A stretch of 64,000 bases of DNA from an uncultured delta proteobacterium (GTDB lineage Bacteria > Myxococcota > B64-G9): assembly GCA_963754925.1 (NCBI GenBank), contig CAVWHX010000004.1, positions 555,883 to 619,882 of the forward strand, in the 5' to 3' direction. The first letter of the stretch is position 1. Each line of letters begins with the position of its first letter. The translations under genes and the position numbers were made by a program. Shown one piece after another: positions 1 to 64,000 of this stretch. The notes under the pieces were generated by a model. That model saw nothing but the letters and a program-made list of their open reading frames with translations. It ran no database searches and was not told the DNA's origin.

Positions 1-628
1 CGTATTCTTTAGGATTGGGACTATTGATGTTTGAGTCGGAATCGGAGCTAAGCGCATAGTATTTTATATTTTTCGGCAACTTTTCATCGCCGGCCACACT
101 TTTTAGAAAGTAGTTTATTGTGTTTAGATTATAGGATCCGGATACGTTGGCATATCCGGAAATGAATACAACCTTTCTCACCTTTGAGGCCACGGCGGCA
201 TACGTTGGATTGGTTAGCAGAAGCCTGATCAAAGCTGTCCCGTTGCTGTGCCCCACGAGATCGACCTGGCTGGCACCCGTATTTTTCAACATGTCTTGAA
301 TGGCATTTATCAGTGCAGGGAGATTATAGATGACATTTCCGGTATGATTCCAGAGATTGGGATCATAAGGAGATGAGGTGTCCGTATAAGGCCAGGCATA
401 GTCTGTCGGATCTCCGAAGAAGGCAACCCCGATCCTCGGAACCAACATGGCATTCATCCTGACTTCAGGAAACCCCTGAGCGGCAAAGTTGGCATACATG
501 TTGTAATACGTGAGCCCTGGGCCCCCGTCCAACCCATGGATGAAGATGACCGGCGTCGGCTGAGCATCGGCATAAGCCCTAAACTGAACTGCTAGGAACA
601 GAAACAAAAATACCACAATCTTTTTCAT
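1..628 (-). CDS. secreted alpha/beta-hydrolase (lipase class 2-like), 3' end outside window
   Basis: Manual translation from ATG at 628 (AGGAG RBS upstream): signal peptide MKKIVVFLFLFLAVQFRAYA, oxyanion motif PVIFIHGL, nucleophile elbow VDLVGHSNG; frame stays open to the window edge. Confidence 0.8.
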   Translation of the reverse strand, partial: MKKIVVFLFLFLAVQFRAYADAQPTPVIFIHGLDGGPGLTYYNMYANFAAQGFPEVRMNAMLVPRIGVAFFGDPTDYAWPYTDTSSPYDPNLWNHTGNVIYNLPALINAIQDMLKNTGASQVDLVGHSNGTALIRLLLTNPTYAAVASKVRKVVFISGYANVSGSYNLNTINYFLKSVAGDEKLPKNIKYYALSSDSDSNINSPNPKEY

Positions 629-1038
629 AAAGAATCTCCTCTCGTAAAAGTTATATTTTCACCAGCGCATTCGATACGGACGCCAGATGAAAATCTTTTG
701 GTGTAGGCAAACAGATGCACCTTTGATTCCCTTGGTGCCAGACTTCTACAGCATCTCGGCAAATTTAGTGTCATAATGATAGTGAATTTCTTTCAGGTCA
801 ATAACTTTTTTCCATCGTTCCCTTGATCAGGGATAAAGTCACCCATTGACACGGGAGGGGCAATAATACGAACCTGATTACCCAACGAAGCAATCCAGCC
901 GACGTCTTGCGGCCGCGGCGTGGTGATAGGAAAAACAGACGGTATGTCGTTGACAAGAGGCAAGCAAGCCTAATCATTTGTTTAACAAACGGCTGCAGCG
1001 AATGGAGCACTGCCGCTGAGCCTTTAAGGAGGTTTCCC

Positions 1039-1296
1039 ATGAGTAATTTCGAAGAAGTCTTCAATCGATCGGGTTTCTCGCGATTTATCAACAGTCAGGC
1101 GGGCCGTATCTTTCGTTTGGTGGCCGGCGTAGCATTCCTTGTGGTTGGCTTTATGTATCGGCACCATACGCTCGGCGTGCTGTCTATGATATGGAGTGTT
1201 TTCCCCTTGAGCGCTGGAGTGTTTGACCTTTGCTACTTCAGCGCTTTATTGGGCGGTCCGCTATCTGGCGCAAAGATTCGCGATAAGTACAAATAA
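1039..1296 (+). CDS. small DUF2892/YgaP-like membrane protein
   Basis: AAGGAGG RBS before ATG 1039; two hydrophobic helices; GRIFRLVAG and GVFDLC..SALLG pattern. Confidence 0.65.
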   Translation: MSNFEEVFNRSGFSRFINSQAGRIFRLVAGVAFLVVGFMYRHHTLGVLSMIWSVFPLSAGVFDLCYFSALLGGPLSGAKIRDKYK

Positions 1297-1325
1297 CTTG
1301 GCCACGCCGTACGAAATGATAACGC

Positions 1326-2159
1326 TTACGACAGATCCATGGCGATATCGACCGCCGGGGCGCTGTGGGTAATGGTGCCGACCGAGACAAAGTCCACGCC
1401 GGTTTTCGCAACGGCCCGTACGGTCTCGAGCGTGACCCGACCCGAGGCTTCGAGTTTTGCTTGCCTGTTGACCAATCGGACCGCCTTGACCATGAGCGCG
1501 GGCTTCATGTTGTCGAGCATGATTATATCGGCGCCGGCCGAAAGCGCCGCGCGCACCTGCGCGAGCGACTCGGCCTCGACCTCAATCTTCACCTTCGGTC
1601 CGACTCGCTTACGGGCGGTCGCGACCGCGCGTTGAATCGACCCCTGCGCGACAATATGATTGTCCTTGATGAGCATCCCGTCGAATAACCCCATGCGATG
1701 ATTGCTCCCGCCGCCGGCGCGCACCGCCGCCTTCTCGAGCGCGCGCATCCCGGGCGTGGTCTTGCGAGTATCGAGCAGTCGGCAGCGTGTTCCGCGTAGT
1801 TCCTTCACATACCGGCGGGTCAACGTGGCCACACCTGAGAGATGCCGGGTAAAATTCAGCGCGGTCCGTTCGCCGGAAAGTAACGCCTGCAGTGGACCGG
1901 TGACGACCGCGAGCGTCGCGCCGCTGCGGACAGCCGCACCCTCTTTCACCCGGGATTTGAAACGACAGCGCGCATCCAGCCGTGCGAAAACCGCAGCGGC
2001 AACGTCCAAACCGCTTACGACCAGGGGTTCGCGGGAGATAAAACGGGCCCTGCCGCGATCGCTTTCAGAACACAGCGCCTGTGACGTCAGGTCACCCGCG
2101 CCCACATCCTCCTGCAGCGCAAGGTCTATAAGCATGGAGAGCTGCGCACGCGGATCCAT
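1326..2159 (-). CDS. nadC: nicotinate-nucleotide diphosphorylase (carboxylating)
   Basis: EDVGAGDLTS, ERTALN, LDTRKTTPG, HRMGLFD..LIKDNH, EVEAE, MLDN, EASG motifs; start set at MDPRAQ. Confidence 0.95.
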   Translation of the reverse strand: MDPRAQLSMLIDLALQEDVGAGDLTSQALCSESDRGRARFISREPLVVSGLDVAAAVFARLDARCRFKSRVKEGAAVRSGATLAVVTGPLQALLSGERTALNFTRHLSGVATLTRRYVKELRGTRCRLLDTRKTTPGMRALEKAAVRAGGGSNHRMGLFDGMLIKDNHIVAQGSIQRAVATARKRVGPKVKIEVEAESLAQVRAALSAGADIIMLDNMKPALMVKAVRLVNRQAKLEASGRVTLETVRAVAKTGVDFVSVGTITHSAPAVDIAMDLS

Positions 2160-2163
2160 GAGG

Positions 2164-4833
2164 CTATTCTTTGCTCCAACGCTCAATCTGTGCAAACGCG
2201 CGATTCAGTTTTTCAAGCTTGTCGCGTGCCTCATCCAACTTGCTCCGTTCTTTTTCGATGATTTCGGCCGGCGCGCGTTCGGTAAAGGCCGGATTATTAA
2301 GCTTTTTGTCGGCGCGGGAGACATCGTCGCGGGCCTTCTGGATTTCCTTGCCGAGCCTGGCCCGCTCGGAATCAAAGTCGACAAGGCCGGCCAACGGCAC
2401 GCAGATCTCCAGTTCTCCGAGTACCGCAACCGCCGCCTGCTTAGGATGCGCGCCCGGCTCGCCCAAGTGCAATGCCGAAAGCCGCGCCAGGTGCATGATC
2501 GTGTCGCGATGGCGATCGAGGGTGGCCAGGAGCTGTCGGTCGCTACTCAGCAGGTGCGCCGTCAACGGTTTCCCGGGCGGGAGATTGCTCTCCCCGCGCA
2601 GATTCCTCACGCCGGTCACGGCAGAAATCACCCCATTGATTTCGTGCAGAGCTTCCGGATCATCGGGCAACGCGTCAGCGGTCGGCCAGTCGGCGTTAAT
2701 CAAAAATTCACTTTTTCGCTCGGTAAGCGGGAGCTTTTGCCAGAGTTCCTCGGTTACAAACGGAGTGAAGGGATGCAGCAGGCGCAGCGCCACATCCAGC
2801 ACGGTCAGAAGCGTGCGCTGGCACTCGGCGCGCGCGGCCGCCCCGGCGCGGCCGGCCAACACCGGCTTTACCAACTCAAGGTACCAATCGCAGAACTCAT
2901 GCCAGAAAAACCCATACAGCGTCGAAGCGGCATCGTTGAAACGGAAGTCTTGCAGCGCGGTCGTCACCTCGATGACGACCTGGCGGGTGCGGCTGAGAAT
3001 CCAACGGTCGTAGAGGCTGCGCTGCGTCGCTTGCGCAGCCGAGCACGGATCGAAATCGCCGAGGTTGAGCTCTGCAAAACGGGCGGCGTTCCAAATCTTG
3101 TTGATAAAATGGCGATAGCCCTCGACCCGGTCGGTACTGAGTTTTATATCGCGCCCCTGGGCGGCCAAGATCGCCAGCGTAAAGCGCAGCGCGTCCGCAC
3201 CCGTTTGCGCCGTGAGCGCGAGCGGATCGATCACGTTGCCCCTGGTCTTGGACATCTTGCGCCCCTCGGCGTCGCGCACCATGGCGTGCAGGAACACCGT
3301 TCGAAACGGCACATCGCCCATGAACTTCAACCCCATCATCAGCATGCGCGCTACCCAGAAAAAGATGATATCAAAGCCGGTCTCCATGACCGAGGTGGGG
3401 TAGTATTTTTTCAAAGTGGCGGTCTGCTCAGGCCAACCCATGGTGGAAAATGGCCACAGTGCCGAGGAAAACCATGTGTCCAGGACGTCGGGGTCCTGCG
3501 TAAGATCGGCCGAGCCACAGGCGGGGCAGCGCGCGGGGGGTTCACGGGCCACGATTACTTCGCCGCACGCACAGGTCCAGGCCGGAATGCGATGGCCCCA
3601 CCACAGCTGGCGCGAAATGCACCAATCGCGGATATTGTACATCCACTCATAGAAGGTCTTCTCCCAGCTCTGCGGTATAAACACGGTGCGGCCCGACTTG
3701 ACCGCCGCGATGGCGGGCTCGGCCAGCGGCTGCACACGCACGAACCATTGCTTGCTGAGCAACGGTTCAATGATCGTTTCGCACCGTTGGCAGTGGCTGA
3801 GCTCAACCTGGTAGTCTTTGATATCGGAGAGCAGTTCCTGCGCCTGTAACGCGGCGAGCACCCGCTCGCGGGCCTCGAAACGATCCAATCCGGCGAAGTC
3901 TTTCCCGGCCGCTTCGGTCATGCGCCCGTCAAAACCAATCACCGATAGCGAGGGCAACTGGTGCCGCCGGCCCGTCTCAAAATCGTTGAAGTCGTGCGCC
4001 GGGGTAACCTTGACGCAGCCGGTGCCAAACTCAGGGTCGACCAATTCGGCGTCCGCCACGACCGGGATACGGCGGCCGGTCAAGGGCAACTCGACCTCTC
4101 GGCCTATCAGATCGCGATAGCGGGGATCCTCGGGGTGAACCGCGAGGGCGGTATCGCCGAGCATGGTTTCGGGCCGGGTGGTGGCGACCGAGAGCCTGCG
4201 CGTGCTTCCCGGCACCGGATAATCAATGGTCCAGAGCTTTCCCGGCGTAGACTTGAGCGTCACCTCAAGATCGGACAGCGCCGTCTGACAGCGCGGACAC
4301 CAGTTTATCAGTCGGAGGTCACGATAAATCAGGCCTTCCTCATGGAGGCGCACAAAGACCTCGCGCACGGCTCGCGAGAGGCCGTCGTCCATGGTAAAGC
4401 GGGTGCGGCGCCAGTCGACCGAGGCTCCCATGGCCTGGGTCTGTTCGTTGATTCGGTTGCCGTGTTTTTCTTTCCACTCCCAAACCTTCTTCAGAAATGC
4501 CTCACGCCCGATCTGCAAACGGCTTACGCCCTCCTGGCCCAGCGCGCGTTCGACCACCAACTGGGTGGCTATCCCCGCGTGGTCGGTGCCCGGCAACCAG
4601 AGGGTGTTATAGCCGCTCATGCGCTTCCAGCGGGTCAGGATATCCTGGATGCTCAGAACCAGGGCGTGCCCAATGTGCAAGGTGCCCGTGATGTTCGGCG
4701 GCGGCAAAACGATCGAGAACGCCGGCCGCTGGTCGGCTTCGTTGGCATCGAAACAGCCTCGTTCTATCCAGATTTTTGACCAGTGCGGCTCAATTTCTTT
4801 CGGATCGTATTGCTTTGGTAGTTGCCTATCCAT
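2164..4833 (-). CDS. valS: valine--tRNA ligase
   Basis: PPPNITGTLHIGH, GTDHAGIATQ, KMSKT, DWCISRQLWWGHRIP, C-terminal coiled coil; GAAGGAG RBS before MDRQLP. Confidence 0.98.
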   Translation of the reverse strand: MDRQLPKQYDPKEIEPHWSKIWIERGCFDANEADQRPAFSIVLPPPNITGTLHIGHALVLSIQDILTRWKRMSGYNTLWLPGTDHAGIATQLVVERALGQEGVSRLQIGREAFLKKVWEWKEKHGNRINEQTQAMGASVDWRRTRFTMDDGLSRAVREVFVRLHEEGLIYRDLRLINWCPRCQTALSDLEVTLKSTPGKLWTIDYPVPGSTRRLSVATTRPETMLGDTALAVHPEDPRYRDLIGREVELPLTGRRIPVVADAELVDPEFGTGCVKVTPAHDFNDFETGRRHQLPSLSVIGFDGRMTEAAGKDFAGLDRFEARERVLAALQAQELLSDIKDYQVELSHCQRCETIIEPLLSKQWFVRVQPLAEPAIAAVKSGRTVFIPQSWEKTFYEWMYNIRDWCISRQLWWGHRIPAWTCACGEVIVAREPPARCPACGSADLTQDPDVLDTWFSSALWPFSTMGWPEQTATLKKYYPTSVMETGFDIIFFWVARMLMMGLKFMGDVPFRTVFLHAMVRDAEGRKMSKTRGNVIDPLALTAQTGADALRFTLAILAAQGRDIKLSTDRVEGYRHFINKIWNAARFAELNLGDFDPCSAAQATQRSLYDRWILSRTRQVVIEVTTALQDFRFNDAASTLYGFFWHEFCDWYLELVKPVLAGRAGAAARAECQRTLLTVLDVALRLLHPFTPFVTEELWQKLPLTERKSEFLINADWPTADALPDDPEALHEINGVISAVTGVRNLRGESNLPPGKPLTAHLLSSDRQLLATLDRHRDTIMHLARLSALHLGEPGAHPKQAAVAVLGELEICVPLAGLVDFDSERARLGKEIQKARDDVSRADKKLNNPAFTERAPAEIIEKERSKLDEARDKLEKLNRAFAQIERWSKE

Positions 4834-4934
4834 GGATGAAACTCCTTCGGCCGGATAATCCATTTCGTCAGTGCCCACGAATGGATTCTTGATCGTTTCT
4901 CTACGCTACTGGGGGTAAAAAAGAAAGGTCTTTT

Positions 4935-6770
4935 CTATTCGGCCAACTTCTCTTGCACCAACTTTTCGATTTCCTCGCGGAGAATGGTCTCGGCGAGTTG
5001 GGGAACAACCTCCCAGACCACTTTCTCGATTATCTCTCGGGCAATGGCCTCTAGTTCTGACTTTGATAGCTGTGGCGCAGTCGGTTTGTCAACCGCGGCT
5101 TCCATAGCCGCCGCCGTTGTCTTGGTCGCCGCCATCGCGGCTGCCGTCGCGAGTTCAAAGGGGGCTTTCGGCGCCTCGCGACCGATGGCGGGAGGTCGCT
5201 TTTCTTCACGCACCGCTTCGCGTTCGATCTTCTCGGCCGGCGCCGGAAGAGCCAACTCGGGAACCGATCCGGACGCTTGGTCGATCAGCATTTCCTCTTC
5301 GATCTCAACCGAGGGCAACTCGATGTTTTCCGCCGGGAGGACTTCCGGTATGGGTTCTAGGCGCAGCGGCTTAGCTTCAAAGGGCCTCTCGTGCGGCGCG
5401 GGCTCCGCACCAATAGCACGTTTGGCGGACTCGGGTCCGATTGGTGGGGGCCTACCTACCGTTGACGTGGCAACTTCAAGAAGTGACAAGTCATCAGAAG
5501 GCATTCCCGGTCTGGCTGGAGGCTCGGTTGCGATCCGCTTTTCCGTCGCTTTGCGATCGGAACCGGTTCCGGTCATGAGGTTGGGTATGGGTCTGGTGAT
5601 ATCGTCTTTGGCTCCCCAGATGTCAACTCCTTCTACATCCAGAGATTCAAGGGGCTCGAGCGGCTGGGTTTCGGAGCCCGTGGCCAACGGCCTGAACGTC
5701 GGTCGGCCGGTTTCACCCGCCGATTCCAAACCAACAAGCTCGGGCTCGAGTGGTTCCGGTTCAAGCGGTTCAGGTTCCAGAATGGTGCTTGATTCTGATT
5801 CGAATGCAGAAGGTTCTAGTGGATAAGACTCAAACGCTTTTTTGCTTATACTGGGCTCTTCAAAGAGCGTCGATTCCAGAGGCTTTGATGCTCCCGTTGG
5901 GATTGCCGATTCTTTCTCCGTATGCGCGGCAGGGAATGGCGCCGTCGGAATGGCCGCAAACGGTGGGGGGATCACCGTTGGCGTTGGCTGCGCTATCACC
6001 CGTGGCGCCGCTGGCACAACAGAAGGCGGCATACCCGTGCTCGGCGGCGCCGCTGACGGCATTGCCAGCGGCCGTGGCGCGGATGCCATCGGTTGTGTCA
6101 CGGGGCGCGGCGTCTGGGGAACCGATTGGGGCGTCAGGGGCCGTGGTATCATCGGCTCCCCCGGCGCATAGCCAGCGCTCGGCTGAGGTCCTGGTGCAAC
6201 TGGTCGCGGCGATTGCGGTCCCGGACCGGGGACCGTGGGACGCGGTGGCTGTCCAAAAGCGCTCGGCATCGGCGCAGACGTCGGCCTGCCTGAGGTCATG
6301 GGAATCCCATTCCACGGCGTCATCGGTTGAGGCTGCACAACAACGCGCGGCGAGCCGCCCGCAGGCGCCGTCTGCGCCACCCCCACAGGAATCGGGACGG
6401 CACCGGCGCTCAACAGACCATTGACCTTATCTATCAGTGCCTGGCTCTCAAATGGCTTAGTGATATGACCGTTGGCGCCTACCGCCCGCGCGCGGTTCTC
6501 ATCAAAAGCCTCAAACGTGCCGGCGAGCAACAGTACCGGGGTTGCACGGAGCGCAGGATCTGATTTGATCGCTTGGCAAACCTCATAACCGTTCTTTTTA
6601 GGCATGATGACGTCGGCCAGAATGATATTCGGCTTTAGTTCTTTGGCCTTTTGGACAGCGTCCTCACCATTGTCAACAGTGGTAATTTCAAAATCCTCAT
6701 TGGCGAACGTTATACCAACCACCCTCTGGATGGTGATGCTGTCGTCTGCCAGCAGCAGGGTCCTCGGCAT
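4935..6770 (-). CDS. romR: RomR-like polarity response regulator (receiver, long Pro-rich linker, conserved C-terminal helix)
   Basis: N-terminal receiver (LLLADDS, ILADVIMP, TKPF); Pro-rich linker; C-terminal REIIEKVVWEVVPQLAETILREEIEKL matches the RomR C-domain; adjacent to valS as in myxobacteria. Confidence 0.8.
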   Translation of the reverse strand: MPRTLLLADDSITIQRVVGITFANEDFEITTVDNGEDAVQKAKELKPNIILADVIMPKKNGYEVCQAIKSDPALRATPVLLLAGTFEAFDENRARAVGANGHITKPFESQALIDKVNGLLSAGAVPIPVGVAQTAPAGGSPRVVVQPQPMTPWNGIPMTSGRPTSAPMPSAFGQPPRPTVPGPGPQSPRPVAPGPQPSAGYAPGEPMIPRPLTPQSVPQTPRPVTQPMASAPRPLAMPSAAPPSTGMPPSVVPAAPRVIAQPTPTVIPPPFAAIPTAPFPAAHTEKESAIPTGASKPLESTLFEEPSISKKAFESYPLEPSAFESESSTILEPEPLEPEPLEPELVGLESAGETGRPTFRPLATGSETQPLEPLESLDVEGVDIWGAKDDITRPIPNLMTGTGSDRKATEKRIATEPPARPGMPSDDLSLLEVATSTVGRPPPIGPESAKRAIGAEPAPHERPFEAKPLRLEPIPEVLPAENIELPSVEIEEEMLIDQASGSVPELALPAPAEKIEREAVREEKRPPAIGREAPKAPFELATAAAMAATKTTAAAMEAAVDKPTAPQLSKSELEAIAREIIEKVVWEVVPQLAETILREEIEKLVQEKLAE

Positions 6771-7013
6771 CGATGCCTCCTTGCCCCCCCAAACGCGAAC
6801 CATACCCGGTGTTACAAGGGGGTGGTATACAGGATGGATGTATGCTCGAACAACCACAAAATCACCCTGTTATGTAACATAGCGATCATGAAACTGTCAA
6901 GGAAGTGTCCTTGAAGATAGCGCAGGTTTTAGTGTGAAAGGTATATACCTGCTCGATTGTTACGAAATTTAATACGCCGGTCGCGCTGCGCCGACAACCT
7001 CTCTTTTTGATTA

Positions 7014-7271
7014 TCAGACGGTCGTGTTTTCGGAAGGTATGGCGCCGGTTTCATACGCGCGGATCAGGTATCCCAGGATGATCATGGAGGCGGCGTTCTC
7101 GACCACTTTGTGAGCGTCGGCCTCGATTGCCTGGCGAGCGTAATTGAACATGGCTGAAGCAAGCTCCTCGCCGACAACCGAACGAATGACATTCTGGAGC
7201 CGCTCAGGCTCCATACGGGAAAGTTCGGCGAGGAACAGCAGGGCAACGTCTTTCTTTTTATTTGGTTCCAT
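7014..7271 (-). CDS. small helical hypothetical protein
   Basis: 85-aa ORF with plausible protein-like composition in otherwise unoccupied space; no family recognised. Confidence 0.55.
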   Translation of the reverse strand: MEPNKKKDVALLFLAELSRMEPERLQNVIRSVVGEELASAMFNYARQAIEADAHKVVENAASMIILGYLIRAYETGAIPSENTTV

Positions 7272-7534
7272 GGCGCCACCGTATCAACTCGACCGGGGCA
7301 GGTCAATAGCCGAGCACCCCGCCCCGGATGACTGGTAGAAGAAAAAGATACAGATTCGTCAGAAACGACCTGGTCAGACTATCTAAACGACATATCCGTC
7401 GGTTGTTTCGTAACGACTGTAAAGCGGAGTATACCGCTGTTCGTTGTGAGTGTATCGCAGGAAGTCGATCCGACGCAATCGTCGGGGGCGAGGTGTACGG
7501 CTTTAGTACCTATCATTTCTCACCATGGCAACGG

Positions 7535-9526
7535 TTATGAGGAAGGTGCCGGCGTCGGCACGTTGTCGAAGCACAGCAATCCTTCAATTTCGCCGACGAT
7601 TTGGTCGTCGGTGAAGTTTTTGCCTTCGATGGCCGCGGACGGACAGCTGGCCACGCAGGTGCCGCAGCCGCGACACATGGTTTCGTCCACGCGGGCCTTT
7701 TTACGTTCCTCATCAAACGAGACCGCATGATACGGGCAAATATCGAGACAAGTGCGGCACCCTGAACATTGCTCGTCCTGAACATAGGCCGAAATCGATT
7801 CAAGCAGCACCTTTCCCTGCTGCAGGATGGTCAACGCGCCGGCTGCTGCGGCCGACGCTTGAGCCACCGTGTGGGGAATGTCTTTGGGCCCGGCGCAGGT
7901 CCCGGCGATGAACACGCACTCGTTGGGCGTGCCGACTGGGTTGAGCTTGGGGTGCTGCTCGATGAAGAAGCCATCTTTGTTGCGCGATACCCCAAACAAT
8001 CGGCCTACCTCGTCGGCGTCGGTGCGGGATTTGAGGCCATTGGCCAGGATGACCATATCGAGCGGAATGCGGCGTATAACGCCGGCCAAGGTGTCCTCGA
8101 CCTGCACTATCAACTTGCCCTTCTCGGTCGGGTCGCGCGCCTCGTTGCTGATCGAGGCCGCCTTGCCGCGCACAAAGCGCACGCCTTCATTCAACAACCG
8201 ATCGTAGAATTCCTCGTAGCCCTTCCCGACGCAGCGCATGTCGATATAAAAATTGTAGACCTCGGCATCGGAATGCTCGCGGATCAAGTGTGCGAACTTA
8301 AGCGAGTACATACAGCAGACACCCGAGCAATACGACTGATGGTGTCGATCCCGGCTGCCGACGCAGTGGATAATGCCGACCGCCTTGGGGTGCTGCCCGG
8401 TGCTGGTTACGATTTCGCCCTTGCTGAAGCCGCCGGCGTTGACCATGCGCTCGAACTCGAGGGCGGTATAGACGTCTTTATAGGTGCCATAGCCGTATCG
8501 TTGCATTTGGTGTGCGTCGAACATTTCGTGGCCGGTCGTCAAAATGATTGCGCCGACTTCAATTTCCTCGACCGTATCCCTTTGCTCGAAGTCGATGGCG
8601 TTCATCTTGCAAAATTTCTCGCACACTTTACACTTACCCTTGAGGAAGAAGTTGCAGGCGTTGCGATCGATCACCGGCTTGTTCGGCACGGCCTGCGGGA
8701 ACAGCGTATAGATCGCTTTGCGTTTGCCCTTGTTTTGCTCGAATTCGTTGTCGGCCTTAAACGGGCATTTTTCCTGACAGAGCCCGCAGCCGTTACATTT
8801 ATTGTAGTCGACGTAGGTAGCCTTATGGCGCACCTTCACCTTCAAGTTGCCGACGTACCCGCCGACCTCTTCGATCTCGCTATAGCTCATCAATTTGATA
8901 TTGGGGTGCTGGCCGACCGAGACCATTTTCGGGGTGAGGATGCACGCCGAACAGTCCAAGGTGGGGAAGGTCTTGTCGAGCATGGCCATATGTCCGCCGA
9001 TGGATTGACTGCGCTCGACCAAATAGGTTTTAAAGCCGGCGTTGGCGCACTGCAGCGCCGCCTGGATGCCGGCGATGCCGCCGCCCACCACGAGCACCGC
9101 CTGGGAGACCGAGACCTCGCATTCTGACAGCGGGCGCAGGAAACGCGCCTTGCCGCACGCGCCCGCCACCAACGACTTGGCTTTCTCGGTTGCAGCGGCG
9201 GTATCATCGGTGACCCATGAACACTGCTCGCGCAGGTTGGCCATATGCATGAGGTAGTGGTTGAGACCCGCCCGCGCGCAGGCCGACCGGAAGGTCTTTT
9301 CGTGCATCAGCGGCGAGCAGGAAGCCACCACGATTCGATTGAGTTCATGCTCTTTGATGTCCTGGCGGATCATCTCCTGCCCGGGCTCGGAGCACATAAA
9401 AACGTAGTCCTTTGAAACCACGACATTCGGCAAGGTGCGGGCATATTCTGCAACCGCCTTGACGTCCACCTTTCCGGCGATGTTCGAGCCGCAATGACAA
9501 ACATAGACGCCGATCCGAACTGACAT
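7535..9526 (-). CDS. hdrA: heterodisulfide reductase subunit A-like flavoprotein
   Basis: RIGVYVCHCG, ASCSP, REQCSWV, GGGIAG FAD motif, KTFPTLDCSACIL, HCVGSR, YCSGVCCMY, inserted and C-terminal 2x[4Fe-4S] ferredoxin domains; AAGGAG RBS. Confidence 0.93.
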   Translation of the reverse strand: MSVRIGVYVCHCGSNIAGKVDVKAVAEYARTLPNVVVSKDYVFMCSEPGQEMIRQDIKEHELNRIVVASCSPLMHEKTFRSACARAGLNHYLMHMANLREQCSWVTDDTAAATEKAKSLVAGACGKARFLRPLSECEVSVSQAVLVVGGGIAGIQAALQCANAGFKTYLVERSQSIGGHMAMLDKTFPTLDCSACILTPKMVSVGQHPNIKLMSYSEIEEVGGYVGNLKVKVRHKATYVDYNKCNGCGLCQEKCPFKADNEFEQNKGKRKAIYTLFPQAVPNKPVIDRNACNFFLKGKCKVCEKFCKMNAIDFEQRDTVEEIEVGAIILTTGHEMFDAHQMQRYGYGTYKDVYTALEFERMVNAGGFSKGEIVTSTGQHPKAVGIIHCVGSRDRHHQSYCSGVCCMYSLKFAHLIREHSDAEVYNFYIDMRCVGKGYEEFYDRLLNEGVRFVRGKAASISNEARDPTEKGKLIVQVEDTLAGVIRRIPLDMVILANGLKSRTDADEVGRLFGVSRNKDGFFIEQHPKLNPVGTPNECVFIAGTCAGPKDIPHTVAQASAAAAGALTILQQGKVLLESISAYVQDEQCSGCRTCLDICPYHAVSFDEERKKARVDETMCRGCGTCVASCPSAAIEGKNFTDDQIVGEIEGLLCFDNVPTPAPSS

Positions 9527-9543
9527 GATCCTTCTCCTTTTCC

Positions 9544-10434
9544 CTATGCAGCAGGCAGTTGCGTACGGGCCTGCCGCAAACAACTGACCGGAATCAATGA
9601 GCGTTGGAGAGCAAGCTGCTTGTCAGAAAGCCCCATGGCCAATCCAATCAACTGGGAGAGGCTCAACACCGGGATGCTGACCGCATCGCCCAGAAGTTTC
9701 TGGCTCTTGCCCTGGATGGCTTCCATCGTTACCTGACAGAGCGAGCAGGGGGTGACGATCGCATCGGCTCCGGCGGTTACGATGCTGCGCAGCACGTCGC
9801 TGCTCATCTTCTGGCCGACTTCCTCACGGGTGGCCACCAGCGTGCCGCCGCAACAAGCAGACCGCATCTCGAAGCTCGCCACCTCGGCGCCGAGCGCCTT
9901 GATGATCGTCTCGAGGTTCTGGGGTGCTTCCTGGCTGTCGCCCACGGCATAGGGCCGCAGCACTTGGCAGCCGTAATACGGGGCGATCTTCAAACCGGCA
10001 AGCGGCGCACCAGCTTCTTTCTTCAGCCGCTCGACGCCGACTTCATTCACCAGCACCTCCAACAAATGACGCACCCTGACGGTGCCGCTATAGGTCAAGC
10101 CGCCGGCGGCAAGCGCGTCACGCACCTTACGGGAAAGCTCCGAATCTTGCTCCAATACCTTGTTGGCCTTGGTAAGCGACAACCAACAGCTCGGGCAGGG
10201 CGTCAGGACGGTGGCGCCGGCGCCGCCTTGCTTTTCGGCCAACGCTAGGTTGCGGGCCGAAAGCGAAAGCGACAGCACCTTATTTACCGATATGACCGTC
10301 GTGGTGCCGCAGCAGTTCCAGTCCTCGACCTCGGTCAGCTCGATTCCCAGCTTGGGGCATATCGCCAACAGGGACTCCTCATAAGATCGCGCGGTAGCTT
10401 TCTGCGAGCAACCCGGGTAGTAGAGATAGTTCAT
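9544..10434 (-). CDS. hdrB: heterodisulfide reductase subunit B (two CCG domains)
   Basis: YYPGCS, WNCCG, TPCPSC, YYGCQ, CCGG, TPCSLC. Confidence 0.92.
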   Translation of the reverse strand: MNYLYYPGCSQKATARSYEESLLAICPKLGIELTEVEDWNCCGTTTVISVNKVLSLSLSARNLALAEKQGGAGATVLTPCPSCWLSLTKANKVLEQDSELSRKVRDALAAGGLTYSGTVRVRHLLEVLVNEVGVERLKKEAGAPLAGLKIAPYYGCQVLRPYAVGDSQEAPQNLETIIKALGAEVASFEMRSACCGGTLVATREEVGQKMSSDVLRSIVTAGADAIVTPCSLCQVTMEAIQGKSQKLLGDAVSIPVLSLSQLIGLAMGLSDKQLALQRSLIPVSCLRQARTQLPAA

Positions 10435-11015
10435 TGCGCCGTTGCCTCCTCGAGCTCAGAAGCCCGCTGTACCATTTTAGAAAAACCCTCCATGTCTTTC
10501 AGGGTGTGCGCCATAATCGGCATGCGTCCCTTGAGAAACATGCGCAATCCCAATCCCGATTGCTTGATCATCTGTAGCGGGTGCTTGAACATCATGTACT
10601 TCATCAGCAGCTGCAGCTCCTGAGCACGGCCGTACTTCTTAACCAGATCGGTAAAGAGCTGGGCAAAGCGAATGGCGTCGGAATCCGGCGGAGAGATGCC
10701 CTCCTTGGCAGCCATGCGCTTGAGCGCGTAATTGATTTCGGTAATCTTGATCTCGGCCGGACACTTCACCGTGCACTCATAGCAGGATGAACAAACCCAC
10801 GGGGTAAGGCTTTCGAGCACTTCCTTCTTCATCCCGGCTCTGATCATCGCAAACAGGTGACGGGGGGTATGGGGCAGGAGCGCGGCGATCGGACACGTTC
10901 CGCTGCACGTCCCGCACTGAAGACAGGAGCGCAGGCGCTCACCCTCAGGCAACGCCGCGACCTGATCCATAAATTTGGTGTCTTGCCTACCTTCAAATAT
11001 GACGTCGGCTGTCAT
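10431..11015 (-). CDS. hdrC: heterodisulfide reductase subunit C (2x[4Fe-4S])
   Basis: CLQCGTCSGTCP and CSSCYECTVKCP; ATGA overlap with hdrB; GGAGG RBS. Confidence 0.9.
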   Translation of the reverse strand: MTADVIFEGRQDTKFMDQVAALPEGERLRSCLQCGTCSGTCPIAALLPHTPRHLFAMIRAGMKKEVLESLTPWVCSSCYECTVKCPAEIKITEINYALKRMAAKEGISPPDSDAIRFAQLFTDLVKKYGRAQELQLLMKYMMFKHPLQMIKQSGLGLRMFLKGRMPIMAHTLKDMEGFSKMVQRASELEEATAQ

Positions 11016-11081
11016 GAATGTGTTCCTCCTGGTGCAGTAGCTTATCAATTGATGATATCACGTAGTTCCCGTTTACACACG

Positions 11082-12704
11082 TTATGCCGCGGTCATTTCG
11101 TCAAGGATGTGTTCTGCGAGAGCCTGTGTCGTCAGATCCTCGAAGGCTAGCGGGACTTCACCGCTATTTGGCTGAACCGCCACGGTCACAACTTTCTTTC
11201 CTGCTTCGCCCGCGGCTTTGACCATGTCCGAAGCTGCATTGCGTACCATGCTGCCCGGGATGCGGCCGATGTTGTCGGTCAGGATGAGCACCACGCGGTT
11301 GTTGGCAGCGGCCTCGCGCCGAATTTCCATCGGCGATATGGTGTCAAAACCAAGGGTGACGCGAATGGGGTACGACGCTTCGAGAATCGCTCGCACCAAA
11401 CGCTGCCCGAGGCCCTGGTACTCCAACATCTTGCCGCCTGATACTAGCAACGCGACCGTATGGCCGAGGCGGTTGGTGATGCGGATCTTGCGCACCCAGC
11501 GCGGCAGTCCAGAAAGCGGTGCGGTGCGGAGCGTCTCGGCGGTCTGGGGCTGGAAGGCATCGTGCAGTATGTCAAGGATCTCGTTGTCGGCAAACGGCTC
11601 AACAGCGTAGAAAAAGATCTTCCGTGAACGATACGCGCCTTCGAGGTTGCCTCCGGTGGCGCCAACGACGATGATCTTTACCGCAGGGGCGGCGTTGTTG
11701 ACCTGGTCAACCATCTCGGGCCCGCGCTCGCCAAAAGCGGCTGCATCAAGAATCAGGGTGCGGGCCTGGCTATCGCGCAACGCGCCGAGCACGCCATCAA
11801 TAGTCGTTGCCGGATGCACCTGAACCCCGAGGTAGGCCAGTTGATTACGTTGCTCTTTAGCTTTGACCGCGTTGGCGTTGGCCAATACCACGTGGCGGGT
11901 CTTAGCGTACTTCATATCTTCGGAAAGATTCTCAGGCCGGACTCTAACCAACCAGCCTTCATGGCACGGATTGGCAAAAGCTTTACCCGGCGTCGTGGCA
12001 AGGGCGGTGTTGACCTCGACCACCTCGCCGCTGACCACCGCGGGGATGGAACGTCCCGGCTTACCGGTGCTCTTAATGGCCGCTAGTGGTAATCCCCGGT
12101 AGACCGTCTCGCCGATCTTGGGTAGTTTCACTGACTCCAGCTCGTTGCTCTCTTCGCTTGAGATGAAAGCGCCAAGACGCACCGAGCCGTCTTGGCCAAG
12201 CTGCACCCAACCGTGGTTAAGGAACCGATACTCATCGCTGAGCGGGCTCCAGGTCCCGGTGCCGGGAACAACACCAGGGGTTGTCACACTAACTGCTTTG
12301 GCAGCCGGCGCAGTAGTGCTAACGGCAGTGGCTTCCGCCGTCAACCGCTTGACCGCATCAGAGATTTCGGCCGGGGTGAAGGGCTTGGGAATGTAGTCGA
12401 CGGCTCCCAGCCGCATGGCCGCGGCGGCGTCCTGGATGCTCGAGTAACCGGTGATCATGATGATCGGGGCCTTGCGGTTGGTATTCCGGAATTGATGTAA
12501 AAACTCAAGGCCATCCATATCCGGCATCTTGACGTCAAGCAAGATGGCGGAGTAGTCATTGCCAGTAGCCAACTTTAGGCCCTCGCGGGAATCGGTCGTT
12601 GTCTCGACCTTATACCCTTGACCTTCGAAAATTCTCTGGCAGCTCTGGCACACAACCGGTTCATCATCAATTACCAAGAGTTTTGGTTGGGCATTGGCTT
12701 CCAT
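11082..12704 (-). CDS. response regulator fused to a glycine-cleavage-H-like domain and a second, degenerate receiver-like domain
   Basis: Receiver: LVIDDE, LLDVKMP, ITG, YIPKPF. GcvH-like: HGWV..DG.VRLG, LPKIG, VSGEVVEVN..L...P....NP..EGW. Further alpha/beta domain with LILDA. Confidence 0.8.
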   Translation of the reverse strand: MEANAQPKLLVIDDEPVVCQSCQRIFEGQGYKVETTTDSREGLKLATGNDYSAILLDVKMPDMDGLEFLHQFRNTNRKAPIIMITGYSSIQDAAAAMRLGAVDYIPKPFTPAEISDAVKRLTAEATAVSTTAPAAKAVSVTTPGVVPGTGTWSPLSDEYRFLNHGWVQLGQDGSVRLGAFISSEESNELESVKLPKIGETVYRGLPLAAIKSTGKPGRSIPAVVSGEVVEVNTALATTPGKAFANPCHEGWLVRVRPENLSEDMKYAKTRHVVLANANAVKAKEQRNQLAYLGVQVHPATTIDGVLGALRDSQARTLILDAAAFGERGPEMVDQVNNAAPAVKIIVVGATGGNLEGAYRSRKIFFYAVEPFADNEILDILHDAFQPQTAETLRTAPLSGLPRWVRKIRITNRLGHTVALLVSGGKMLEYQGLGQRLVRAILEASYPIRVTLGFDTISPMEIRREAAANNRVVLILTDNIGRIPGSMVRNAASDMVKAAGEAGKKVVTVAVQPNSGEVPLAFEDLTTQALAEHILDEMTAA

Positions 12705-12746
12705 GGTATGTTCCTTTCGTGGTTACGTTCCTCGATACTTATCTAT

Positions 12747-12763
12747 AGCATCGCTCATGCCAA
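12747..12763 (-). promoter_or_regulatory. putative sigma54 (-24/-12) promoter of the regulator-hdrCBA operon
   Basis: Minus strand TTGGCATGAGCGATGCT fits TGGCA-N7-TGC with correct spacing, about 40 nt above the start codon; AT-rich tract further upstream. Confidence 0.65.
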
Positions 12764-13174
12764 CGCTTGATATCTTGACCAAGACGCTGAATATCAAGTG
12801 TATTATCGTTATCATGTTGATTCTGATGTCAATCTTAATTAAGATCGATTTTTGAGTCAAAAATTAATAATAATACTTATATATCAATATATTATACTAA
12901 TAATTATATTTTCAGGTGGTGTATAGTAAAACTATACATTGTATGAATCGTGTTTAAAATTGGAAATGATGATTTCTTGATTGATAAGTCGATTTAATTT
13001 ATTGTTATTGAGCGGATACGGTTTTTCCGGGGGCGAGCGGAAGGAAAGCTCGGCATAAGCTCATCGGGTCTCCTTCTGATTGACATCACCTCGATCGAGG
13101 TTTAAATTAGACAAATAAGATCCAGCGCATGGTTATAACCACAGCGCGACGCTGGATATAAGGAAGGAGTAACC

Positions 13175-13399
13175 GTGCCAATTTACGAATATACTTGCAA
13201 AAAATGTAAACACGATTTTGAGGTATTGCTTCTATCCAGCGATCAAAAAGTCATGTGTCCAAAGTGCAACGCCAAAAACCTAAAGAAACATTTTTCGGTC
13301 TTTGCTCATAAAAGCGATTTTGGCTTCACCCCGAGTACGGGCGGAGGATCCGCCTGCGGTAGTTGCAGTTCGTCAAACTGCTCGGGTTGTAAGGTATAA
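13175..13399 (+). CDS. FmdB-family zinc-ribbon regulatory protein
   Basis: MPIYEYTCKKC..FE...CPKC, Cys-rich tail CGSCSSSNCSGC; AGGAAGGAG RBS. Confidence 0.88.
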   Translation: MPIYEYTCKKCKHDFEVLLLSSDQKVMCPKCNAKNLKKHFSVFAHKSDFGFTPSTGGGSACGSCSSSNCSGCKV

Positions 13400-13727
13400 T
13401 CGCTTACGCCATAAGAGTATCAACAGCATTCCCAGCCACAGTACCGGATCAAAGGAATAGGTTTGTTCGCACGCACAACCGCCATTTGTTCCGCTCAATT
13501 CCGTCAATTCTGAGTATCGATTACTGCTACCAGTACCCCCAAGTCGGAATACCCAAAAGCGTCCCGGGCCTGAGGCAGGCGGTAAGCACCAAACTCAACA
13601 CAACCATCAAGCGAACAATGCGCATGGTGTCCCTCATAATGGTACAGAGCGTGCTGATTAAGCAAAACGAGGTATGAAGACTCATTTGCCTTGATTTGGT
13701 CCGGCGGTACGGTATTATCACCGCGCC

Positions 13728-14495
13728 ATGCAAACCTTCTCAAACATAGAAAAATGGGTGCTACGGGTGCTTGCCGAGTTAGGCGATTTCATGATTACCT
13801 CCGGCTTCGTTCTCATGGCATGCTTTACCCCTCCGTGGCGAATTTGGTTGATCGTTCAGCAGATGGAGTTCATCGGCGTGGGGTCGCTTCTTATCATCAT
13901 ACTGATGAGTATGTTCGCCGGCGGCGTTTTTACCCTTCAAACCGTCTACGCCCTATCGATGTTCAGTATGGAAAGCATGGTTGGCGCCACGGTCGCCTTG
14001 GCTTTGACCCGCGAGCTCTCGCCGGTCTTGAGTTCATTGATGATAACCGGCCGGGCGGGTTCTGCCATGGCAACTGAGCTTGGCACCATGCGGGTCACCG
14101 AGCAAATCGATGCGCTTGAATCCATGGCGGTCAATCCGCTTCAGTACTTAGTGGTCCCCCGGTTCATCGCATCGTTGATCATGTTCCCCGTCCTGACCAT
14201 GGTGTCCAATTTAGTGGGCATGGTCGGATCATATGTTGTCGGCGTCATAATGTGGGGGATTGATCCGGGCAATTTTATAGAAAGGGTCAGGTGGTATGTT
14301 ACCGCTCATGACATTTTTTCTGGGCTGATAAAATCGGTTGTTTTTGGAGGGGTTGTGACACTGGTGAGTTGTTTTAAGGGTTATCGAGCAGCCGGTGGAG
14401 CACGCGGTGTTGGGACTGCCACCACTCAGGCAGTTGTAATCAGTTCGGTCAGTATCATGATTATAGATTACTTTCTAACCGTGCTGATGTTTTAA
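13728..14495 (+). CDS. mlaE: MlaE-family ABC transporter permease
   Basis: IGVGSL, RELSPVL, GRAGSAMATELGTMRVTEQIDALESMAVNP, GGARGVGTATTQAVV. Confidence 0.9.
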   Translation: MQTFSNIEKWVLRVLAELGDFMITSGFVLMACFTPPWRIWLIVQQMEFIGVGSLLIIILMSMFAGGVFTLQTVYALSMFSMESMVGATVALALTRELSPVLSSLMITGRAGSAMATELGTMRVTEQIDALESMAVNPLQYLVVPRFIASLIMFPVLTMVSNLVGMVGSYVVGVIMWGIDPGNFIERVRWYVTAHDIFSGLIKSVVFGGVVTLVSCFKGYRAAGGARGVGTATTQAVVISSVSIMIIDYFLTVLMF

Positions 14496-14913
14496 CATCC
14501 AACCGATTTTGCTAGCTTCGTGGCAGGAGAAACATGATTAGTCCAAGAAGCGGTAGTAAAGCACCCATCAGTATGATCGGCAACGAGATAGGGACAACCT
14601 TTCGAGGAAACTTTAACTAAAGCGGTCTTACCGGCCGCCCACCCAACGAAGCACAGATACATTAAGGAGTAGAAAAAAAAGATTGATACTATGATCATCT
14701 GGGATGACTGTGGCATCGTTGTTATTCTCGCTCACGGTTGCTCTTGATTTTCATGAGGAGCCTTTTACGGTATTTTGTGATGTTGATCGATACTCACTTA
14801 AGCGATACATTCTCCTACGAATTAAAGACCTTGTCAATTGTTACATTGTCTGAGGTATTTAAAGTTGTTTTTACTAATACCTTCATATGGTTGCACATAC
14901 AGGAGCTCATTTA

Positions 14914-15430
14914 ATGCCTTACCAACAACCATCGAACCATGCCCCGGTAGCGTTGGTGTTGGTTACGCCCGAGATTCCGGCCAACACCGGCAATATAGTA
15001 CGTCTGTGCGCGGCGGCAGCCGTGCCGCTGCATCTGGTCGAACCATTGGGGTTTTCCCTGAGCGACCGCCTGGTTAAAAAGGGCCGGCCTGGATTACTGG
15101 CGTCACTGTCAGTTGACGACACACCTCACCTTCGAGTCGCTGGAGGATCAACACCCGCAAACACGCTTTTTCTTTCTTTCGGCTCGGGCCGAGCGCTCAA
15201 TTTATGAGTTAGCTCTGCGTTGGGGTGATTTTTTGGTGCTTGGCCCCGAAGCGCAGGGACTGTCAAGCCGCTTCTTGTCGCAACGCAACCGGAGGAAAAA
15301 CCTGGTCGGTATCCCCATGCCCGGCAATGTTCGCAGCCTAAATCTATCCACTGCCGCCGGGATTGTGGTGTACGAAGCGCTCCGCCAGCTTGGAGCGTTG
15401 GAGAAAACACATGCCCATCCTCACGGTTGA
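14914..15430 (+). pseudogene. trmL: tRNA (cytidine(34)-2'-O)-methyltransferase TrmL, frameshifted as written
   Basis: PEIPANTGNIVRLCA...LGFSL in one frame; RAGLDYW...GPEAQGL...IPM..VRSLNLSTAAGIVVYEALRQ in the +1 frame; removing one A from the A5 run at 15076-15080 restores LVKRAGLDYW. Confidence 0.8.
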
Positions 15431-16395
15431 CCATAATGCAGACGGGTTGAGGCTCGACAAGTTCCTGCGCACGGTTTTGCGAGGAATGCCGCTCAGCCAC
15501 ATCTACAAGCTTCTCCGCACCCGGAAGGTGCGGGTCAACGGTAGACGCGCAAAGGCCGACCGGGTGCTGGCCGACGGCGATCGGGTGCTTCTGCACATGA
15601 GCACGGATCAGTTTACTCAAGATACGCGCCGACCCAAGCGCGTTTCTCGGAATGGACTTCGGCGTTATGTATGAAGACGAGCACCTGTTGGTCGTAGCCA
15701 AGCCGCCCTTCCTCCCGGTCCACCCCGGAGCCGGGCATGAAGGAAATTCGTTGATTGACCAGGTGCACGCCTATCTTGAGGTGAAGAACACTCCCGGGGG
15801 GTTTCGGCCGGCGCTTGCCCACCGTCTCGATCGCGATACTTCGGGTCTGCTGTTGATAGGCAAGAGCGCCGTGGCGCTGCGCCGACTCAATCGAATGCTA
15901 CACACCGGAGAGATTGCGAAATACTATCTCGCTCTGGTGATGGGCGCGCCACAGCCGATGTCTGGGCAGTGGGAACTTGAGGTCATGCGCCGCGACCGAC
16001 CGGGGTTTGCCCGTGACGAGCCCCGTGGACGCAAGGATAAACCCGGCCGTACCGCGTACCGAGTGGCCACCGAACGCCACATCAAAGACCGTGCACAGGG
16101 TACCCTCGCGGTCAGCCTCTTGGTGCTGCACCTACTTACCGGAAGGACCCATCAAATACGCAGCCATCTTTTCCAAGTCGGCCACCCCGTAGCCGGAGAT
16201 CCGCGCTACGGCGATAGCGATTTCAACCTTTTGATGTCAGAAAAATACAACCTCCACCGTCAGTTCCTACATGCTTTCAAACTTGAGCTTACGCACCCGG
16301 TAACTGGTGGGAAGCTGCAGCTGGTGGCGCCCTACCCTGCCGATCTTGAGCCCATTACTTCTAAACTAAAGCTCGGAATTCCGGCAGCGTCTTAG
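15411..16395 (+). pseudogene. RluA/RluC-family pseudouridine synthase with S4 domain, split by a frameshift
   Basis: S4 domain (RLDKFL, IYKLLR..KVRVNG) ends at 15674; catalytic domain (YEDEHLLVVAKP, HRLDRDTSG, TGRTHQIR, GDPRYG, FLHA) is in the +1 frame from 15652. Confidence 0.8.
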
Positions 16396-16460
16396 CAACA
16401 TAACCGATTTGCTCTTACAATTATGTAATAGACCATTTCAGCTAATACAACGATTTTGTT

Positions 16461-17555
16461 TCACACCATCTGAAAGTGATAATCTACTTCCACTAGACAC
16501 CCTTTAGTTCCAGGCCGAAACGAGTCAGTTTGCCGACCAGTTATATTGCTTTCCTCTTGATGAATCAGCTTGACCTTTCGTTGCGAAAAAATACTTGTTG
16601 CATGCAGCCCTTTACCCATCCTTGCTGGTGAAAGCCCTTTCCCACCTAATCGTATTACTATGCTCGCCTTCTTAGTAAGCACCTGACCTAGAACTCGCCA
16701 CATATCCGATATCAAATCCCAATATTTTTCTACGCACTCATGCCTGTCGTCTTTGGAAACAAGCCCATAAGTTGGATAAGGCATCCCTCCGAGAAACCAA
16801 AGACGAAGCCATTGATCCTCCTCGTAGTTCGTTACATTCAGATATGGTGGCGATGTCACCGCACATCGAATTGGCCTATCGAATGCTTCCGTTTTTCGGG
16901 GTAGCTCCCGCATATCGGTCAGAAGTACCACGCCTCGTTTTTTTGGTGGTTCGCTCTCGAATCGGAAGGCGGCACGCTTTCTAATTATGTCGAAGGAATC
17001 TCGTTCCGGCGCTGTTAGACCTTTCTCCTCCCAATATTTGATAGAGTATGCCGGCTTTGTGCTTATAGTGCGTGGCATTTGATTGCTTAGGTAGGCATTG
17101 GATTTCTGACTTTCCCCGTGGAGAGAACCAAGCACTAGAGCGGCGATGAAGCAATCTACTTCAGACCGACGCCAGTTTAATGATTCGCGAAGGAAAAGCA
17201 GCTGCCGGAAGGTCCTTGGATGGAAAGCATAATAGAAGAACCTCGGCAGGGCCTTTCTTTGCGGCTCCCATTCGTCGCTCTGGAAACGCTTTTCGAGGAT
17301 CGTGATTCTTCTTCGAATATCTGTCAGAGAAGGAGGGGTTACCTTGGCCTTCGTAATGCAATATGCTACGGGGTTTATATCACAAGCAATGGCCTCACGG
17401 TTCATAAGTAACGCTTGGAAAGGCGTGGTGCCGCGACCACAAAAAAGATCGAGGACCATCTCTCCAGGTTTTGTTAAAATACCAATCCATTTTTCAGCAA
17501 ATGACTCCGGAAACATCGCAAAATACGGACAAATAGAGTGGAACCTATGGCGCAT
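16461..17555 (-). CDS. amino (N4-C/N6-A) DNA methyltransferase, alpha-type motif order
   Basis: SAM motif VLDLFCGRGTT followed by DINP, catalytic VTSPPY downstream; N-terminal PYFAMFP. Confidence 0.85.
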   Translation of the reverse strand: MRHRFHSICPYFAMFPESFAEKWIGILTKPGEMVLDLFCGRGTTPFQALLMNREAIACDINPVAYCITKAKVTPPSLTDIRRRITILEKRFQSDEWEPQRKALPRFFYYAFHPRTFRQLLFLRESLNWRRSEVDCFIAALVLGSLHGESQKSNAYLSNQMPRTISTKPAYSIKYWEEKGLTAPERDSFDIIRKRAAFRFESEPPKKRGVVLLTDMRELPRKTEAFDRPIRCAVTSPPYLNVTNYEEDQWLRLWFLGGMPYPTYGLVSKDDRHECVEKYWDLISDMWRVLGQVLTKKASIVIRLGGKGLSPARMGKGLHATSIFSQRKVKLIHQEESNITGRQTDSFRPGTKGCLVEVDYHFQMV

Positions 17556-17556
17556 T

Positions 17557-18519
17557 CTAGGTCTCTCTAATCTTCTTAAGAATATAGTTAGACCACGTCA
17601 CCCACTTTTTCGAAAGGGACCTATCTTCTTCGAAGACTAGTGCTGCAATACGGCACCGATCGAAAAGAATACCGCCATGCACGCATGTTTGAAACCAGTT
17701 CTTTTTATCTACCCTGTGCGGAACAAAAAAAGCTCGAACAGGCCACACGCTTGGTCTATCTGCCATCCATAATGTGCACCAATCCGTAGTCTGCGGTAAT
17801 TCAGTCACTTTGCGATCCCAGTTATGTCCAGTGGCACACTGGCCAAAAGCGATCAGTTTGCCCTGCCGTCGGTCCTCAAATTCACGCCAGGCAACTACAT
17901 CAAGTTTTCCATCCTTTTGATCGGGAAGCTTGGGGCGACCTGTGTGGTGTCCTTTACCTTCACCCATATGACTGCAAAGCTGGTTAAGCGCCGCCGCAAA
18001 TCCTTTAGGTTCAAGTCTGCGCGGGAATCCGAAAACTATTGATCGCACTCTCGGGCTAGGCCCCCCAAGGTATGCTTCAGCTGCTTTGGCGCATATCTCT
18101 TCGAAAATTTTCTCACCATCCAAGTCGTTCGGACCTACATCCTTACCGAACCATGAAAGCAGCGCCAGGAAGGTGTAAAGGCTCTTTTCCGGGTCCTTAT
18201 GGTAAGCGACTGTACTCTCGCTTATGATAAAAGGATATCGGCTAGCATCACAACCACAGGACCTGTTTCGGTCATCCAATTCAGCAAAAGCGCCTTCTGC
18301 TAGTGCTTCCTGTCCAGGATCACCCTCTTCTGGCTCTTTTTTGTCTTTGTCTTTGTCTTCGCCTTCTACTTCCTCACTAGCACAAGCAAGGTTGAGTTCA
18401 CGCATATACTCGTAAATTGAAAAGCTACCCGCCGGACTTCGAAGTGCTGATAGTTCAAGGAAATCTGCGTGGTCTTCCACTGGGTCTGCTGCTGAAGGCA
18501 AGGTATCTACTTCTATCAT
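17557..18519 (-). CDS. putative restriction-endonuclease-fold (PD-(D/E)xK variant) protein
   Basis: FEEICA helix, KDGKLDVVAW and FGQCATG motifs resemble the D...QxK-type REase core; tightly coupled to the MTase (1-nt gap). Confidence 0.6.
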   Translation of the reverse strand: MIEVDTLPSAADPVEDHADFLELSALRSPAGSFSIYEYMRELNLACASEEVEGEDKDKDKKEPEEGDPGQEALAEGAFAELDDRNRSCGCDASRYPFIISESTVAYHKDPEKSLYTFLALLSWFGKDVGPNDLDGEKIFEEICAKAAEAYLGGPSPRVRSIVFGFPRRLEPKGFAAALNQLCSHMGEGKGHHTGRPKLPDQKDGKLDVVAWREFEDRRQGKLIAFGQCATGHNWDRKVTELPQTTDWCTLWMADRPSVWPVRAFFVPHRVDKKNWFQTCVHGGILFDRCRIAALVFEEDRSLSKKWVTWSNYILKKIRET

Positions 18520-18527
18520 TACAGACT

Positions 18528-19661
18528 TTACCCCTTGGACTTGTGTTTCTCTGAGGCCTTGTTTTCAGCCATCTCTCTCATTTCTTCATAGATCTTACCC
18601 GCAATTTGGTTGATATCTTTGGCTTTCTGAAGCAAATCCGAGTCGCCCCGGTAACCAGTAATAATCACTCCTCTGGCCTCTTTGAGTTTCTGCTCGGCCA
18701 GGACCATTGCTTCCCGCAGAAGCCGTTCATCTCCTCGACTTGCCTTCAATGAGGTTTCTAATGGTAATCCTGCACGGAGCGCTGCGATTCCGTTATGGCT
18801 CCGAATGACCTCGTCGAGATGTCGAAGATCCGGATTCTGCGTGCGAACGACAGGCTCCTTCTCCTGCTTCTTGCTACCGTAAAGCCACAAACATAGCTCG
18901 CCAAGGTTGCTCAACTTGCTCTTGGGCACAGGGTCAGGTTTGTATCCCTCTTCCGATTTTAGTCCCAGAAACTCCTGAATCCCTCCGTAACCAAGACCAG
19001 TCCAGAAATGAGAATAGGCAAAACGGGTGTTCCACCTGTCGTCACGATCGAAGACACCAGTCTTCTCTGCTTGTTCTAGTACCATGAGTCCTCGGTAAAG
19101 CCTTGTCACCGTGTCATGACGATCGCCAATTGTGTATGCGATTTTTTTAAGGGGCACTTTGTAATCGTTGTGGACTCTCGCAATGTATTTTGCTTTGGCA
19201 ATGGAGTCCCAATCTTGCGGACCATTGACATGCTTGAATCCGATGTACTGCCAAACGTCCTGGCGACTACACTTGATGACCGGAAGCTCCTTAAGTTTAT
19301 CTAATTCTGCTTTGTTCAGGTCTGGTATGCCCACCGCACCTATCCTTGAACGGAGGCCTTTTTCGTTGATTAGGAGCATCACTGCGGCTAAGCGCCTGTT
19401 ACCCTCAACCACAACAAGTCTCCCACCTTCATTGACGGCAAATAATTCCTCGTGCGGCCAATAGCCATTTGTGGCAATCGAGTCCACAAGTTCATTGACC
19501 GCACGTTCCTTCCACAGGACCCGTAAAATATCAGCTTGTTGGTCAATAGAAAGCGACAATCCAGCCATTCTGGGATTAGTTGGGTCGAGATAGAGATCAG
19601 CAGTTTTCACTGGCTCTGCTTGGGGAAAGGCTTGAGGCTTCCCGTTGCCTTTTTTTACCAT
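18528..19661 (-). CDS. ParB/sulfiredoxin-fold N-terminal domain protein
   Basis: LYLDPTNPR, ELVDSIATNG, VVVEGNRRLAA motifs; helical C-terminal region. Confidence 0.75.
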   Translation of the reverse strand: MVKKGNGKPQAFPQAEPVKTADLYLDPTNPRMAGLSLSIDQQADILRVLWKERAVNELVDSIATNGYWPHEELFAVNEGGRLVVVEGNRRLAAVMLLINEKGLRSRIGAVGIPDLNKAELDKLKELPVIKCSRQDVWQYIGFKHVNGPQDWDSIAKAKYIARVHNDYKVPLKKIAYTIGDRHDTVTRLYRGLMVLEQAEKTGVFDRDDRWNTRFAYSHFWTGLGYGGIQEFLGLKSEEGYKPDPVPKSKLSNLGELCLWLYGSKKQEKEPVVRTQNPDLRHLDEVIRSHNGIAALRAGLPLETSLKASRGDERLLREAMVLAEQKLKEARGVIITGYRGDSDLLQKAKDINQIAGKIYEEMREMAENKASEKHKSKG

Positions 19662-19835
19662 ATAATAATTCCTTATCCTAAAGAACTAGTCCTTGGCCAC
19701 ATGAACTCAATTACGTTAGCTGCTTCATCTTGTTTAATATTCAATAGACCACTCACCAATAACTATGTCAACTGAATGCTTCCAGCACAAGATAGCACAT
19801 CTGATACGATCCATTGAACGGGTACACACCTGCGT

Positions 19836-21158
19836 TCAGATTTCCTTGCCGAGCTCTTCCTCTTCTTCGTGATCGGCAATCTCGATGACGCGATCCCCCT
19901 GGCTATCGGCCGCCGGCAGTTCCTGCACCTTGCGCAGTTTGCGCTCAATCGCCCGGCTGCGCGTAGCTGCTTCCCCAACGACGTTGCTTGCCTCCTGCAA
20001 CTTCTTCTGAACTTTATCAATCACTCCGCCAAACTTACCGAATTCGCCCTTGACCTCCTCAAGCACTTTCCAAACCTCACTGGAACGCCTTTGGATCGCG
20101 AGCGTCCGGAACCCGGTCTGCAGGCTGTTGAGCACCGCGGCGAGCGTCGTGGGCCCCGTCAGCAGCACGTGGTAGTCACGCTGGAGCAGTTCGAGCAATC
20201 CGGGCCGGCGCAGCACTTCGGCATACAGCCCTTCGGTCGGTAGAAACATCAGGGCAAAGTCGGTGGTGTTGGGTGGATCGAGATATTTATCGCGAATGTC
20301 TCGGGCATAACCCTTAATACACGCCTCCAGTCGCCGGGTCGACTCGTCAACCAGGCCAGCATTACCTTTTTCGGCGGCGTCGATCAACCGCTGGTAATCC
20401 TCCTGGGGAAACTTCGCGTCGATCGGCAGCCAAACCACCTGGCCTTCGCATTCGCTGCGGCCGGGCAGCTTGATGGCGTACTCGACCCGCTCGGAGCAAC
20501 CACCCTTGGTAGCCACGTTCTGCCCGTACTGATCCGGGGCGAAGATTTGCTCGAGCAGGTTGCCCAGTTGGATCTCTCCGAAGGTGCCGCGAGTCTTGAC
20601 GTTGGTCAGCACTTTTTTGAGATCCCCCACCCCGGCGGCCAGTGACTGCATCTCGCCCAATCCCTTGTGGACTTGCTCGAGTCGCTCGCTGACCAGCCGG
20701 AACGAATCGCTCAAGCGCTTCTCCAAAGTGCCTTGGAGTTTCTCATCCACGGTCTTACGCATCTCTTCGAGCTTCTTGGTGTTGTCCTCCTGTAAGGCCA
20801 GAAGACGCGCCTCGACGGTCGCTTTGAGCGTCTCCCCCCGTCCCTCCATGCTCCGGCTCATTTCTCCGAGAATACGTAGAACCGAGTCGTTGAAACCTTT
20901 GAGGGTGACGAGCACCTCCTCCCGCAGCTGCTTGAAGCTTCCGCCAAGTTCTTCGCGAAGGGCGCGCGATTGGCGATCGGCCTCTTCTCGAGCCTGGGAG
21001 GCCCGTTCACCGATCGCGCCTTCGATGCGCTCGAGGTCGCGTGCGTTGCTGTCGAGCCGAGAACCAATCTGAGAAAGCTCCTTTGACGGCAACCGCAGCA
21101 GGATCGCAACCAACAATCCAACCAGGACAACCAAAAGGATGACTGAAACGATGCTCAT
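19836..21158 (-). CDS. rmuC: DNA recombination protein RmuC
   Basis: N-terminal TM helix, coiled coil, KTRGTFGEIQL, LPIDAKFP, TTDFALMFLPTEGLYAE, GPTTL; start uncertain (21158-21197). Confidence 0.92.
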   Translation of the reverse strand: MSIVSVILLVVLVGLLVAILLRLPSKELSQIGSRLDSNARDLERIEGAIGERASQAREEADRQSRALREELGGSFKQLREEVLVTLKGFNDSVLRILGEMSRSMEGRGETLKATVEARLLALQEDNTKKLEEMRKTVDEKLQGTLEKRLSDSFRLVSERLEQVHKGLGEMQSLAAGVGDLKKVLTNVKTRGTFGEIQLGNLLEQIFAPDQYGQNVATKGGCSERVEYAIKLPGRSECEGQVVWLPIDAKFPQEDYQRLIDAAEKGNAGLVDESTRRLEACIKGYARDIRDKYLDPPNTTDFALMFLPTEGLYAEVLRRPGLLELLQRDYHVLLTGPTTLAAVLNSLQTGFRTLAIQRRSSEVWKVLEEVKGEFGKFGGVIDKVQKKLQEASNVVGEAATRSRAIERKLRKVQELPAADSQGDRVIEIADHEEEEELGKEI

Positions 21159-21288
21159 AACGTCCAACACGAGAAACCTTCCTATGCGTATCAGCATTCA
21201 ACCGGTATCATCGAGTGGCATTATAGCTGCATTTGATTTTTTGCATATCGATTTGATGATTAGGCCTACGAATGTTGCAAGCCGCTGG

Positions 21289-21651
21289 TTATTTCCAGAA
21301 GATCATTCTCATCGACACTATCAGCAGTACTACGCCAAATATCTTTTTCAAGTGCTCGGTCTCGATATTCGTCGCGAGTTTCGCACCGAAATATCCCCCA
21401 ACCAAAAAACCAGCCGCTATTAACAGGGCAATCGGTATATTTACGTAACCGCTTTTGTAATACTCTAAGGCCGCAAAAAAGCCGATCGGCGGTATCATGG
21501 CGGCAAGCGTTGTGCCCTGCGCCTGATGCTGGTCAAAATGGAGAAATAGAACCATGGCCGGTATCATGATGATGCCGCCGCCAATGCCGATTAGTCCGCC
21601 GAGAACTCCACTACAAAGACCAATAATGGTTGCTATCCAATACATATGCAC
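21289..21651 (-). CDS. sulfite exporter TauE/SafE (TSUP) family, single-repeat protein
   Basis: GLIGIGGGIIMIP, QHQAQGTTLA, GGYFGAK. Confidence 0.85.
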   Translation of the reverse strand: MHMYWIATIIGLCSGVLGGLIGIGGGIIMIPAMVLFLHFDQHQAQGTTLAAMIPPIGFFAALEYYKSGYVNIPIALLIAAGFLVGGYFGAKLATNIETEHLKKIFGVVLLIVSMRMIFWK

Positions 21652-21684
21652 CTCGATCTGAAATGCTGATGTGCCGTCATGGGC

Positions 21685-23400
21685 TCATTTTTTTAAGGTA
21701 TAGGCCAGCGCGTAACCTTCTCGGCGGTAGTCGCTCACTGCCCGATATTCGTCTCCCACAGCGAATACGCCATGGACATCGCCAATGAGCTCGTCTTTGT
21801 TCTGTATCGCATACCCCCTGGCGGAAAGACCGGACAGAAGCTCCGGGTCCAGGGGCGCCGCTTCGTGGGAGAGCGCATCTGGCCATCCTTGGTGGTGAAG
21901 CCTACTTTTTTGTACCGCTTCCTCTGGGGACATCCCGTGAACGATCGTCGCAATGAGGACAAACGCCAATGTCGTCGGAATCGTAGGCCCTCCCGGCGTG
22001 CCCAGGACCATCTCCACCCGATCGCCGTCTTCGACGAGGACCGGAGCCATATTGCTTGCCGGTCGTTTCCCGGGACCAAAAAGGTTTGGTTTGCTGCCGA
22101 TAACGCCGAAATAGTTCTCCTTACCCTCCACGAAGGAGAACGAATCCATGCTTCCGTTGAGGAGGAATCCAGCACCCTCGACGCTCCATTTCGAGCCATA
22201 TCGTAAATTCATGGTGTATGAGTTGGAGACCGCGTTGCCCTCTGCATCAACCACGGAGAAATGGGTCGTGTCGTCGCTCGCGCCATGATTCTTATCTGCC
22301 ACGACGGTTGGATCCTCGGAACGCAAACGGTGCAGAAGCACCTCGGTACCCGTGTCCTTGGTTCCATCAATGAAACGATACCGTTTTTCGGCATTGGCTC
22401 TGTCGAAAATGCCCCTATAGACCATATTGGTATCAAGAGGGATGTCACCCAGGTAATCAAGGCGGTCGATAAACGCGATCTTCGCCGCCTGGGCCAAGTA
22501 GTGGTGGTAGTCAGGACCGCCAGGACGGAGGCGATAGAATTCGTCTCGGTCGAGTATAGCGAGAATTTCGATAAGCAGCGCGCCACCCGCTTCCGGTGGG
22601 ACCGTCCATACTCGTTTCCCCCGAATGTCAATACCGACCGGGGCGACTTCGCGTATCGTATAGTTGGCAAGATCCGCGGCTTCCAAAAATCCGCCATTGG
22701 CCGAGAGATCGCCGATAATCTGCTCGGCAATTCTGCCGCGGTAGAATGCCGTTTCTCCCTCCTTGGCAAGCACTTTCAACGTCCGAGCCAGATGCATGTT
22801 TTTAAGAATGTCACCGGGACTGAAGGGATCGTACTTCGTATACACTCGCGCTGATTCAGGCGATGCCTTGAGTTTGGGGGCAAGCCGGTTGAGACAGTCA
22901 GCCTCATACTGCGTGACCAGGGCCCCGTCCTCGGCACGTCGTGCTATCGCAATCAGCAGGTTCTTGGCGTTAAGCTTTCCATACCGTCGCTGCAGGGCGA
23001 AAAACGCCTTGACGGTCCCGGGAACACACACGGATGTGGGTCCGTAGGCCGTCTTATTTGGGTCAGGAGATCCATCCGGCAGCAGAAACGCTTCGCGGGT
23101 CGCTCGGGCGGGCGACTGTTCGCGATAGTTGAATACTTTCGGCTGGCGCTCGTTGGTTACTTTAAAGAGCAGGTAGCCGCCACCGCCGATATTGCCGGCT
23201 TGAGGATGGAATACACAGAGCGAGAATGCCAGAGAAAATGCGGCATCGAAAGCATTTCCACCACTGCGGAGGACAGCAATGGCAAGCTCGGTTGCCTGTT
23301 TCGAAACCGAGGCGACAGCACCCTTGCCCTGGGCCGTGCTGACCCTTCCCGGCGTGCTCGTTGACAAATGAACGCGGAAATCGTTGTAGGTGGCGCTCAT
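21685..23400 (-). CDS. ggt: gamma-glutamyltransferase
   Basis: GGNAFDAA, GNIGGGGY, YREQSP, VPGTV, nucleophile DTTHFSVVD, PGKRP.SNM.P, GTPGG. Confidence 0.92.
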   Translation of the reverse strand: MSATYNDFRVHLSTSTPGRVSTAQGKGAVASVSKQATELAIAVLRSGGNAFDAAFSLAFSLCVFHPQAGNIGGGGYLLFKVTNERQPKVFNYREQSPARATREAFLLPDGSPDPNKTAYGPTSVCVPGTVKAFFALQRRYGKLNAKNLLIAIARRAEDGALVTQYEADCLNRLAPKLKASPESARVYTKYDPFSPGDILKNMHLARTLKVLAKEGETAFYRGRIAEQIIGDLSANGGFLEAADLANYTIREVAPVGIDIRGKRVWTVPPEAGGALLIEILAILDRDEFYRLRPGGPDYHHYLAQAAKIAFIDRLDYLGDIPLDTNMVYRGIFDRANAEKRYRFIDGTKDTGTEVLLHRLRSEDPTVVADKNHGASDDTTHFSVVDAEGNAVSNSYTMNLRYGSKWSVEGAGFLLNGSMDSFSFVEGKENYFGVIGSKPNLFGPGKRPASNMAPVLVEDGDRVEMVLGTPGGPTIPTTLAFVLIATIVHGMSPEEAVQKSRLHHQGWPDALSHEAAPLDPELLSGLSARGYAIQNKDELIGDVHGVFAVGDEYRAVSDYRREGYALAYTLKK

Positions 23401-23544
23401 GAAACCAACAAACTGCACAAACAGGGGCTTGTCAAGCGGAGACCCTGGATATGCCTCGTTGGCTGTTTCCTGTTGACGGGCTCCTTTGAACAAACCTATT
23501 ATCGGGCTTCAGCACAAATACTCTTATGCAGGTGGAGGTGAAAA

Positions 23545-24408
23545 ATGAGAAACACAACGTTTGTCTTCGCGCTCGTTATTACTATCGTCGCCTCAGGCGT
23601 TACGCTCGCTCAATCACGGGGGCACCGCTGCGAACAGAAAAAGAACGACCTCAATACCTACACCTTACGACTATCCAGCCTCAATATTGAACTCGCCCCA
23701 ATCGATCAGGAAATCGACAGGCTCAACCGGCGCATTCAGGAATTACGTGAAGCCCAACAGCAAAAAATAAACGAACGCAATGCGTTGCAAGAATCTGTCC
23801 GCGCTTTGGAAGAGGATATGGATCGCGTATGCCGACCGTATGAAGCCCGCGAATGCCTCGCGCTCGAGAACCGAGCCGACAACCTCAGGGGGCGGGCGCA
23901 CCCGCTCAACGAGCGGATGAACGCTATTCGCAACGATATCCAGAATCTCAACCAAGAAGTCGGCCGATCGAGCCGTGAGGCAGAGCGGATTGAGAACCAA
24001 TATAATCAGCTTGGCTGCGGCAACCTCGTCCCCGGCCAAACCGCTCAGGCGACCATCGACCGGTGCTCGGACCTTTTCAGCGAATGGAACCGTTTGCAGG
24101 CCGATATCAACGCCGATCACGCGTCGATCAATACCCTTCGCGGACGGTATGACCAGTTCGCCCGCGAACAGCAAACGCTCAGGTCCGAGGTCTCCCGCCT
24201 GGTTGCGGATATGCGCGCGAGGTGCCACGACAGCGAACGTCTTGGTGAATTAGAGGCCATCGATCGCGATCACAGCAACTTCATTATGCTCAAGACCGAG
24301 CTTGACGATATGGCCTCCCGAATCAACCGCTTCCGCATGTTGAAGATACTCAAGCCGAATGTGAAACCGCGCGACGATCAACGCGAGGCGCCGCATATCA
24401 CCCCATAA
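23545..24408 (+). CDS. secreted coiled-coil protein with spaced cysteines
   Basis: GGAGG RBS; Sec signal peptide (..GVTLA); long heptad-rich helices. Confidence 0.75.
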   Translation: MRNTTFVFALVITIVASGVTLAQSRGHRCEQKKNDLNTYTLRLSSLNIELAPIDQEIDRLNRRIQELREAQQQKINERNALQESVRALEEDMDRVCRPYEARECLALENRADNLRGRAHPLNERMNAIRNDIQNLNQEVGRSSREAERIENQYNQLGCGNLVPGQTAQATIDRCSDLFSEWNRLQADINADHASINTLRGRYDQFAREQQTLRSEVSRLVADMRARCHDSERLGELEAIDRDHSNFIMLKTELDDMASRINRFRMLKILKPNVKPRDDQREAPHITP

Positions 24409-24485
24409 AGCCACTAAGGAATGTTTTCCGCCGCGTTGACTGCCGCTGATTCTGAAAATCAAATTGAGCGCGGTTAAAGCCGCGG

Positions 24486-25439
24486 TCAGGCCATCTGCCA
24501 CTCTGGCTGGATTGGGTTTGAATCAAGCGACGGGTTAATCACGTGCATGTCAGGGGTGACCCGAATGCGCACACAGTTGGATGCATCGGCTGCAAGTCGG
24601 CGAACCAACGTTCGATGGAGCGCGTGTCCCGATTTGTGGGCCACCACCCTTCCTAACAGCACCCCGCCTAACAATGCCAAGTCGCCGAGGATGTCGAGCA
24701 CTTTATGGCGGACGAATTCGTCCGGAAAGCGCAGGCCGCCCGGGTTGAGGATCGAAAATGAGTCAATAACAATAGCGTTGTCGAGCGAGCCGCCACGCGC
24801 CAACCCTGCTCGTTGCAACGTTTCCACATCTTTGAGAAAGCCGAACGTGCGCGCCGGAGCGATCTCATTCTGGAACCCAACCGCATCATGAATGTACAGA
24901 TGGCGTTGATCGCTGACCAGCGGATGATCGTAATCCAACCGACAGTCGATCTGCAGCCGGTGCGCGGGTCGCACGGCTATGAGCCGGTCGCCGTCGCGAA
25001 CAGACACCGAGCGTCTCAAACACCATAAGGAACGCAATCGGTCTTGGCGACGGATACCCGCATCGTTAATGAGTTGAACAAAGGGCGTAGCGCTGCCGTC
25101 GAGGATGGGAACCTCTGATCCACTGAGCACCACCCGGCAGTTATCCACCCCCATGCCCAACAGCACCGCCAGCAGATGTTCGACCGTGGACACCCGCACG
25201 CCGTTTGTTTCCAAGGTCGTACACAGCTCCGATTCTCTAATAGAACGCGGGCAGCATTTCACAATCGGTCGACCCGGCAGGTCCGCCCGTTCGAAGACGA
25301 TCCCGGTATCCTCCGGCGCAGGCCCCAGTTGAAACTCGATACTCTTACCACTATGCAATCCGACGCCCTGCGTCCCGGTCCAATTTTTCAGCGTGTGTTG
25401 ATTGCAATAGCTTTCAGGTGAGTCAGAGCGTTTATCCAT
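24486..25439 (-). CDS. lpxC: UDP-3-O-acyl-N-acetylglucosamine deacetylase
   Basis: GVGLHSG, TVEHLLA, EVPILDGSA, IAPARTFGF, GGSLDNA, DEFVRHKVLDILGDL, SGHALH. Confidence 0.95.
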   Translation of the reverse strand: MDKRSDSPESYCNQHTLKNWTGTQGVGLHSGKSIEFQLGPAPEDTGIVFERADLPGRPIVKCCPRSIRESELCTTLETNGVRVSTVEHLLAVLLGMGVDNCRVVLSGSEVPILDGSATPFVQLINDAGIRRQDRLRSLWCLRRSVSVRDGDRLIAVRPAHRLQIDCRLDYDHPLVSDQRHLYIHDAVGFQNEIAPARTFGFLKDVETLQRAGLARGGSLDNAIVIDSFSILNPGGLRFPDEFVRHKVLDILGDLALLGGVLLGRVVAHKSGHALHRTLVRRLAADASNCVRIRVTPDMHVINPSLDSNPIQPEWQMA

Positions 25440-25611
25440 TCGGCACCACAACAATCCCCGAGCAACATCAAGGTTTTTGAAATAAAAGAAATCTGCTATA
25501 GTTCGTTCCCATATTCAACAAAATACAATAAATATTTTTTAGCTTTTCACTATACCATAATAGTCCGGTCGTATCAACTCCTCATTTACAAAACAGGCCA
25601 GCGTTTTTTTA

Positions 25612-25628
25612 AGCAAAGCTTATGCCAG
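25612..25628 (-). promoter_or_regulatory. putative sigma54 promoter upstream of lpxC
   Basis: Minus strand CTGGCATAAGCTTTGCT is a near-consensus -24/-12 element. Confidence 0.6.
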
Positions 25629-25867
25629 CGCGTACATATCGACCATAAAAATCTTCAATTGTCAAGTCAAGTAGTTACATAACCGACGAAAGGTTTCCAG
25701 GCCTCAGGAATTGGCTAGAGTAATCAAAAAGCCACACTATTGTCAAAAAACTGTGACAAAATACCACTGTCCTGATTCATTGTCTTCTTCCGAGGGGTAC
25801 CATGACGACCGTGTTGAGCGGATCAATTAACACCCATAGCACGTTCAGATTCTTTGTAGTCTTCTAA

Positions 25868-26001
25868 CCCCTTCTCGCTGCGCTTCGAGGGACAAGAGGT
25901 TGTAAGCCTCGCTTCACTCGGCAACAACCTCTAGCCCCTTCTCGCTGCGCTTCGAGGGACAAGAGGTTGTAAGCCTCGCTTCACTCGGCAACAACCTCTA
26001 G
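25868..26001 (-). repeat. two exact tandem 67-bp copies of the dumbbell mini-element
   Basis: ccccttctcgctgcgcttcgagggacaagaggttgtaagcctcgcttcactcggcaacaacctctag at 25868-25934 and 25935-26001. Confidence 0.9.
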
Positions 26002-27477
26002 CCAAACATGGGCTTCTTTCTGAAGCTGTGCTTCATCAAGGGGCATGTTTCTCAGCTCGCCTCGTCGACAAATTTGATCGTAGGTATTGGTGAGACAATC
26101 GCGGAACTTCAAGGTATCCTCGACAAAGGTTTTGCCCCAGCGAGTGCGATCGAGATTCGGGGACAATCCATGTACGAGCACCGCGTGGTAGTTTTCGAAT
26201 GGTTCTCCGTCACCGTACCGAAGCAGGTTATAGCTGGTCTGAAGGAAATACTCCGAGAATAGTTGCAAAATTTTCGGCACGTGCTGTTGCCTATTCGATA
26301 ACAGCTGGTTACGTTCAATCACCTCCGCAATCAAACGACGATAAATGCAGAGGTCTAGCCGCAGGCGGCTCGCCTGATTTTTATTGGCGAGAACGTGGTC
26401 GAAAAGTCGCGTTGCATCCACGTTCGATAGATAGACCTGAAGCAAGCGCCCCACGCAACCCTTGAGAAACTCATCAAGAATGGTGCGGCTTGATTCGATC
26501 GAACGCTCACGATCGCCAAACAATTTTGAACGCTGCAAGTCGATGGTCACCAGATGCTCGCCGAAGATCCGATTCAACTCAAGACGCAGATTCTCACTCA
26601 TGGAACCGACAACCTCGCTCAACGACGGGTTTCCGGCGGCAGATTTCTCGGATAGTAAACGCAAAAAACCGGTGAGGGTGGTGGCCTCGGACTTGAACAA
26701 CGTAAAAAGAATGAGCGAACGTCGCGACAGATGGCTTTTGCCCTTACGGGGAACATAGCGGAGGTAGTGCAGCAAGCGCAGCAACGCCAAGAATATCTTT
26801 TCGACGTAATGACGTTCCTGGTGGTTCAAAATTTGGCGGAGCGCATCGAGTATCTCGACAATGCGGATGCGATCGTATTCCGGGCGAAACTCAAGTAACA
26901 GCAGTGGGTTGAAGAACCGATTGAAGGCAATCTCGCGCGTTACTATCTGACCGAAGTGATAAAACAAGGGATAGGGACTATACTCTCGCTTGAGCAAGGC
27001 ATCGAGCACCTTCATCAGGTCGCGCAGACAGCGGTTAAGAAGAAACAAGCTCTCCTCGGGACGTTTTTGATCCAGGGAGTGACGCAGCAGCTGCAGGCGC
27101 ACATAGTCGGGAGCGACATGGTTTTCGATATAGCTTTGGAAGGCCAGTGAGCTTGCCAGGCCGCGATCGACCAATAATTGGGTTAACTGCGAGCAGCGGA
27201 CGAGCGCGCCGCGCAGCACTGCCAGCTCTTCAGAAAAGTCGCGCGTAATGGCGAGCTCGCGCTCGCCCAAAAACTGATTATGGAGGTTGAAGAAACAGCC
27301 AATTGCTCGTAGGTACATCTCTAGCTCGAAGAGGGTTTCTTCCTTACGTTTCATGGTGAGCTGACGAAACCAGGTCTGACGGTCGACCTGGTAGCCTTCC
27401 CGTTGCCACTTTGAGTCCTTAGCCAGCTCGAATAGTAAATCGCGCACAAAGGATTGATTGTCGGTGGGATGGTGCAT
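25981..27477 (-). CDS. hypothetical all-helical protein (498 aa)
   Basis: Long ORF with GAGGGGG RBS; no family recognised; last codons and stop lie inside the repeat. Confidence 0.75.
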   Translation of the reverse strand: MHHPTDNQSFVRDLLFELAKDSKWQREGYQVDRQTWFRQLTMKRKEETLFELEMYLRAIGCFFNLHNQFLGERELAITRDFSEELAVLRGALVRCSQLTQLLVDRGLASSLAFQSYIENHVAPDYVRLQLLRHSLDQKRPEESLFLLNRCLRDLMKVLDALLKREYSPYPLFYHFGQIVTREIAFNRFFNPLLLLEFRPEYDRIRIVEILDALRQILNHQERHYVEKIFLALLRLLHYLRYVPRKGKSHLSRRSLILFTLFKSEATTLTGFLRLLSEKSAAGNPSLSEVVGSMSENLRLELNRIFGEHLVTIDLQRSKLFGDRERSIESSRTILDEFLKGCVGRLLQVYLSNVDATRLFDHVLANKNQASRLRLDLCIYRRLIAEVIERNQLLSNRQQHVPKILQLFSEYFLQTSYNLLRYGDGEPFENYHAVLVHGLSPNLDRTRWGKTFVEDTLKFRDCLTNTYDQICRRGELRNMPLDEAQLQKEAHVWLEVVAE

Positions 27478-27573
27478 GGCAGATACCCCCTCGACACGAG
27501 GTTAGGGTAAACCCCACAACCGTATCTAAAATCTTATCGCAATCGCCGGGATAAGACCAGAAACAATCTCTAG

Positions 27574-27677
27574 TCCCCTGACGGGGATAAGAGACTGCCC
27601 ACAGGATAAGAGACTGTAACTCCCTTCGGTCGTAACAGTCTCTAATAACGCTCACTCCGTTCGCTAACAGTCTCTAA
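27574..27677 (-). repeat. nested dumbbell mini-elements (inner copy 27598-27645) at the ruvB stop
   Basis: Two ATAAGAGACTG and two CAGTCTCTAA arms with CCCC/GGGG and CTTCG-type loops. Confidence 0.8.
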
Positions 27678-28705
27678 AAGAGTGTCGGCTGTTGGCCGCA
27701 GAACTTAAGCCCCAAGTGCTCATACGCTTGGCGTGTCGCCACTCGACCGCGCGGGGTGCGCTGCAACAAGCCCTCCTGAAGCAAAAAGGGCTCGTAGACA
27801 TCCTCAAGCGTCTCGCTCTCTTCCGAAAGCGAAGCAGCAATGGCATCCACCCCGACCGGACCGCCGTCGAACTTCTCGATGATAGCGCGCAAGATGCGAT
27901 GATCCATTCGGTCGAGACCCAATCCATCCACTTCCAAGCGCGCCAGCGCATCCTGCGCTACCGTTAACGTCACCCGACCATCGGCAAGCACCTCGGCGAA
28001 GTCGCGCAGGCGGCGCAGCAGGCGGTTGGCGATGCGCGGGGTCCCGCGCGAACGTCGGGCGACTTCCAAAGCGGCATCTTCAGCCACCGCCACGTTCAGG
28101 ATGCGCGCGGAACGTCTCAAGATTTGGGCAAGTTCTTCCGCGGGGTAGAATTCAAGTCGGCAGATCACCCCGAAACGGTCGCGCATCGGCGATGAGAGTA
28201 ACGCCGTTCGGGTGGTCGCGCCTACCAGGGTAAAATGAGGGAGCTGCAGGCGCAGATTGCGTGCCGAGGGCCCTTCGCCGACCATATAATCAAAATGGAA
28301 GTCCTCCATGGCCGGGTACAGGCTCTCTTCCACCACGCTGGGGAGGCGGTGAATCTCGTCGATGAACAAGACATCGCGGTTCTTGAGATTGGTCAGGATT
28401 CCGGCCAGATCGCCCTTGCGTTCAATCGCCGGACCCGATGTGGTTACAATGTCAACCTGAAGCTCGCGGGCGATCACGGTCGCCAGGGTGGTTTTACCCA
28501 GGCCGGGCGGCCCGCAGAAGAGCACATGGTCGAGCGCTTCTTCACGCTTGCGTGCAGCCTCGACGAACACCTTCAAATTGTCGGTGATCTTGCACTGGCC
28601 GACATATTCGGCGAAACATTGCGGGCGTAGCGATTGCTCCAACGAGAGTTCGTCTGGCGTCGCTTCACTTGACAATGTGCGTACCTTATCTTTACGTGAA
28701 GCCAA
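27674..28705 (-). CDS. ruvB: Holliday junction branch migration helicase RuvB
   Basis: [51 protein letters not shown]...RTPRGR. Confidence 0.97.
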
Positions 28706-28764
28706 TGTCTAATCCCTCATAAGAAATTTTGGAGCCTTTAAGCTCACTATCTCTAACTGCCATT

Positions 28765-28851
28765 TCTCTAACCCCTGTCGCTTCGCTCCAGGGACAAGAG
28801 ATTCTTGCCGAGCAACGCGAGGCTTAGAATCTCTTACCCCTTTAGGGGTAA
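28765..28851. repeat. composite dumbbell mini-element
   Basis: tctctaacccctgtcgcttcgctccagggac-aagagattc-ttgccgagcaacgcgaggctta-gaatctctt-acccctttaggggt. Confidence 0.75.
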
Positions 28852-28875
28852 AAGCCCATTGTACCAAATCTCTAA

Positions 28876-28930
28876 TCCCCTTCGGGGATAAGAGCCTGTA
28901 ACGCTCGCTTCGCTCGCTAACAGGCTCTAA
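28876..28930 (-). repeat. dumbbell mini-element at the ruvA stop
   Basis: tccccttcgggga-taagagcctg-taacgctcgcttcgctcgctaa-caggctctaa, with ctctaa repeated just before the left end. Confidence 0.85.
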
Positions 28931-29520
28931 CTCCTCAGCAGGCGCAAGGCCTGCGGCAGCAACTGTTCGAGATTCGCGCCGTCAAGCGCCTGGTGTTGCA
29001 GAGACGAAAGCGTGCGTTCGACTTCGAGGCCCTTGAATCCAAGATTCGTAAGCGCGCTGCGTAGGTCATCAAGCGTCGTGGTAACGGCGCCGTCCGGTCC
29101 TTCGGAAGCCCGGGCAAGCGGCACGAGACGATCTTTGAGTTCGAGAATCATCCGCTCGGCTTTTTTCTTACCCACCCCGGGAACCAGGCAGAGCCGGCCG
29201 ACATCACCGGCACACACCGCTCCGGCCAGTTCGCGTGGTGCGATCCCGGAGAGCACCTGCAGCGCGGCCCGCGGGCCAAAACCGCTCATGCCGATCAAGG
29301 CCTCAAAGGCTGTTCGTTCATCGTGATCGAGAAAACCGAATAACTGGAGGGCATCCTCGCGGACATGGGTATGGATCCCAAGCGCTATGCGCTCGCCGAT
29401 GTTCGGCATCCCCTCGAGCGCCAGGGCTGACATAAACACGCGGTAGCCGACCCCGGCGACATCGAGCACCACATAGTCGGCCGCCCTGCTACATACAATT
29501 CCTTCGAGCCGCGCTATCAT
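28927..29520 (-). CDS. ruvA: Holliday junction DNA-binding protein RuvA
   Basis: MIARLEG, DVAGVGY, HTHVRED..LFGF, G.GPRAAL, VPGVGKKKAERMILELKD. Confidence 0.95.
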   Translation of the reverse strand: MIARLEGIVCSRAADYVVLDVAGVGYRVFMSALALEGMPNIGERIALGIHTHVREDALQLFGFLDHDERTAFEALIGMSGFGPRAALQVLSGIAPRELAGAVCAGDVGRLCLVPGVGKKKAERMILELKDRLVPLARASEGPDGAVTTTLDDLRSALTNLGFKGLEVERTLSSLQHQALDGANLEQLLPQALRLLRS

Positions 29521-30013
29521 TACGCCCCTTTTGCAAGACGATGCGAGCCTGAGCAGTACTGTCGTATAGATGGCATACGGCCACCGCCAACGCGTCCGAC
29601 GCGTCGAGCTCGGCCGGAAGCTCACCAAAAATGCCTCGAAGCACCGATTGAACCTGCACTTTCTCAGCGGCGCCGTAACCGGTTATTGCCTGTTTGATCC
29701 GCCGGCTCGGATACTCGTGCACCGGAATATTCGCCCGGCCTGCAGCCAACAGAATCACCCCGCGCGCATGGCCGAGCACCAACGCACTGTGGGCGTTAAC
29801 GCCGGTGAAAACCTCTTCGACCGCGATTTCTTCAGGTTGGTTCGCATCAATGACTTTTTCCAAGGAATTAAAAAGCCGCGCTAACCGCATCGATAACGGC
29901 CCCCGACCCGGCCGGATGACACCGCTCACTATCATGCTGGGCTTTTGTCCGCGGCCTTCCACCACACCGTAACCGGTGCAGGTTGAGCCAGGATCAATGC
30001 CCAAAATACGCAC
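29489..30013 (-). CDS. ruvC: crossover junction endodeoxyribonuclease RuvC
   Basis: ILGIDPGS..TGYG, AVEEVF, LGHARG, TGYGAAEK, DASDALAVAVCH. Confidence 0.95.
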   Translation of the reverse strand: MRILGIDPGSTCTGYGVVEGRGQKPSMIVSGVIRPGRGPLSMRLARLFNSLEKVIDANQPEEIAVEEVFTGVNAHSALVLGHARGVILLAAGRANIPVHEYPSRRIKQAITGYGAAEKVQVQSVLRGIFGELPAELDASDALAVAVCHLYDSTAQARIVLQKGRNDSAARRNCM

Positions 30014-30078
30014 GGAGCCCTCCTCAATCCGTTACCGAACCCAACCTATTGCAACGGGGCCGCCTCGCGAACTACTGG

Positions 30079-30822
30079 CTAACCGGCCGGCATGTCTGCC
30101 GGATCGATATCAAAGTTGGCGTAGACGTTTTGAACATCGTCGTGATCCTCAAGCTCGCTGGCGAGCCGCAACACCTGCTCGGCTTCCTTGCCGGTCACCT
30201 TGACCGTATTCTGTGGGATTTTATCGAGTTTAGCTGACTCGATCTTCAGGCCCGCCTTTTCCAACTTTTCTTTAACCGCTTGCAGTTTGTTCGGCTCGCA
30301 GGTTACCTGGAAGTTTTCTTCTTCCTCCTGGATATCGTCGGCGCCAGCATCTAAAGCGATGTCCATTAGCTTATCTTCGGTCAGGCCCGCCTTGGAGAGT
30401 AGTATCAACCCCTTGGCGACGAACATCCAACCTACGCAACCAACCTCGCCAAGATTGCCGCCACATCGAGAGAACATCTTGCGGAATTCGCCCGTCGTGC
30501 GGTTTTTATTGTCGGTGATTACCTCCACCAGGATGGCCACGCCACCTGGTCCATAACCCTCGTACGTGCCTTCTTCGTATGAAACCCCTTCGAGCTCTCC
30601 GGTCCCCTTTTTGATGGCGCGATCGATGTTGGTCGCCGGCATATTGTTGGCCTTGGCTTCAGTAACAGCGGCCCGTAAGCGTGGATTGCCATCCACACTG
30701 CCGCCACCGGAACGCGCCGCGATACTAATTTCCTTGATGAGGCGGGTGAAGATCCGACCGCGCTTCGCGTCGGCGGCACCCTTCTTGTGCTTGATCGTTG
30801 CCCACTTTGAATGCCCGGACAT
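30079..30822 (-). CDS. yebC: YebC/PmpR family protein
   Basis: [43 protein letters not shown]. Confidence 0.96.
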
Positions 30823-31055
30823 GCGACCTCCTTAATCATCAACCTTTCAGATACCGATATCGCAGCGTACCCTGTATCGATCGTTACTCAACGGATTGTT
30901 CGGTTATCATACTTCTTTTTGGATTTCAAGTGGATCTTCCAGGTCTTGCACTTTCAGAGGCTTCCTGTCATATATAAAGCCAAACTGGTGACCGGTATTC
31001 GTTCGCACGTTACGTTATTTCAGTACCATGCTATGAGGACCGTTGAGGTGATTCA

Positions 31056-33320
31056 TTGAGTCAGATCGATCTCAGTCGTCTGCGGGCACAAACGGATCAA
31101 ACTCGTCAAGCGGCGCAAGAAATCGGGCAACGGCTAACCAACGAGTGTATTCATTTGTGCAGCATGGTTAACTGTGGCGCCGAGGATCCCCTGTTAAGCA
31201 CGCTGCTTAGCGGTCCGCTCGCCGAACTGGTGCGCAAAACCGGCTGGAACTCCCTGATCATCAATCCAGGCTCTACCTCAACCAAGGTGGCGGTATATAA
31301 CGGCCTGAATCTTCATGCCAAAGCCGAGGTGCCGCTTGCGGCCGGCGGTCCCGATGGCATCGAGGAGCGGGTCGCCACCATCACGAACTGGTTTAGGGAA
31401 AACGGCTTGGTATTCGCCGAGCTCAGCGGGATTGCGGCGCGCGGCGGTTTTGTTGCGCCGGTGCCGAGCGGGACCTACCGCGTCACAAAACGCATGGTTG
31501 AAGATCTCGGCAGGGCTTATTACCAACATGCCTCCAACATGGCCGTGCCCATTGCGCTGCGCCTTGGTGAATTAGTTAGTAAAGAGGTGACCATTACCGT
31601 CACTGACCCGGTCACCGTCGATGAGCTGGCCACGGTGTACCGCATCACGGGTTCGCCGGCTATCCGCAATGATGGTGTGGCGGTCCACTACCTCAACCAT
31701 CGCGCAGTAGCCGCGCTGGCCGCGCATATCCTGGGAGTCGAGCCGGATAGGCTGCACCTGGTCACCGCTCATCTGGGTGGCGGGATGTCGGCTGTCCGCC
31801 ATTCCGACGGACGGATGCTGCAGGTCTCCGCCGCCTTCGGCGGTATGCCTTCGGCCAATCGTTCAGGAGCATTGCCGCTGCACCAGGTCATCCGACTCAT
31901 GGAGCAGAAAGAATACACCCTCGATGCTCTGAAACGCGACGTGATGTCATCGGGAGGTCTGCTCGGCCTGGCGGGCACCACCGATTTCAAGGCTCTTTTT
32001 GCATTTCGCAGCCAGCGTGCAACCAACCAACAACGTCAAAAGATCGACCTATTGATCGAGTTTTACGCTAACCGAGTGGCAGGCGCGATCGCCGAGGTGT
32101 CGGCCGCCCCGCGGCCGTTGGATCTGGTGCTGCTTACCGGTGGTTTAGCGCATGATGAACATTTTTGCCAGATGGTCGCCGACCGGATTATGCAGCCGGT
32201 TCCGGTCGTGCGATTGCCCGGTTCGGTGGAGCAGCAAGCTCTCGCTGCCGGGCTGCTGCGCGCCTGCGCCGATCCCGGAAGCTTAGAAGATTATTCCCGA
32301 GCACGCGATACTCTTGCCGCGTTCCGCCACGAGGAAGACCTGGTGTTGGCGGTTTCGATCTTCACCTCGCCGCCTATCAAACCAGTCGATCCCATGCCGA
32401 CCCGCCTCGACGAGATCGTCAAACGGGCTGCTGCCAGCGGACCGCCGCCCGTCATCGCACTGGTCGGGGCGGACAACGAGGAGGCCTTGCTCGCGGCGCG
32501 GCTCGCCAACATCGAGGACCAACCGCCGCTGGTTCGTTTTCTGCTCCTGGGCCCATATGGTCGCGTTTCCCAGCTCGCCTGGGAACTGGATGTTTCAATC
32601 GATGGCGAGAATTACATTTTGGTGGATACCGCCGATCCAGCCGCCACGGCAGTCGAGCTCCTCAAGAACGGCCTCGCCGATACCCTGATGAAGGGCAACC
32701 TCCACACCGCCCAGTTGCTGAAGGCGTATCTGACATTTCTCAAAGGCCTTGGCAGCGCCAAGACACGGCTCAGCCACCTCGGCCTCTTTGAGATTCCCGG
32801 CCGACCTAAGTTGGTGTGTCTCACCGACGCCGCGATGAACACCTACCCAGATGTGGAGGCCCGTATCGAGATCCTTGAAAACGCCTTGTTAGCGCTGCGG
32901 CACCTTGGCTATCAGTGTCCCAAGGTCGCGGTCATTTCGGCGGTCGAGAAAGCTTCTCTGGCAGTCAGTTCATCCATGGATGCCAAGGAAATCGCCGACC
33001 ACCTCAAGGATCGCTTTGATCTGATCATCGAGGGGCCGCTGTCGGTGGATATCGCCCTCTCACCAGAATCAGCCAAGGAAAAATCGTACCCGGGTAGGAT
33101 CCAGGGTGACGCCGACGTGTTGCTGGTGCCGAACATTGACACCGGCAATGCTATCTACAAAGCCTTCACGGTGACCTCGGGCGCTGCGACCGCCGGGACC
33201 ATTATCGGCGGTCCCTGTCCGCTGATTCTCACGTCGCGCGGGGACAGCTCGCGCAGCAAACTGGCCTCTATAGCTTTGGCGGTATTGCTCATCAAGAAGA
33301 TGAAAGGCGGCGTGGCATGA
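31056..33320 (+). CDS. butyrate kinase - phosphate butyryltransferase fusion
   Basis: Buk half: IINPGSTSTKVAVY, ARGG, SGTY.V, HASN, DPVTVDEL, HLGGG.S, LTGGLAH. Ptb half: LMKGNLHT, TDAAMN..P, IEGPLSVDIA, DVLLVPNIDTGN, LILTSRGDS. Confidence 0.85.
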   Translation: MSQIDLSRLRAQTDQTRQAAQEIGQRLTNECIHLCSMVNCGAEDPLLSTLLSGPLAELVRKTGWNSLIINPGSTSTKVAVYNGLNLHAKAEVPLAAGGPDGIEERVATITNWFRENGLVFAELSGIAARGGFVAPVPSGTYRVTKRMVEDLGRAYYQHASNMAVPIALRLGELVSKEVTITVTDPVTVDELATVYRITGSPAIRNDGVAVHYLNHRAVAALAAHILGVEPDRLHLVTAHLGGGMSAVRHSDGRMLQVSAAFGGMPSANRSGALPLHQVIRLMEQKEYTLDALKRDVMSSGGLLGLAGTTDFKALFAFRSQRATNQQRQKIDLLIEFYANRVAGAIAEVSAAPRPLDLVLLTGGLAHDEHFCQMVADRIMQPVPVVRLPGSVEQQALAAGLLRACADPGSLEDYSRARDTLAAFRHEEDLVLAVSIFTSPPIKPVDPMPTRLDEIVKRAAASGPPPVIALVGADNEEALLAARLANIEDQPPLVRFLLLGPYGRVSQLAWELDVSIDGENYILVDTADPAATAVELLKNGLADTLMKGNLHTAQLLKAYLTFLKGLGSAKTRLSHLGLFEIPGRPKLVCLTDAAMNTYPDVEARIEILENALLALRHLGYQCPKVAVISAVEKASLAVSSSMDAKEIADHLKDRFDLIIEGPLSVDIALSPESAKEKSYPGRIQGDADVLLVPNIDTGNAIYKAFTVTSGAATAGTIIGGPCPLILTSRGDSSRSKLASIALAVLLIKKMKGGVA

Positions 33321-35131
33321 CTAATCGTGATCAGCTGTTGGGGCTATCAAGCCTGGCCCCGCCCCCCGGCTTGCGCAAGGCGGGCCACTTTCAGAGTGTT
33401 GAAGAGTACGATGCGTTTTTACGGCAGACCTATCTCAATCCGGATGACTATTGGCATACGGTAGCTAAGGAGATCACCTGGATTAAGCAACCGCACGGGC
33501 TGGGCGGCCCCGGTAATTGGTTTCCCGACGGACAGCTCAACCTCTGCGATAATTGCCTCGATGTGCCGCTCACGCGCGGGCTTGCAAGTACCCTGCTGGA
33601 GGTAACCTGGGAAGACGCATCAACAGATTATCCAACCTGGCCACTATCGAAAATCCAGAATGGCGTCGCACGACTTTGCGCCGAGCTTGGCTCGTTCAAT
33701 CTGCCGGCGGGAGATCGGGTTTTGCTGGCCCTTTCCCCCGGGTTGGAACTGGTCCTCGCAACGCTGGCTAGCCTGCGGTTGGGGCTTGTCTGTGTGCCCT
33801 TCGATCCGGCAGTCGGTCCGACGAGGCTGGCTCGCCGGGCGACGGCGGCACACTGCCGGGCGATCGTCATGAGCGGAAGCTCGATCGGCGTTAACGAAAT
33901 CATACAGGAGTCGAAAACCTGGGATGCGCTCCACCGATTGGTGCTCGAGCCAGGGTGGGATAATGGGCCACCGTGCGCGTTACCACAACCGGTGCCGGTC
34001 CCCGCCATGCACCCCAGTTTTCTGCTTGCCGACTCGGCCGGTACCCTGTATGCATTACCGTCAGCGGGTTTTTTGATCCAGGCGCTGTCGGCCTGCCGTG
34101 CCGTTCTGGATAATCGAGGCAGCGACGACCGGTATTGGCTTCAAACGCCGGCCCATTACACCTGTTTGCAGGCTTCTGTGCTCGGCTTATTGTCGTGCGG
34201 TAGTACGGTGGCGCTGGCTTCAGCATTGGCCACGCCAACACCTGATGAACTACTCAAGGCTCTGTCAATCGTACGTCCGCGGGTAGCACTCATTCAAGCG
34301 CGGGATCTACAACGGATGCTCAAACCCTATCAGACCAGTGAACGAACCTATCGTCAGCCAGGACCCGAACTCTTCATATTGGAAGGCGAGACCGTCGAGC
34401 CGAGCTTTTATCGGTATCTCCGTACGGTGGTTTTTGACGGCAACACCCATATAGTGCAGGTCCTTTCGCGGGTAGAAGGCGGCGGCTATCTGGCTGGACC
34501 GTGCCCAACGGTTACGCCGGTCCGGCCCGCCTCAGTATCGTTGCCCCTGCCGGGGATAGACCTTACGGTGGTTGACGATCACGACGAGGAGTGCCACGTT
34601 AACCATGGTGGTTTCTTGGCGTTGCGACAGATGACACCGGGAATACCCCTCGAATTACAGCGAACAAAGCTCCCCGTGCGTCTGGGCGTGCGCTGTCGTC
34701 GCGATGCGGCGGGTTACCTGTGGACCATGGGCGAGGCACCTATCGAACGACCCGAGGGCCAAACGGTGACCGCCTCCGAACTTGAAGCCGTGATTGCGAA
34801 CCTTTCGGGGGTTGAACAGGTGGTGGTGGTCCGCTATGAAGATACGCAGGGTGTCTGGCGCACGCATGCGTTTATTAAACTTGTCGAGGGAGAAGCGGCA
34901 CTTGCCAGAATCAAGCAGGAGCTTGCACAGAAAGTGGGTGCAGAATCTGTCCCGGAGAGTTTTCAGGTGGTCAGCCAGCTGCCCTATAGTCGCAGCGGAA
35001 AATTACTCCGTAGTGTGTTGCGGCGGATTGCGCTGGGGGAGATCGATGGACTGAGCGATTTGGAGGCGGTGACGGATCCCGAACTAGTGCAGAATCTGAT
35101 CTCAAGCGTGAAGCGAAACGCTTCCCAATAG
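33317..35131 (+). CDS. acetyl-CoA synthetase-like (ANL fold) protein with degenerate adenylation motifs
   Basis: Acs N-terminus (PDDYW..AKEITW, WFPDGQLNLCDNCLD) and C-terminal LPYSRSGKLLR retained; P-loop YTSGxTGxPKG and GRxDD not present. Confidence 0.7.
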   Translation: MTNRDQLLGLSSLAPPPGLRKAGHFQSVEEYDAFLRQTYLNPDDYWHTVAKEITWIKQPHGLGGPGNWFPDGQLNLCDNCLDVPLTRGLASTLLEVTWEDASTDYPTWPLSKIQNGVARLCAELGSFNLPAGDRVLLALSPGLELVLATLASLRLGLVCVPFDPAVGPTRLARRATAAHCRAIVMSGSSIGVNEIIQESKTWDALHRLVLEPGWDNGPPCALPQPVPVPAMHPSFLLADSAGTLYALPSAGFLIQALSACRAVLDNRGSDDRYWLQTPAHYTCLQASVLGLLSCGSTVALASALATPTPDELLKALSIVRPRVALIQARDLQRMLKPYQTSERTYRQPGPELFILEGETVEPSFYRYLRTVVFDGNTHIVQVLSRVEGGGYLAGPCPTVTPVRPASVSLPLPGIDLTVVDDHDEECHVNHGGFLALRQMTPGIPLELQRTKLPVRLGVRCRRDAAGYLWTMGEAPIERPEGQTVTASELEAVIANLSGVEQVVVVRYEDTQGVWRTHAFIKLVEGEAALARIKQELAQKVGAESVPESFQVVSQLPYSRSGKLLRSVLRRIALGEIDGLSDLEAVTDPELVQNLISSVKRNASQ

Positions 35132-35133
35132 GT

Positions 35134-37248
35134 ATGAGCGACATGAAACTCCAGACATTACTAGCCCCACAATCCATCGCGCTCTTCGGCGCCACCTCGA
35201 AACCCGAGCTGCGAGGCCAGTTGGTCGCCTCCAATCTTATCTCCGGTGGTTTTACTGGAGAGTTGGTTTTGGTCGACAACGCCGGTGGCACCTTGCAAGG
35301 CCGACCGATATACACCGACGTACAGTCTTACACGGGTCAAGTCGATCTGGCCGTGATCGCCAGCACCAGCCAAGTCGTCCTTGATGCGCTGAATCAGGCT
35401 CTGTCGGTGAGAGCCAAGAGCATCGTCGTGATGAGTGCGGGTTTTAAAGGAGTCGATTCACCAATTATGGCGCAGGCCACCGAGATGGCGAATCTCTGTC
35501 GAAACCGCGGCTCGCGACTGCTCGGCCCGGCCAGCCTGGGCCTGATCAATACTCATCATAAGCTCCATGCCATGTTCACCCGCCACAAACCGCGGCCGGG
35601 AGTTATTTCAGTTTTATCGCAGTCCGGCGCCGTATGCGAGGTGATCATTGATTGGGCCAATGCAAGCGGCGTTGGGTTGGCGAATGTGGTGAGCTTGGGC
35701 CACCAACTCGATCTCAATGAAAACGATCTCCTGGCTGCCTTGGGAGAAGATGAGCAAACCAAGGTGGTGGTGGCCTACCTGGAGAGCATTGAGTCGGGCG
35801 ATGCGTTCATCAAGGCAGCCGAAGCGGTTACGGCGGTAAAACCGGTCATCTGCTTCAAGGCCGGCAACAGTCCGGCTGGCGCCAAGAGCGCGCGACAGCA
35901 TCTCGGTGTAAAACCGGGTATGGCGATGGCTTACGGCGCCGCCTTCAAACGCGCCGGGGTGATCCGGGCCGAGTCTCTCCAGTCGATGCTCGACTACGCA
36001 ATCGCCCTGGCCCAGCAACCACTGCCGCGGGGAGAGCGCATTGCACTCATCAGCAACGCCGATGGCCCGTCGATCATCGCCAGTGATAGCCTTGAACAGG
36101 CTTCGCTCCAGCTGGCAACGTTCGATCCCGACAGCATCAACGCCCTCAGCACCCAGCTGCCAGGCGTCAGCATCGAGAACCCGGTCGATTTGCAGGGCGC
36201 GGACGAGCCGTCCCACTACGCCCGCGTACTCGAGCTCGCGCTTCAGGACAAAAACGTGGATGCGGCACTGGTGTTGGTGACGCCCCAGGTGCCAACCCGT
36301 CCGATGGAAATAGCCCAAGCGCTGGTCAAGGCCGAAAACTCGGGGAAACCGGTTTTGACTTCATTTGTTGGCGGTACGGAGGTTTCAGGAGCGCGCGAAA
36401 TCCTCTTCGGTTCCGACCTGCCCGATTATCCAACCCCGGCGCGGGCAGTAGCGACCTTGAAAGCTCTGTGCGAGCATGCCGCATGGAAACGCCGCCCACC
36501 CCGGGTCCTGGCCCGTTTCCTGGTCAACCGCCGTCGGGTCGAACGCATTATCCGGCGATTTAGTCGGCAACAACAGCCCCAGGTGGAAGAACATGCCACC
36601 AAGGATATGTTAAGAGCGTACGGGTTCGCGGTTCCGACGGGTTACCTGGCCCTCGACCCGCGCGAGGCGGTTGAGACGGCCGAGCGGATCGGCTTTCCAG
36701 TGGCAATGAAAGTGGCATCGCCGGACATCCGCCACAAGGCGGCTGTCGGTGGAGTGCGCTTGAACATCACCACCCCCGAGGAGGTGCGCGACGCCTTCGA
36801 TCTAATCATGATTCGCATTCGCCGGATGGCTCCCACGGCGCATCCTGACGGCGTCTATATCGAAAAAATGTGCCGAACGGGGCGCGAGGTGATTTTGGGA
36901 ATGCACCGCGATGCGCAGTTTGGGCCGATGCTGATGTTCGGCCTCGGCGGCGTCTTCGTCGAGGTCATGAAGGATGTGGCCTTCTATCTCGCGCCGATCA
37001 CGGCTGATGAAGCCATGCAGATGCTGATGAACACCCGCTCCTTTGCTCTCCTGACCGGATCGAGCGGCCAGGCGGGGGTGGATTTGGCGGGTATCGCCGA
37101 TGCGCTCCAGCGCATCAGTCAGTTGGTTACCGATTTTCCTCAGATAGCCGAACTCGAGATCAGCCCGCTCATCGTTGGTGAGTTGGGGACCGAGCCAATG
37201 GTGGCCGGCGCGCATGTTACCCTAACCGGAGAGGGTAAACTATCATGA
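35134..37248 (+). CDS. ADP-forming acyl-CoA ligase / Pat-like regulatory domain protein (CoA-binding, ligase, ATP-grasp)
   Basis: PQSIALFGA, SAGF, SQSGA, YLES, KAG.S..G..SA..H, NPVDL, GFPVAMKV.SPDI.HK..GGV, FGPMLMFGLGGVFVE..KD. Confidence 0.85.
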   Translation: MSDMKLQTLLAPQSIALFGATSKPELRGQLVASNLISGGFTGELVLVDNAGGTLQGRPIYTDVQSYTGQVDLAVIASTSQVVLDALNQALSVRAKSIVVMSAGFKGVDSPIMAQATEMANLCRNRGSRLLGPASLGLINTHHKLHAMFTRHKPRPGVISVLSQSGAVCEVIIDWANASGVGLANVVSLGHQLDLNENDLLAALGEDEQTKVVVAYLESIESGDAFIKAAEAVTAVKPVICFKAGNSPAGAKSARQHLGVKPGMAMAYGAAFKRAGVIRAESLQSMLDYAIALAQQPLPRGERIALISNADGPSIIASDSLEQASLQLATFDPDSINALSTQLPGVSIENPVDLQGADEPSHYARVLELALQDKNVDAALVLVTPQVPTRPMEIAQALVKAENSGKPVLTSFVGGTEVSGAREILFGSDLPDYPTPARAVATLKALCEHAAWKRRPPRVLARFLVNRRRVERIIRRFSRQQQPQVEEHATKDMLRAYGFAVPTGYLALDPREAVETAERIGFPVAMKVASPDIRHKAAVGGVRLNITTPEEVRDAFDLIMIRIRRMAPTAHPDGVYIEKMCRTGREVILGMHRDAQFGPMLMFGLGGVFVEVMKDVAFYLAPITADEAMQMLMNTRSFALLTGSSGQAGVDLAGIADALQRISQLVTDFPQIAELEISPLIVGELGTEPMVAGAHVTLTGEGKLS

Positions 37249-39125
37249 GCGAGACTCGTAAACCCAGTTATGATCCGCAGTGGCAGGAGAAGTATCGTGA
37301 TATGCTTGCCACACCCGAGCAAGCAGTGCAAAAAATCCGTCCCGGCCAGCGCGTTTTCATCGGCACCGGTTGCGCCCAACCGCAAGAACTTGTGCGGGCG
37401 CTCACCGCTCGTTCGATCGAGCTGACCGATACACAAATAGTGCACCTGCTGACGCTCGGCGATGCGCCCTACGCCCACAAGGAGCTTACCCACAATTTCT
37501 CCGTGAACAGTTTCTTCATTGCCGATAATGTCCGTGACGTTATCCAAGAAGGCCTGGGAGACTACACGCCGATTTTTCTCTCGGACATTCCGCGTCTGTT
37601 CGCTTCGGGCCAGTTGCCGCTTGATGCCGCCTTGATACAGGTCTCCCCGCCCGACGAGCGCGGATGGTGCAGCCTGGGAATCTCGGTCGACATCGTCAAG
37701 AGCGCGGCGGAAAACGCCGCGTTGGTTATCGCGCAGGTCAACCCCCAGATGCCCCGCACCCTGGGCGATAGTCTGCTCAATATCCAGGATTTTGATCTGT
37801 GTGTGCCGGTTGATCTGCCGCTGCTCGAAGCCAGGCCGGCCGTACCCGACGAGGTCTCGCGTCAGATTGCCATTCATGTCGCCAGTCTGATCGAAAATGG
37901 GGCCACGTTGGAGCTCGGTATCGGCCGCATCCCCCACAGTGTCTTGGAGTATCTGAAAGACCGAAAAGATCTGGGCATCCACACCGAGATGCTCTCCGAT
38001 CCCATCATTGACCTGATCGAATCCGGGGCGGTTACCGGGGCCCATAAATCGGTTGACCGCGGCAAGATCGTGGCCAGCTTTTGCCTGGGCACCCGCAAAC
38101 TCTACGATTACATCGACAATAACCCGCTCTTTTCCTTTCATCCGACCGAATATGTCAACGATTCTTTCTTGATCGGCCAGCAACATAAGATGGTGGCGGT
38201 CAACATGGCCCTTGAAATCGATCTCACCGGCCAGGTGTGCGCCGACTCGCTGGGCAGCAAGTTCTTTTCCGGAATCGGCGGGCAGGTGGACTTCAATAGA
38301 GGTGCGGCCCGCTCGGAAGGCGGCAAACCCATCGTCGCCCTTCCGTCCACCGCGAAAGGCGGCACTATCTCTCGAATCGTATGCCAGCTCAGCCCCGGCG
38401 CCGGGGTGGTGACCACCCGCGGCAGCGTGCACTATGTGGTGACGGAATACGGCGTGGCGTATCTCCATGGCAAGAACGTTCAGGAGCGCGCGCTTGCCTT
38501 GATCAGTATCGCTCACCCGGATTTTCGCGCCGAGCTGCTCAAGCGGGCGATCGAGGCCAAGTACCTGCGCCCCGAACTTTCCGACATCGAGGATCGCATT
38601 TGGGTTGGGCCGCCGGAACTCCGCACAACGTATTTGCTCGACAACGGTACGCAGATCAATTTCAGGCCGATTCATCCCACCGACGAACCGGCGATGAAGG
38701 ACTTGTTCTACGCTCTTTCACGCGAGTCGATCTACCGCCGTTTCATGGCTCACCTCAAACGGGTCTCGCACAAGCAGGTTAAGAATTTCGTCTATGTCGA
38801 CCACCGCACCGAGGTGTCAATCGTGGGCACCGTGCCCGAGGCGTACGGCGAGGAGATCATCGTGGTCGGCGGCTACTACCTCGATCCCAAGACCAATCGC
38901 GCCGAGGTGGCTTTCACCGTGCGCGACGACTGGCAAAACAAAGGGATTGGTTCGTTCCTGCTGCGTTACTTAATCACCATCGCGCGGAGCAACGGCATCG
39001 CCGGTTTTACTGCCGAGGTGCTGCGCGAGAACAGGCCCATGCAAGCGGTATTCAACAAAAGTCCCTGCAAGGTCAAAAGCTTCCTCACCAGCGACGTCTA
39101 TAGCTTTGAGCTGGAGTTCGCATAG
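37245..39125 (+). CDS. acetyl-CoA hydrolase/4-hydroxybutyrate CoA-transferase fused to a C-terminal GNAT acetyltransferase
   Basis: VSPPDERG, LELGIG.IP, catalytic GIHTEM, SGIGGQVDF; GNAT part RPIHPTD, AEVAFTVRDDWQNKGIG, VLRENRPM. Confidence 0.9.
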   Translation: MSETRKPSYDPQWQEKYRDMLATPEQAVQKIRPGQRVFIGTGCAQPQELVRALTARSIELTDTQIVHLLTLGDAPYAHKELTHNFSVNSFFIADNVRDVIQEGLGDYTPIFLSDIPRLFASGQLPLDAALIQVSPPDERGWCSLGISVDIVKSAAENAALVIAQVNPQMPRTLGDSLLNIQDFDLCVPVDLPLLEARPAVPDEVSRQIAIHVASLIENGATLELGIGRIPHSVLEYLKDRKDLGIHTEMLSDPIIDLIESGAVTGAHKSVDRGKIVASFCLGTRKLYDYIDNNPLFSFHPTEYVNDSFLIGQQHKMVAVNMALEIDLTGQVCADSLGSKFFSGIGGQVDFNRGAARSEGGKPIVALPSTAKGGTISRIVCQLSPGAGVVTTRGSVHYVVTEYGVAYLHGKNVQERALALISIAHPDFRAELLKRAIEAKYLRPELSDIEDRIWVGPPELRTTYLLDNGTQINFRPIHPTDEPAMKDLFYALSRESIYRRFMAHLKRVSHKQVKNFVYVDHRTEVSIVGTVPEAYGEEIIVVGGYYLDPKTNRAEVAFTVRDDWQNKGIGSFLLRYLITIARSNGIAGFTAEVLRENRPMQAVFNKSPCKVKSFLTSDVYSFELEFA

Positions 39126-39205
39126 TCTTGGCGTTTAGGTTCACTCTCAGGCCGGTTCTCTTGAGGCTATAAGAAACGTATCTGAAAAATATTACTCTGA
39201 ACAAG

Positions 39206-39934
39206 TCACTTCGACGTTCCGAAATTTCTATGTCGCCATCGTACCTTGATCACATCAAGAAACATTTTCGGAGGATCTCTAAAAACTCTGACTTTAGAGC
39301 GTTCGTCATTGAGCCATACAACGGGCACTTCTGCAACGTTTAGTCCGAGTTTACGAGCCAATAGCAACACTTCAACATCAAATGCAAAACCGTCCACCGT
39401 AGACCTTTCAAAGATGGATCGAGCGGCATCTCGGCGATATAACTTGAACCCACATTGTGTATCCAGGTAGCCAGGTACACCACTGAGACGAGCCAGCACG
39501 TTGAAGAACCGCCCCATCAGCACACGGTACCAAGGCTGTCGGCGGGCTATGTTGGCTCCCTCAATAGAGCGAGATCCGATGACAACAGGAGCCTGTTCCG
39601 TGGCGGCAAGCAGTTTTTCAACGTCTTGGATAGGTGTTGACAAGTCAACATCCGAACAAAGAATCCATTCCAGCTTCGCGGCCAGAACACCCTGGCGGGT
39701 GGCGGCTCCTTTGCCTCGGTTCTGCGGCAGCTTAATCAACCTAAGAAGAGGCCACCGTTGCGTCATTGCGAATACGATTTTTGCTGTGTTGTCTTTACTC
39801 CCGTCGTCAACTACGATAACTTCATAATCCGGAACGTTAGCTATACAATACTCACGCGTGCGATTAAGTGATTTTTCAATCCGTTCTTCTTCATTAAACG
39901 CTGGAAAGACGATCGATAGCGGTACTTTCTTCAT
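39206..39934 (-). CDS. family 2 glycosyltransferase (Dol-P-glucose synthase-like)
   Basis: SIVFPAFNEE, VVDDGSKD, NRGKG, SDVDLS, DTQCGFK, FAFDVE. Confidence 0.9.
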   Translation of the reverse strand: MKKVPLSIVFPAFNEEERIEKSLNRTREYCIANVPDYEVIVVDDGSKDNTAKIVFAMTQRWPLLRLIKLPQNRGKGAATRQGVLAAKLEWILCSDVDLSTPIQDVEKLLAATEQAPVVIGSRSIEGANIARRQPWYRVLMGRFFNVLARLSGVPGYLDTQCGFKLYRRDAARSIFERSTVDGFAFDVEVLLLARKLGLNVAEVPVVWLNDERSKVRVFRDPPKMFLDVIKVRWRHRNFGTSK

Positions 39935-40004
39935 ATAATTCGGATAGCAGAGAAACTTTTTTCCAGCAACTCTTTCGAGCAAAGAAAATATCGTGCGGTA
40001 TTTT

Positions 40005-40895
40005 CTAAAAGAAGCGTTTCAAGAGATTCCAGGCAATCGCCACCAGTGAACCGCCAAGGATATTTTTATCATGGCCCATCTCTGACTCCGTCATCAAGAT
40101 TGTTTCCCCATGGCTCAGGTAACGTTTAGACTCAAGCAAACGGACTTCTTCTTCAAGAGCCCGTTTTTCCTTGAGGGCTGCTTTCTGAAGCCCGCCGTCT
40201 GAGATGAATGTCAGGATCCTATTCAACTCGTCAGCATCAAACCAAGTTCCGTGTTCCCGGCAAATATCGACCACCACGCCCGAGTAACGGCCGAAGTTTT
40301 GGCGATTCATGATCGTATTGCACATGGGGCATCGAATATACCCCTGCGTGGGTACCTTATCCTTGAATTGGTTTGCTGCGGTTGCCGTCTTGTCCTGATT
40401 CACTGCCTTCGGCCGAGGAGCGGTCATCTGCGTGATGGCGACCGCCTGATCTCTATCCCGGTATATCTTTTCTAATGTTTCACGATCCACCCACATACCT
40501 TCACATTGTGCGCAGCGCTCAAGCGGATTACTTCCAACCACCTCGACCTGCAACAGCTGGTCTTTGCAGCGCGGGCAGGCATGCTGAGTTTGGCTTCCGT
40601 GGACAATCAGCCTACCGGCAAGCGCTTCTCCGCAATGGGGGCAATACGCTACCCCTGCAAAGGTCGCCCCGAAGCAATTGGGGCACAGGCCGGTAGCCAG
40701 CCGTGTGTCGCAAAAAGAACATCGGCCTGCGATCGGATCAACCGGTGCCCCACACGCCGGACAGTTTATTTTGCCCGCTTCAGTTGGGCCCGCAGGCACG
40801 AGAATCGTGAGTCCACACGGGCAACGAATGGTTTCGCCGGGGGAAGCCGCCCCAGAATCGATATGTCGCTTGCAGCGAGTACAAACGATAATCAT
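40005..40895 (-). CDS. multi-zinc-ribbon protein with two zf-TFIIB-like domains
   Basis: Numerous CxxC pairs; CPRC...ERCAQCEGMWVD and CPMC...DICREHGTWFDADEL. Confidence 0.75.
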   Translation of the reverse strand: MIIVCTRCKRHIDSGAASPGETIRCPCGLTILVPAGPTEAGKINCPACGAPVDPIAGRCSFCDTRLATGLCPNCFGATFAGVAYCPHCGEALAGRLIVHGSQTQHACPRCKDQLLQVEVVGSNPLERCAQCEGMWVDRETLEKIYRDRDQAVAITQMTAPRPKAVNQDKTATAANQFKDKVPTQGYIRCPMCNTIMNRQNFGRYSGVVVDICREHGTWFDADELNRILTFISDGGLQKAALKEKRALEEEVRLLESKRYLSHGETILMTESEMGHDKNILGGSLVAIAWNLLKRFF

Positions 40896-41109
40896 GTCGA
40901 TAGATCCTGTCCTCAATCTCCCCTACCATTGATACTACAAAAGCGAGTTGATTTTCCAGATAATCGCCGCCTAACGATCCGCAGGTGATATTAAAAAAGC
41001 TCGACTTGGGATTTAAATTAGGGTAGGCAGCGTTTCACGGTTTGTGAGGGAACTGAACCTATAGGATTATTAAGTTCTGGGCCAACCATTTTGAGAAAGG
41101 AGACACCGT

Positions 41110-41343
41110 ATGGATCAACATACCGGTGAGCTCAAACGAAAAGTTAGAGACTCTTACGAACGAAGTGAGTTAGAGTCTCTTATCCCCTTGGGGGTCAGAG
41201 ACTCCGACGACGAGGATGACGATGAGTTTGATGATGAAGACCTCGATGAAGAGGACGAAGAATATGAGGATGAAGATGAAGATTTCGATGAAGAGGACGA
41301 GGATTACGATGATGAAGATGAAGATTTCGATGAAGACGCATGA
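41110..41343 (+). CDS. small extremely acidic protein carrying an in-frame mini-element
   Basis: GAAAGGAG RBS; D/E-rich tail; 51-bp element at 41144-41194 in frame. Confidence 0.65.
   Translation: MDQHTGELKRKVRDSYERSELESLIPLGVRDSDDEDDDEFDDEDLDEEDEEYEDEDEDFDEEDEDYDDEDEDFDEDA
41144..41194 (+). repeat. dumbbell mini-element (51 bp), intragenic and in frame
   Basis: ttagagactc-ttacgaacgaagtgagtta-gagtctctta-tccccttggggg, followed by the target tcagagactc. Confidence 0.88.
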
Positions 41344-41345
41344 GT

Positions 41346-41391
41346 CCTAGGGTTGAAACCCGAGGCTATACCCCCTCGCTGCTGCGCAGCT
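41346..41391. repeat. REP-like palindrome
   Basis: cctagggttgaaacccgaggcta followed by gctgctgcgcagc, between convergent genes; only one copy in the window. Confidence 0.4.
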
Positions 41392-41458
41392 AACCCATAG
41401 CTGACACCGATACAAACAGGATAGGTTTCCTGTTCTAAACGCTGCGAACCAGCGAAGG

Positions 41459-41509
41459 TTAGAGACTCTTACGAACGACGTGAGTTAGAGTCTCTTATCC
41501 CTGAGGGGG
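41459..41509 (+). repeat. dumbbell mini-element overlapping the mutM stop
   Basis: ttagagactc-ttacgaacgacgtgagtta-gagtctctta-tccctgaggggg, nearly identical to the 41144 copy. Confidence 0.88.
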
Positions 41510-42343
41510 AATAGAGCTTGTGGGTTCAACCCCAGGAACTTGGCAGCGTGGACAAATACGGGTACCGCGCTGGGCCACTCGAAAATAAACAATCGCCGTT
41601 TTGCAACGCCGGCATGGTTGACCCTCATGGCCGTAGACGCGTAGGGACTGCTGCATACGGCCGCCGGGATAGACCTCATCAAAGGAGGTACCGTTGTTTT
41701 GGATGGCCTCTCGCAACACGTGTACGATAGCTCGGCGCAAGGAGCGGATGGCCGTATCGCTCAGTCGATCCGTGCGCTCAAGGGGGTGCAGTCGTGCACG
41801 AAACAACGCCTCGTCAGTATAGATATTTCCGAGGCCAGCGATGAGTGTTTGATCGAGCAGAAGGGGCTTTAGTTTTCGCGCGCTTTTCGAAAACAACGCC
41901 CGGAGCGCCGATACGGTAAAGGTAGGTCCCAGCGGTTCAAGACCGAGTCTCCGATCCAGTTCGTTCATAGTTGGAATCAGCTCGATGCGTCCAAACTTGC
42001 GCGCGTCGCAAAACAGCAGACGCCCGCCCCGGTCAAACTCCCAGAAAGCGCGGAGGTGCTCCGGCTCTTCGGTAGCGGCGCTCTCCCAGAGGATGCGACC
42101 ACTCATGCGCAGATGAACCGCCAAGACGCCGATAGACCGGTTTCGTCCGCCCAGGTGGAACACAATCCACTTCCCCCGCCGAGTGACCTGAGTAATCGTA
42201 GCCCCTTGGAGGGCGCGCTGAACCACGGTGATGTTCGGCTTTATTTGGCGTTTCCAGCTAGCGCGAAAGCGACGAATGGTACGTCCGACTACTCGCGTGC
42301 GCAGGTCGCGGGTGATGATTTCAACTTCGGGGAGTTCAGGCAT
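41495..42343 (-). CDS. mutM: formamidopyrimidine-DNA glycosylase
   Basis: MPELPEVE, RRGK, HLRMSG, DARKFG, LLDQ..IAGLGNIY.DE, zinc finger CRRC...CPRC. Confidence 0.96.
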   Translation of the reverse strand: MPELPEVEIITRDLRTRVVGRTIRRFRASWKRQIKPNITVVQRALQGATITQVTRRGKWIVFHLGGRNRSIGVLAVHLRMSGRILWESAATEEPEHLRAFWEFDRGGRLLFCDARKFGRIELIPTMNELDRRLGLEPLGPTFTVSALRALFSKSARKLKPLLLDQTLIAGLGNIYTDEALFRARLHPLERTDRLSDTAIRSLRRAIVHVLREAIQNNGTSFDEVYPGGRMQQSLRVYGHEGQPCRRCKTAIVYFRVAQRGTRICPRCQVPGVEPTSSIPPQG

Positions 42344-42370
42344 ACAACCTTCGAAGCTGGGTCGGGGCGC

Positions 42371-42757
42371 TTAGGTCTTCCCGTCTTTGCGGGCCCGGGA
42401 TAGGTTGCGGTCAACAATTTGCTCGATAAGTTGCATCGAGTTTTGATCGAAATTAACGAACTCAACACCCATCCCGCATGAACCTTTGTTTTTCCCATCC
42501 GGATCGGGGCGATTAACACGCACCACCTTACCCAGGCCCTCGATGAGCTTGGAGCCGTCCTTAAGATAAAATTGTAAATATATGAGGGTACCCTCTTCGC
42601 GAATCTCCTCAGTGCGGATGAACATACCGCCGATGCTGATGTCGGTCGAGTACTCTGCTAAAAAGTCATCGAGGGTGTCGAAGCGGTACTGGATCAACAA
42701 CGATAGCGGCACACGCTGGTAGCGGCGGCGCTCTGAACTGTCGCCTTTTTTTCCCAT
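42371..42757 (-). CDS. PilZ-domain protein (TIGR02266 myxobacterial type)
   Basis: ERRRYQRVP, DISIGGMFIRT, GKVVRVN, GMGVEF. Confidence 0.85.
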   Translation of the reverse strand: MGKKGDSSERRRYQRVPLSLLIQYRFDTLDDFLAEYSTDISIGGMFIRTEEIREEGTLIYLQFYLKDGSKLIEGLGKVVRVNRPDPDGKNKGSCGMGVEFVNFDQNSMQLIEQIVDRNLSRARKDGKT

Positions 42758-42952
42758 GGGGCCTCCCAACTTCATTTTTCCACATGACGTTTCCTATCAT
42801 AGAACACCCTCGTCGTATTGGTCAAGTTGCGGAAGGCTTGTGTGCCGACGATTGACAAGCGGAACGTCGAAGGATAGGTTGCGTTCTTGTTTGACCCTTG
42901 ACGTCATAGTGAAGAGTGGTTGGCCGATTGCACTGAAGTAGGAGGACTATCG

Positions 42953-43900
42953 ATGCCAGGCATTGGAATTGTTTGCAATCCAAATGCAGGAAAGCACAAC
43001 TCCTACAGAAAGCAACTCGGCGAGCGCCTGGCCTCGTGCGTCGGTGCCAACGGGACCGTGCGCGAGACCAGCTCGGTGGATGAGATCGACCAGGTTGCCA
43101 AGGACTTTTTGTCCAACAACATCGACATCCTCGGCATTAGCGGCGGAGATGGGTCTAATCATTTCACCCTCTCCACGTTTATCAAGGTCTATAACGACGC
43201 GCCGCTGCCAAAAGTGGCTTTTTTATGCGGCGGGACGCATAACGCCCACGCCGCTTCGATCGGCATTCGCGGCACTCCCGAAAAATTGCTTGAGAATATT
43301 GCGGGTAAATACCATGACGGTGAATCGTTTGAACTCATCCACCGAAATATTTTGCGAGTCAACGACGGCAGCGCGGTTCGGTATGGTTTCACGCTGGCGA
43401 CCGGCTTCATGCACCGCTTTATGGAAGACCTCGTCGTACACCAGGGCGATTCGGTCGTTAAAACCGCCCGGAAGTTATCTTCCTGGATCGGCTCATGGAT
43501 AATCCATGGCGAAAAGATTCGAAAAGCCTTTGAGCCTCAGCCTGCCCGGGTGATCGTTGACCATCAATGCTTGGCGTGGGAGCGCATCAACGGCATCTCC
43601 GCTTCGGCCATGGAACGGCTAGGGCTCGGCTTCACCCCCTACCTTCGCGCCGGCGACAAACCCGGCTACTTTCCCTTCAGCGTCATGCGCGTCTCACCGA
43701 GCACGTTTGTTACAAAACTGATGTGGGACTACAAAAAAAGCAGGATTCCTACCCACCCCGATCAAATCAATGATATATGCACTTCAATACTCCTGGAGGC
43801 GCAATCACCGGTGGGGTACGTCCTTGATGGAGAGATCTACAGCGGTTCACCCCGCATAGAGGTCACCACCGGGCCAGGCTTTGATTTGATAGTCCGGTAA
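42953..43900 (+). CDS. diacylglycerol/lipid kinase family protein
   Basis: IVCNPNAGK, GGDGS, GGTHN, VLDGE; AGGAGG RBS. Confidence 0.8.
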   Translation: MPGIGIVCNPNAGKHNSYRKQLGERLASCVGANGTVRETSSVDEIDQVAKDFLSNNIDILGISGGDGSNHFTLSTFIKVYNDAPLPKVAFLCGGTHNAHAASIGIRGTPEKLLENIAGKYHDGESFELIHRNILRVNDGSAVRYGFTLATGFMHRFMEDLVVHQGDSVVKTARKLSSWIGSWIIHGEKIRKAFEPQPARVIVDHQCLAWERINGISASAMERLGLGFTPYLRAGDKPGYFPFSVMRVSPSTFVTKLMWDYKKSRIPTHPDQINDICTSILLEAQSPVGYVLDGEIYSGSPRIEVTTGPGFDLIVR

Positions 43901-43947
43901 CGAAAGAAGCAATTGCAGCATTGCCTATGTGTTGTCATCCCCGCGAA

Positions 43948-43998
43948 CCCCTAAAGGGATAAGAGACGGTATCTCCCTTCGGTCGTAACAGTCTCTAA
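43948..43998 (-). repeat. dumbbell mini-element (51 bp) nested in a GTCAT...ATGAC palindrome
   Basis: cccctaaaggga-taagagacgg-tatctcccttcggtcgtaa-cagtctctaa. Confidence 0.8.
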
Positions 43999-44072
43999 CC
44001 GCACGCCGCTTGCGCGAGAATGACGAGTATGCGGATCCCGTTCAGCGCGAAGAATTTTATCTACGCATCTTT

Positions 44073-44489
44073 CTATTTGGCAAGCTTGGCAACTCTAAGG
44101 CGAGTCTCTGCGCGGGCGAGGTGCTCCTGCACATGAACCATACTGGATTCGTCCGTCGTTTTGATGGCGTTCGCGAGGTTTTTCCTGGCCTCTTCGTAGT
44201 CCCTGGTAGCGCGTTCCACATCAATATCTTCGGGGCGCTCAAGCGAATCGGCAAGCACCGTCACGCCGTCCCGATAGACTTCGACAAATCCGCCACCAAT
44301 AGCGCATGAAAAAGACCGGTCGTTTTGAACATAGCGCACCACGCCTGGGATCAACGTTGACACCAGCCGGGCGTGACCCGCCAGCACCCCCAGCTCACCC
44401 TCCTCGCCGGGAACAATCACACCGTCGACCGCATCCTCAAAAACGCTACGATCAGGGGTCAGCAACCTGAGCTTGAAAGTCTTGGCCAC
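44073..44489 (-). CDS. atpC: ATP synthase F1 epsilon subunit
   Basis: LLTPDR, PGEEGELGVLAGHA, GGFVEV, VLAD; last gene of the atp cluster. Confidence 0.93.
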   Translation of the reverse strand: MAKTFKLRLLTPDRSVFEDAVDGVIVPGEEGELGVLAGHARLVSTLIPGVVRYVQNDRSFSCAIGGGFVEVYRDGVTVLADSLERPEDIDVERATRDYEEARKNLANAIKTTDESSMVHVQEHLARAETRLRVAKLAK

Positions 44490-44500
44490 AATTGACTCCT

Positions 44501-46832
<2,332 letters not shown>

Positions 46833-46838
46833 GGGAAC

Positions 46839-48377
<1,539 letters not shown>

Positions 48378-48398
48378 GGCTCCCTCTTCCGAAAAAAG

Positions 48399-48941
48399 TT
48401 ATGTCCGGTGTGTCAGCAAGCTCTCCCGCAGGCGGCGCAGCCCGGCTTGCACGCTGCCATCCACCACCAGGCTGCCCAATCGCACGGACATCCCGCCGAT
48501 GAGCTGCGGGTTGACGCGCAATTCCATAAGGACCTCGCGGCCCAGCGACGTGCTGAGAGTATCGCGAAGCCCTTTCTTCGCCTGTGCATCGAGCGCTGTG
48601 GCGCTTTCAACGACAACGCGAACCCGATTTTTTTGTTGGTCGACATACTCGGCAAAGATCTCAATGATGCCCTCAAGTTGATTCATCCGGCGCCGCTCTG
48701 CCAAGAGTTCGAGAAAACGATCGAGCGGGTGCTTTATCGCGAGCTTCTCAATAATCATTTTGAGGACCCGCATACGCTCGTTCTCCTGGAAAGCTGGGCT
48801 CTGCAGCACCTGACGTAAGCTTGGGTTCTGCTCGATCAGGTTGCCAAACTCGATCAAGCGATCGGCTATGGGCTGCGGATCAGCCTGCGTTAGGTCCATC
48901 AAAGCACGGGCGTAACGACGAGCGACGCTGCGGTTGATCAC
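48399..48941 (-). CDS. atpH: ATP synthase delta subunit
   Basis: VARRYARAL, P.LIGG..V.LGS.VVDGSV; start approximate. Confidence 0.9.
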   Translation of the reverse strand: MINRSVARRYARALMDLTQADPQPIADRLIEFGNLIEQNPSLRQVLQSPAFQENERMRVLKMIIEKLAIKHPLDRFLELLAERRRMNQLEGIIEIFAEYVDQQKNRVRVVVESATALDAQAKKGLRDTLSTSLGREVLMELRVNPQLIGGMSVRLGSLVVDGSVQAGLRRLRESLLTHRT

Positions 48942-49121
48942 GGGTGCGATTCCTTTACTTCCCCCCAAACCGGGCGCAGTACACCATGGATTGACTCGTT
49001 CGTCAAGAAATATCTAAAGAGACGCCGGAGATCAGATAATTAGTTGTTATTTATTGTTAATTATATGACGCGGCCTGAAAAGATTTTCTCGAAAAATACC
49101 GCTACAACGGCCGGGCGGCCC

Positions 49122-49535
49122 TTAGAAATGCTCAGGTAGGTTGTCCCGAATAAACCGTACCAGCGCCTGTCGCTGCCCCTCATCGATGCCTGAAAAAACC
49201 AAGGCTATATCGTAACGGGCGCCGATAATCACCGCATTGCAGCGGACCACTTCGGCGAGGACAATCAGGGGACGAGTGGAAGGTGCTCCAAAGTGCTTTA
49301 AGAACGTTTTTGAGTACCGCTGCCAGCCGGAGATGTTCATCTCAATTTTTAACAGGGTCTTCTCCGGGAAGAACTTTTTAGACTCGATCTGGAGCCCGCC
49401 GCCAGAAATGTCCTTGATCCGGGCGGACTCATACTGCCCCCGGTCCGGAAACGCAAACTCCTTAACCTGAATGACATCTGTGCGGTTGAGGCGCTCGAAT
49501 TGACGGCGTTCTGGTTTGTTCTTTTTGGTCATCAA
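49122..49535 (-). CDS. PilZ-domain protein
   Basis: ERRQFER (RxxxR) and DISGGG (DxSxxG) c-di-GMP motifs; AEVVR. Confidence 0.8.
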   Translation of the reverse strand: MMTKKNKPERRQFERLNRTDVIQVKEFAFPDRGQYESARIKDISGGGLQIESKKFFPEKTLLKIEMNISGWQRYSKTFLKHFGAPSTRPLIVLAEVVRCNAVIIGARYDIALVFSGIDEGQRQALVRFIRDNLPEHF

Positions 49536-49661
49536 AGTTACTTTTATTTTTACATCAGAGATACGACGGAATCAAGCTTGTCTTTCATTCTGATGCGCGT
49601 GCCCTGGGCACGGTGAGGAACCTACCCAGAAAGCATTCGCCGCCATACATTCTAGGCGCAC

Positions 49662-49696
49662 AAGAAAAGCGCCGGTCCAGGGATGGACCGGCGCTT
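49662..49696 (-). terminator. Rho-independent terminator of the Cys-rich lipoprotein gene
   Basis: Minus strand aagcgccggtcca-tccc-tggaccggcgctt followed by ttctt. Confidence 0.7.
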
Positions 49697-49724
49697 GGAT
49701 AGCCTTAACTTCTTAGTTAGGACA

Positions 49725-52094
49725 TCATGGAGTGCAGGCTGCGCCTGTGCAGTGCGTCAGAACCGTCGCGCAGGGCACATTACCGGTCAACTTGATGGCG
49801 GTGACTGGAACAGCGCTAGAGTCTGGCACGACGTTGAGGGCCCCTGTCGCCCCGGCCGTGCTACCAAAGATGTAGCCTACGGTCGGGAAGGACGTGGTGC
49901 CGATGTTGGTGGTCGCGTTTGTCAGTACCATGTTGGCAAGCGATATACTCATGGTAAGGCCAGCAAACGCATCAAGGTTCAACGCCCCAAAGATCGTGGT
50001 CGGGAGCGTGATGCCATAGACGCCGTCCCCGTCCGAATCAATCGCCCCAGAGCAGGTCGTGGGTAGGGTGCCGGCTGGGTACGGATAGGTCAAGGTCGAT
50101 GGAGGGGCCGGACAGGTATTGGTAGTCGGCGGCGGTGGTCCACCCCAACCGCTGTTGATCGTGAAGCTCGGGAACGCTACCGTTTGGCCCACTTGGTAAC
50201 ACACACCCGCCTCCGATGCCGACCCGCTCAGCGACGCAAGCACCGCTGGCGTGTAGGTAACGCTAAACGGAATGGGGCTGGTAGCGGTAGTGCTCAATGA
50301 GCAGATCTCAAACTGTGCGGTCGTCGTGCAGGCGGTGAGGTCGTTGCTGATAACCATGCGCTGTACGACGTCAATGGTGGCGCCCGTTAGCGTGCCGACG
50401 GGGCTTGGCGCGGTGATGGTGCCCGTGGTCGTAACGCGGGTGATCCAGGTGCCGCTCAAATCGGGTCCGGTGCAGGTTGCAAGTGGACATGTATTACAGG
50501 TGCCAGAACAGTCGCTGTCACTGCACGCGTTACAGCCAGTCGGGCAGCAGCCGTCTTTGGTAGTGCCACTGCAGGTCGTGATCGGCGTGTAGACGCACGT
50601 GGCAAGGCAAGTGCCCGCGCCTTGCAGCACCGCGGTGTGGCAGGCGTCAGGAGGCGTGCAGCTCGTTGGGCAGGCGCCCGGTTGACCCGCAGGGATAGCG
50701 GTGTCGCAGGTCTCACCGGTCTCGACGACGCCGTTGCCGCAGCAGGGTACGATCGGTGTGTTCGTACATTTAGACGTGCAGGTCGCCGCGCTTCCCGAGA
50801 GGGTGGACGTGGTGCACTTATTGGGGGCGGTGCAGCTCGTCGGGCAGGTACTCGGCGGGTCGCAGGTTTCGCCGGCCTCGACGATGCCGTTGCCGCAGCA
50901 GGGCACGATTGGCGTATTCACACATTTAGCCGTGCAGGCGGAGCCTGTAAGCGCCGAGGTGTTGCAGACGGGGGGTGTACAGCTTGTCGGGCATGCGCCT
51001 GTTTGACCCGCGGGAATTGCGGTGTCGCAGTTCTCGCCGGCCTCGACTATGCCGTTGCCGCAGCAGGGGGTGATTGTCGCAACCACGCACTTGGCCGTGC
51101 AGGCGGAGCCTGTAAGCGTCGAGGTGTGGCAGGCGTCAGGGGCCTTGCAGCTCGTTGGGCACGCGCCCGTTTGACCCGCGGCTATTGCCGTGTCGCAGGT
51201 CTCGCCAGAGTCGACCGTGCCGTTGCCGCAGCAGGGTACGATCGCCGTGTTTACACATTGAGCAGTGCAGGCGGAGCCTGTAAGCGCCGAGGTGTGGCAG
51301 GCGTCAGGAGGCGTGCAGCTCGTCGGGCACGCGCCCGTTTGACCCGCCGCGATCCCGGTATCGCAGGTCTCGCCGGTCTCGACTTTGCCGTCGCCGCAGG
51401 TGGCCGTCGTGGTTCCCGCGCACTCGTCAAGCTTCGGGTCGGTGACTGGTGTCTTGGTGCTCGTGAGGGTCGCATTCAATACCACCGCGGCCCCACCGAG
51501 GAGCGGAATATTGGTAGGGATGGTCAGGTTGAGGACTTGATGGATGCTCAGGCCGGTCCCCTTGATCACGAGGTTTAACAGACCCGTGAGATTGAGTTTG
51601 ACCGTGGCATCGAGGTTGAGTGTTAGGGGAATCGGCGGGATGAGTTTTTGAACGACTGCGTTTGCGGACTTTGTCTCCGTGGGGATAGTAAGCTTAAAGG
51701 TGGCATCCTGGAAAATCAAGGGCCGCAGGTAGCAAACGCCGCCCGCCGTGTCACCAGTCGGTATGTCGGTGCATAGGGTGCCGCTTGAGATCGTCCCAAG
51801 CATTATGGCGGTACCCGCAGCGGCGAAACTGTTAACCACAACCGTGCCGGGCACGCCTTGGGGCGAAATCAGCTTGGTGGTATCGATGGTGACCGTGGTA
51901 TTCACGTTACCGACGAGATTGCTTACCACCGTGCCGCTACCAAGGGATGCCGGGAGAGTGATACTCAAAGTATTTGACGCCGCCGGATCCATTACCAACA
52001 ATGTAGGAAGGTTAATCTTCCCGCAGGCCGATAGAACCATTGCACTCATCAGAACAATAGCGAACATTGAGACAATCTTTTTCTCCCTTATCAT
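49725..52094 (-). CDS. Cys-rich repeat lipoprotein 1 (5 myxobacterial CGxG..E.GE.CD repeats plus conserved C-terminal domain)
   Basis: AGGAGG RBS; lipobox LSAC; about 56-aa disulfide repeats; C-domain GTWITRVTT...CATVLTHCTGAACTP. Confidence 0.85.
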   Translation of the reverse strand: MIREKKIVSMFAIVLMSAMVLSACGKINLPTLLVMDPAASNTLSITLPASLGSGTVVSNLVGNVNTTVTIDTTKLISPQGVPGTVVVNSFAAAGTAIMLGTISSGTLCTDIPTGDTAGGVCYLRPLIFQDATFKLTIPTETKSANAVVQKLIPPIPLTLNLDATVKLNLTGLLNLVIKGTGLSIHQVLNLTIPTNIPLLGGAAVVLNATLTSTKTPVTDPKLDECAGTTTATCGDGKVETGETCDTGIAAGQTGACPTSCTPPDACHTSALTGSACTAQCVNTAIVPCCGNGTVDSGETCDTAIAAGQTGACPTSCKAPDACHTSTLTGSACTAKCVVATITPCCGNGIVEAGENCDTAIPAGQTGACPTSCTPPVCNTSALTGSACTAKCVNTPIVPCCGNGIVEAGETCDPPSTCPTSCTAPNKCTTSTLSGSAATCTSKCTNTPIVPCCGNGVVETGETCDTAIPAGQPGACPTSCTPPDACHTAVLQGAGTCLATCVYTPITTCSGTTKDGCCPTGCNACSDSDCSGTCNTCPLATCTGPDLSGTWITRVTTTGTITAPSPVGTLTGATIDVVQRMVISNDLTACTTTAQFEICSLSTTATSPIPFSVTYTPAVLASLSGSASEAGVCYQVGQTVAFPSFTINSGWGGPPPPTTNTCPAPPSTLTYPYPAGTLPTTCSGAIDSDGDGVYGITLPTTIFGALNLDAFAGLTMSISLANMVLTNATTNIGTTSFPTVGYIFGSTAGATGALNVVPDSSAVPVTAIKLTGNVPCATVLTHCTGAACTP

Positions 52095-52776
52095 GGTATT
52101 TCCTCCTGGTTCATGGTTTGAACAAATGGGCAGGAAGGCGGTATTGTCCAGCACCTTTCACCACCGCATTTGTCCGATTAAAAAACAAATAAATTTTTTC
52201 ACCTCCTCGACCCCTGGGGCCAAAAAAATTTGGTTTAAAAGTGACACGGTGTGCAAGAATCGTGTTGTCACCTTCGCTCCTTGTGCCGATCATAAAATAC
52301 CGAATGCCTGTAAAAGTTAATTAGTACACCCTGTAAAATAGGAGTCAACAGAAAAATACAAAAAAACTATTTTTTTCATTGTTGTTATTAATTATGCAGG
52401 GTAATTGACAGTCAAACAAATACATCGCTAAATTATTAAAACATATAAATATCAACGTATTATATCAATTGTGGGTAAGACAAATCACCTAGGTTTACTC
52501 AGGATAACTTATATCTATCATTATAAATATACTGTAATATTATTATGTTAGTGATTTTTTGGCCGCTGGAAAATATTTTTTCTGAGCCTATAGTTAATAC
52601 ACAGGGTGCGATTAGTCAACACATCAAGTAAAGCAGGTCGCACCTTTGCTAAGTGTCATGACCATGTCGCAGGGTGTGTCGCTATTCAGCTTGGTTGACC
52701 TCACGAGACGTACTTTAGAAAGCGGCTGGCCCACGGATGGACCGATGCTTCGCGGGCTTTCGGGTTATTTACAACA

Positions 52777-54279
52777 TCAAGGAACGCAGGCCGCACCGGT
52801 ACAGTGCGTCAGAACTGTGGCGCAGGGCACGTCGCCGGCAAGCTTGATGGCGGTGACCGGAACGGCATTGGAAGAAGGCACGACGTTGAGATTTCCCGTT
52901 GCCCCGGAGTCGCTACCGAAGATGTAACCGGTCGTCGGGAAGCTTGAGGTGCCGGTGATGGTATTTGCGTCTGTCATGACCATGTTAATAAGCGAAATAT
53001 TCATGGTAAGACCGGCAAACGCCCAGATGTTCAACGCCCCGCCAAAGAGGTGAGTATGGAGCGTGACGCCGTAGACACCATCGCCATCCGAATCAACTGC
53101 TCCAGAGCAACTCGTCGGCAAGGTGCCAGGCGAGTATGGATAGGGATCGATCAATGCGCTGGGGGGGGCTGGACAGGTATTGTTTGTCGGAGGCGGTGGC
53201 CCACCCCAACCGCTGTTGATCGTGAAAGAGGGTAGCGTGAAGGCGCCCCCTGCTTGCACGCACTGATCCGATTGCGACGCTATCGCACTGAAGGTCGCAA
53301 GCACCGCCGGCGAATAGTCGGTGCTAAACGGAATACCGGCGGTGTTGGTGGTGCTCAGAGAGCAAATCTGGAACTGGAAATTAAGGTTAGGGCCGGACGT
53401 GGTTGTGAGTATGCGCTGCACTACATCGATGGTTGCTTTCGTGAGAGTACCAATCGGGGCTGGCGCGGTGATGGTGCCCCCGGTCGTAACGCGAGAAATC
53501 CAGGTGCCGGTTTGATCGACGCAGTCGGGACAATCGCTATCTTTTGCATGGGTGCAGGTGGCCGGGCAACAGCCGTCGCCGCCCACGCAATCGGTGATCG
53601 CCATATCCACGCAGACGGCCTGACAGCCAGTGCCCTGGAGTTTGACCGGATTGCAAGGATCGGCGCCCGGATTGCAGCTCGTCGGGCAGGCGCCCGGGTG
53701 ACCAGCAGCGATTGCAATGTCGCAGGTCTCGCCATTGTCCAGCACACCGTTGCCGCACAGAGCCGGGTTGGGGCAATCGCTGTCATTCGTATAGGTGCAC
53801 GCGCTTGGGCAGCAACCGTCGCTGGTCGTGCCGCTACACTGTGTAATCACCTGAACAACGCACTCAGCTGCGCAGGCGGTGCCTTGGAGCGTTGAAGGGT
53901 GGCAGCCATCAACAGCTGTGCAACTGGTCGGGCAGGCGCCTGGTTGACCCGCGGCGATTCCAATATCGCAGGTCTCACCGGTTTCTTTGACACGGTTACC
54001 GCAGCAGGGTGCAATCGGGGTGTTTTGGCAGGAAGCGACACACGTACCGCCGTTCTGCAGTGTCGATGTGGTGCAGGAGTCGGGAGGCGTGCAACTAGTC
54101 GGGCAGGCGCCTGGTTGGCCCGCGGCGATTCCGGTATCGCAGGTTTCACCCATTTCGACCACGCCGTTGCCGCAAGTAGCATCGCCCCCAAGGGGCGCGT
54201 AATCATCACACGCAAAAAGGAACGCCACACTTAAAAAGCATACCATTCCTACCAATCGAGCTTTTCCGCCGTCCGTCAT
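52777..54279 (-). CDS. Cys-rich repeat lipoprotein 2 (3 repeats plus the same C-terminal domain)
   Basis: AGGAGG RBS; lipobox LFAC; C-domain highly similar to lipoprotein 1. Confidence 0.85.
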   Translation of the reverse strand: MTDGGKARLVGMVCFLSVAFLFACDDYAPLGGDATCGNGVVEMGETCDTGIAAGQPGACPTSCTPPDSCTTSTLQNGGTCVASCQNTPIAPCCGNRVKETGETCDIGIAAGQPGACPTSCTAVDGCHPSTLQGTACAAECVVQVITQCSGTTSDGCCPSACTYTNDSDCPNPALCGNGVLDNGETCDIAIAAGHPGACPTSCNPGADPCNPVKLQGTGCQAVCVDMAITDCVGGDGCCPATCTHAKDSDCPDCVDQTGTWISRVTTGGTITAPAPIGTLTKATIDVVQRILTTTSGPNLNFQFQICSLSTTNTAGIPFSTDYSPAVLATFSAIASQSDQCVQAGGAFTLPSFTINSGWGGPPPPTNNTCPAPPSALIDPYPYSPGTLPTSCSGAVDSDGDGVYGVTLHTHLFGGALNIWAFAGLTMNISLINMVMTDANTITGTSSFPTTGYIFGSDSGATGNLNVVPSSNAVPVTAIKLAGDVPCATVLTHCTGAACVP

Positions 54280-54619
54280 TGCATTCCTCCTGAGCACGAT
54301 CTACTTAACCATTTGACTATTATGTATAATTTAGATATCGATGGGAAGAGGGTTATTTTATTTTTTTTGGAAACTGACAGAACCCACCTCATTGTAATTA
54401 CTATAAATTGTAAAAGGTTATAACCGCAGTGTCAATGGAAAAGTCTAGTGCCAACACAACAATTGATTTACCAATGAATTCAATGGGTTGACATGGGTTC
54501 CGATTTAACTTTAAAAATGCCAACAAAACAGGTGGGTTATACCCTAGAATGCCCATCGAAAGGAAGGCGCCTGTTCGAGATTAAATTGATGTTGTTGGAA
54601 GCTACGTTAGCTTCGGACA

Positions 54620-55847
54620 TCAAGGAACGCAGGTTGCACCCATGCAGCGCGTCAGGACTGTGGCGCTGGGAACATTGCCAATCAGTTTGATCAAATTGAC
54701 CGGAATGGAGCCTGCGTTGGGCGTGACCGCTATCGGTCCGTGTACGTTTAAATTTAAACTGCCGTAATATGTAGAGAAGACATAACCGGTTGCTGAAAAT
54801 CTTCGGTTCCAGCCATATTATTCGTGGTCTGCAAGATCACATTTGCAAATATTGTAGTAAAGGTAAGGCCGGAGTAGGCGTTGGCGGTAAGTCCGCTGGC
54901 AGTGATCGGCAGTGTTATGCCGGGGTGTCCATCACCGTCTGGATCACCAACGACCTGAGGCGATTGTGTCGAGTTATTCCAACCGCTTATGATTACAAAA
55001 TCGGGAAGCGTAACAGCGCCGCCGATATATGCGGAGAAGGCCTATTCCGTTGGGATCGTGGTGAAGAGCGACAGCAGCGAATTGTAGTTGATCGAAAACG
55101 AATAACCGGAGATCGTGCCGGTTGTACTTAGTTTGCAAATGTCGAACAGGGCGGTAATAATGTCGCTGGACTTCTTAACGACTATTCGATGAATTAAGTC
55201 GATGTTGGCGTTAGTGTCGTTTCCGATCGGCGTATTTATGGTGCCCGTGGTTGAGATGCGTGAAATCCAGGTGCCGGTCAGCCGGTCAGATCGACACAGT
55301 CGTTATCGTTGCTCGATGTACAACCGGCGGGACAGCAGCCGTCGCCGTTAGTGCAAGTGGTTATGGCCGCGTGCGTACAGGCGGCAAGGCAGGTACCGCC
55401 GTTTTGTAACGTGTCGGTGGTGCACGCGTTGCCGTCGTTGCAATTGGTCGGGTATGCGCCCGAATGACCCGCGGCGATTCCGGTGTCGCAAGTCTCGGCG
55501 CCGGTGACAAAACCATCGCCGCAGACCGTGTTGCAATCGTTGTCGTTTCCGGCGCTGCAACCGCTCGGACAACAACTATCGTTGTTTATACAAACCGTAA
55601 CGGGAGTATGGGTGCATATGGCAGCGCAGGTGCCCGCATTTTGTAAGGCGTCTATTGTGCAACCATTACCATCGTTGCAGGTTGTTGGGCACGCGCCCGG
55701 CTGCCACGCAGCGATTCCCGTATCGCAGGCCTCGCCGACCTCGAGTATGCCGTTGCCGCAGACAGGGGGACAATCGTTATCTTGGTTGTTGTTGCAGAGG
55801 GGGGATTATCACTGTCGTCTTTCGGGCAGCAGCCATCGTTGCCGTCC
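54620..55847 (-). pseudogene. decayed 3' half of Cys-rich lipoprotein 3 (2 repeats plus C-domain)
   Basis: CGNGILEVGEACD and CGDGFVTGAETCD repeats; TGTWISRISTTGTI and terminal TVLTRCMGATCVP* are homologous to paralogs 1 and 2, with several frameshifts or stops. Confidence 0.75.
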
Positions 55848-57807
55848 CTAAGTCTCTGGGCAGAACGCTTGTCTTGGTAAATCGGACTGTTACCCCTTTG
55901 TCCAATTTGGGTAAAATAAGTACCGGTTCATATAAACCGGATCTTGAGAACAACCGAAAGGCTAAAATCAAAAATATTACTTTGATCTGACGAAGCGGAA
56001 GCCTGTAAAGTTTTCGTTCGTTGTACGGGGCGTCGCTGACTGGGCCGCCTACCTCTAGGTTAGGAGCGCCACGAAACCAGTCACCGCCGCGATCCACACG
56101 GCCTGGACCGCTCCCATTCCATTCAAAGCACCATTCAGCCACATTGCCGCTCATGTCATATATTCCCAGGGTGTTAGCGGTTTTGCCTGCCACCGGTTGG
56201 GTTGTTATTGTGTTACCCGTCACTTGGTCAGTACTGTCCCCAAACCATGCGACAGCATTATCAGCGTTAAAGTTGGTATAATCCGCTGTCGCTCCGCTGG
56301 CATAAGCCCCCGGTGTCCAATAAATGCCAGTATTTAGTATGCCCCACCCTGGATTGGTCGTGCCTATATATCTAGCCGCGCACTCCCATTCCATACTTCC
56401 CGGCAGTTGAAACCCATTGGCATCGGAGTTGACATAGGGATTGTCCTCATGACCTGCGGTAGTATCAATAGCGCCATTATCCACGCTCCTGATCGGAGTG
56501 GTATAACCTGCATCAGTATAATACACCGGTGTAAGCCCCGCCAACTCGCTGGCGGCATTACACCAGGCTATGGCGTCCCGCCAGTTAATGGTAGTTACGG
56601 GTTGCTGCGTACTTCCCGAACCAGTACTACCGAGGTATCCACTATTGGCAAATGTATAGTTGTGTGACATAGCCCAGGTGTACACGGCACTCCACAACTC
56701 GTAGGTCACCTCGGTCTCACCCATCCAGAACGCGCTTACCGTTTGGTTACCTGCTGTGTCAGAAGTGCCGGTAGGAAATGTACCTCCCGGTGCATACTTC
56801 ATGTTGAAAGTGACGCCTGCTATGGAAGTAGGGCAGCAGCCACCGCCGGTCGCACAGGCCGTAATTGATGTATTCACACATTGGGCCGTGCAGGTGCCGG
56901 CGTTTTGAAGTGTCGAGGTGGTGCAGGAGTTAGGAGCCGTGCAGCTTGACGGACAGGCGCCGGTCTGGCCAGCAGGGATTGCTTTATCGCAGGTCTCACC
57001 GGTCTCGACTATGCCGTTGCCGCAGCAGGGCGTGATAGGCGTATTGACGCACTGGGCCGTGCAGGTGCCGGCGTTTTGAAGCGTCGAGGTGGTGCAGGAG
57101 TAAGGAGCCGTGCAGCTCGTCGGGCACGCGCCCGGCTGGCCCGCGGCGATTCCGGTGTCGCAGGTCTCCCCAGCCGATACCACTCCATCGCCGCACGTCA
57201 CTGGACAATCGCTGTCTGTGAGGATAGTGCAACCGGTTGGGCAGCAACCGTCGTCGTTTATACAGGTTAGCGGACATTCATTTATCGCGATAGGGTGCGA
57301 AAATGTATAACCCACGTCGTCGAGTCTGGTCGAATCCTTGCCGTGCCTGGTGTAATCCATCACCGTGACTTTAATCGAGAGCGTCTCGTTATCTTCAGTT
57401 GGTTGGCTTGGAACCGACACAACATTATTCTCCACGCGGTTCGTGAGATAGGCTTTGCTGCTGTCAGTTGCGTCCGGTTTAAAGGTCAGCCAACTCAACT
57501 TTCCTCCCATATCATTGACGATTGTAAAATCTTCCCACGTGTACGGAGGGATACCCCCACTTGCATCCAGCTCAACACTATAATTATTTTGCCCCACATT
57601 CGGATCTTTCCAATCCGTGACCGTTATCGTCAAGGGAGCTACCAGCACACACTTGCCACAGGTATCCATAGAACAGGAGTGCAGGCCCGCGGAAGTGGTC
57701 AGACATTGGTCATTGCTCGTACAGCAATAATTATCGTTAGTAGAGCAACCTGCTCCACCTATCAGCATCATTGCCATCATAGAACCCGCTAATAGAAAGT
57801 TTCTCAT
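55777..57807 (-). CDS. Cys-rich lipoprotein 3 fused to an FGE-sulfatase (CLec-fold) domain; frameshift near the C-terminus (natural stop at 55977-55979)
   Basis: Lipobox GAGC; SGGIPPYTW Ig-like motif; 2 repeats; FGE motifs ETEVT, PVTTINW.DA..WCN, LP...EWE.AAR, N.LGIYDMSGNV.EWC, RGG.W; terminal GFRFVR lies in the +1 frame. Confidence 0.75.
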   Translation of the reverse strand: MRNFLLAGSMMAMMLIGGAGCSTNDNYCCTSNDQCLTTSAGLHSCSMDTCGKCVLVAPLTITVTDWKDPNVGQNNYSVELDASGGIPPYTWEDFTIVNDMGGKLSWLTFKPDATDSSKAYLTNRVENNVVSVPSQPTEDNETLSIKVTVMDYTRHGKDSTRLDDVGYTFSHPIAINECPLTCINDDGCCPTGCTILTDSDCPVTCGDGVVSAGETCDTGIAAGQPGACPTSCTAPYSCTTSTLQNAGTCTAQCVNTPITPCCGNGIVETGETCDKAIPAGQTGACPSSCTAPNSCTTSTLQNAGTCTAQCVNTSITACATGGGCCPTSIAGVTFNMKYAPGGTFPTGTSDTAGNQTVSAFWMGETEVTYELWSAVYTWAMSHNYTFANSGYLGSTGSGSTQQPVTTINWRDAIAWCNAASELAGLTPVYYTDAGYTTPIRSVDNGAIDTTAGHEDNPYVNSDANGFQLPGSMEWECAARYIGTTNPGWGILNTGIYWTPGAYASGATADYTNFNADNAVAWFGDSTDQVTGNTITTQPVAGKTANTLGIYDMSGNVAEWCFEWNGSGPGRVDRGGDWFRGAPNLEVGGPVSDAPYNERKLYRLPLRQIKVIFLILAFRLFSRSGLYEPVLILPKLDKGVTVRFTKTSVLPRDLGTATMAAARKTTVIIPPLQQQPR

Positions 57808-58000
57808 AGACTTTGCTCCACAGAGGTGTGTACCGGCGTTTTCGATCGTTCGAAAATCAACAAATTTTGTAATCTTTTTAATACCTTCGACCCTATGAAA
57901 AATCAAGACGTATCTCTGTTGCTTGTATCGTATAGAGTCGTGTAACTTAGCGTCGCCATTTAGCTGAAAAGTCGGGTAAATTTATCTATGGCCGTCCCGA

Positions 58001-58017
58001 AGCAATAGCTATGCCAG
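58001..58017 (-). promoter_or_regulatory. putative sigma54 promoter of lipoprotein 3
   Basis: Minus strand CTGGCATAGCTATTGCT, near-consensus -24/-12, with AT-rich tract upstream. Confidence 0.65.
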
Positions 58018-58405
58018 TGGCGATGGGAGAGAAGAGGATCCGCACATTTATTTATAACATATTATTATAGAATTATTTTGGGGGTTTCGCTCACCGCGAT
58101 TGAATTGCATGTCGTATTGTCTGTCAATCATGTTTACTGTCCGAATATCAGTCAGGGCTGCCCGGGTTTGGGACGTTAGCCGTTTGCGGACAGCTGTAAA
58201 GCCTGTCCCTGCCTTCTAGCACGAATCACCAAGGAGCCGTTTGTAGAATGCTTTCCTAAGCGCGGGACGAAATCGATCGTGGAACTCGGAAAGACATCGG
58301 GTGTAATAGGGATCGTATTGTCTTCCTTTTCTTGACACTCTGACAAGTTACGACAATAAATGACGAACGTTGTTTACCAGCCCGTTCGGACGTGAGGAGA
58401 CATTG

Positions 58406-59953
58406 ATGCGTCGCACAACATCCAAGGCCAAGCCAACAAGAGCCACAGCGCCTCGTTCAACCCGCCAGCCAGTGCGATATCCACGTATGAAAATAGTCAT
58501 CACTGCGTCCGAAGCGGTACCCTATGCCAAAGTGGGCGGATTGGGAGACGTCGTCGGAACGCTGCCTAAGTTGCTTGCCGCGATGGGACACGAGGTCATT
58601 CTGGTTATTCCCAAGTACCAGGAAATCGAATACCAGCGACACGGCTTCAATCCTTTCATAGGAAGCATGGGGGTCCAGACCGGCAACGGTGTCGAATGGT
58701 GCAAGGTGCACATGCGCAACGACCCGTGCGGCTTTAAGGTCTTTCTCATCGAGCACCATCTGTACTTTTCGCGGCCAGGAATCTACGACCACGATGGTCG
58801 CGCCTTCGATGACAATGGCTTGCGCTTTGCCTTTTTTTGCATGGCGGTCTTGCAATTGTGCCGCGATCTTAATTTCTTCGCGGACGTTATCCACTGCCAC
58901 GACTGGCCGACCGCGTTGATTCCAGCCCTTTTGAAGATCCAGTGCGGAAACGATCCGGTACTCGGGTATACCGGATCGGTCCTCACCATTCACAACCTGG
59001 CGTACCAGGGCAAGTTGCCGTCTTCGGCCTTTGCTTACGCCAGATTTCCCCCGTCGACCTGGAACCCCCAGATCTTTGAGGACCACGGTCAAATCAATTT
59101 TCTCAAGGGCGGTATCACGTTCGCTGATGTGCTCAACACCGTGAGCCCTACGTACGCGCGCGAGATTTTGAGCGATGTGGGCGGGGTCGGACTCGACCGA
59201 CACCTGGCCGACCGTCAGGCAGATCTCCATGGCATTCTCAACGGCGCCGATTATAACGAATGGAACCCGGAGATAGACGCCTTCATCCCCGCTCACTACT
59301 CCCGCAACAATATGGCCGGCAAAAAGCGTTGCAAGGCTTCGTTGCAAAAGGATTTTAGACTGACTCTCGATCCGAACGCTCCGGTGTGCGGCGTAGTGGC
59401 GCGGCTCACCGATCAGAAAGGAATCCACCTCATCGCCAACGCGGTCGGCGCGATCACCGGCATGGGCGGGCAACTAGTGGTGCTCGGGACCGGTAAAAAA
59501 CAGCTTGAGGATTTCTTTCGCTGGGTGCCGAGCCACTACCCCGGCCAGGTGGGTTCCCTGATAGGCTTCGACAACTACCGCGCCCACTTGATCGAGGCGG
59601 GCAGCGACCTGTATCTCATGCCGTCGCTGTTCGAACCATGCGGGCTGAACCAACTCTACGCTCTCCGCTATGGAACGATACCGGTGGTGCGGGCCACCGG
59701 CGGGCTTGAAGATACGGTGACTGAATACGATCCCGTCACCGGCACGGGAACGGGTTTTAAATTTCACGATATTTCTCTCGGATCGTTTGTCGGCGCTATT
59801 TCACGGGCGATGCATATTTACCGACACCGGCCCCAGCAGTTCGCGGCAATGCAAAGGCGCGCTATGGACATGCGCTTCACCTGGGAGCAGTCGGTCAAAC
59901 GGTACCTCGAGCTCTACCAATGGGCCGTTGCCAAGCGAAAGGTTTGGCGGTGA
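58406..59953 (+). CDS. glgA: glycogen synthase
   Basis: KVGGLGDV, IHCHDW, TIHNLAYQG, TVSPTYA.EI, RLTDQKG, MPSLFEPCGL.QLYALRYG; GAGGAG RBS. Confidence 0.95.
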   Translation: MRRTTSKAKPTRATAPRSTRQPVRYPRMKIVITASEAVPYAKVGGLGDVVGTLPKLLAAMGHEVILVIPKYQEIEYQRHGFNPFIGSMGVQTGNGVEWCKVHMRNDPCGFKVFLIEHHLYFSRPGIYDHDGRAFDDNGLRFAFFCMAVLQLCRDLNFFADVIHCHDWPTALIPALLKIQCGNDPVLGYTGSVLTIHNLAYQGKLPSSAFAYARFPPSTWNPQIFEDHGQINFLKGGITFADVLNTVSPTYAREILSDVGGVGLDRHLADRQADLHGILNGADYNEWNPEIDAFIPAHYSRNNMAGKKRCKASLQKDFRLTLDPNAPVCGVVARLTDQKGIHLIANAVGAITGMGGQLVVLGTGKKQLEDFFRWVPSHYPGQVGSLIGFDNYRAHLIEAGSDLYLMPSLFEPCGLNQLYALRYGTIPVVRATGGLEDTVTEYDPVTGTGTGFKFHDISLGSFVGAISRAMHIYRHRPQQFAAMQRRAMDMRFTWEQSVKRYLELYQWAVAKRKVWR

Positions 59954-60801
59954 GCGTTCTTATGCATCTTATCCGTGCCGGAATCCAGGCAACGCTTGCC
60001 CTCGATCTCGCGGTGGGCGCCGCAGCGGCCGCATCCACGACCCCGTGCGGGCCAGAAATTCCCGCAATGGCCTGTATTCCAGCCGGTGAGTTTATCCGCG
60101 GATCAACGAGCGGCCCGGCCGACGAACGTCCGGCTGAGAAGATTTACCTCAAAGCTTTTTACATGGACATCTATGAAGTCACCTTCTCTGAATATCAGGC
60201 ATGCGTAACGGTAAAGAAATGTCGCAGGGCCCGCCCTAACTATGAAGGATTTTCCGAGGCCAAGCAGCCAATGACCGGCGTATCCTGGTTCGGCGCGGAT
60301 GAGTTTTGCCGCGCTCACGGCAAGCGCCTGCCCACCGAGGCCGAGTGGGAAAAGGCCGCGCGCACGGAAGACGGACGCATATTCCCCTGGGGCAACGAGC
60401 CTGCCACGTGTGAGCGGGCCATCATCAAGGATGCCGCGGTCACCGGCTGCGGCACCGGCAAGGTGTGGCCGGTCGGTTCGCGGCCGCCGAACCCGTACGG
60501 ACTCTACGATATGGCCGGCAACTCTTTGGAATGGGTGGCGGATTGGTATAGTCCCAGTTACCAGGCCTGCGGAAACGCCTGCCGCGGCAAGAACCCGGCC
60601 GGTCCCTGCGGCGGTAAGTTCCCCTGTCCCGGCAGTGACATGAAGGTGGTGCGCGGCGGCTCGTGGTTTTGGCCGGCCGAGTATGCCACGACGACCAAAC
60701 GCCGGGCCCACTATCCAGAGAACAAGCCGTTCCACCACTTTGGGTTCAGGTGCGCAAAGGACGCGGTCGACGTGAAAAAAGCAACTGATTCAAACCCGTA
60801 A
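59950..60801 (+). CDS. secreted FGE-sulfatase (SUMF1/PvdO-like) domain protein
   Basis: IPAGEF.RG, YEVT, RLPTEAEWEKAAR, NPYGLYDMAGN..EWV.DWY, RGGSW, GFRCA; start approximate. Confidence 0.85.
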   Translation: MSVLMHLIRAGIQATLALDLAVGAAAAASTTPCGPEIPAMACIPAGEFIRGSTSGPADERPAEKIYLKAFYMDIYEVTFSEYQACVTVKKCRRARPNYEGFSEAKQPMTGVSWFGADEFCRAHGKRLPTEAEWEKAARTEDGRIFPWGNEPATCERAIIKDAAVTGCGTGKVWPVGSRPPNPYGLYDMAGNSLEWVADWYSPSYQACGNACRGKNPAGPCGGKFPCPGSDMKVVRGGSWFWPAEYATTTKRRAHYPENKPFHHFGFRCAKDAVDVKKATDSNP

Positions 60802-62188
60802 GGCCGATAAAGAACGCCACACCCACGATGAAGTTGGTAAGGTCGGTGACCAGACCCAATATGAGCACCACTATCCCGACCGTGAGGAAAAATAACGGGG
60901 TATAGGGATAGGCAAACGATCGGTAGGGACTTCGCAGCTTGAGTTTGTGACGGAAAATGAATACCAATGAAATCGTGATGCAGCACAGCAGGAGCATAAC
61001 CGAGCCGGTGAGGGTCATGAGATATTGAAATTTTTCGGTCAGCACGAGAACCGTCGTCAACAATCCCTGAACCACCAACGCCACCACGGGCGTTCGATTT
61101 ATCGGGTGAGTATCGGCCATCTTGCTCCAGAGATAACCGTCCCTGGCCATCGCGAGGCAGATCCGCGAGCCCGCCATGGTGGTGACGTTGATGCCGCCGG
61201 TGAGCGCCATGGCCATCAATACCGCAAAGACGCTTGCCCCGGCAGGACCGAAGAGATACTGGGCGACCACCACCCCGACATTGGACACCTCCGGCAGCTT
61301 TTGCAGCGGAACTACAGCGACAAATGCCATGTTCAGAATCAGGTAGATCGCGGTGGCAATAGCCAGCGCCGCCATAATGGCGGCCGGGATAGTCCGGCCC
61401 GGCGTGCGCACTTCTCCGCCTATGTAAACGAGAACATTCCAGCCGGTGTACGTGAAAAATACCGCGCAGAAGGCGGCCGCGATATTTTCCAGCTCGATCT
61501 GCGGCGCTATCGGCGCGACCGTCTGCGCCGACGACGTAAGGTCAACGTGGCCGGACAGCAACGCCCAAAAACCTACCGCCAAGAAAACCGCTATTGGCGT
61601 CCACGTCAACACCATTTGAAACAAACCGGAGAGGGAGACGCTGCGACAATTGATTAAGGTTGTGATCCAAATCACGCCAACGGCGAGCACATGACCCCAG
61701 GTGAGGACGAACGAACCAACCGCTACTATCGGCCACGCCAGCCAACCCCCGATAGCGGTCGAGGACAAGGTCTCTATCATGCCAGCCGCAAAGGCCGCTA
61801 TCGAGCCCGAGAATCCCGCAAAGAACGACATCCAACCCCAGGCGAAGGCCACCGGCCGACCAAATGCCTTATCCAGAAAGACGTACTCGCCACCCGCTTG
61901 TGGAAACAGCGATCCAAGTTCGGCGTACACCTGCGCCCCGGCGGCGGCAACCACTCCGCCGAGAACCCAAAATCCGAGGTATACCAATACCGTGGGGGAC
62001 GCTTTGGCGACTATCTGCGGATTGAGGAAAATGCCGACGCCGATGATGCTTCCCAGCACCAAAGCCATCGAGGATCCAAGCCCGAGTGTGCGTTTGTCTT
62101 CCACGCCAAGGCTTCGTACACAAGGCGTCGGTTGTTCCGACACGGTCACGGCGGCCGGAACCGAACTCGATGAGACGTTGGAGTTCAC
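60746..62188 (-). CDS. APC-family amino acid permease
   Basis: IIGVGIF, YAELGS.FPQAGGEYV, YTGW, EVRTPGRTIP, MARDG; about 12 TM segments. Confidence 0.9.
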   Translation of the reverse strand: MNSNVSSSSVPAAVTVSEQPTPCVRSLGVEDKRTLGLGSSMALVLGSIIGVGIFLNPQIVAKASPTVLVYLGFWVLGGVVAAAGAQVYAELGSLFPQAGGEYVFLDKAFGRPVAFAWGWMSFFAGFSGSIAAFAAGMIETLSSTAIGGWLAWPIVAVGSFVLTWGHVLAVGVIWITTLINCRSVSLSGLFQMVLTWTPIAVFLAVGFWALLSGHVDLTSSAQTVAPIAPQIELENIAAAFCAVFFTYTGWNVLVYIGGEVRTPGRTIPAAIMAALAIATAIYLILNMAFVAVVPLQKLPEVSNVGVVVAQYLFGPAGASVFAVLMAMALTGGINVTTMAGSRICLAMARDGYLWSKMADTHPINRTPVVALVVQGLLTTVLVLTEKFQYLMTLTGSVMLLLCCITISLVFIFRHKLKLRSPYRSFAYPYTPLFFLTVGIVVLILGLVTDLTNFIVGVAFFIGLTGLNQLLFSRRPRPLRT

Positions 62189-63417
62189 GGCGTTCCTCCA
62201 ACACCGGGCGCTTGAGCGTTTGGGCGTCCGTTGACCCGCTGAACTGAAACTTCATGCGGAAATTTTCGTTCGGGCGGCGTTGCCTGCGATGCGGCGTTTT
62301 TGTGAGGTGGTCCTGCATCCCGTTTGGACGGTAGCGGCAGCGGTCCCGGCGGCAGTCCCGCAACCGTATAGAGGTAGTGTTTCTGCTCTGACGTGCGCTG
62401 CGATACGAGTTGGCTTACATCCACAACCTGAGGGCTTTTCAACCATTCCTGGAAATCTTTTCCACTTTGCACGACATACCAAAACGGATCGCCTTTCGCC
62501 CAGGTTCCTTGGCCGGTGGTGCGTAACACAACGGTATGCTCGTCGAACGGCAACGCCAACATGTTCTGCTTGAACGCCTCCCCATAGGAAAAGTATCGCT
62601 CCGCGTTGGATAGGTAGAGCACCCGCACCGGTATGTTGGCGGTCTTCGCGGCCGCAGCGACGCTCTGAACCGCTTGCGTGGCGGTGAGGTCGCCGGGTAA
62701 CGTAAAAACACGGTTTTGCTCAAACAGAGTTACCAGGTACCGATACTGTTCCGGGTCGGTTAAGAAAAACGCCACCTTTTGATCCTTGAAATCATTAATC
62801 ATGACCGCCAAGCGGATTTCGATCTGACGGCGCACGGCCAAAAATAGTTTCCACAGGTGATCATAGGCGTCCTTTTCGGGATACGCTTGGGTGAAGATGT
62901 GCTCGACCTCTTTAATCGATTTCTTAGACCACAGCTTGATAAAGCTCTTGGGATCAGGCGCATTGAGGAACAGCAACCGATAGATAGCGTTGATATCGAC
63001 CACCATCTGATCAAAATCCATCAACACCATGACCTCTGGCCTCGACCAGCCGGCCAGGACGAAGTTCTGATCAGTGCCGACGCCGATATACACGCCGCCG
63101 AGCGGCTGCATAGCGTCGCGCCACACGTAGAGGAAGCGCTCGTTTGAGGTGGGGAAGTGAACATCGGCTGCGAGCCGTGGCGGCGGCGGATCCGGCTTCA
63201 GCGCCAGGAAAACCTTCAGCGCATTTTCAGACGGCCCGGCGGTGCCGGCATCCGGGGAGACGTCCGGAGCCGGCGTTGACGTCGGGGTGCGTGCGCTCGT
63301 TCCCGGTTCATTGTCGCAACCGAATGATCCCAGTAGCAATACCAGAAGCTCCCCCACCACGATCGCATTGCGTAGTGCCACACCACCTCCTCGTCCGGCG
63401 AAGGAGCGTTCATGCAA
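62185..63417 (-). CDS. hypothetical lipoprotein
   Basis: Hydrophobic stretch with lipobox SFGC; globular domain with TSNE, YIGVGTDQN and YLSNAE motifs; start uncertain. Confidence 0.7.
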   Translation of the reverse strand: MHERSFAGRGGGVALRNAIVVGELLVLLLGSFGCDNEPGTSARTPTSTPAPDVSPDAGTAGPSENALKVFLALKPDPPPPRLAADVHFPTSNERFLYVWRDAMQPLGGVYIGVGTDQNFVLAGWSRPEVMVLMDFDQMVVDINAIYRLLFLNAPDPKSFIKLWSKKSIKEVEHIFTQAYPEKDAYDHLWKLFLAVRRQIEIRLAVMINDFKDQKVAFFLTDPEQYRYLVTLFEQNRVFTLPGDLTATQAVQSVAAAAKTANIPVRVLYLSNAERYFSYGEAFKQNMLALPFDEHTVVLRTTGQGTWAKGDPFWYVVQSGKDFQEWLKSPQVVDVSQLVSQRTSEQKHYLYTVAGLPPGPLPLPSKRDAGPPHKNAASQATPPERKFPHEVSVQRVNGRPNAQAPGVGGTP

Positions 63418-63524
63418 CCTAACGCCGGGATATTAAATCAGAAAATCCCGCTGGTCAAGAAGTTGGACAACCATACAAAAAGTAAACGCTTACTATTTCA
63501 AGGATGCGAGCGAAATAGCACCCG

Positions 63525-64000
63525 TTACCACGACGCATCAACTAACAGATACGCATTGTGAACCAATTGATTTACCGCTGTCGTCGGACCGATGTACGTA
63601 CCGGTGTATTGGCGTTGCAGATACACATATCCCAGACGCAGGAACAGGTGATTGGGGACAAGCTGTTGAATCAGATAAACCTCGAACACATTCCCCTTAA
63701 CCGCCAATTTATTGATAAGGAGATCGGAGGGGGCGGAAAAAATAACGTGATACTTAGTTCCGCGATTGAACTCAAACCCTACCCTAAACGGGTAATCTCT
63801 GAAAAACGACCATAGCGTCTCTGGCAGCGAATAACGAAATCCGACAAATACGAATTCACCGTGATGGGGGCCTTTCTTTGCGTCATCAAATGAAGCAAGG
63901 CCAGCTGGATAGGGAAGATCTATATTCGAGGGCCAAGCAAAAGCTGGAGTTGGAGGATTGCCCGGTGAATATACAGTTAAACCATTTTGCGCAACCGGAA
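63525..64000 (-). CDS. C-terminal part of a DUF3373-like outer-membrane beta-barrel protein (5' end outside window)
   Basis: Frame is open from the window edge by manual translation; GFEFNRGTKY and KLAVKGNVFEVY motifs; alternating beta-strands and terminal Trp. Confidence 0.6.
   Translation of the reverse strand, partial: PVAQNGLTVYSPGNPPTPAFAWPSNIDLPYPAGLASFDDAKKGPHHGEFVFVGFRYSLPETLWSFFRDYPFRVGFEFNRGTKYHVIFSAPSDLLINKLAVKGNVFEVYLIQQLVPNHLFLRLGYVYLQRQYTGTYIGPTTAVNQLVHNAYLLVDASW

Follow-up and report, generated by a model that had tools for sequence, protein, structure and literature searches.

A three-gene cassette of a ParB-like protein, a nuclease candidate and exchangeable methyltransferases looks like an undescribed restriction-modification variant

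Genomic organization of the cassette

The window, meaning the whole 64,000-nt stretch of DNA that was analyzed, carries a compact three-gene cassette with rmuC on one side and a pseudouridine synthase gene on the other. The features of this region are listed below by position.

15652-16395, plus strand: RluA-type pseudouridine synthase gene, the other flank (PF00849, 1.3e-25)
16422-16435: right copy of a 14-nt imperfect direct repeat, TATGTAATAGACCA, 26 nt beyond the gene 3 stop
16461-17555, minus strand: gene 3, stand-alone DNA amino-methyltransferase (364-aa ORF)
17557-18519, minus strand: gene 2, nuclease candidate (320-aa ORF)
18528-19661, minus strand: gene 1, ParB/KorB/Noc-like protein (377-aa ORF)
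19662-19835, minus strand: intergenic region of 174 nt from the rmuC stop to the gene 1 start, presumed promoter region
19738-19751: left copy of the same 14-nt direct repeat, TATTCAATAGACCA, from a repeat search
19836-21197, minus strand: rmuC, upstream neighbour (Pfam PF02646, E 4.5e-74)

A preliminary description of this DNA had reported three co-oriented, tightly packed genes beside rmuC that are more AT-rich than their flanks, and all of these points were borne out. The coordinates are exact, the intergenic gaps measure 8 nt (genes 1-2) and 1 nt (genes 2-3), and the neighbour matches the RmuC family. The GC content of 16250-19999 is 0.46-0.50, against 0.57-0.61 in the flanks (15000-16249 and 19750-20999); the cassette lies in a lower-GC stretch of 3.3 kb. 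Since other 1-kb stretches of the window reach equally low values (12-15 kb, 39-40 kb, 52-53 kb and 54-55 kb), this dip is real but not unique. With 638 relatives of gene 2 at E<=1e-3 and 1022 cluster representatives matched by the gene 1 profile at E<=1e-30, the ORFs are genuine genes and not products of chance.

An AAGGA element lies 8 nt ahead of the gene 1 ATG. The promoter probably resides in the 174-nt region upstream, where a consensus scan revealed no sigma-70-like site; across related loci, no 8-mer is shared upstream of gene 1 (maximum 6/68). The two repeat copies that bracket the cassette are identical at 12/14 positions, are spaced 3316 nt apart and may be an insertion footprint; chance alone yields many repeats of this size within this 3.6 kb, and only the position of these two copies is suggestive.

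Gene 1 encodes a ParB/KorB/Noc-like protein

The predicted product of gene 1 consists of an N-terminal, putatively nucleotide-binding ParB domain, a central helix-turn-helix (HTH) at about residues 171-200, and a C-terminal part modeled as two long helices (301-376) with a basic tail. The ParB domain contains LDPTNPR (24-31), which includes the DxxNPR sequence (26-31) that we take to be the ParB Box I motif, and VEGNRRL (85-91), which includes EGNRR (86-90). A Foldseek search of the PDB with the AF2 model (pLDDT 90.9) yielded 20 matches at E<=1e-3, all of them ParB/KorB/Noc proteins aligned over 210-277 columns that cover the N-terminal domain and the HTH. Several of these structures are nucleotide-bound, and the top match is KorB, named a “transcriptional repressor” in its PDB title. 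The earlier assignment of gene 1 to the ParB fold therefore stands and extends to the HTH.

These motifs are strictly maintained among homologues. D26, N29 and R31 occur in all 74 copies that cover them, P30 in 73/74 (A in one), and E86, G87, N88, R89 and R90 in 76/76 of the copies covering them; the HTH is also highly conserved. In a profile comparison with Helicobacter pylori Spo0J (4umk, E 0.0032), the G-N-R-R of gene 1 aligned to G-E-R-R. The glutamate of this canonical ParB motif matters for CTP hydrolysis, and its replacement by N88 implies that gene 1 may bind a nucleotide without hydrolyzing it, or may use none. By analogy with its structural relatives, gene 1 could be a nucleotide switch, perhaps one that closes as a sliding clamp. 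The portion of a ParB-fold survey cited here describes binders of CTP, ATP or GTP and adds that the nucleotide cannot be predicted from sequence (bioRxiv 10.1101/2025.10.10.680097). Among defence models, PADLOC PDC-M38A matches residues 51-331 (1.5e-14), and 22 PD-Lambda-5_A profiles match the N-terminal part only (best 1.2e-15).

Gene 2 is a candidate PD-(D/E)xK nuclease

Searches with the gene 2 sequence returned no Pfam, NCBIfam or PADLOC match (PADLOC, 0 families at E<=0.1) and no nuclease family. Its AF2 model (pLDDT 88.5) is organized into an N-terminal helical domain (about residues 1-110) and a restriction-endonuclease-like C-terminal core, with the motifs IFEE (138-141), QKDGKLDVVAW (201-211) and AFGQCATG (224-231) and the core residues E140, D203, D207, Q227-C228-A229 and K237. 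Restriction endonucleases dominate the top structural matches, and those at the top of BFVD include several “Restriction endonuclease” and Mrr entries. The best Foldseek match in the PDB is the MspJI nuclease domain (E 3.6e-3, prob 0.99, TM 0.25), a weak match confined to the generic nuclease core, followed by HindIII, BstEII, Card1, FokI, NgoMIV, AgeI and BamHI (TM at most 0.27); none in PDB or BFVD reached E<=1e-3.

Conservation across 81 sequences is more informative. D203, D207, Q227, C228 and R288 are invariant (81/81), and E140 is retained in 79, with D in the remaining two. Lysine at position 229, giving Q-C-K, occurs in 14 sequences, precisely those without K237; K237 is present in the remaining 67, whose residue 229 is A, T or G, so that the two lysines are mutually exclusive in 81/81. 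As the 14 Q-C-K sequences form one clade on the gene 2 tree, the lysine swap represents a single evolutionary event. Judged from sequence, D207...Q227-C-(K229 or K237) fits a putative PD-(D/E)xK centre with a relocated catalytic lysine. The restriction-endonuclease-like core suggested previously thus finds support, weak from the fold matches and convincing from the active-site pattern, and gene 2 probably has nuclease activity.

Gene 3 and the exchange of methyltransferase families

The proposal that gene 3 encodes an amino-methyltransferase is supported by Pfam PF01555 (N6_N4_Mtase, 1.4e-15), the C-terminal part of which aligns to residues 11-65, and by PADLOC MTase_II PDLC03325 (3.9e-31); the best 25 of its 58 PADLOC matches are all methyltransferase models. 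AdoMet motif I, FCGRGT (38-43), is N-terminal and catalytic motif IV, SPPY (235-238), is C-terminal, about 190 residues apart. With these, every motif named in the preliminary description for the three genes has been located. Sequence matches in the PDB involve motif I only and comprise the N4-cytosine methyltransferase 8s9m (3.1e-4), M.MboIIA and M.PvuII. The predicted modification is N4-cytosine or N6-adenine methylation; SPPY hints at m4C, although it is only suggestive. Among gene 3 homologues adjoining gene 2 relatives, SPPY is found in 48/49 and FxGRGT in 49/49.

A methyltransferase adjoins gene 2 in 75/80 related loci, being of the SPPY type in 49 and of a DPPY, Dam-like type in 26; the latter was found in 26 of the 31 loci without an adjacent SPPY type. 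The two families are unrelated, with only the motif I region common to both, and the genes for the Dam-like enzymes often run in the other direction or lie beyond the opposite end of the gene 1-gene 2 pair. On a gene 2 tree of 73 rows, the methyltransferase type changes 11 times, and at least 9 of these changes are forced by well-supported branches. The methyltransferase is therefore exchangeable between two unrelated families, a property absent from the preliminary description. Given that both families alternate repeatedly among closely related gene 2 sequences and that the HTH of gene 1 is highly conserved, we infer one shared target at which either methyltransferase would be protective. A natural fusion of a Dam-like methyltransferase with a gene 1 homologue (663 aa, 3 cluster members on 3 contigs) was also observed, in one cluster among the 150 representatives listed.

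Genes 1 and 2 form the conserved core

In 77/80 related loci from many phyla, gene 2 is immediately preceded by a gene 1 homologue, usually with a 4-nt overlap between the gene 1 stop and the gene 2 start, and two of the three exceptions end at a contig edge. The conserved core of the cassette is thus the gene 1-gene 2 pair, a point absent from the preliminary description. Together with the frequency of an adjoining methyltransferase, this pairing also establishes that the trio recurs elsewhere, across phyla, in line with its earlier treatment as a unit. Apparently intact pairs occur with no methyltransferase within about 6 kb (loci L030, L065 and L073) or with a truncated one only (L077), which suggests that the pair may be tolerated alone, unless a methyltransferase elsewhere provides cover.

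Structure prediction supports binding between the products of genes 1 and 2. The modeled complex scored 0.65, compared with 0.00 for the best of 3 controls; as an approximate guide, based on our own alignments, this mark is met by 58/80 solved complexes and 2/110 mismatched pairs. Contact agreement between runs was at least 72%, and partner pLDDT at least 80. The predicted contact regions of gene 1 are residues 150-153, 210-221 and 270-276, where the invariant residues S217, H218, Q275 and N276 fall within the interface and outside the HTH, and the predicted gene 1-binding part of gene 2 is its N-terminal helical domain. A search for a fused gene 1-gene 2 form found none, which is weak evidence.

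Distribution, mobility and defence context

Several observations argue for a mobile cassette: its GC content is below that of the flanks, branching in the gene 2 tree departs from taxonomy, and in Vibrio campbellii the pair and a Dam-like methyltransferase are located between an integrase and a CI repressor. In phage and plasmid collections the family is almost absent, with one distant match in each. The enrichment in defence islands anticipated in the preliminary description proved modest. Some related loci do adjoin Wadjet, Type IIG, Type I HsdR, DUF499, DruE-like or Lamassu-like genes, and PADLOC matches at E<=1e-10 occur in 8/37 loci; however, they account for only 10/128 immediate-flank ORFs, a raw count to which several generic models contribute, and most immediate neighbours are housekeeping genes. 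No ParA family member was detected among the related-locus flank ORFs scanned with Pfam.

Comparison with known systems

Among the papers, source names and Pfam, NCBIfam and PADLOC models that we found, none describes the trio. The earlier failure to assign it to a named system persisted through profile searches of the three model collections, and the trio looks like a widespread, so far undescribed restriction-modification variant. Its closest general parallel is with Type II systems, in which a stand-alone amino-methyltransferase likewise adjoins a restriction-endonuclease-like gene within a compact, lower-GC, horizontally moved cassette, and the methyltransferase is sometimes divergent or convergent. 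Unlike those systems, the present cassette includes a 377-aa ParB/KorB-fold partner with conserved nucleotide-pocket motifs that is near-obligate, translationally coupled and predicted to bind the nuclease, and sequence searches place gene 2 in no known restriction enzyme family. The 77/80 pairing and the predicted binding suggest that the gene 2 nuclease may need gene 1, in contrast to a lone Type II endonuclease.

A three-gene architecture, in which a methyltransferase and a nuclease are accompanied by a separately encoded, nucleotide-using protein that must bind the nuclease, is described for the CglI/NgoAVII systems in the cited portions of PMC4267653, PMC5737866 and PMC5861437. Here, by contrast, the partner is ParB-fold and the nuclease PD-(D/E)xK-like, there is no sequence relation, and Pfam detected no helicase domain in genes 1-3 that would correspond to the DEAD-family helicase-like N/H subunit. 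PD-lambda-5 (Vassallo et al. 2022) is, in the part of the article cited, a validated two-gene, methyltransferase-containing anti-phage system (PMC9519451). The likeness rests on the ParB part, since the matches to gene 1 span about positions 5-200 of profiles of 430-580; membership was rejected, as there is no full-length PD-Lambda-5_A and gene 2, lacking a PADLOC match, is no counterpart of PD-Lambda-5_B.

Gene 1 resembles the CTP clamps ParB, KorB and Noc in its N-domain and HTH fold, its arginine-rich GxRR motif and its basic tail. It differs in having GNRR rather than GERR, a C-terminus of two long helices, an extra conserved region that binds the nuclease in the model, and neither a ParA partner nor a partition context. 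GmrSD, BrxU, SspE and Menshen NsnA also serve in defence, with a ParB-superfamily nucleotide domain coupled to a nuclease and a DNA-binding domain, but as presented in the cited sections (PMC12065111, PMC12839542) they belong to the DUF262 branch, are mostly HNH-fused or act via an ABC ATPase, and are modification-dependent or modification-sensing without a dedicated methyltransferase. Assignment to GmrSD, SspE or BrxU was rejected because gene 1 is of the canonical ParB/KorB branch, falls below the GmrSD_N cut-off and lacks DUF1524. DndB, according to the cited part of PMC10853773, is comparable in size, likewise belongs to the ParB superfamily as a stand-alone protein, and is encoded together with a system for DNA modification; here there are no dnd genes, the modification is methylation, and gene 1 is coupled to the nuclease rather than to modification genes.

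Proposed mechanism and alternative explanations

We consider it fairly probable that the cassette is a restriction-modification variant whose restriction enzyme comprises a ParB-like switch and a nuclease. Gene 3 would place a methyl mark on an amino group of host DNA. Gene 1 would contact DNA through its HTH, with a bound nucleoside triphosphate as the switch, and would possibly close as a clamp and slide. Gene 2, a PD-(D/E)xK-type endonuclease, would dock with its N-terminal helical domain on the gene 1 region after the HTH, and the complex would cut DNA lacking the mark. Methylation-sensitive cleavage and a role in defence are probable on this scheme.

It is unlikely that genes 2 and 3 form an ordinary Type II system with gene 1 as a mere transcriptional controller, an oversized KorB-like counterpart of C proteins. 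Genes for small C proteins often lie just upstream of, and overlap, restriction genes, the usual controller-restriction arrangement, and gene 1 has this position; moreover, its closest structure is a repressor, its HTH is highly conserved, and gene 2 at 320 aa is big enough for its own DNA recognition. Yet the modeled binding through invariant residues outside the HTH, the nucleotide-pocket motifs strictly kept across phyla and needless for a plain repressor, the methyltransferase-gene 1 fusion, and 68 loci with no conserved operator-like word upstream of gene 1 all argue against a controller. That fusion would favour a Type III- or Type I-like assembly, in which the methyltransferase provides recognition for both activities and genes 1 and 2 dock as a motor or switch and nuclease module. 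Frequent swaps among close gene 2 relatives would be easy if the methyltransferase carried specificity, and the PD-Lambda-5_A matches point to a methyltransferase-containing system (PMC9519451, cited portion). We nevertheless judge such an assembly decidedly unlikely, because families sharing only motif I offer no evident common docking surface, the placement of the Dam-like enzymes is as expected for independent enzymes, and the fusion is confined to a single listed cluster.

A non-defence function in maintenance, partition-like behaviour, addiction or the site-specific processing of DNA on behalf of a small mobile cassette, with the methyltransferase as an epigenetic or addiction partner, appears very unlikely. 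Housekeeping neighbours, the three intact pairs without an adjacent methyltransferase, and the best-known ParB-fold roles in partition and gene silencing (from PDB titles) are consistent with it. Nevertheless, the window holds no ParA-like partner or plasmid context, its cassette being flanked by rmuC and the pseudouridine synthase gene; a methyltransferase in most loci plus a nuclease-like partner is a restriction-modification signature, and some loci do sit beside known defence genes. Least plausible, and highly improbable in our estimate, is sensing of the SspE/GmrSD kind, where the ParB-like protein detects methylation, whether of self or foreign DNA, and gates the nuclease, as opposed to classical blocking by methylation. 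ParB-superfamily (DUF262) domains sense modified DNA in GmrSD and SspABCD-SspE, as described in the cited section of PMC12065111, and MspJI, which heads the structural matches to gene 2, is modification-dependent, but this likeness is weak and limited to the generic core. Gene 1 is not DUF262 (GmrSD_N E 0.097, 13.2 bits against a cut-off of 33.2), and there is no HNH domain, Pfam DUF1524 being unmatched in genes 1 and 2. Its motif is EGNRR, not DGQQR, the DUF262-type motif.

The preferred reading, a restriction-modification variant with a ParB-like switch, has a more far-reaching form that we regard as possible but doubtful, in which genes 1 and 2 would constitute a novel type of nucleotide-gated restriction enzyme. 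Its ParB-type clamp would load at unmethylated target sites, close on CTP or another NTP, and slide while carrying or activating a PD-(D/E)xK nuclease, and either methyltransferase would block loading on host DNA. If true, a ParB switch, in place of a helicase-like motor, would mediate long-range communication between sites.

Organization of the cassette and its borders

The preliminary description proposed three co-oriented genes as a candidate non-canonical defence system. Our ORF listing returns exactly the same coordinates, and all of the motifs cited for the three genes were found in the corresponding ORFs. The cassette and its surroundings are organized as follows.

Features of the cassette and its flanks
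18528-19661, minus strand: gene 1, ParB/KorB/Noc-like protein, 377 aa
17557-18519, minus strand: gene 2, nuclease candidate, 320 aa
16461-17555, minus strand: gene 3, SPPY-type amino-methyltransferase, 364 aa
19836-21197: RmuC, cassette flank (PF02646, E 4.5e-74)
15652-16395: RluA-type pseudouridine synthase, cassette flank (PF00849, 1.3e-25)
16422-16435 and 19738-19751: 14-nt imperfect direct repeat just outside both cassette ends (12/14 identical)

Gene 1 ends in TAA, with the ATG of gene 2 lying 8 bases further on, and a single base separates the gene 2 stop from the ATG of gene 3. The GC content is indeed lower than that of the flanks (0.46-0.50 at 16250-19999 versus 0.57-0.61 on either side). 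Similar dips are present at other places in the window: the stretches at 12500-13250, 39001-40000, 52001-53000 and 54001-55000 (0.35-0.48, with the rest of the window at about 0.55-0.61) may be acquired segments or intergenic regions. On the plus strand at 13175-13399, a 74-aa ORF resembles a small zinc-ribbon protein, having two CxxC pairs and a tail rich in Gly, Ser and Cys.

When the borders were checked for tRNA genes, integrases and repeats, the direct repeat was the sole feature detected. No tRNA gene occurs in the whole window, and no integrase or transposase lies near the cassette borders. The bracketing repeat may be an insertion footprint; because 14-nt repeats often arise by chance, it is read as a possible footprint only. 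Promoter and terminator scans gave counts no higher than the shuffled expectation.

Conservation of the gene 1-gene 2 pair

Scanning one genome per species yielded 176 gene 2 relatives, from which 80 loci were kept, distributed across Planctomycetota, Acidobacteriota, Actinomycetota, Chloroflexota, Pseudomonadota, Myxococcota, Verrucomicrobiota and other phyla. The trio recurs elsewhere: in 77 of the 80 loci the gene directly preceding gene 2 is a gene 1 homologue, and an SPPY-type methyltransferase follows gene 2 in 49. Of the three exceptions to the pairing, two are cut by a contig end (L010 and L056) and one holds a gene 2 remnant (L045). The usual junction between the two genes is a 4-nt overlap. 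Internal stops were observed in six loci, affecting gene 1 in L040 and L068, gene 2 in L047, L057 and L066, and gene 3 in L052.

Gene 1 has a ParB fold

No Pfam or NCBIfam model matched gene 1 above threshold (GmrSD_N, E 0.097; TIGR00180 parB_part, 0.0086). Among the PADLOC models, 22 PD-Lambda-5_A profiles matched its N-terminal part only (best 1.2e-15, residues 21-175), and residues 51-331 matched the candidate model PDC-M38A (1.5e-14); a literature search of journals open without subscription returned no paper on PDC-M38. The AlphaFold2 model, based on an alignment of 37 homologues from the related loci, reached a pLDDT of 90.9 and bears out the proposed ParB fold: all 20 Foldseek matches in the PDB at E<=1e-3 are ParB, KorB or Noc, several of them CDP- or CTPγS-bound structures, and the alignments of 210-277 columns span the nucleotide-binding N-domain and the HTH together. 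By sequence, the gene 1 profile also matches Spo0J of H. pylori (E 0.0032), with G87-N88-R89-R90 aligned to G-E-R-R.

The residues of the nucleotide pocket are invariant across phyla. D26, N29 and R31 are kept in 74/74 covering copies and P30 in 73/74, and E86, G87, N88, R89 and R90 in 76/76. H144 and N146 are found in 76/76 and 75/76 covering copies, respectively. Within the HTH, G179, D180 and T184 are found in 77/77 covering copies and R187 in 75/77. Conservation extends past the HTH, where S217, H218, Q275 and P277 occupy 78/78 rows and N276 occupies 77/78. At the C-terminus, a pair of long helices (301-336 and 341-376) precedes a basic tail. At E<=1e-30, 1022 cluster representatives are related to gene 1.

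ParB-fold CTP switches act in chromosome partition (ParB), nucleoid occlusion (Noc) and plasmid gene silencing (KorB). A role for gene 1 as a partition ParB was rejected, as the window shows neither ParA nor a plasmid context. A recent survey of the fold reports CTP, ATP and GTP binders and provides no predictive rule (bioRxiv 10.1101/2025.10.10.680097). The nucleotide of gene 1, if any, is not readable from sequence.

Gene 2 is a candidate restriction-type nuclease

Gene 2 matched nothing in Pfam, NCBIfam or PADLOC, and searches against PDB sequences gave nothing usable with either a single sequence or a profile. Its relatives form 638 protein clusters at E<=1e-3, and every name seen among them is “hypothetical protein.” For the AlphaFold2 model (pLDDT 88.5), the best Foldseek match in the PDB is MspJI (E 3.6e-3, prob 0.99, TM 0.25), followed by HindIII, BstEII, Card1, FokI, NgoMIV, AgeI and BamHI, and a viral structure library returned “Restriction endonuclease” and Mrr entries. 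Since no match reached E<=1e-3 in the PDB or the viral library, the fold call by itself is weak. The ESM Atlas returned only the family's own unnamed clusters and then HaeII (0.81) and BsobI (0.79), which serve as leads only. No fused gene 2 protein turned up among proteins of more than 560 aa, which counts as weak evidence.

The pattern of conserved residues provides a stronger argument than the fold match. D203, D207, Q227, C228 and R288 are present in all 81 copies, and E140 in 79, the remaining two carrying D. In the model, D207 lies at the start of a predicted strand, and Q227-C228-A229 lie in the following one. Position 229 is a lysine, giving the canonical Q-x-K, in 14 of the 81 copies, and exactly these 14 lack K237; in the other 67, position 229 is A, T or G and K237 is always kept. 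This reciprocal pattern looks like the relocated catalytic lysine of a predicted PD-(D/E)xK site, but because the 14 K229 copies form a single clade, the swap represents one evolutionary event. The restriction-endonuclease fold originally suggested for gene 2 is thus favoured by its putative active site, while the structural matches remain weak, and we regard gene 2 as a restriction-type nuclease candidate belonging to no described family.

Predicted binding between genes 1 and 2

Modelled together, genes 1 and 2 gave a complex score of 0.65, compared with 0.00 for the best of three controls. Of 80 solved complexes 58 attained this mark, as did 2 of 110 mismatched pairs; these counts apply only approximately, since the alignments supplied for genes 1 and 2 were our own. 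The runs agreed in at least 72% of contacts, with a partner pLDDT of at least 80. In the predicted interface, the N-terminal helices of gene 2 (residues 14, 35-39, 68-82 and 99-102) contact gene 1 at residues 150-153, 210-221 and 270-276, and the conserved S217, H218, Q275 and N276 of gene 1 lie within it. To our knowledge no complex of this kind has been solved, which makes recall by the structure model unlikely. The prediction supports, but does not show, that the two proteins bind each other.

Two exchangeable methyltransferases

The assignment of gene 3 as an amino-methyltransferase is corroborated by PF01555 (1.4e-15) and PADLOC MTase_II (3.9e-31). The N-terminal part carries motif I (FCGRGT), and some 190 residues after it comes SPPY, which 48 of 49 homologues retain and which is more typical of N4-cytosine enzymes. 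Matches of gene 3 to PDB sequences cover motif I only and include both N4-C and N6-A enzymes.

Among the 31 loci without an SPPY-type gene, 26 carry a Dam-like methyltransferase (PF02086, DPPY/DPPF). This gene may be on either strand, just ahead of gene 1 or just after gene 2, and is truncated in two cases (L066 and L077). The two types never occur together at any of the 80 loci, and the families have only the motif I region in common (hhalign, residues 19-99, prob 90). A gene 2 tree of 73 rows, from which 8 partial copies were dropped, shows 11 switches of methyltransferase type, against a shuffled mean of 22.7; well-supported branches force no fewer than 9 of them. Sister pairs with different types include L020/L029, L050/L055, L063/L064 and L061/L072.

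Three apparently intact pairs (L030, L065 and L073) have no methyltransferase within the fetched flanks; L023, which reaches a contig end, was not counted for methyltransferase presence. These three loci, together with those carrying internal stops, count against a strict dependence of the pair on a neighbouring methyltransferase. The sister Dehalococcoidia loci L066 (4386-4880) and L077 (4332-4835) have lost all but the C-terminal half of the Dam-like gene; gene 2 of L066 has an in-frame stop and the pair of L077 seems intact. The lineage may be in decay, or the pair may be tolerated in the absence of its methyltransferase. In L074 (3070-5974), from a gammaproteobacterial MAG, a NotI-family endonuclease gene (PF12183, 2.3e-38; 3942-4763) separates the gene 1 homologue from the Dam-like methyltransferase (3070-3945), which places two nuclease candidates beside one methyltransferase. 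Some long gene 1 relatives carry N-terminal extensions of 157-184 aa (P0180, P0248 and P0264) or different C-termini (P0243 and P0244), the extra parts containing no Pfam domain.

Genomic neighbourhood and mobility

Pfam matches in the flanks include Wadjet JetABC (L023), DUF499 (L039, L053 and L058), Eco57I-like proteins (L038 and L048), HsdR (L071) and the NotI-like endonuclease of L074, as well as integrases (L055 and L072) and a transposase (L057). A PADLOC scan of 128 immediate-flank ORFs from 37 SPPY-type loci (41 ORFs of 12 further loci lay outside it) matched 10 ORFs in 8 loci at E<=1e-10, a raw count with no background. L036 is the clear defence island, where a Lamassu/MADS-like ATPase accompanies a Type IIG enzyme, but several other matches are to generic kinase or helicase models and many neighbours, including those in the window, are housekeeping genes. 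The defence-island context is modest overall.

Phage and plasmid collections each contributed one distant hit. At L081 (3228-8275; Vibrio campbellii LJC015, NZ_CP050465.1), homologues of gene 1 and gene 2 and a convergent Dam-like methyltransferase are flanked by an integrase and a CI-type repressor, and the gene 1 homologue aligns with the gene 1 alignment at E 6e-54 (hhalign). This arrangement suggests that the cassette is carried there on a prophage-like or integrative element. The organism is cultured, and the record, a 2.06-Mb replicon, is listed as a “plasmid” and is almost unannotated in the collection. On the unverified phage scaffold MT835579.1 (L082, 1512-8267), a 691-aa protein with a Z1 domain precedes a gene 1-gene 2-like pair; the paper on the CglI H-subunit (PMC5861437) names this domain in its title and abstract. 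Downstream are a second ParB_N-like gene (7179-8267, minus strand) and a 381-aa ORF.

Relation to known systems and proposed function

What is known of the ParB superfamily in defence mainly concerns its DUF262 branch fused to HNH nucleases, and the cassette is not one of these enzymes. Membership of PD-lambda-5, GmrSD/SspE or Dnd was excluded, their defining parts being absent. The view that no named system fits the cassette holds: Pfam, NCBIfam, PADLOC v2 and the source names seen contain no description of the trio, nor was a combination of ParB-like, restriction-fold and methyltransferase genes found in the open-access literature searched. The closest layout is that of the three-gene NTP-dependent CglI/NgoAVII systems (PMC4267653, PMC5737866, PMC5861437), whose partner is a DEAD-Z1 ATPase, whereas here it is a ParB-fold protein; PD-lambda-5 has only the ParB-like N-domain in common with the cassette (PMC9519451).

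The adjacency of methyltransferase and nuclease candidate, the compact, horizontally moved cassette and a tree that ignores taxonomy point to a putative restriction-modification-type system. Where it would depart from known types is in the partner of the nuclease, a canonical ParB/KorB-like protein that is obligate, translationally coupled and predicted to bind it physically. Such a partner, with its invariant pocket residues, leads us to read the restriction enzyme as what would be a gene 1-gene 2 complex. From its fold, gene 1 could act as a nucleotide-gated clamp, loading on DNA that lacks methylation and either delivering the nuclease or licensing it; we infer each of these functional steps.

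With only two methyltransferase families alternating among close relatives and a near-invariant gene 1 HTH, the simplest inference is one conserved target that either methyltransferase would protect. The main alternative places specificity in the methyltransferase itself, as in Type I and Type III enzymes, and is favoured by P0145, a natural fusion of 663 aa in a cluster of three members on three contigs. In P0145 a Dam-like D12 methyltransferase (residues 9-246) is fused with a complete gene 1 homologue (294-659). It is less likely that gene 1 is a pure controller, given its predicted interface with gene 2, its conserved nucleotide motifs and the lack of an operator-like word common to its upstream regions: no 8-mer was common to more than 6 of 68 such regions, and no palindrome recurred. 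Inspection by eye of the close Planctomycetota relatives L001-L006 did reveal that they share a word resembling GGATG(T/C)(A/G)GCG, some 45-55 nt before the start of gene 1. It is absent from the region upstream of gene 1 in the window and from distant loci, and could be a lineage-specific promoter or operator element.

If the proposed complex is correct, it would represent a new coupling of nucleotide state to DNA cleavage in restriction-modification: a restriction-type nuclease with a canonical ParB/KorB-like protein as its obligate partner, and with protection from a methyltransferase that can be swapped. The alternation of two unrelated methyltransferases offers a clean natural experiment on the co-evolution of specificity and protection. 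The family is not rare (176 gene 2 relatives as species representatives, 638 gene 2 clusters and 1022 gene 1 representatives), and its nuclease candidate is overlooked by the defence-finder models of today. This common, uncharacterised family would join the field of ParB nucleotide switches to restriction enzymology.

Follow-up and report, generated by a model that had tools for sequence, protein, structure and literature searches.

Small two-hairpin repeats of an uncultured delta proteobacterium are gained and lost as whole units and may be mobilised in trans

Results

A family of two-hairpin repeats around ruvA, ruvB and fpg

The window analysed here, a 64,000-nucleotide stretch of the genome of an uncultured delta proteobacterium (phylum Myxococcota), carries repeats of 48–67 nt that form two hairpins (a ‘dumbbell’). 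Sequence inspection showed that the nine repeats listed by a sequence-only reading of this DNA are all present at their positions, and the five cores that it gave (GAG followed by ACTC, ACTG, CCTG, GTTG or ATTC) are correct. Its entries at 27574 and 27598 are both real but represent one element nested in the other, and its entry at 28765 is a tail fragment, abutted by a full copy on the other strand. The features are as follows.

25868..25934, − strand: first of two full copies in tandem (copy 1), 67 nt, CTAGAG-GTTG-TTG-apical hairpin-TTA-CAAC-CTCTTG, then a long tail hairpin (69.9 bits)
25935..26001, − strand: second full copy of this pair, likewise 67 nt, with 99% identity to copy 1, family D9 (covariance model match)
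27574..27677, − strand: parent copy, core ACTG, split by the nested copy (27574–27597 and 27646–27677)
27598..27645, − strand: nested 48-nt copy, TTAGAG-ACTG-TTA-CGACCGAAGGGAG-TTA-CAGT-CTCTTA-TCCTGTGGG (61.3 bits)
28766..28794, − strand: tail fragment, CTCTAA plus hairpin CCCCTG..CAGGGA with the GAGCGAAGCGA motif
28795..28848, + strand: full copy, core ATTC, CAAGAG...CTCTTA-CCCCTTTAGGGG (65.1 bits)
28876..28930, − strand: full copy, core CCTG, between ruvB and ruvA (80 bits, the best match in the window)
41144..41194, + strand: full copy, core ACTC, then TCAGAGACTC (73.2 bits)
41459..41509, + strand: full copy, core ACTC, just downstream of fpg (69.3 bits)
43948..43998, − strand: full copy with one core mismatch, ACTG/CCGT (67 bits)

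A scan of the window with a covariance model (CM) built in this analysis returned eight strong matches (61–80 bits, E values 1e-17 to 4e-13), all within 25,868–43,998, and the split parent was recovered besides these; the rest of the 64 kb window gave no match. The tail fragment, which lies head to head with the copy at 28795–28848, produced a weak CM match only (22 bits, over 28783–28836). In the parent, the insertion point of the nested copy has the inner TTA on one side and the 3′ core on the other. The copy between ruvB and ruvA is followed on its own strand by TTAGAG and has a DNA folding energy of −14.9 kcal/mol (z −4.4), and the copy at 41144 is in frame within a small acidic ORF (41110–41343). 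The copy at 43948, which as noted earlier is the only one with a core mismatch, has CCGT in place of CAGT and also ATA in place of TTA, and sits inside another palindromic repeat (GTCATTCTCGCG...GCGGGGATGAC).

The listing of nine copies understates the family. Genome-wide, 189 copies were found by regular expression and at least 152 by the CM, the latter being a lower bound obtained by scoring 150 of 1641 first-look candidates. A strict pattern occurred 73 times in the genome versus 0 for the reversed control, and element-like repeats occur far beyond chance. No autonomous copy was found in the genome, and no Rfam family matched the element.

The core is conserved as pairing

The folding strand of the element reads T[TA]AGAG, a 4-nt core, TTA, an apical hairpin, TTA, the complementary core and CTCTTA, followed by a short CC..GG hairpin. 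The complementarity of what had been described as a 7-bp core holds, but its GAG is invariant, as part of an AGAG/CTCT foot, and the variable part of the stem is 4 nt. The two TTA/TTA boxes flanking the core usually keep a T.T mismatch; the outer one is common, as proposed, but not invariant, with TAAGAG copies pairing A-T and CTAGAG...CTCTTG copies covarying. The apical hairpin has the form C-GA-NC-GNA-GN′-GA-G and contains tandem G.A pairs as well as a GNA triloop.

Among the 189 copies, collected with no complementarity filter, 147 had a perfectly paired 4-nt core, with 13 core types; 2000 shuffles of the partners gave on average 21.7 such copies and at most 36. One apical sequence combines with 4–6 different cores, and the apical pairs, which were not pre-filtered, covary as well (GC14/AU11/CG2 and GC10/CG8, 0 unpaired). 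These data support conservation of the core as pairing and not as sequence, in agreement with the earlier proposal that structure prevails over sequence.

Tandem-GA hairpins numbered 177, versus 21 for an AG..AG control, whereas the DNA folding energies were the same for both strands of the element under a model that gives no credit to GNA loops or G.A pairs. The strand-asymmetric motifs suggest that the substrate may be single-stranded, as the sequence-only reading proposed; the copies show no significant replication-strand bias (75:59, p = 0.19).

Location, target and distribution of the copies

Of 170 copies, 153 fall outside crude ORFs, with coding sequence making up 85% of the genome. The element occupies intergenic DNA directly 5′ of TTAGAR, the loops of other palindromic repeats, or its own copies. 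A TTAGAG-like target after the element had been recognised in the window, and genome-wide [TC]TAGA[GA] was found at offset 0–1 after the element in 40 of 140 copies (0.08 expected). This rule covers only about a third of the copies and the targets are not uniform, nested copies occupying TTA^core′ and other copies G^TAGCGAG or GCGG^CTTGG.

None of 400 further genomes from this phylum and none of 17 family relatives contained the family, which small Planctomycetota MAGs of one clade do carry (7 of 41 genomes around G031); the distribution is patchy and transfer-like.

The family could primarily serve a function, as a structured RNA or as cis-regulatory DNA (an mRNA 3′-end stabiliser, a terminator or a protein-binding site), and spread only secondarily. 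Its structure is strongly conserved, and copies are intergenic and often between co-directional housekeeping genes. Across co-directional gene pairs, the folding strand is sense in 53 and antisense in 29 (p = 0.011). However, this preference is small for an element acting as RNA, convergent gene pairs enclose 42 copies and divergent pairs 29, the element has neither a U-tract nor an Rfam match, and the presence/absence polymorphism, nesting and tandem arrays are traits of DNA mobility. The element is not a conserved regulator, because it is absent from all 17 family relatives, and we regard a primary function of this kind as decidedly improbable.

The unit is gained or lost whole

Empty sites, which the sequence-only reading had proposed to seek, were found in metagenome contigs of near-identical wild strains (runs X1, X2 and X3). 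The tandem pair was missing in X1 and X2 contigs, in which 25867 is joined to 26002 and 134 nt are skipped, the X1 contig showing 1 mismatch on one side and 2 on the other; the empty allele retains TTAGAA. The nested 48-nt copy was missing in X1 and X3 contigs, in which 27597 is joined to 27646 with no flanking repeat (both = 0) and no microhomology, and the X1 joint therefore restores the uninterrupted parent copy. In X2 the nested unit was duplicated (the alignment ‘goes back 48’), its copy number among strains thus being 0, 1 or 2, and one X2 contig has 23 other letters in place of 41143–41207. Matching ends also delimit filled/empty pairs upstream of a Y1 pseudogene and within repeat families X and Y′, and a triple nest of elements lies at C4:1417800–1417935.

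These comparisons show that the entire unit, which runs from T[TA]AGAG as far as the final G or A of the second hairpin, comes and goes as one piece, without target duplication and without terminal inverted repeats. Because the gaps in related-strain contigs coincide exactly with its predicted ends, the element either moves or can be precisely excised, as had been expected of these ORF-less mini-elements. In agreement with the sequence-only reading, the copies are not CRISPR and, having no terminal inverted repeats and making no target duplication, are not MITEs.

Mobilisation by a DDE transposase, as for a conventional MITE, would fit the active-looking IS3-like IS of this genome (at least 20 copies, 98.7–100% identity over 454 terminal bases) and the AGAG-core/core′-CTCT arms, which resemble inverted repeats. 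Since the second hairpin occupies the 3′ end of the element, these arms do not mark both termini; they also vary in sequence yet stay paired, unlike a DDE-bound terminal repeat. With no target-site duplication in any filled/empty pair, this explanation is scarcely credible.

The changes might also require no dedicated enzyme and result from replication slippage, hairpin bypass or recombination between palindromic repeats. Palindromes are prone to deletion, the number of nested units varies among strains, and slippage could explain the 134-nt deletion because of its 2-nt overlap and the TCTAA/TCTAG repeats alongside. However, the 48-nt indel has no flanking repeat and the direct repeats available would delete 19 or 32 nt. 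Moreover, the ends are invariant in about 150 dispersed copies, and units with constant ends are found at sites as unrelated as repeat families X and Y′, a gene upstream region and virgin intergenic DNA, making an enzyme-free origin very unlikely.

Candidate enzymes

No enzyme gene was found in the window, as the sequence-only reading had anticipated, and no cognate enzyme was identified in the genome, including the co-distributed recombinase or RAYT that it had proposed to look for. A search of the genome for an integron integrase, IS110, TnpB or a reverse transcriptase found none. Of the two PF00589 matches, one scores as XerC with 358 bits and the other as XerD with 366 bits; they are the sole tyrosine recombinases found and fall below the cut-off of the integron integrase model.

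IntI exchanges strands at G^TTRRRY and cuts after RYYYAA, XerCD acts on the folded site of CTX phage, and attC is an imperfect hairpin with an unpaired spacer, a variable apex and features on one strand only. In an integron-attC-like or Xer-type reaction, a tyrosine recombinase would exchange one strand at [G/A]^TTA of a folded site made of the right half and the downstream TTAGAG (core′-CTCTTA / hairpin / TTAGAG-core). Like attC and ORF-less cassettes, the element is an imperfect hairpin with an unpaired spacer, a variable apex and one-strand features, begins TTAGAG (TTRRRR), ends G/A and has a target beginning TT (^TTAGAR), so the likeness of the junction [G/A]^TTAGAG to the integron G^TT, remarked upon earlier, is real. 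The cut on the other strand falls after YTCTAA, the 3′ flank TCAGAGACTC at 41144 is complementary to GAGTCTCTTA, tandem arrays look like ORF-less cassettes, and XerC and XerD are encoded both here and in the Planctomycetota MAGs. In contrast to attC, the element is dispersed genome-wide as single copies in intergenic DNA, with no array next to an integrase and no IntI gene; the R boxes (R″, R′) fit in part only, nested targets lack TTA on the 3′ side, and Xer works at dif and not at ~150 sites. We consider such a reaction unlikely.

For the HUH enzyme proposed as the other possibility, the genome offers one IS200-like Y1 gene and one RAYT, neither co-distributed with the element. The Y1 gene (C6, 313 aa, the sole PF01797 match) is present in 16 of the 17 family relatives, which lack the element, and resides there on a 1.25–1.35-kb IS-like unit whose end hairpins are unrelated to the element. 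In relatives rich in this gene the apical motif occurs at chance numbers only. The RAYT (C1:112498–113091) is flanked by its own GTAG-type REPs and has 46–60% homologues in 9 of the 17 relatives without the element. A search of the genome made without a class 3 protein query found no class 3 HUH-Y1 gene.

Discussion

IS200/IS605 elements and their miniature derivatives (PATEs) have no terminal inverted repeats, make no target duplication and carry hairpins at both ends. The element shares all three traits and, read on its other strand, inserts 3′ of a short YTCTAA equal to its own 3′ end, as IS200/IS605 does. It differs in having no matching full-length IS (the sole IS200-like Y1 gene has other ends), no replication-strand bias and a target rule confined to about a third of the copies.

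The small dispersed repeats (SDRs) of Nostoc punctiforme (Elhai et al. 2008, Genome Res 18:1484) are reported to be very small cyanobacterial hairpin repeats of 21–27 nt, of other sequences, with compensatory changes, evidence of mobility and an unknown enzyme, and to insert into their own copies and other repeats. From repeats of this description the element would be set apart by its 48–67 nt, two hairpins, defined TTAGAR target and direct empty-site alleles from wild populations.

The REP/REPIN sequences of RAYT (TnpA-REP, HUH-Y1), as described in PMC6006769, PMC3116915 and PMC3733652, are like the element short, abundant, intergenic, non-autonomous and lineage-specific palindromes that form mismatched single-strand hairpins, sometimes lie in frame within genes and are targets for other insertions. 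The REP foot is GT[AG]G or CGTC and the REP a 20–40-nt hairpin or inverted doublet, as opposed to the TTAG(AG) foot and the two-hairpin dumbbell here; the element also nests in itself and forms direct tandem arrays.

A closer likeness lies in the REP-like hairpins of class 3 TnpA-Y1, ..CCG-CGACCGTAAGGGAG-CGG.. (Table S1, Quentin et al. 2018, PMC6006769), an enzyme class that this paper places mainly in Planctomycetes, Acidobacteria and Proteobacteria. Both are of high copy number, and tandem G.A mismatches mark the apical motif that they have in common, C-GA-CC-G(N)NA-GG-GA-G; CGACCGTAAGGGAG of Legionella and Solibacter corresponds to TTA-CGACCGAAGGGAG-TTA here. The proposal that the element belongs to no described REP family therefore has to be qualified for its apical hairpin. 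In the class 3 hairpins listed there the stem is GC (GCCG..CGG), the foot CnGA and the loop 4 nt long, whereas the element has a 3-nt loop, its motif caps a TTA-boxed AGAG-core stem, and a second hairpin is added.

We tentatively favour, at slightly less than an even chance, the view that the copies are non-autonomous, REP-like mini mobile DNA of 48–67 nt moved in trans, most likely by an HUH-Y1 enzyme (RAYT/class 3-like). This enzyme type appears the most likely because hairpins with the same apical motif have been published next to genes of class 3 HUH-Y1 enzymes. Against the HUH reading, the 5′ foot is TTAG and not GT[AG]G or CnGA, and the replication-strand bias predicted by IS608-type single-strand transposition is absent here.

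In the mobile-element reading, a trans-acting, site-specific enzyme would cut and rejoin the folded single strand at [G/A]^TTAGAG, with the invariant boxes and the apical hairpin as the handle of the protein. For the core, pairing alone would be enough, and this would account for its covariation. Because every copy begins TTAGAG, each would place a fresh target right at its 5′ end, and tandem arrays may arise for this reason.

Anatomy and covariation of the dumbbell element

The dumbbell element, a two-hairpin repeat of 48–67 nt, was found at every one of the nine sites that the sequence-only reading had picked out in the window. On the top strand (the folding strand), a copy runs T[TA]AGAG, a 4-nt core, TTA, an apical hairpin of 13–16 nt, TTA, the complementary core (core′), CTCTTA and a second hairpin of the form T-CC(CC)-loop-GG(GG)-[A/G]. 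A covariance model (CM) built from 28 copies gave 8 strong matches in the 64-kb window, all within 25,868–43,998, which together with the interrupted parent copy at 27574–27677 make up the nine copies; the CM scan returned none in the rest of the window. For this element, put forward as a candidate new one, Rfam gave 0 matches at the gathering score over the whole window, and a search of 25800–29000 with E values up to 5 gave just 2 chance-level matches, elsewhere than the element.

The cores, which were not pre-filtered for complementarity, were perfectly complementary in 147 of 189 copies and carried one mismatch in a further 23. Shuffling of the core′ partners (n = 2000) gave a mean of 21.7 perfect cores and a maximum of 36. 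The 189 copies have 13 core types, and the earlier proposal that structure rather than sequence is conserved holds for the core. When identical apices were compared, one apical sequence was combined with 4–6 different cores. In alignment A1, 98.7% of the cells pair compared with 84.5% after shuffling, the four core pairs being biased because 20 rows from outside the window were picked for complementary cores. The apical pairs of A1, which were not pre-selected, covary (GC14/AU11/CG2 and GC10/CG8, 0 unpaired cells), and so does the outermost pair, from T-A to C-G. The T.T mismatch of the outer boxes is frequent as had been described but is not kept in every copy, because TAAGAG copies pair A-T.

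The apical hairpin follows C-GA-NC-GNA-GN′-GA-G, in which a GNA triloop closes a 2-bp helix stacked on tandem G.A pairs; its sequence is CGACCGAAGGGAG, with the covarying variants CGAGCGAAGCGAG and CGAACGAAGTGAG. In single-stranded DNA, GNA loops and tandem G.A pairs have an unusual stability. The tandem-GA motif is strand-specific and over-represented in the source genome, G000 (177 occurrences vs 21 for an AG..AG control), and is found there at the tip of other repeat families as well, and on the loop of some second hairpins. No strand difference in folding energy was detected when both strands were folded with a nearest-neighbour DNA model, so the argument for strand asymmetry is carried solely by the motif.

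Copy number and genomic placement

The dumbbell copies form a genome-wide, intergenic and structure-conserved family in G000, of which the window is C4:555883–619882. A strict pattern matched 73 times in the 4.0-Mb G000 genome and 0 times in the reversed control, looser expressions gave 140–189 copies, and the CM gave at least 152 matches at E ≤ 0.01, a lower bound because 150 of 1641 first-look candidates were scored. In this genome, 85% of which is coding, 153 of 170 copies fall in no crude ORF. The copies of the window sit among housekeeping genes, at the following sites:

between lpxC and an unknown gene
between an unknown gene and ruvB
between ruvB and ruvA
between a zinc-ribbon gene and fpg
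between a diacylglycerol-kinase-like gene and an unannotated ORF (44073–44489), followed by an ATP-synthase subunit gene from 44501

The copy at 41144 is held in frame by a small, very acidic ORF of 77 aa (window 41110–41343, + strand) with D/E-rich 12-nt periodic repeats, in the manner of the in-frame palindromic insertions of Rickettsia. In a contig from X2, one of the metagenome runs (X1, X2 and X3 among them) with contigs of near-identical strains, this copy and a few flanking bases (65 letters) are replaced by 23 others, also in frame. Elsewhere in the window (49700–57900, − strand), a crude ORF call gave three large paralogous ORFs of 809, 506 and 709 aa, with many internal repeats of ~168 nt and common blocks of 60–80% identity (repeat families D1–D14).

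Of the copies between co-directional genes, 53 have the folding strand in sense and 29 in antisense orientation (P value = 0.011), a count that bears on the rival account of a mainly RNA-level function of the element. With respect to GC skew, 75 copies had their folding strand on the G-rich strand and 59 on the opposite one (P value = 0.19), so the strong lagging-strand bias known from IS608-type elements was not observed.

Empty sites, nesting and target preference

Natural strains gain or lose the dumbbell as an exact unit. Window 25000–44500 was compared with contigs from four metagenomes that came from different studies, and strains without the element exactly between its ends were found, as the sequence-only reading would have it for a mobile element. 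Position 25867 is joined to 26002 in a 566-nt X1 contig (1 + 2 mismatches on the two sides) and in an X2 contig, which is the exact loss of two tandem 67-nt units, leaving ...TGTTTGG^TTAGAAGAC in top-strand reading. Position 27597 is joined to 27646 in a 362-nt X1 contig and in an X3 contig, where exactly the 48-nt nested unit is gone. At the 27597/27646 joint, no letters are shared (both = 0), and an X2 contig has the 48-nt nested unit twice. Enzyme-free slippage is a rival reading of such alleles.

Empty and filled versions also coexist within G000. The GTCATTTCGAGCG^TAGCGAGAAATC repeat family has 3 empty sites and at least 8 filled ones with the same element ends, the ..GGCGTGCGG^CTTGGCTGG family occurs in both versions, and the region upstream of a Y1 pseudogene is filled by a dumbbell copy while that of the intact Y1 gene is empty. 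Neither a target duplication nor terminal inverted repeats were found in the filled/empty pairs of G000 or of the strains, the nested copy included. The element had been set apart from MITEs on the ground of its ends, and the absence of both features speaks against a rival in which it is a MITE mobilised by a DDE transposase.

The element nests in itself and forms tandem arrays, such as a triple nest at C4:1417800–1417935 and a five-unit array at C3:25692–25961. Its preferred target is ^TTAGAR. The motif [TC]TAGA[GA] lies directly 3′ of 40 of 140 copies, compared with 0.08 expected, and a looser TTAGAR-like form follows 52 of 140, compared with 1.3 expected, which bears out the TTAGAG-like target noticed earlier. 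Because the empty allele at 25867/26002 keeps the target sequence, the target pre-exists insertion; and because every unit itself starts with TTAGAG, the tandem arrays are accounted for by new units entering on the 5′ side of one already there. Short-tail copies (TCC-NNN-GG[GA]) differ in sitting at TTA^core′ in parent copies or at ^C.. in other palindromes. That the core is copied from the target was considered and rejected: nested copies often carry the core of the parent, yet CTTG occurs within CCCG and ATTG within GCTG.

Two palindromic families serve as insertion sites. An inverted doublet of tandem-GA hairpins, GTCATTTCGAGCG.AGCGAGAAATC...GATATCTCCCTTCGGTCGATATGAC, is present in ~14 copies genome-wide, and GTCA[TC][TC]CCCGCG...GCGGGAATCCAG doublets amount to ~78 arms; examples lie near 276,700 on contig C3 and at C6:20291–20420, with one arm at window 43999–44030.

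Distribution

The dumbbell family is spread patchily across lineages. It was found in 0 of 30 relatives of G000, 17 of them of the same family, and in 0 of 400 other genomes of the same phylum, a sample with no genome in common with the 41 genomes sampled around G031, one of the element-bearing MAGs described next; of these 41, 7 have the element, all nearest neighbours of G031 with genome sizes of 1.3–2.7 Mb. A scan of one genome per species gave at least 58 stretches; among the matches listed, most came from MAGs titled Planctomycetota bacterium, including Yes70-35, MAG219 and H41-bin223_1, with CCAG as the dominant core. Two loci of Yes70-35 (L001 and L012) are head-to-tail arrays with core CCAG throughout and differing apical hairpins (GACCGAAGGTC vs GACTCCCGATTTATCGGGA), which superficially look like repeats with 10–17-nt 'spacers'.

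A Desulfovibrionaceae MAG (L069–L071) contributed, among the matches listed, three look-alikes of the form TTAGAG-core-TTAGCGACG..GC-TTA-core′-CTCTTATCC, each within a larger palindrome AAGAACCCTTTT...AAAAGGGTTCTT; they could represent a remote offshoot of the family. A Pseudomonadales pair was rejected as members, its core being non-complementary and its 5.7-kb duplicated stretch, which we guess to be an rRNA operon, holding many short overlapping ORFs. The remaining listed matches outside both lineages are single and mostly chance-like, ~6 chance matches being expected by arithmetic.

Comparison with known systems

Like REPs and REPINs, which are moved by RAYTs, the dumbbell copies are numerous, mainly intergenic palindromes. 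REPs have an unpaired 5′ GT[AG]G (or CGTC) foot, however, whereas the foot of the dumbbell is T[TA]AG, CTAG or CAAG in all 140–189 copies, and G000 has separate GTAG-type REPs, with GTAGGGGC occurring 102 times. The element also resembles miniature IS200/IS605 derivatives, judged from its folds and the filled/empty pairs, in its subterminal hairpins and in lacking terminal inverted repeats and target duplication; unlike them, it has no parent IS with the same ends, and in place of a fixed 4–5-nt target it is followed by TTAGAR in 40–52 of 140 copies. The earlier exclusion of CRISPR stands, as copies are dispersed and tandem units abut without ~30-nt unique spacers. The family also seems to resemble the cyanobacterial SDR elements, for which we know of no identified enzyme. 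Signature strings of the dumbbell gave no match in the literature searched, where only known REP literature came up for REP/RAYT/Planctomycetes and for small nested repeats.

Integron attC sites carry the boxes R″ (RYYYAAC) and R′ (GTTRRRY) and cross over at G^TT. An exchange of the attC/Xer type by a tyrosine recombinase is a rival reading, and several features of the element bear on it: (N)TTAGAG fits TTRRR yet closes with R, CTCTAA fits YYYAA yet opens with C, and empty sites confirm the junction at [G/A]^TT. Integrons have an integrase and adjacent cassette arrays, whereas XerC and XerD were the only tyrosine recombinases to turn up in G000 (94% complete) and, by sequence inspection, in the MAGs, and the dumbbell copies of G000 are dispersed.

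Table S1 of Quentin et al. (2018; PMC6006769) places hairpins of the form ..GCCG-CGACCGTAAGGGAG-CGG.., with tandem mismatches, next to class 3 HUH-Y1 genes of Legionella, Solibacter and Planctomyces, and the paper assigns the class mainly to Planctomycetes, Acidobacteria and Proteobacteria. The class 3 TnpA-Y1 hairpin (CGACC-GNNA-GGGAG, tandem G.A) and the dumbbell apex CGACCGAAGGGAG share one motif, with a loop of 3 nt in the dumbbell instead of 4, but the class 3 hairpins have a CnGA foot where the apical motif is flanked by TTA. The dumbbell resembles both REP/REPINs and class 3 REP-like hairpins and lacks the defining foot of either. The apical match is the strongest pointer to an HUH enzyme.

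Search for the enzyme

Around G031, matches to a class 3 pattern were no more numerous than in the control, no HUH gene lies beside a tandem-GA cluster at C11:81.7–82.1 kb, and the apical motif occurs in relatives of G000 in chance numbers only. At least 122 metagenome stretches contain a class 3-type hairpin, GAGCCGCGACCGTNAGGGAGCGG, in many cases as two inverted copies 10–40 nt apart; in 80 such loci (L125–L204), no recurrent or Y1-like gene was found beside it.

No autonomous, split or long version was found in a search for left and right arms with matching cores 90–6000 nt apart, which gave coincidental pairs only. Six genes have dumbbell copies on both sides, none of them transposase-like. 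A 498-aa unknown protein encoded between window copies had no Pfam/NCBIfam match and none in 5 element-bearing MAGs. In G000, IS110, TnpB and reverse transcriptase families gave 0 matches each, and as the assembly is 94% complete, the enzyme may lie in the missing part.

A motif scan for HUH..Y, four RAYT queries and PF01797 picked up an IS200-like Y1 and a RAYT as the only HUH genes in G000. The Y1, the one PF01797 gene (313 aa, contig C6), was rejected as the enzyme since 16 of 17 family relatives without the element hold several copies of its homologues (40–61% identity), there located on IS-like units of 1.25–1.35 kb with end hairpins unrelated to the dumbbell. The RAYT gene (C1:112498–113091, − strand, outside the window) has the HUH motif NHFHGII and the Y motif YITDNP. 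GTAG REPs flank the gene at either end, and a further one is inserted in frame between these motifs; PF01797 (E ≤ 0.001) missed it probably because of this inserted REP. In a REPtron, a single-copy cognate RAYT gene lies between repeats of its own kind; here a nested TTAGAG copy lies ~100 nt beyond the downstream GTAG REP. Homologues of this RAYT are present in 9 of the 17 relatives that lack the element and in part of the MAGs, and no tyrosine recombinase was found beyond XerC/XerD. In the Planctomycetota MAGs, RAYT-like genes have other repeats at their flanks and were set aside.

An IS3-like insertion sequence (C6:165900–166355 and elsewhere) is present in at least 20 copies, 98.7–100% identical over 454 terminal bases, one of which immediately follows the stop codon of the IS200-like Y1 gene. 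GAAGGGAG and CGACCGAAG are part of a hairpin in the end region of this insertion sequence.

Interpretation and significance

That the dumbbell element is a mobile repeat family is, in our judgement, hardly in doubt. As to how it moves, an enzyme acting in trans would cut the folded single strand site-specifically at [G/A]^TTAGAG, and an HUH-Y1-type nuclease would be its likeliest class; taken together, we hold these steps tentatively, as a serious candidate somewhat short of probable. A more far-reaching reading is unlikely in all its parts at once: the element would be an undescribed minimal mobile DNA, a self-folding unit of ~50 nt, whose internal TAAGAG/CTCTTA box would both be part of its own stem and act as a guide pairing with TTAGAR, so that the unit would home to its own 5′ edge and into its stem; an enzyme family not yet tied to transposition, or else the host XerCD working on folded single strands, would move it, and it would have crossed between distant bacterial lineages.

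Mobile DNA so small and without coding capacity has, to our knowledge, rarely been reported. The dumbbell family offers a handle on such micro-elements: empty alleles in nature fix its ends exactly, its preferred target is defined, the invariant bases surrounding the freely covarying stem form a protein-sized set, and its apical motif is common to the hairpins beside a poorly understood class of HUH nucleases. The question of which enzyme moves REP-like micro-elements, and on which strand, could become directly testable by oligonucleotides. In practical terms, ~150 nested or tandem copies fragment assemblies, give rise to indels between housekeeping genes at strain level and can supply in-frame peptides to proteins.
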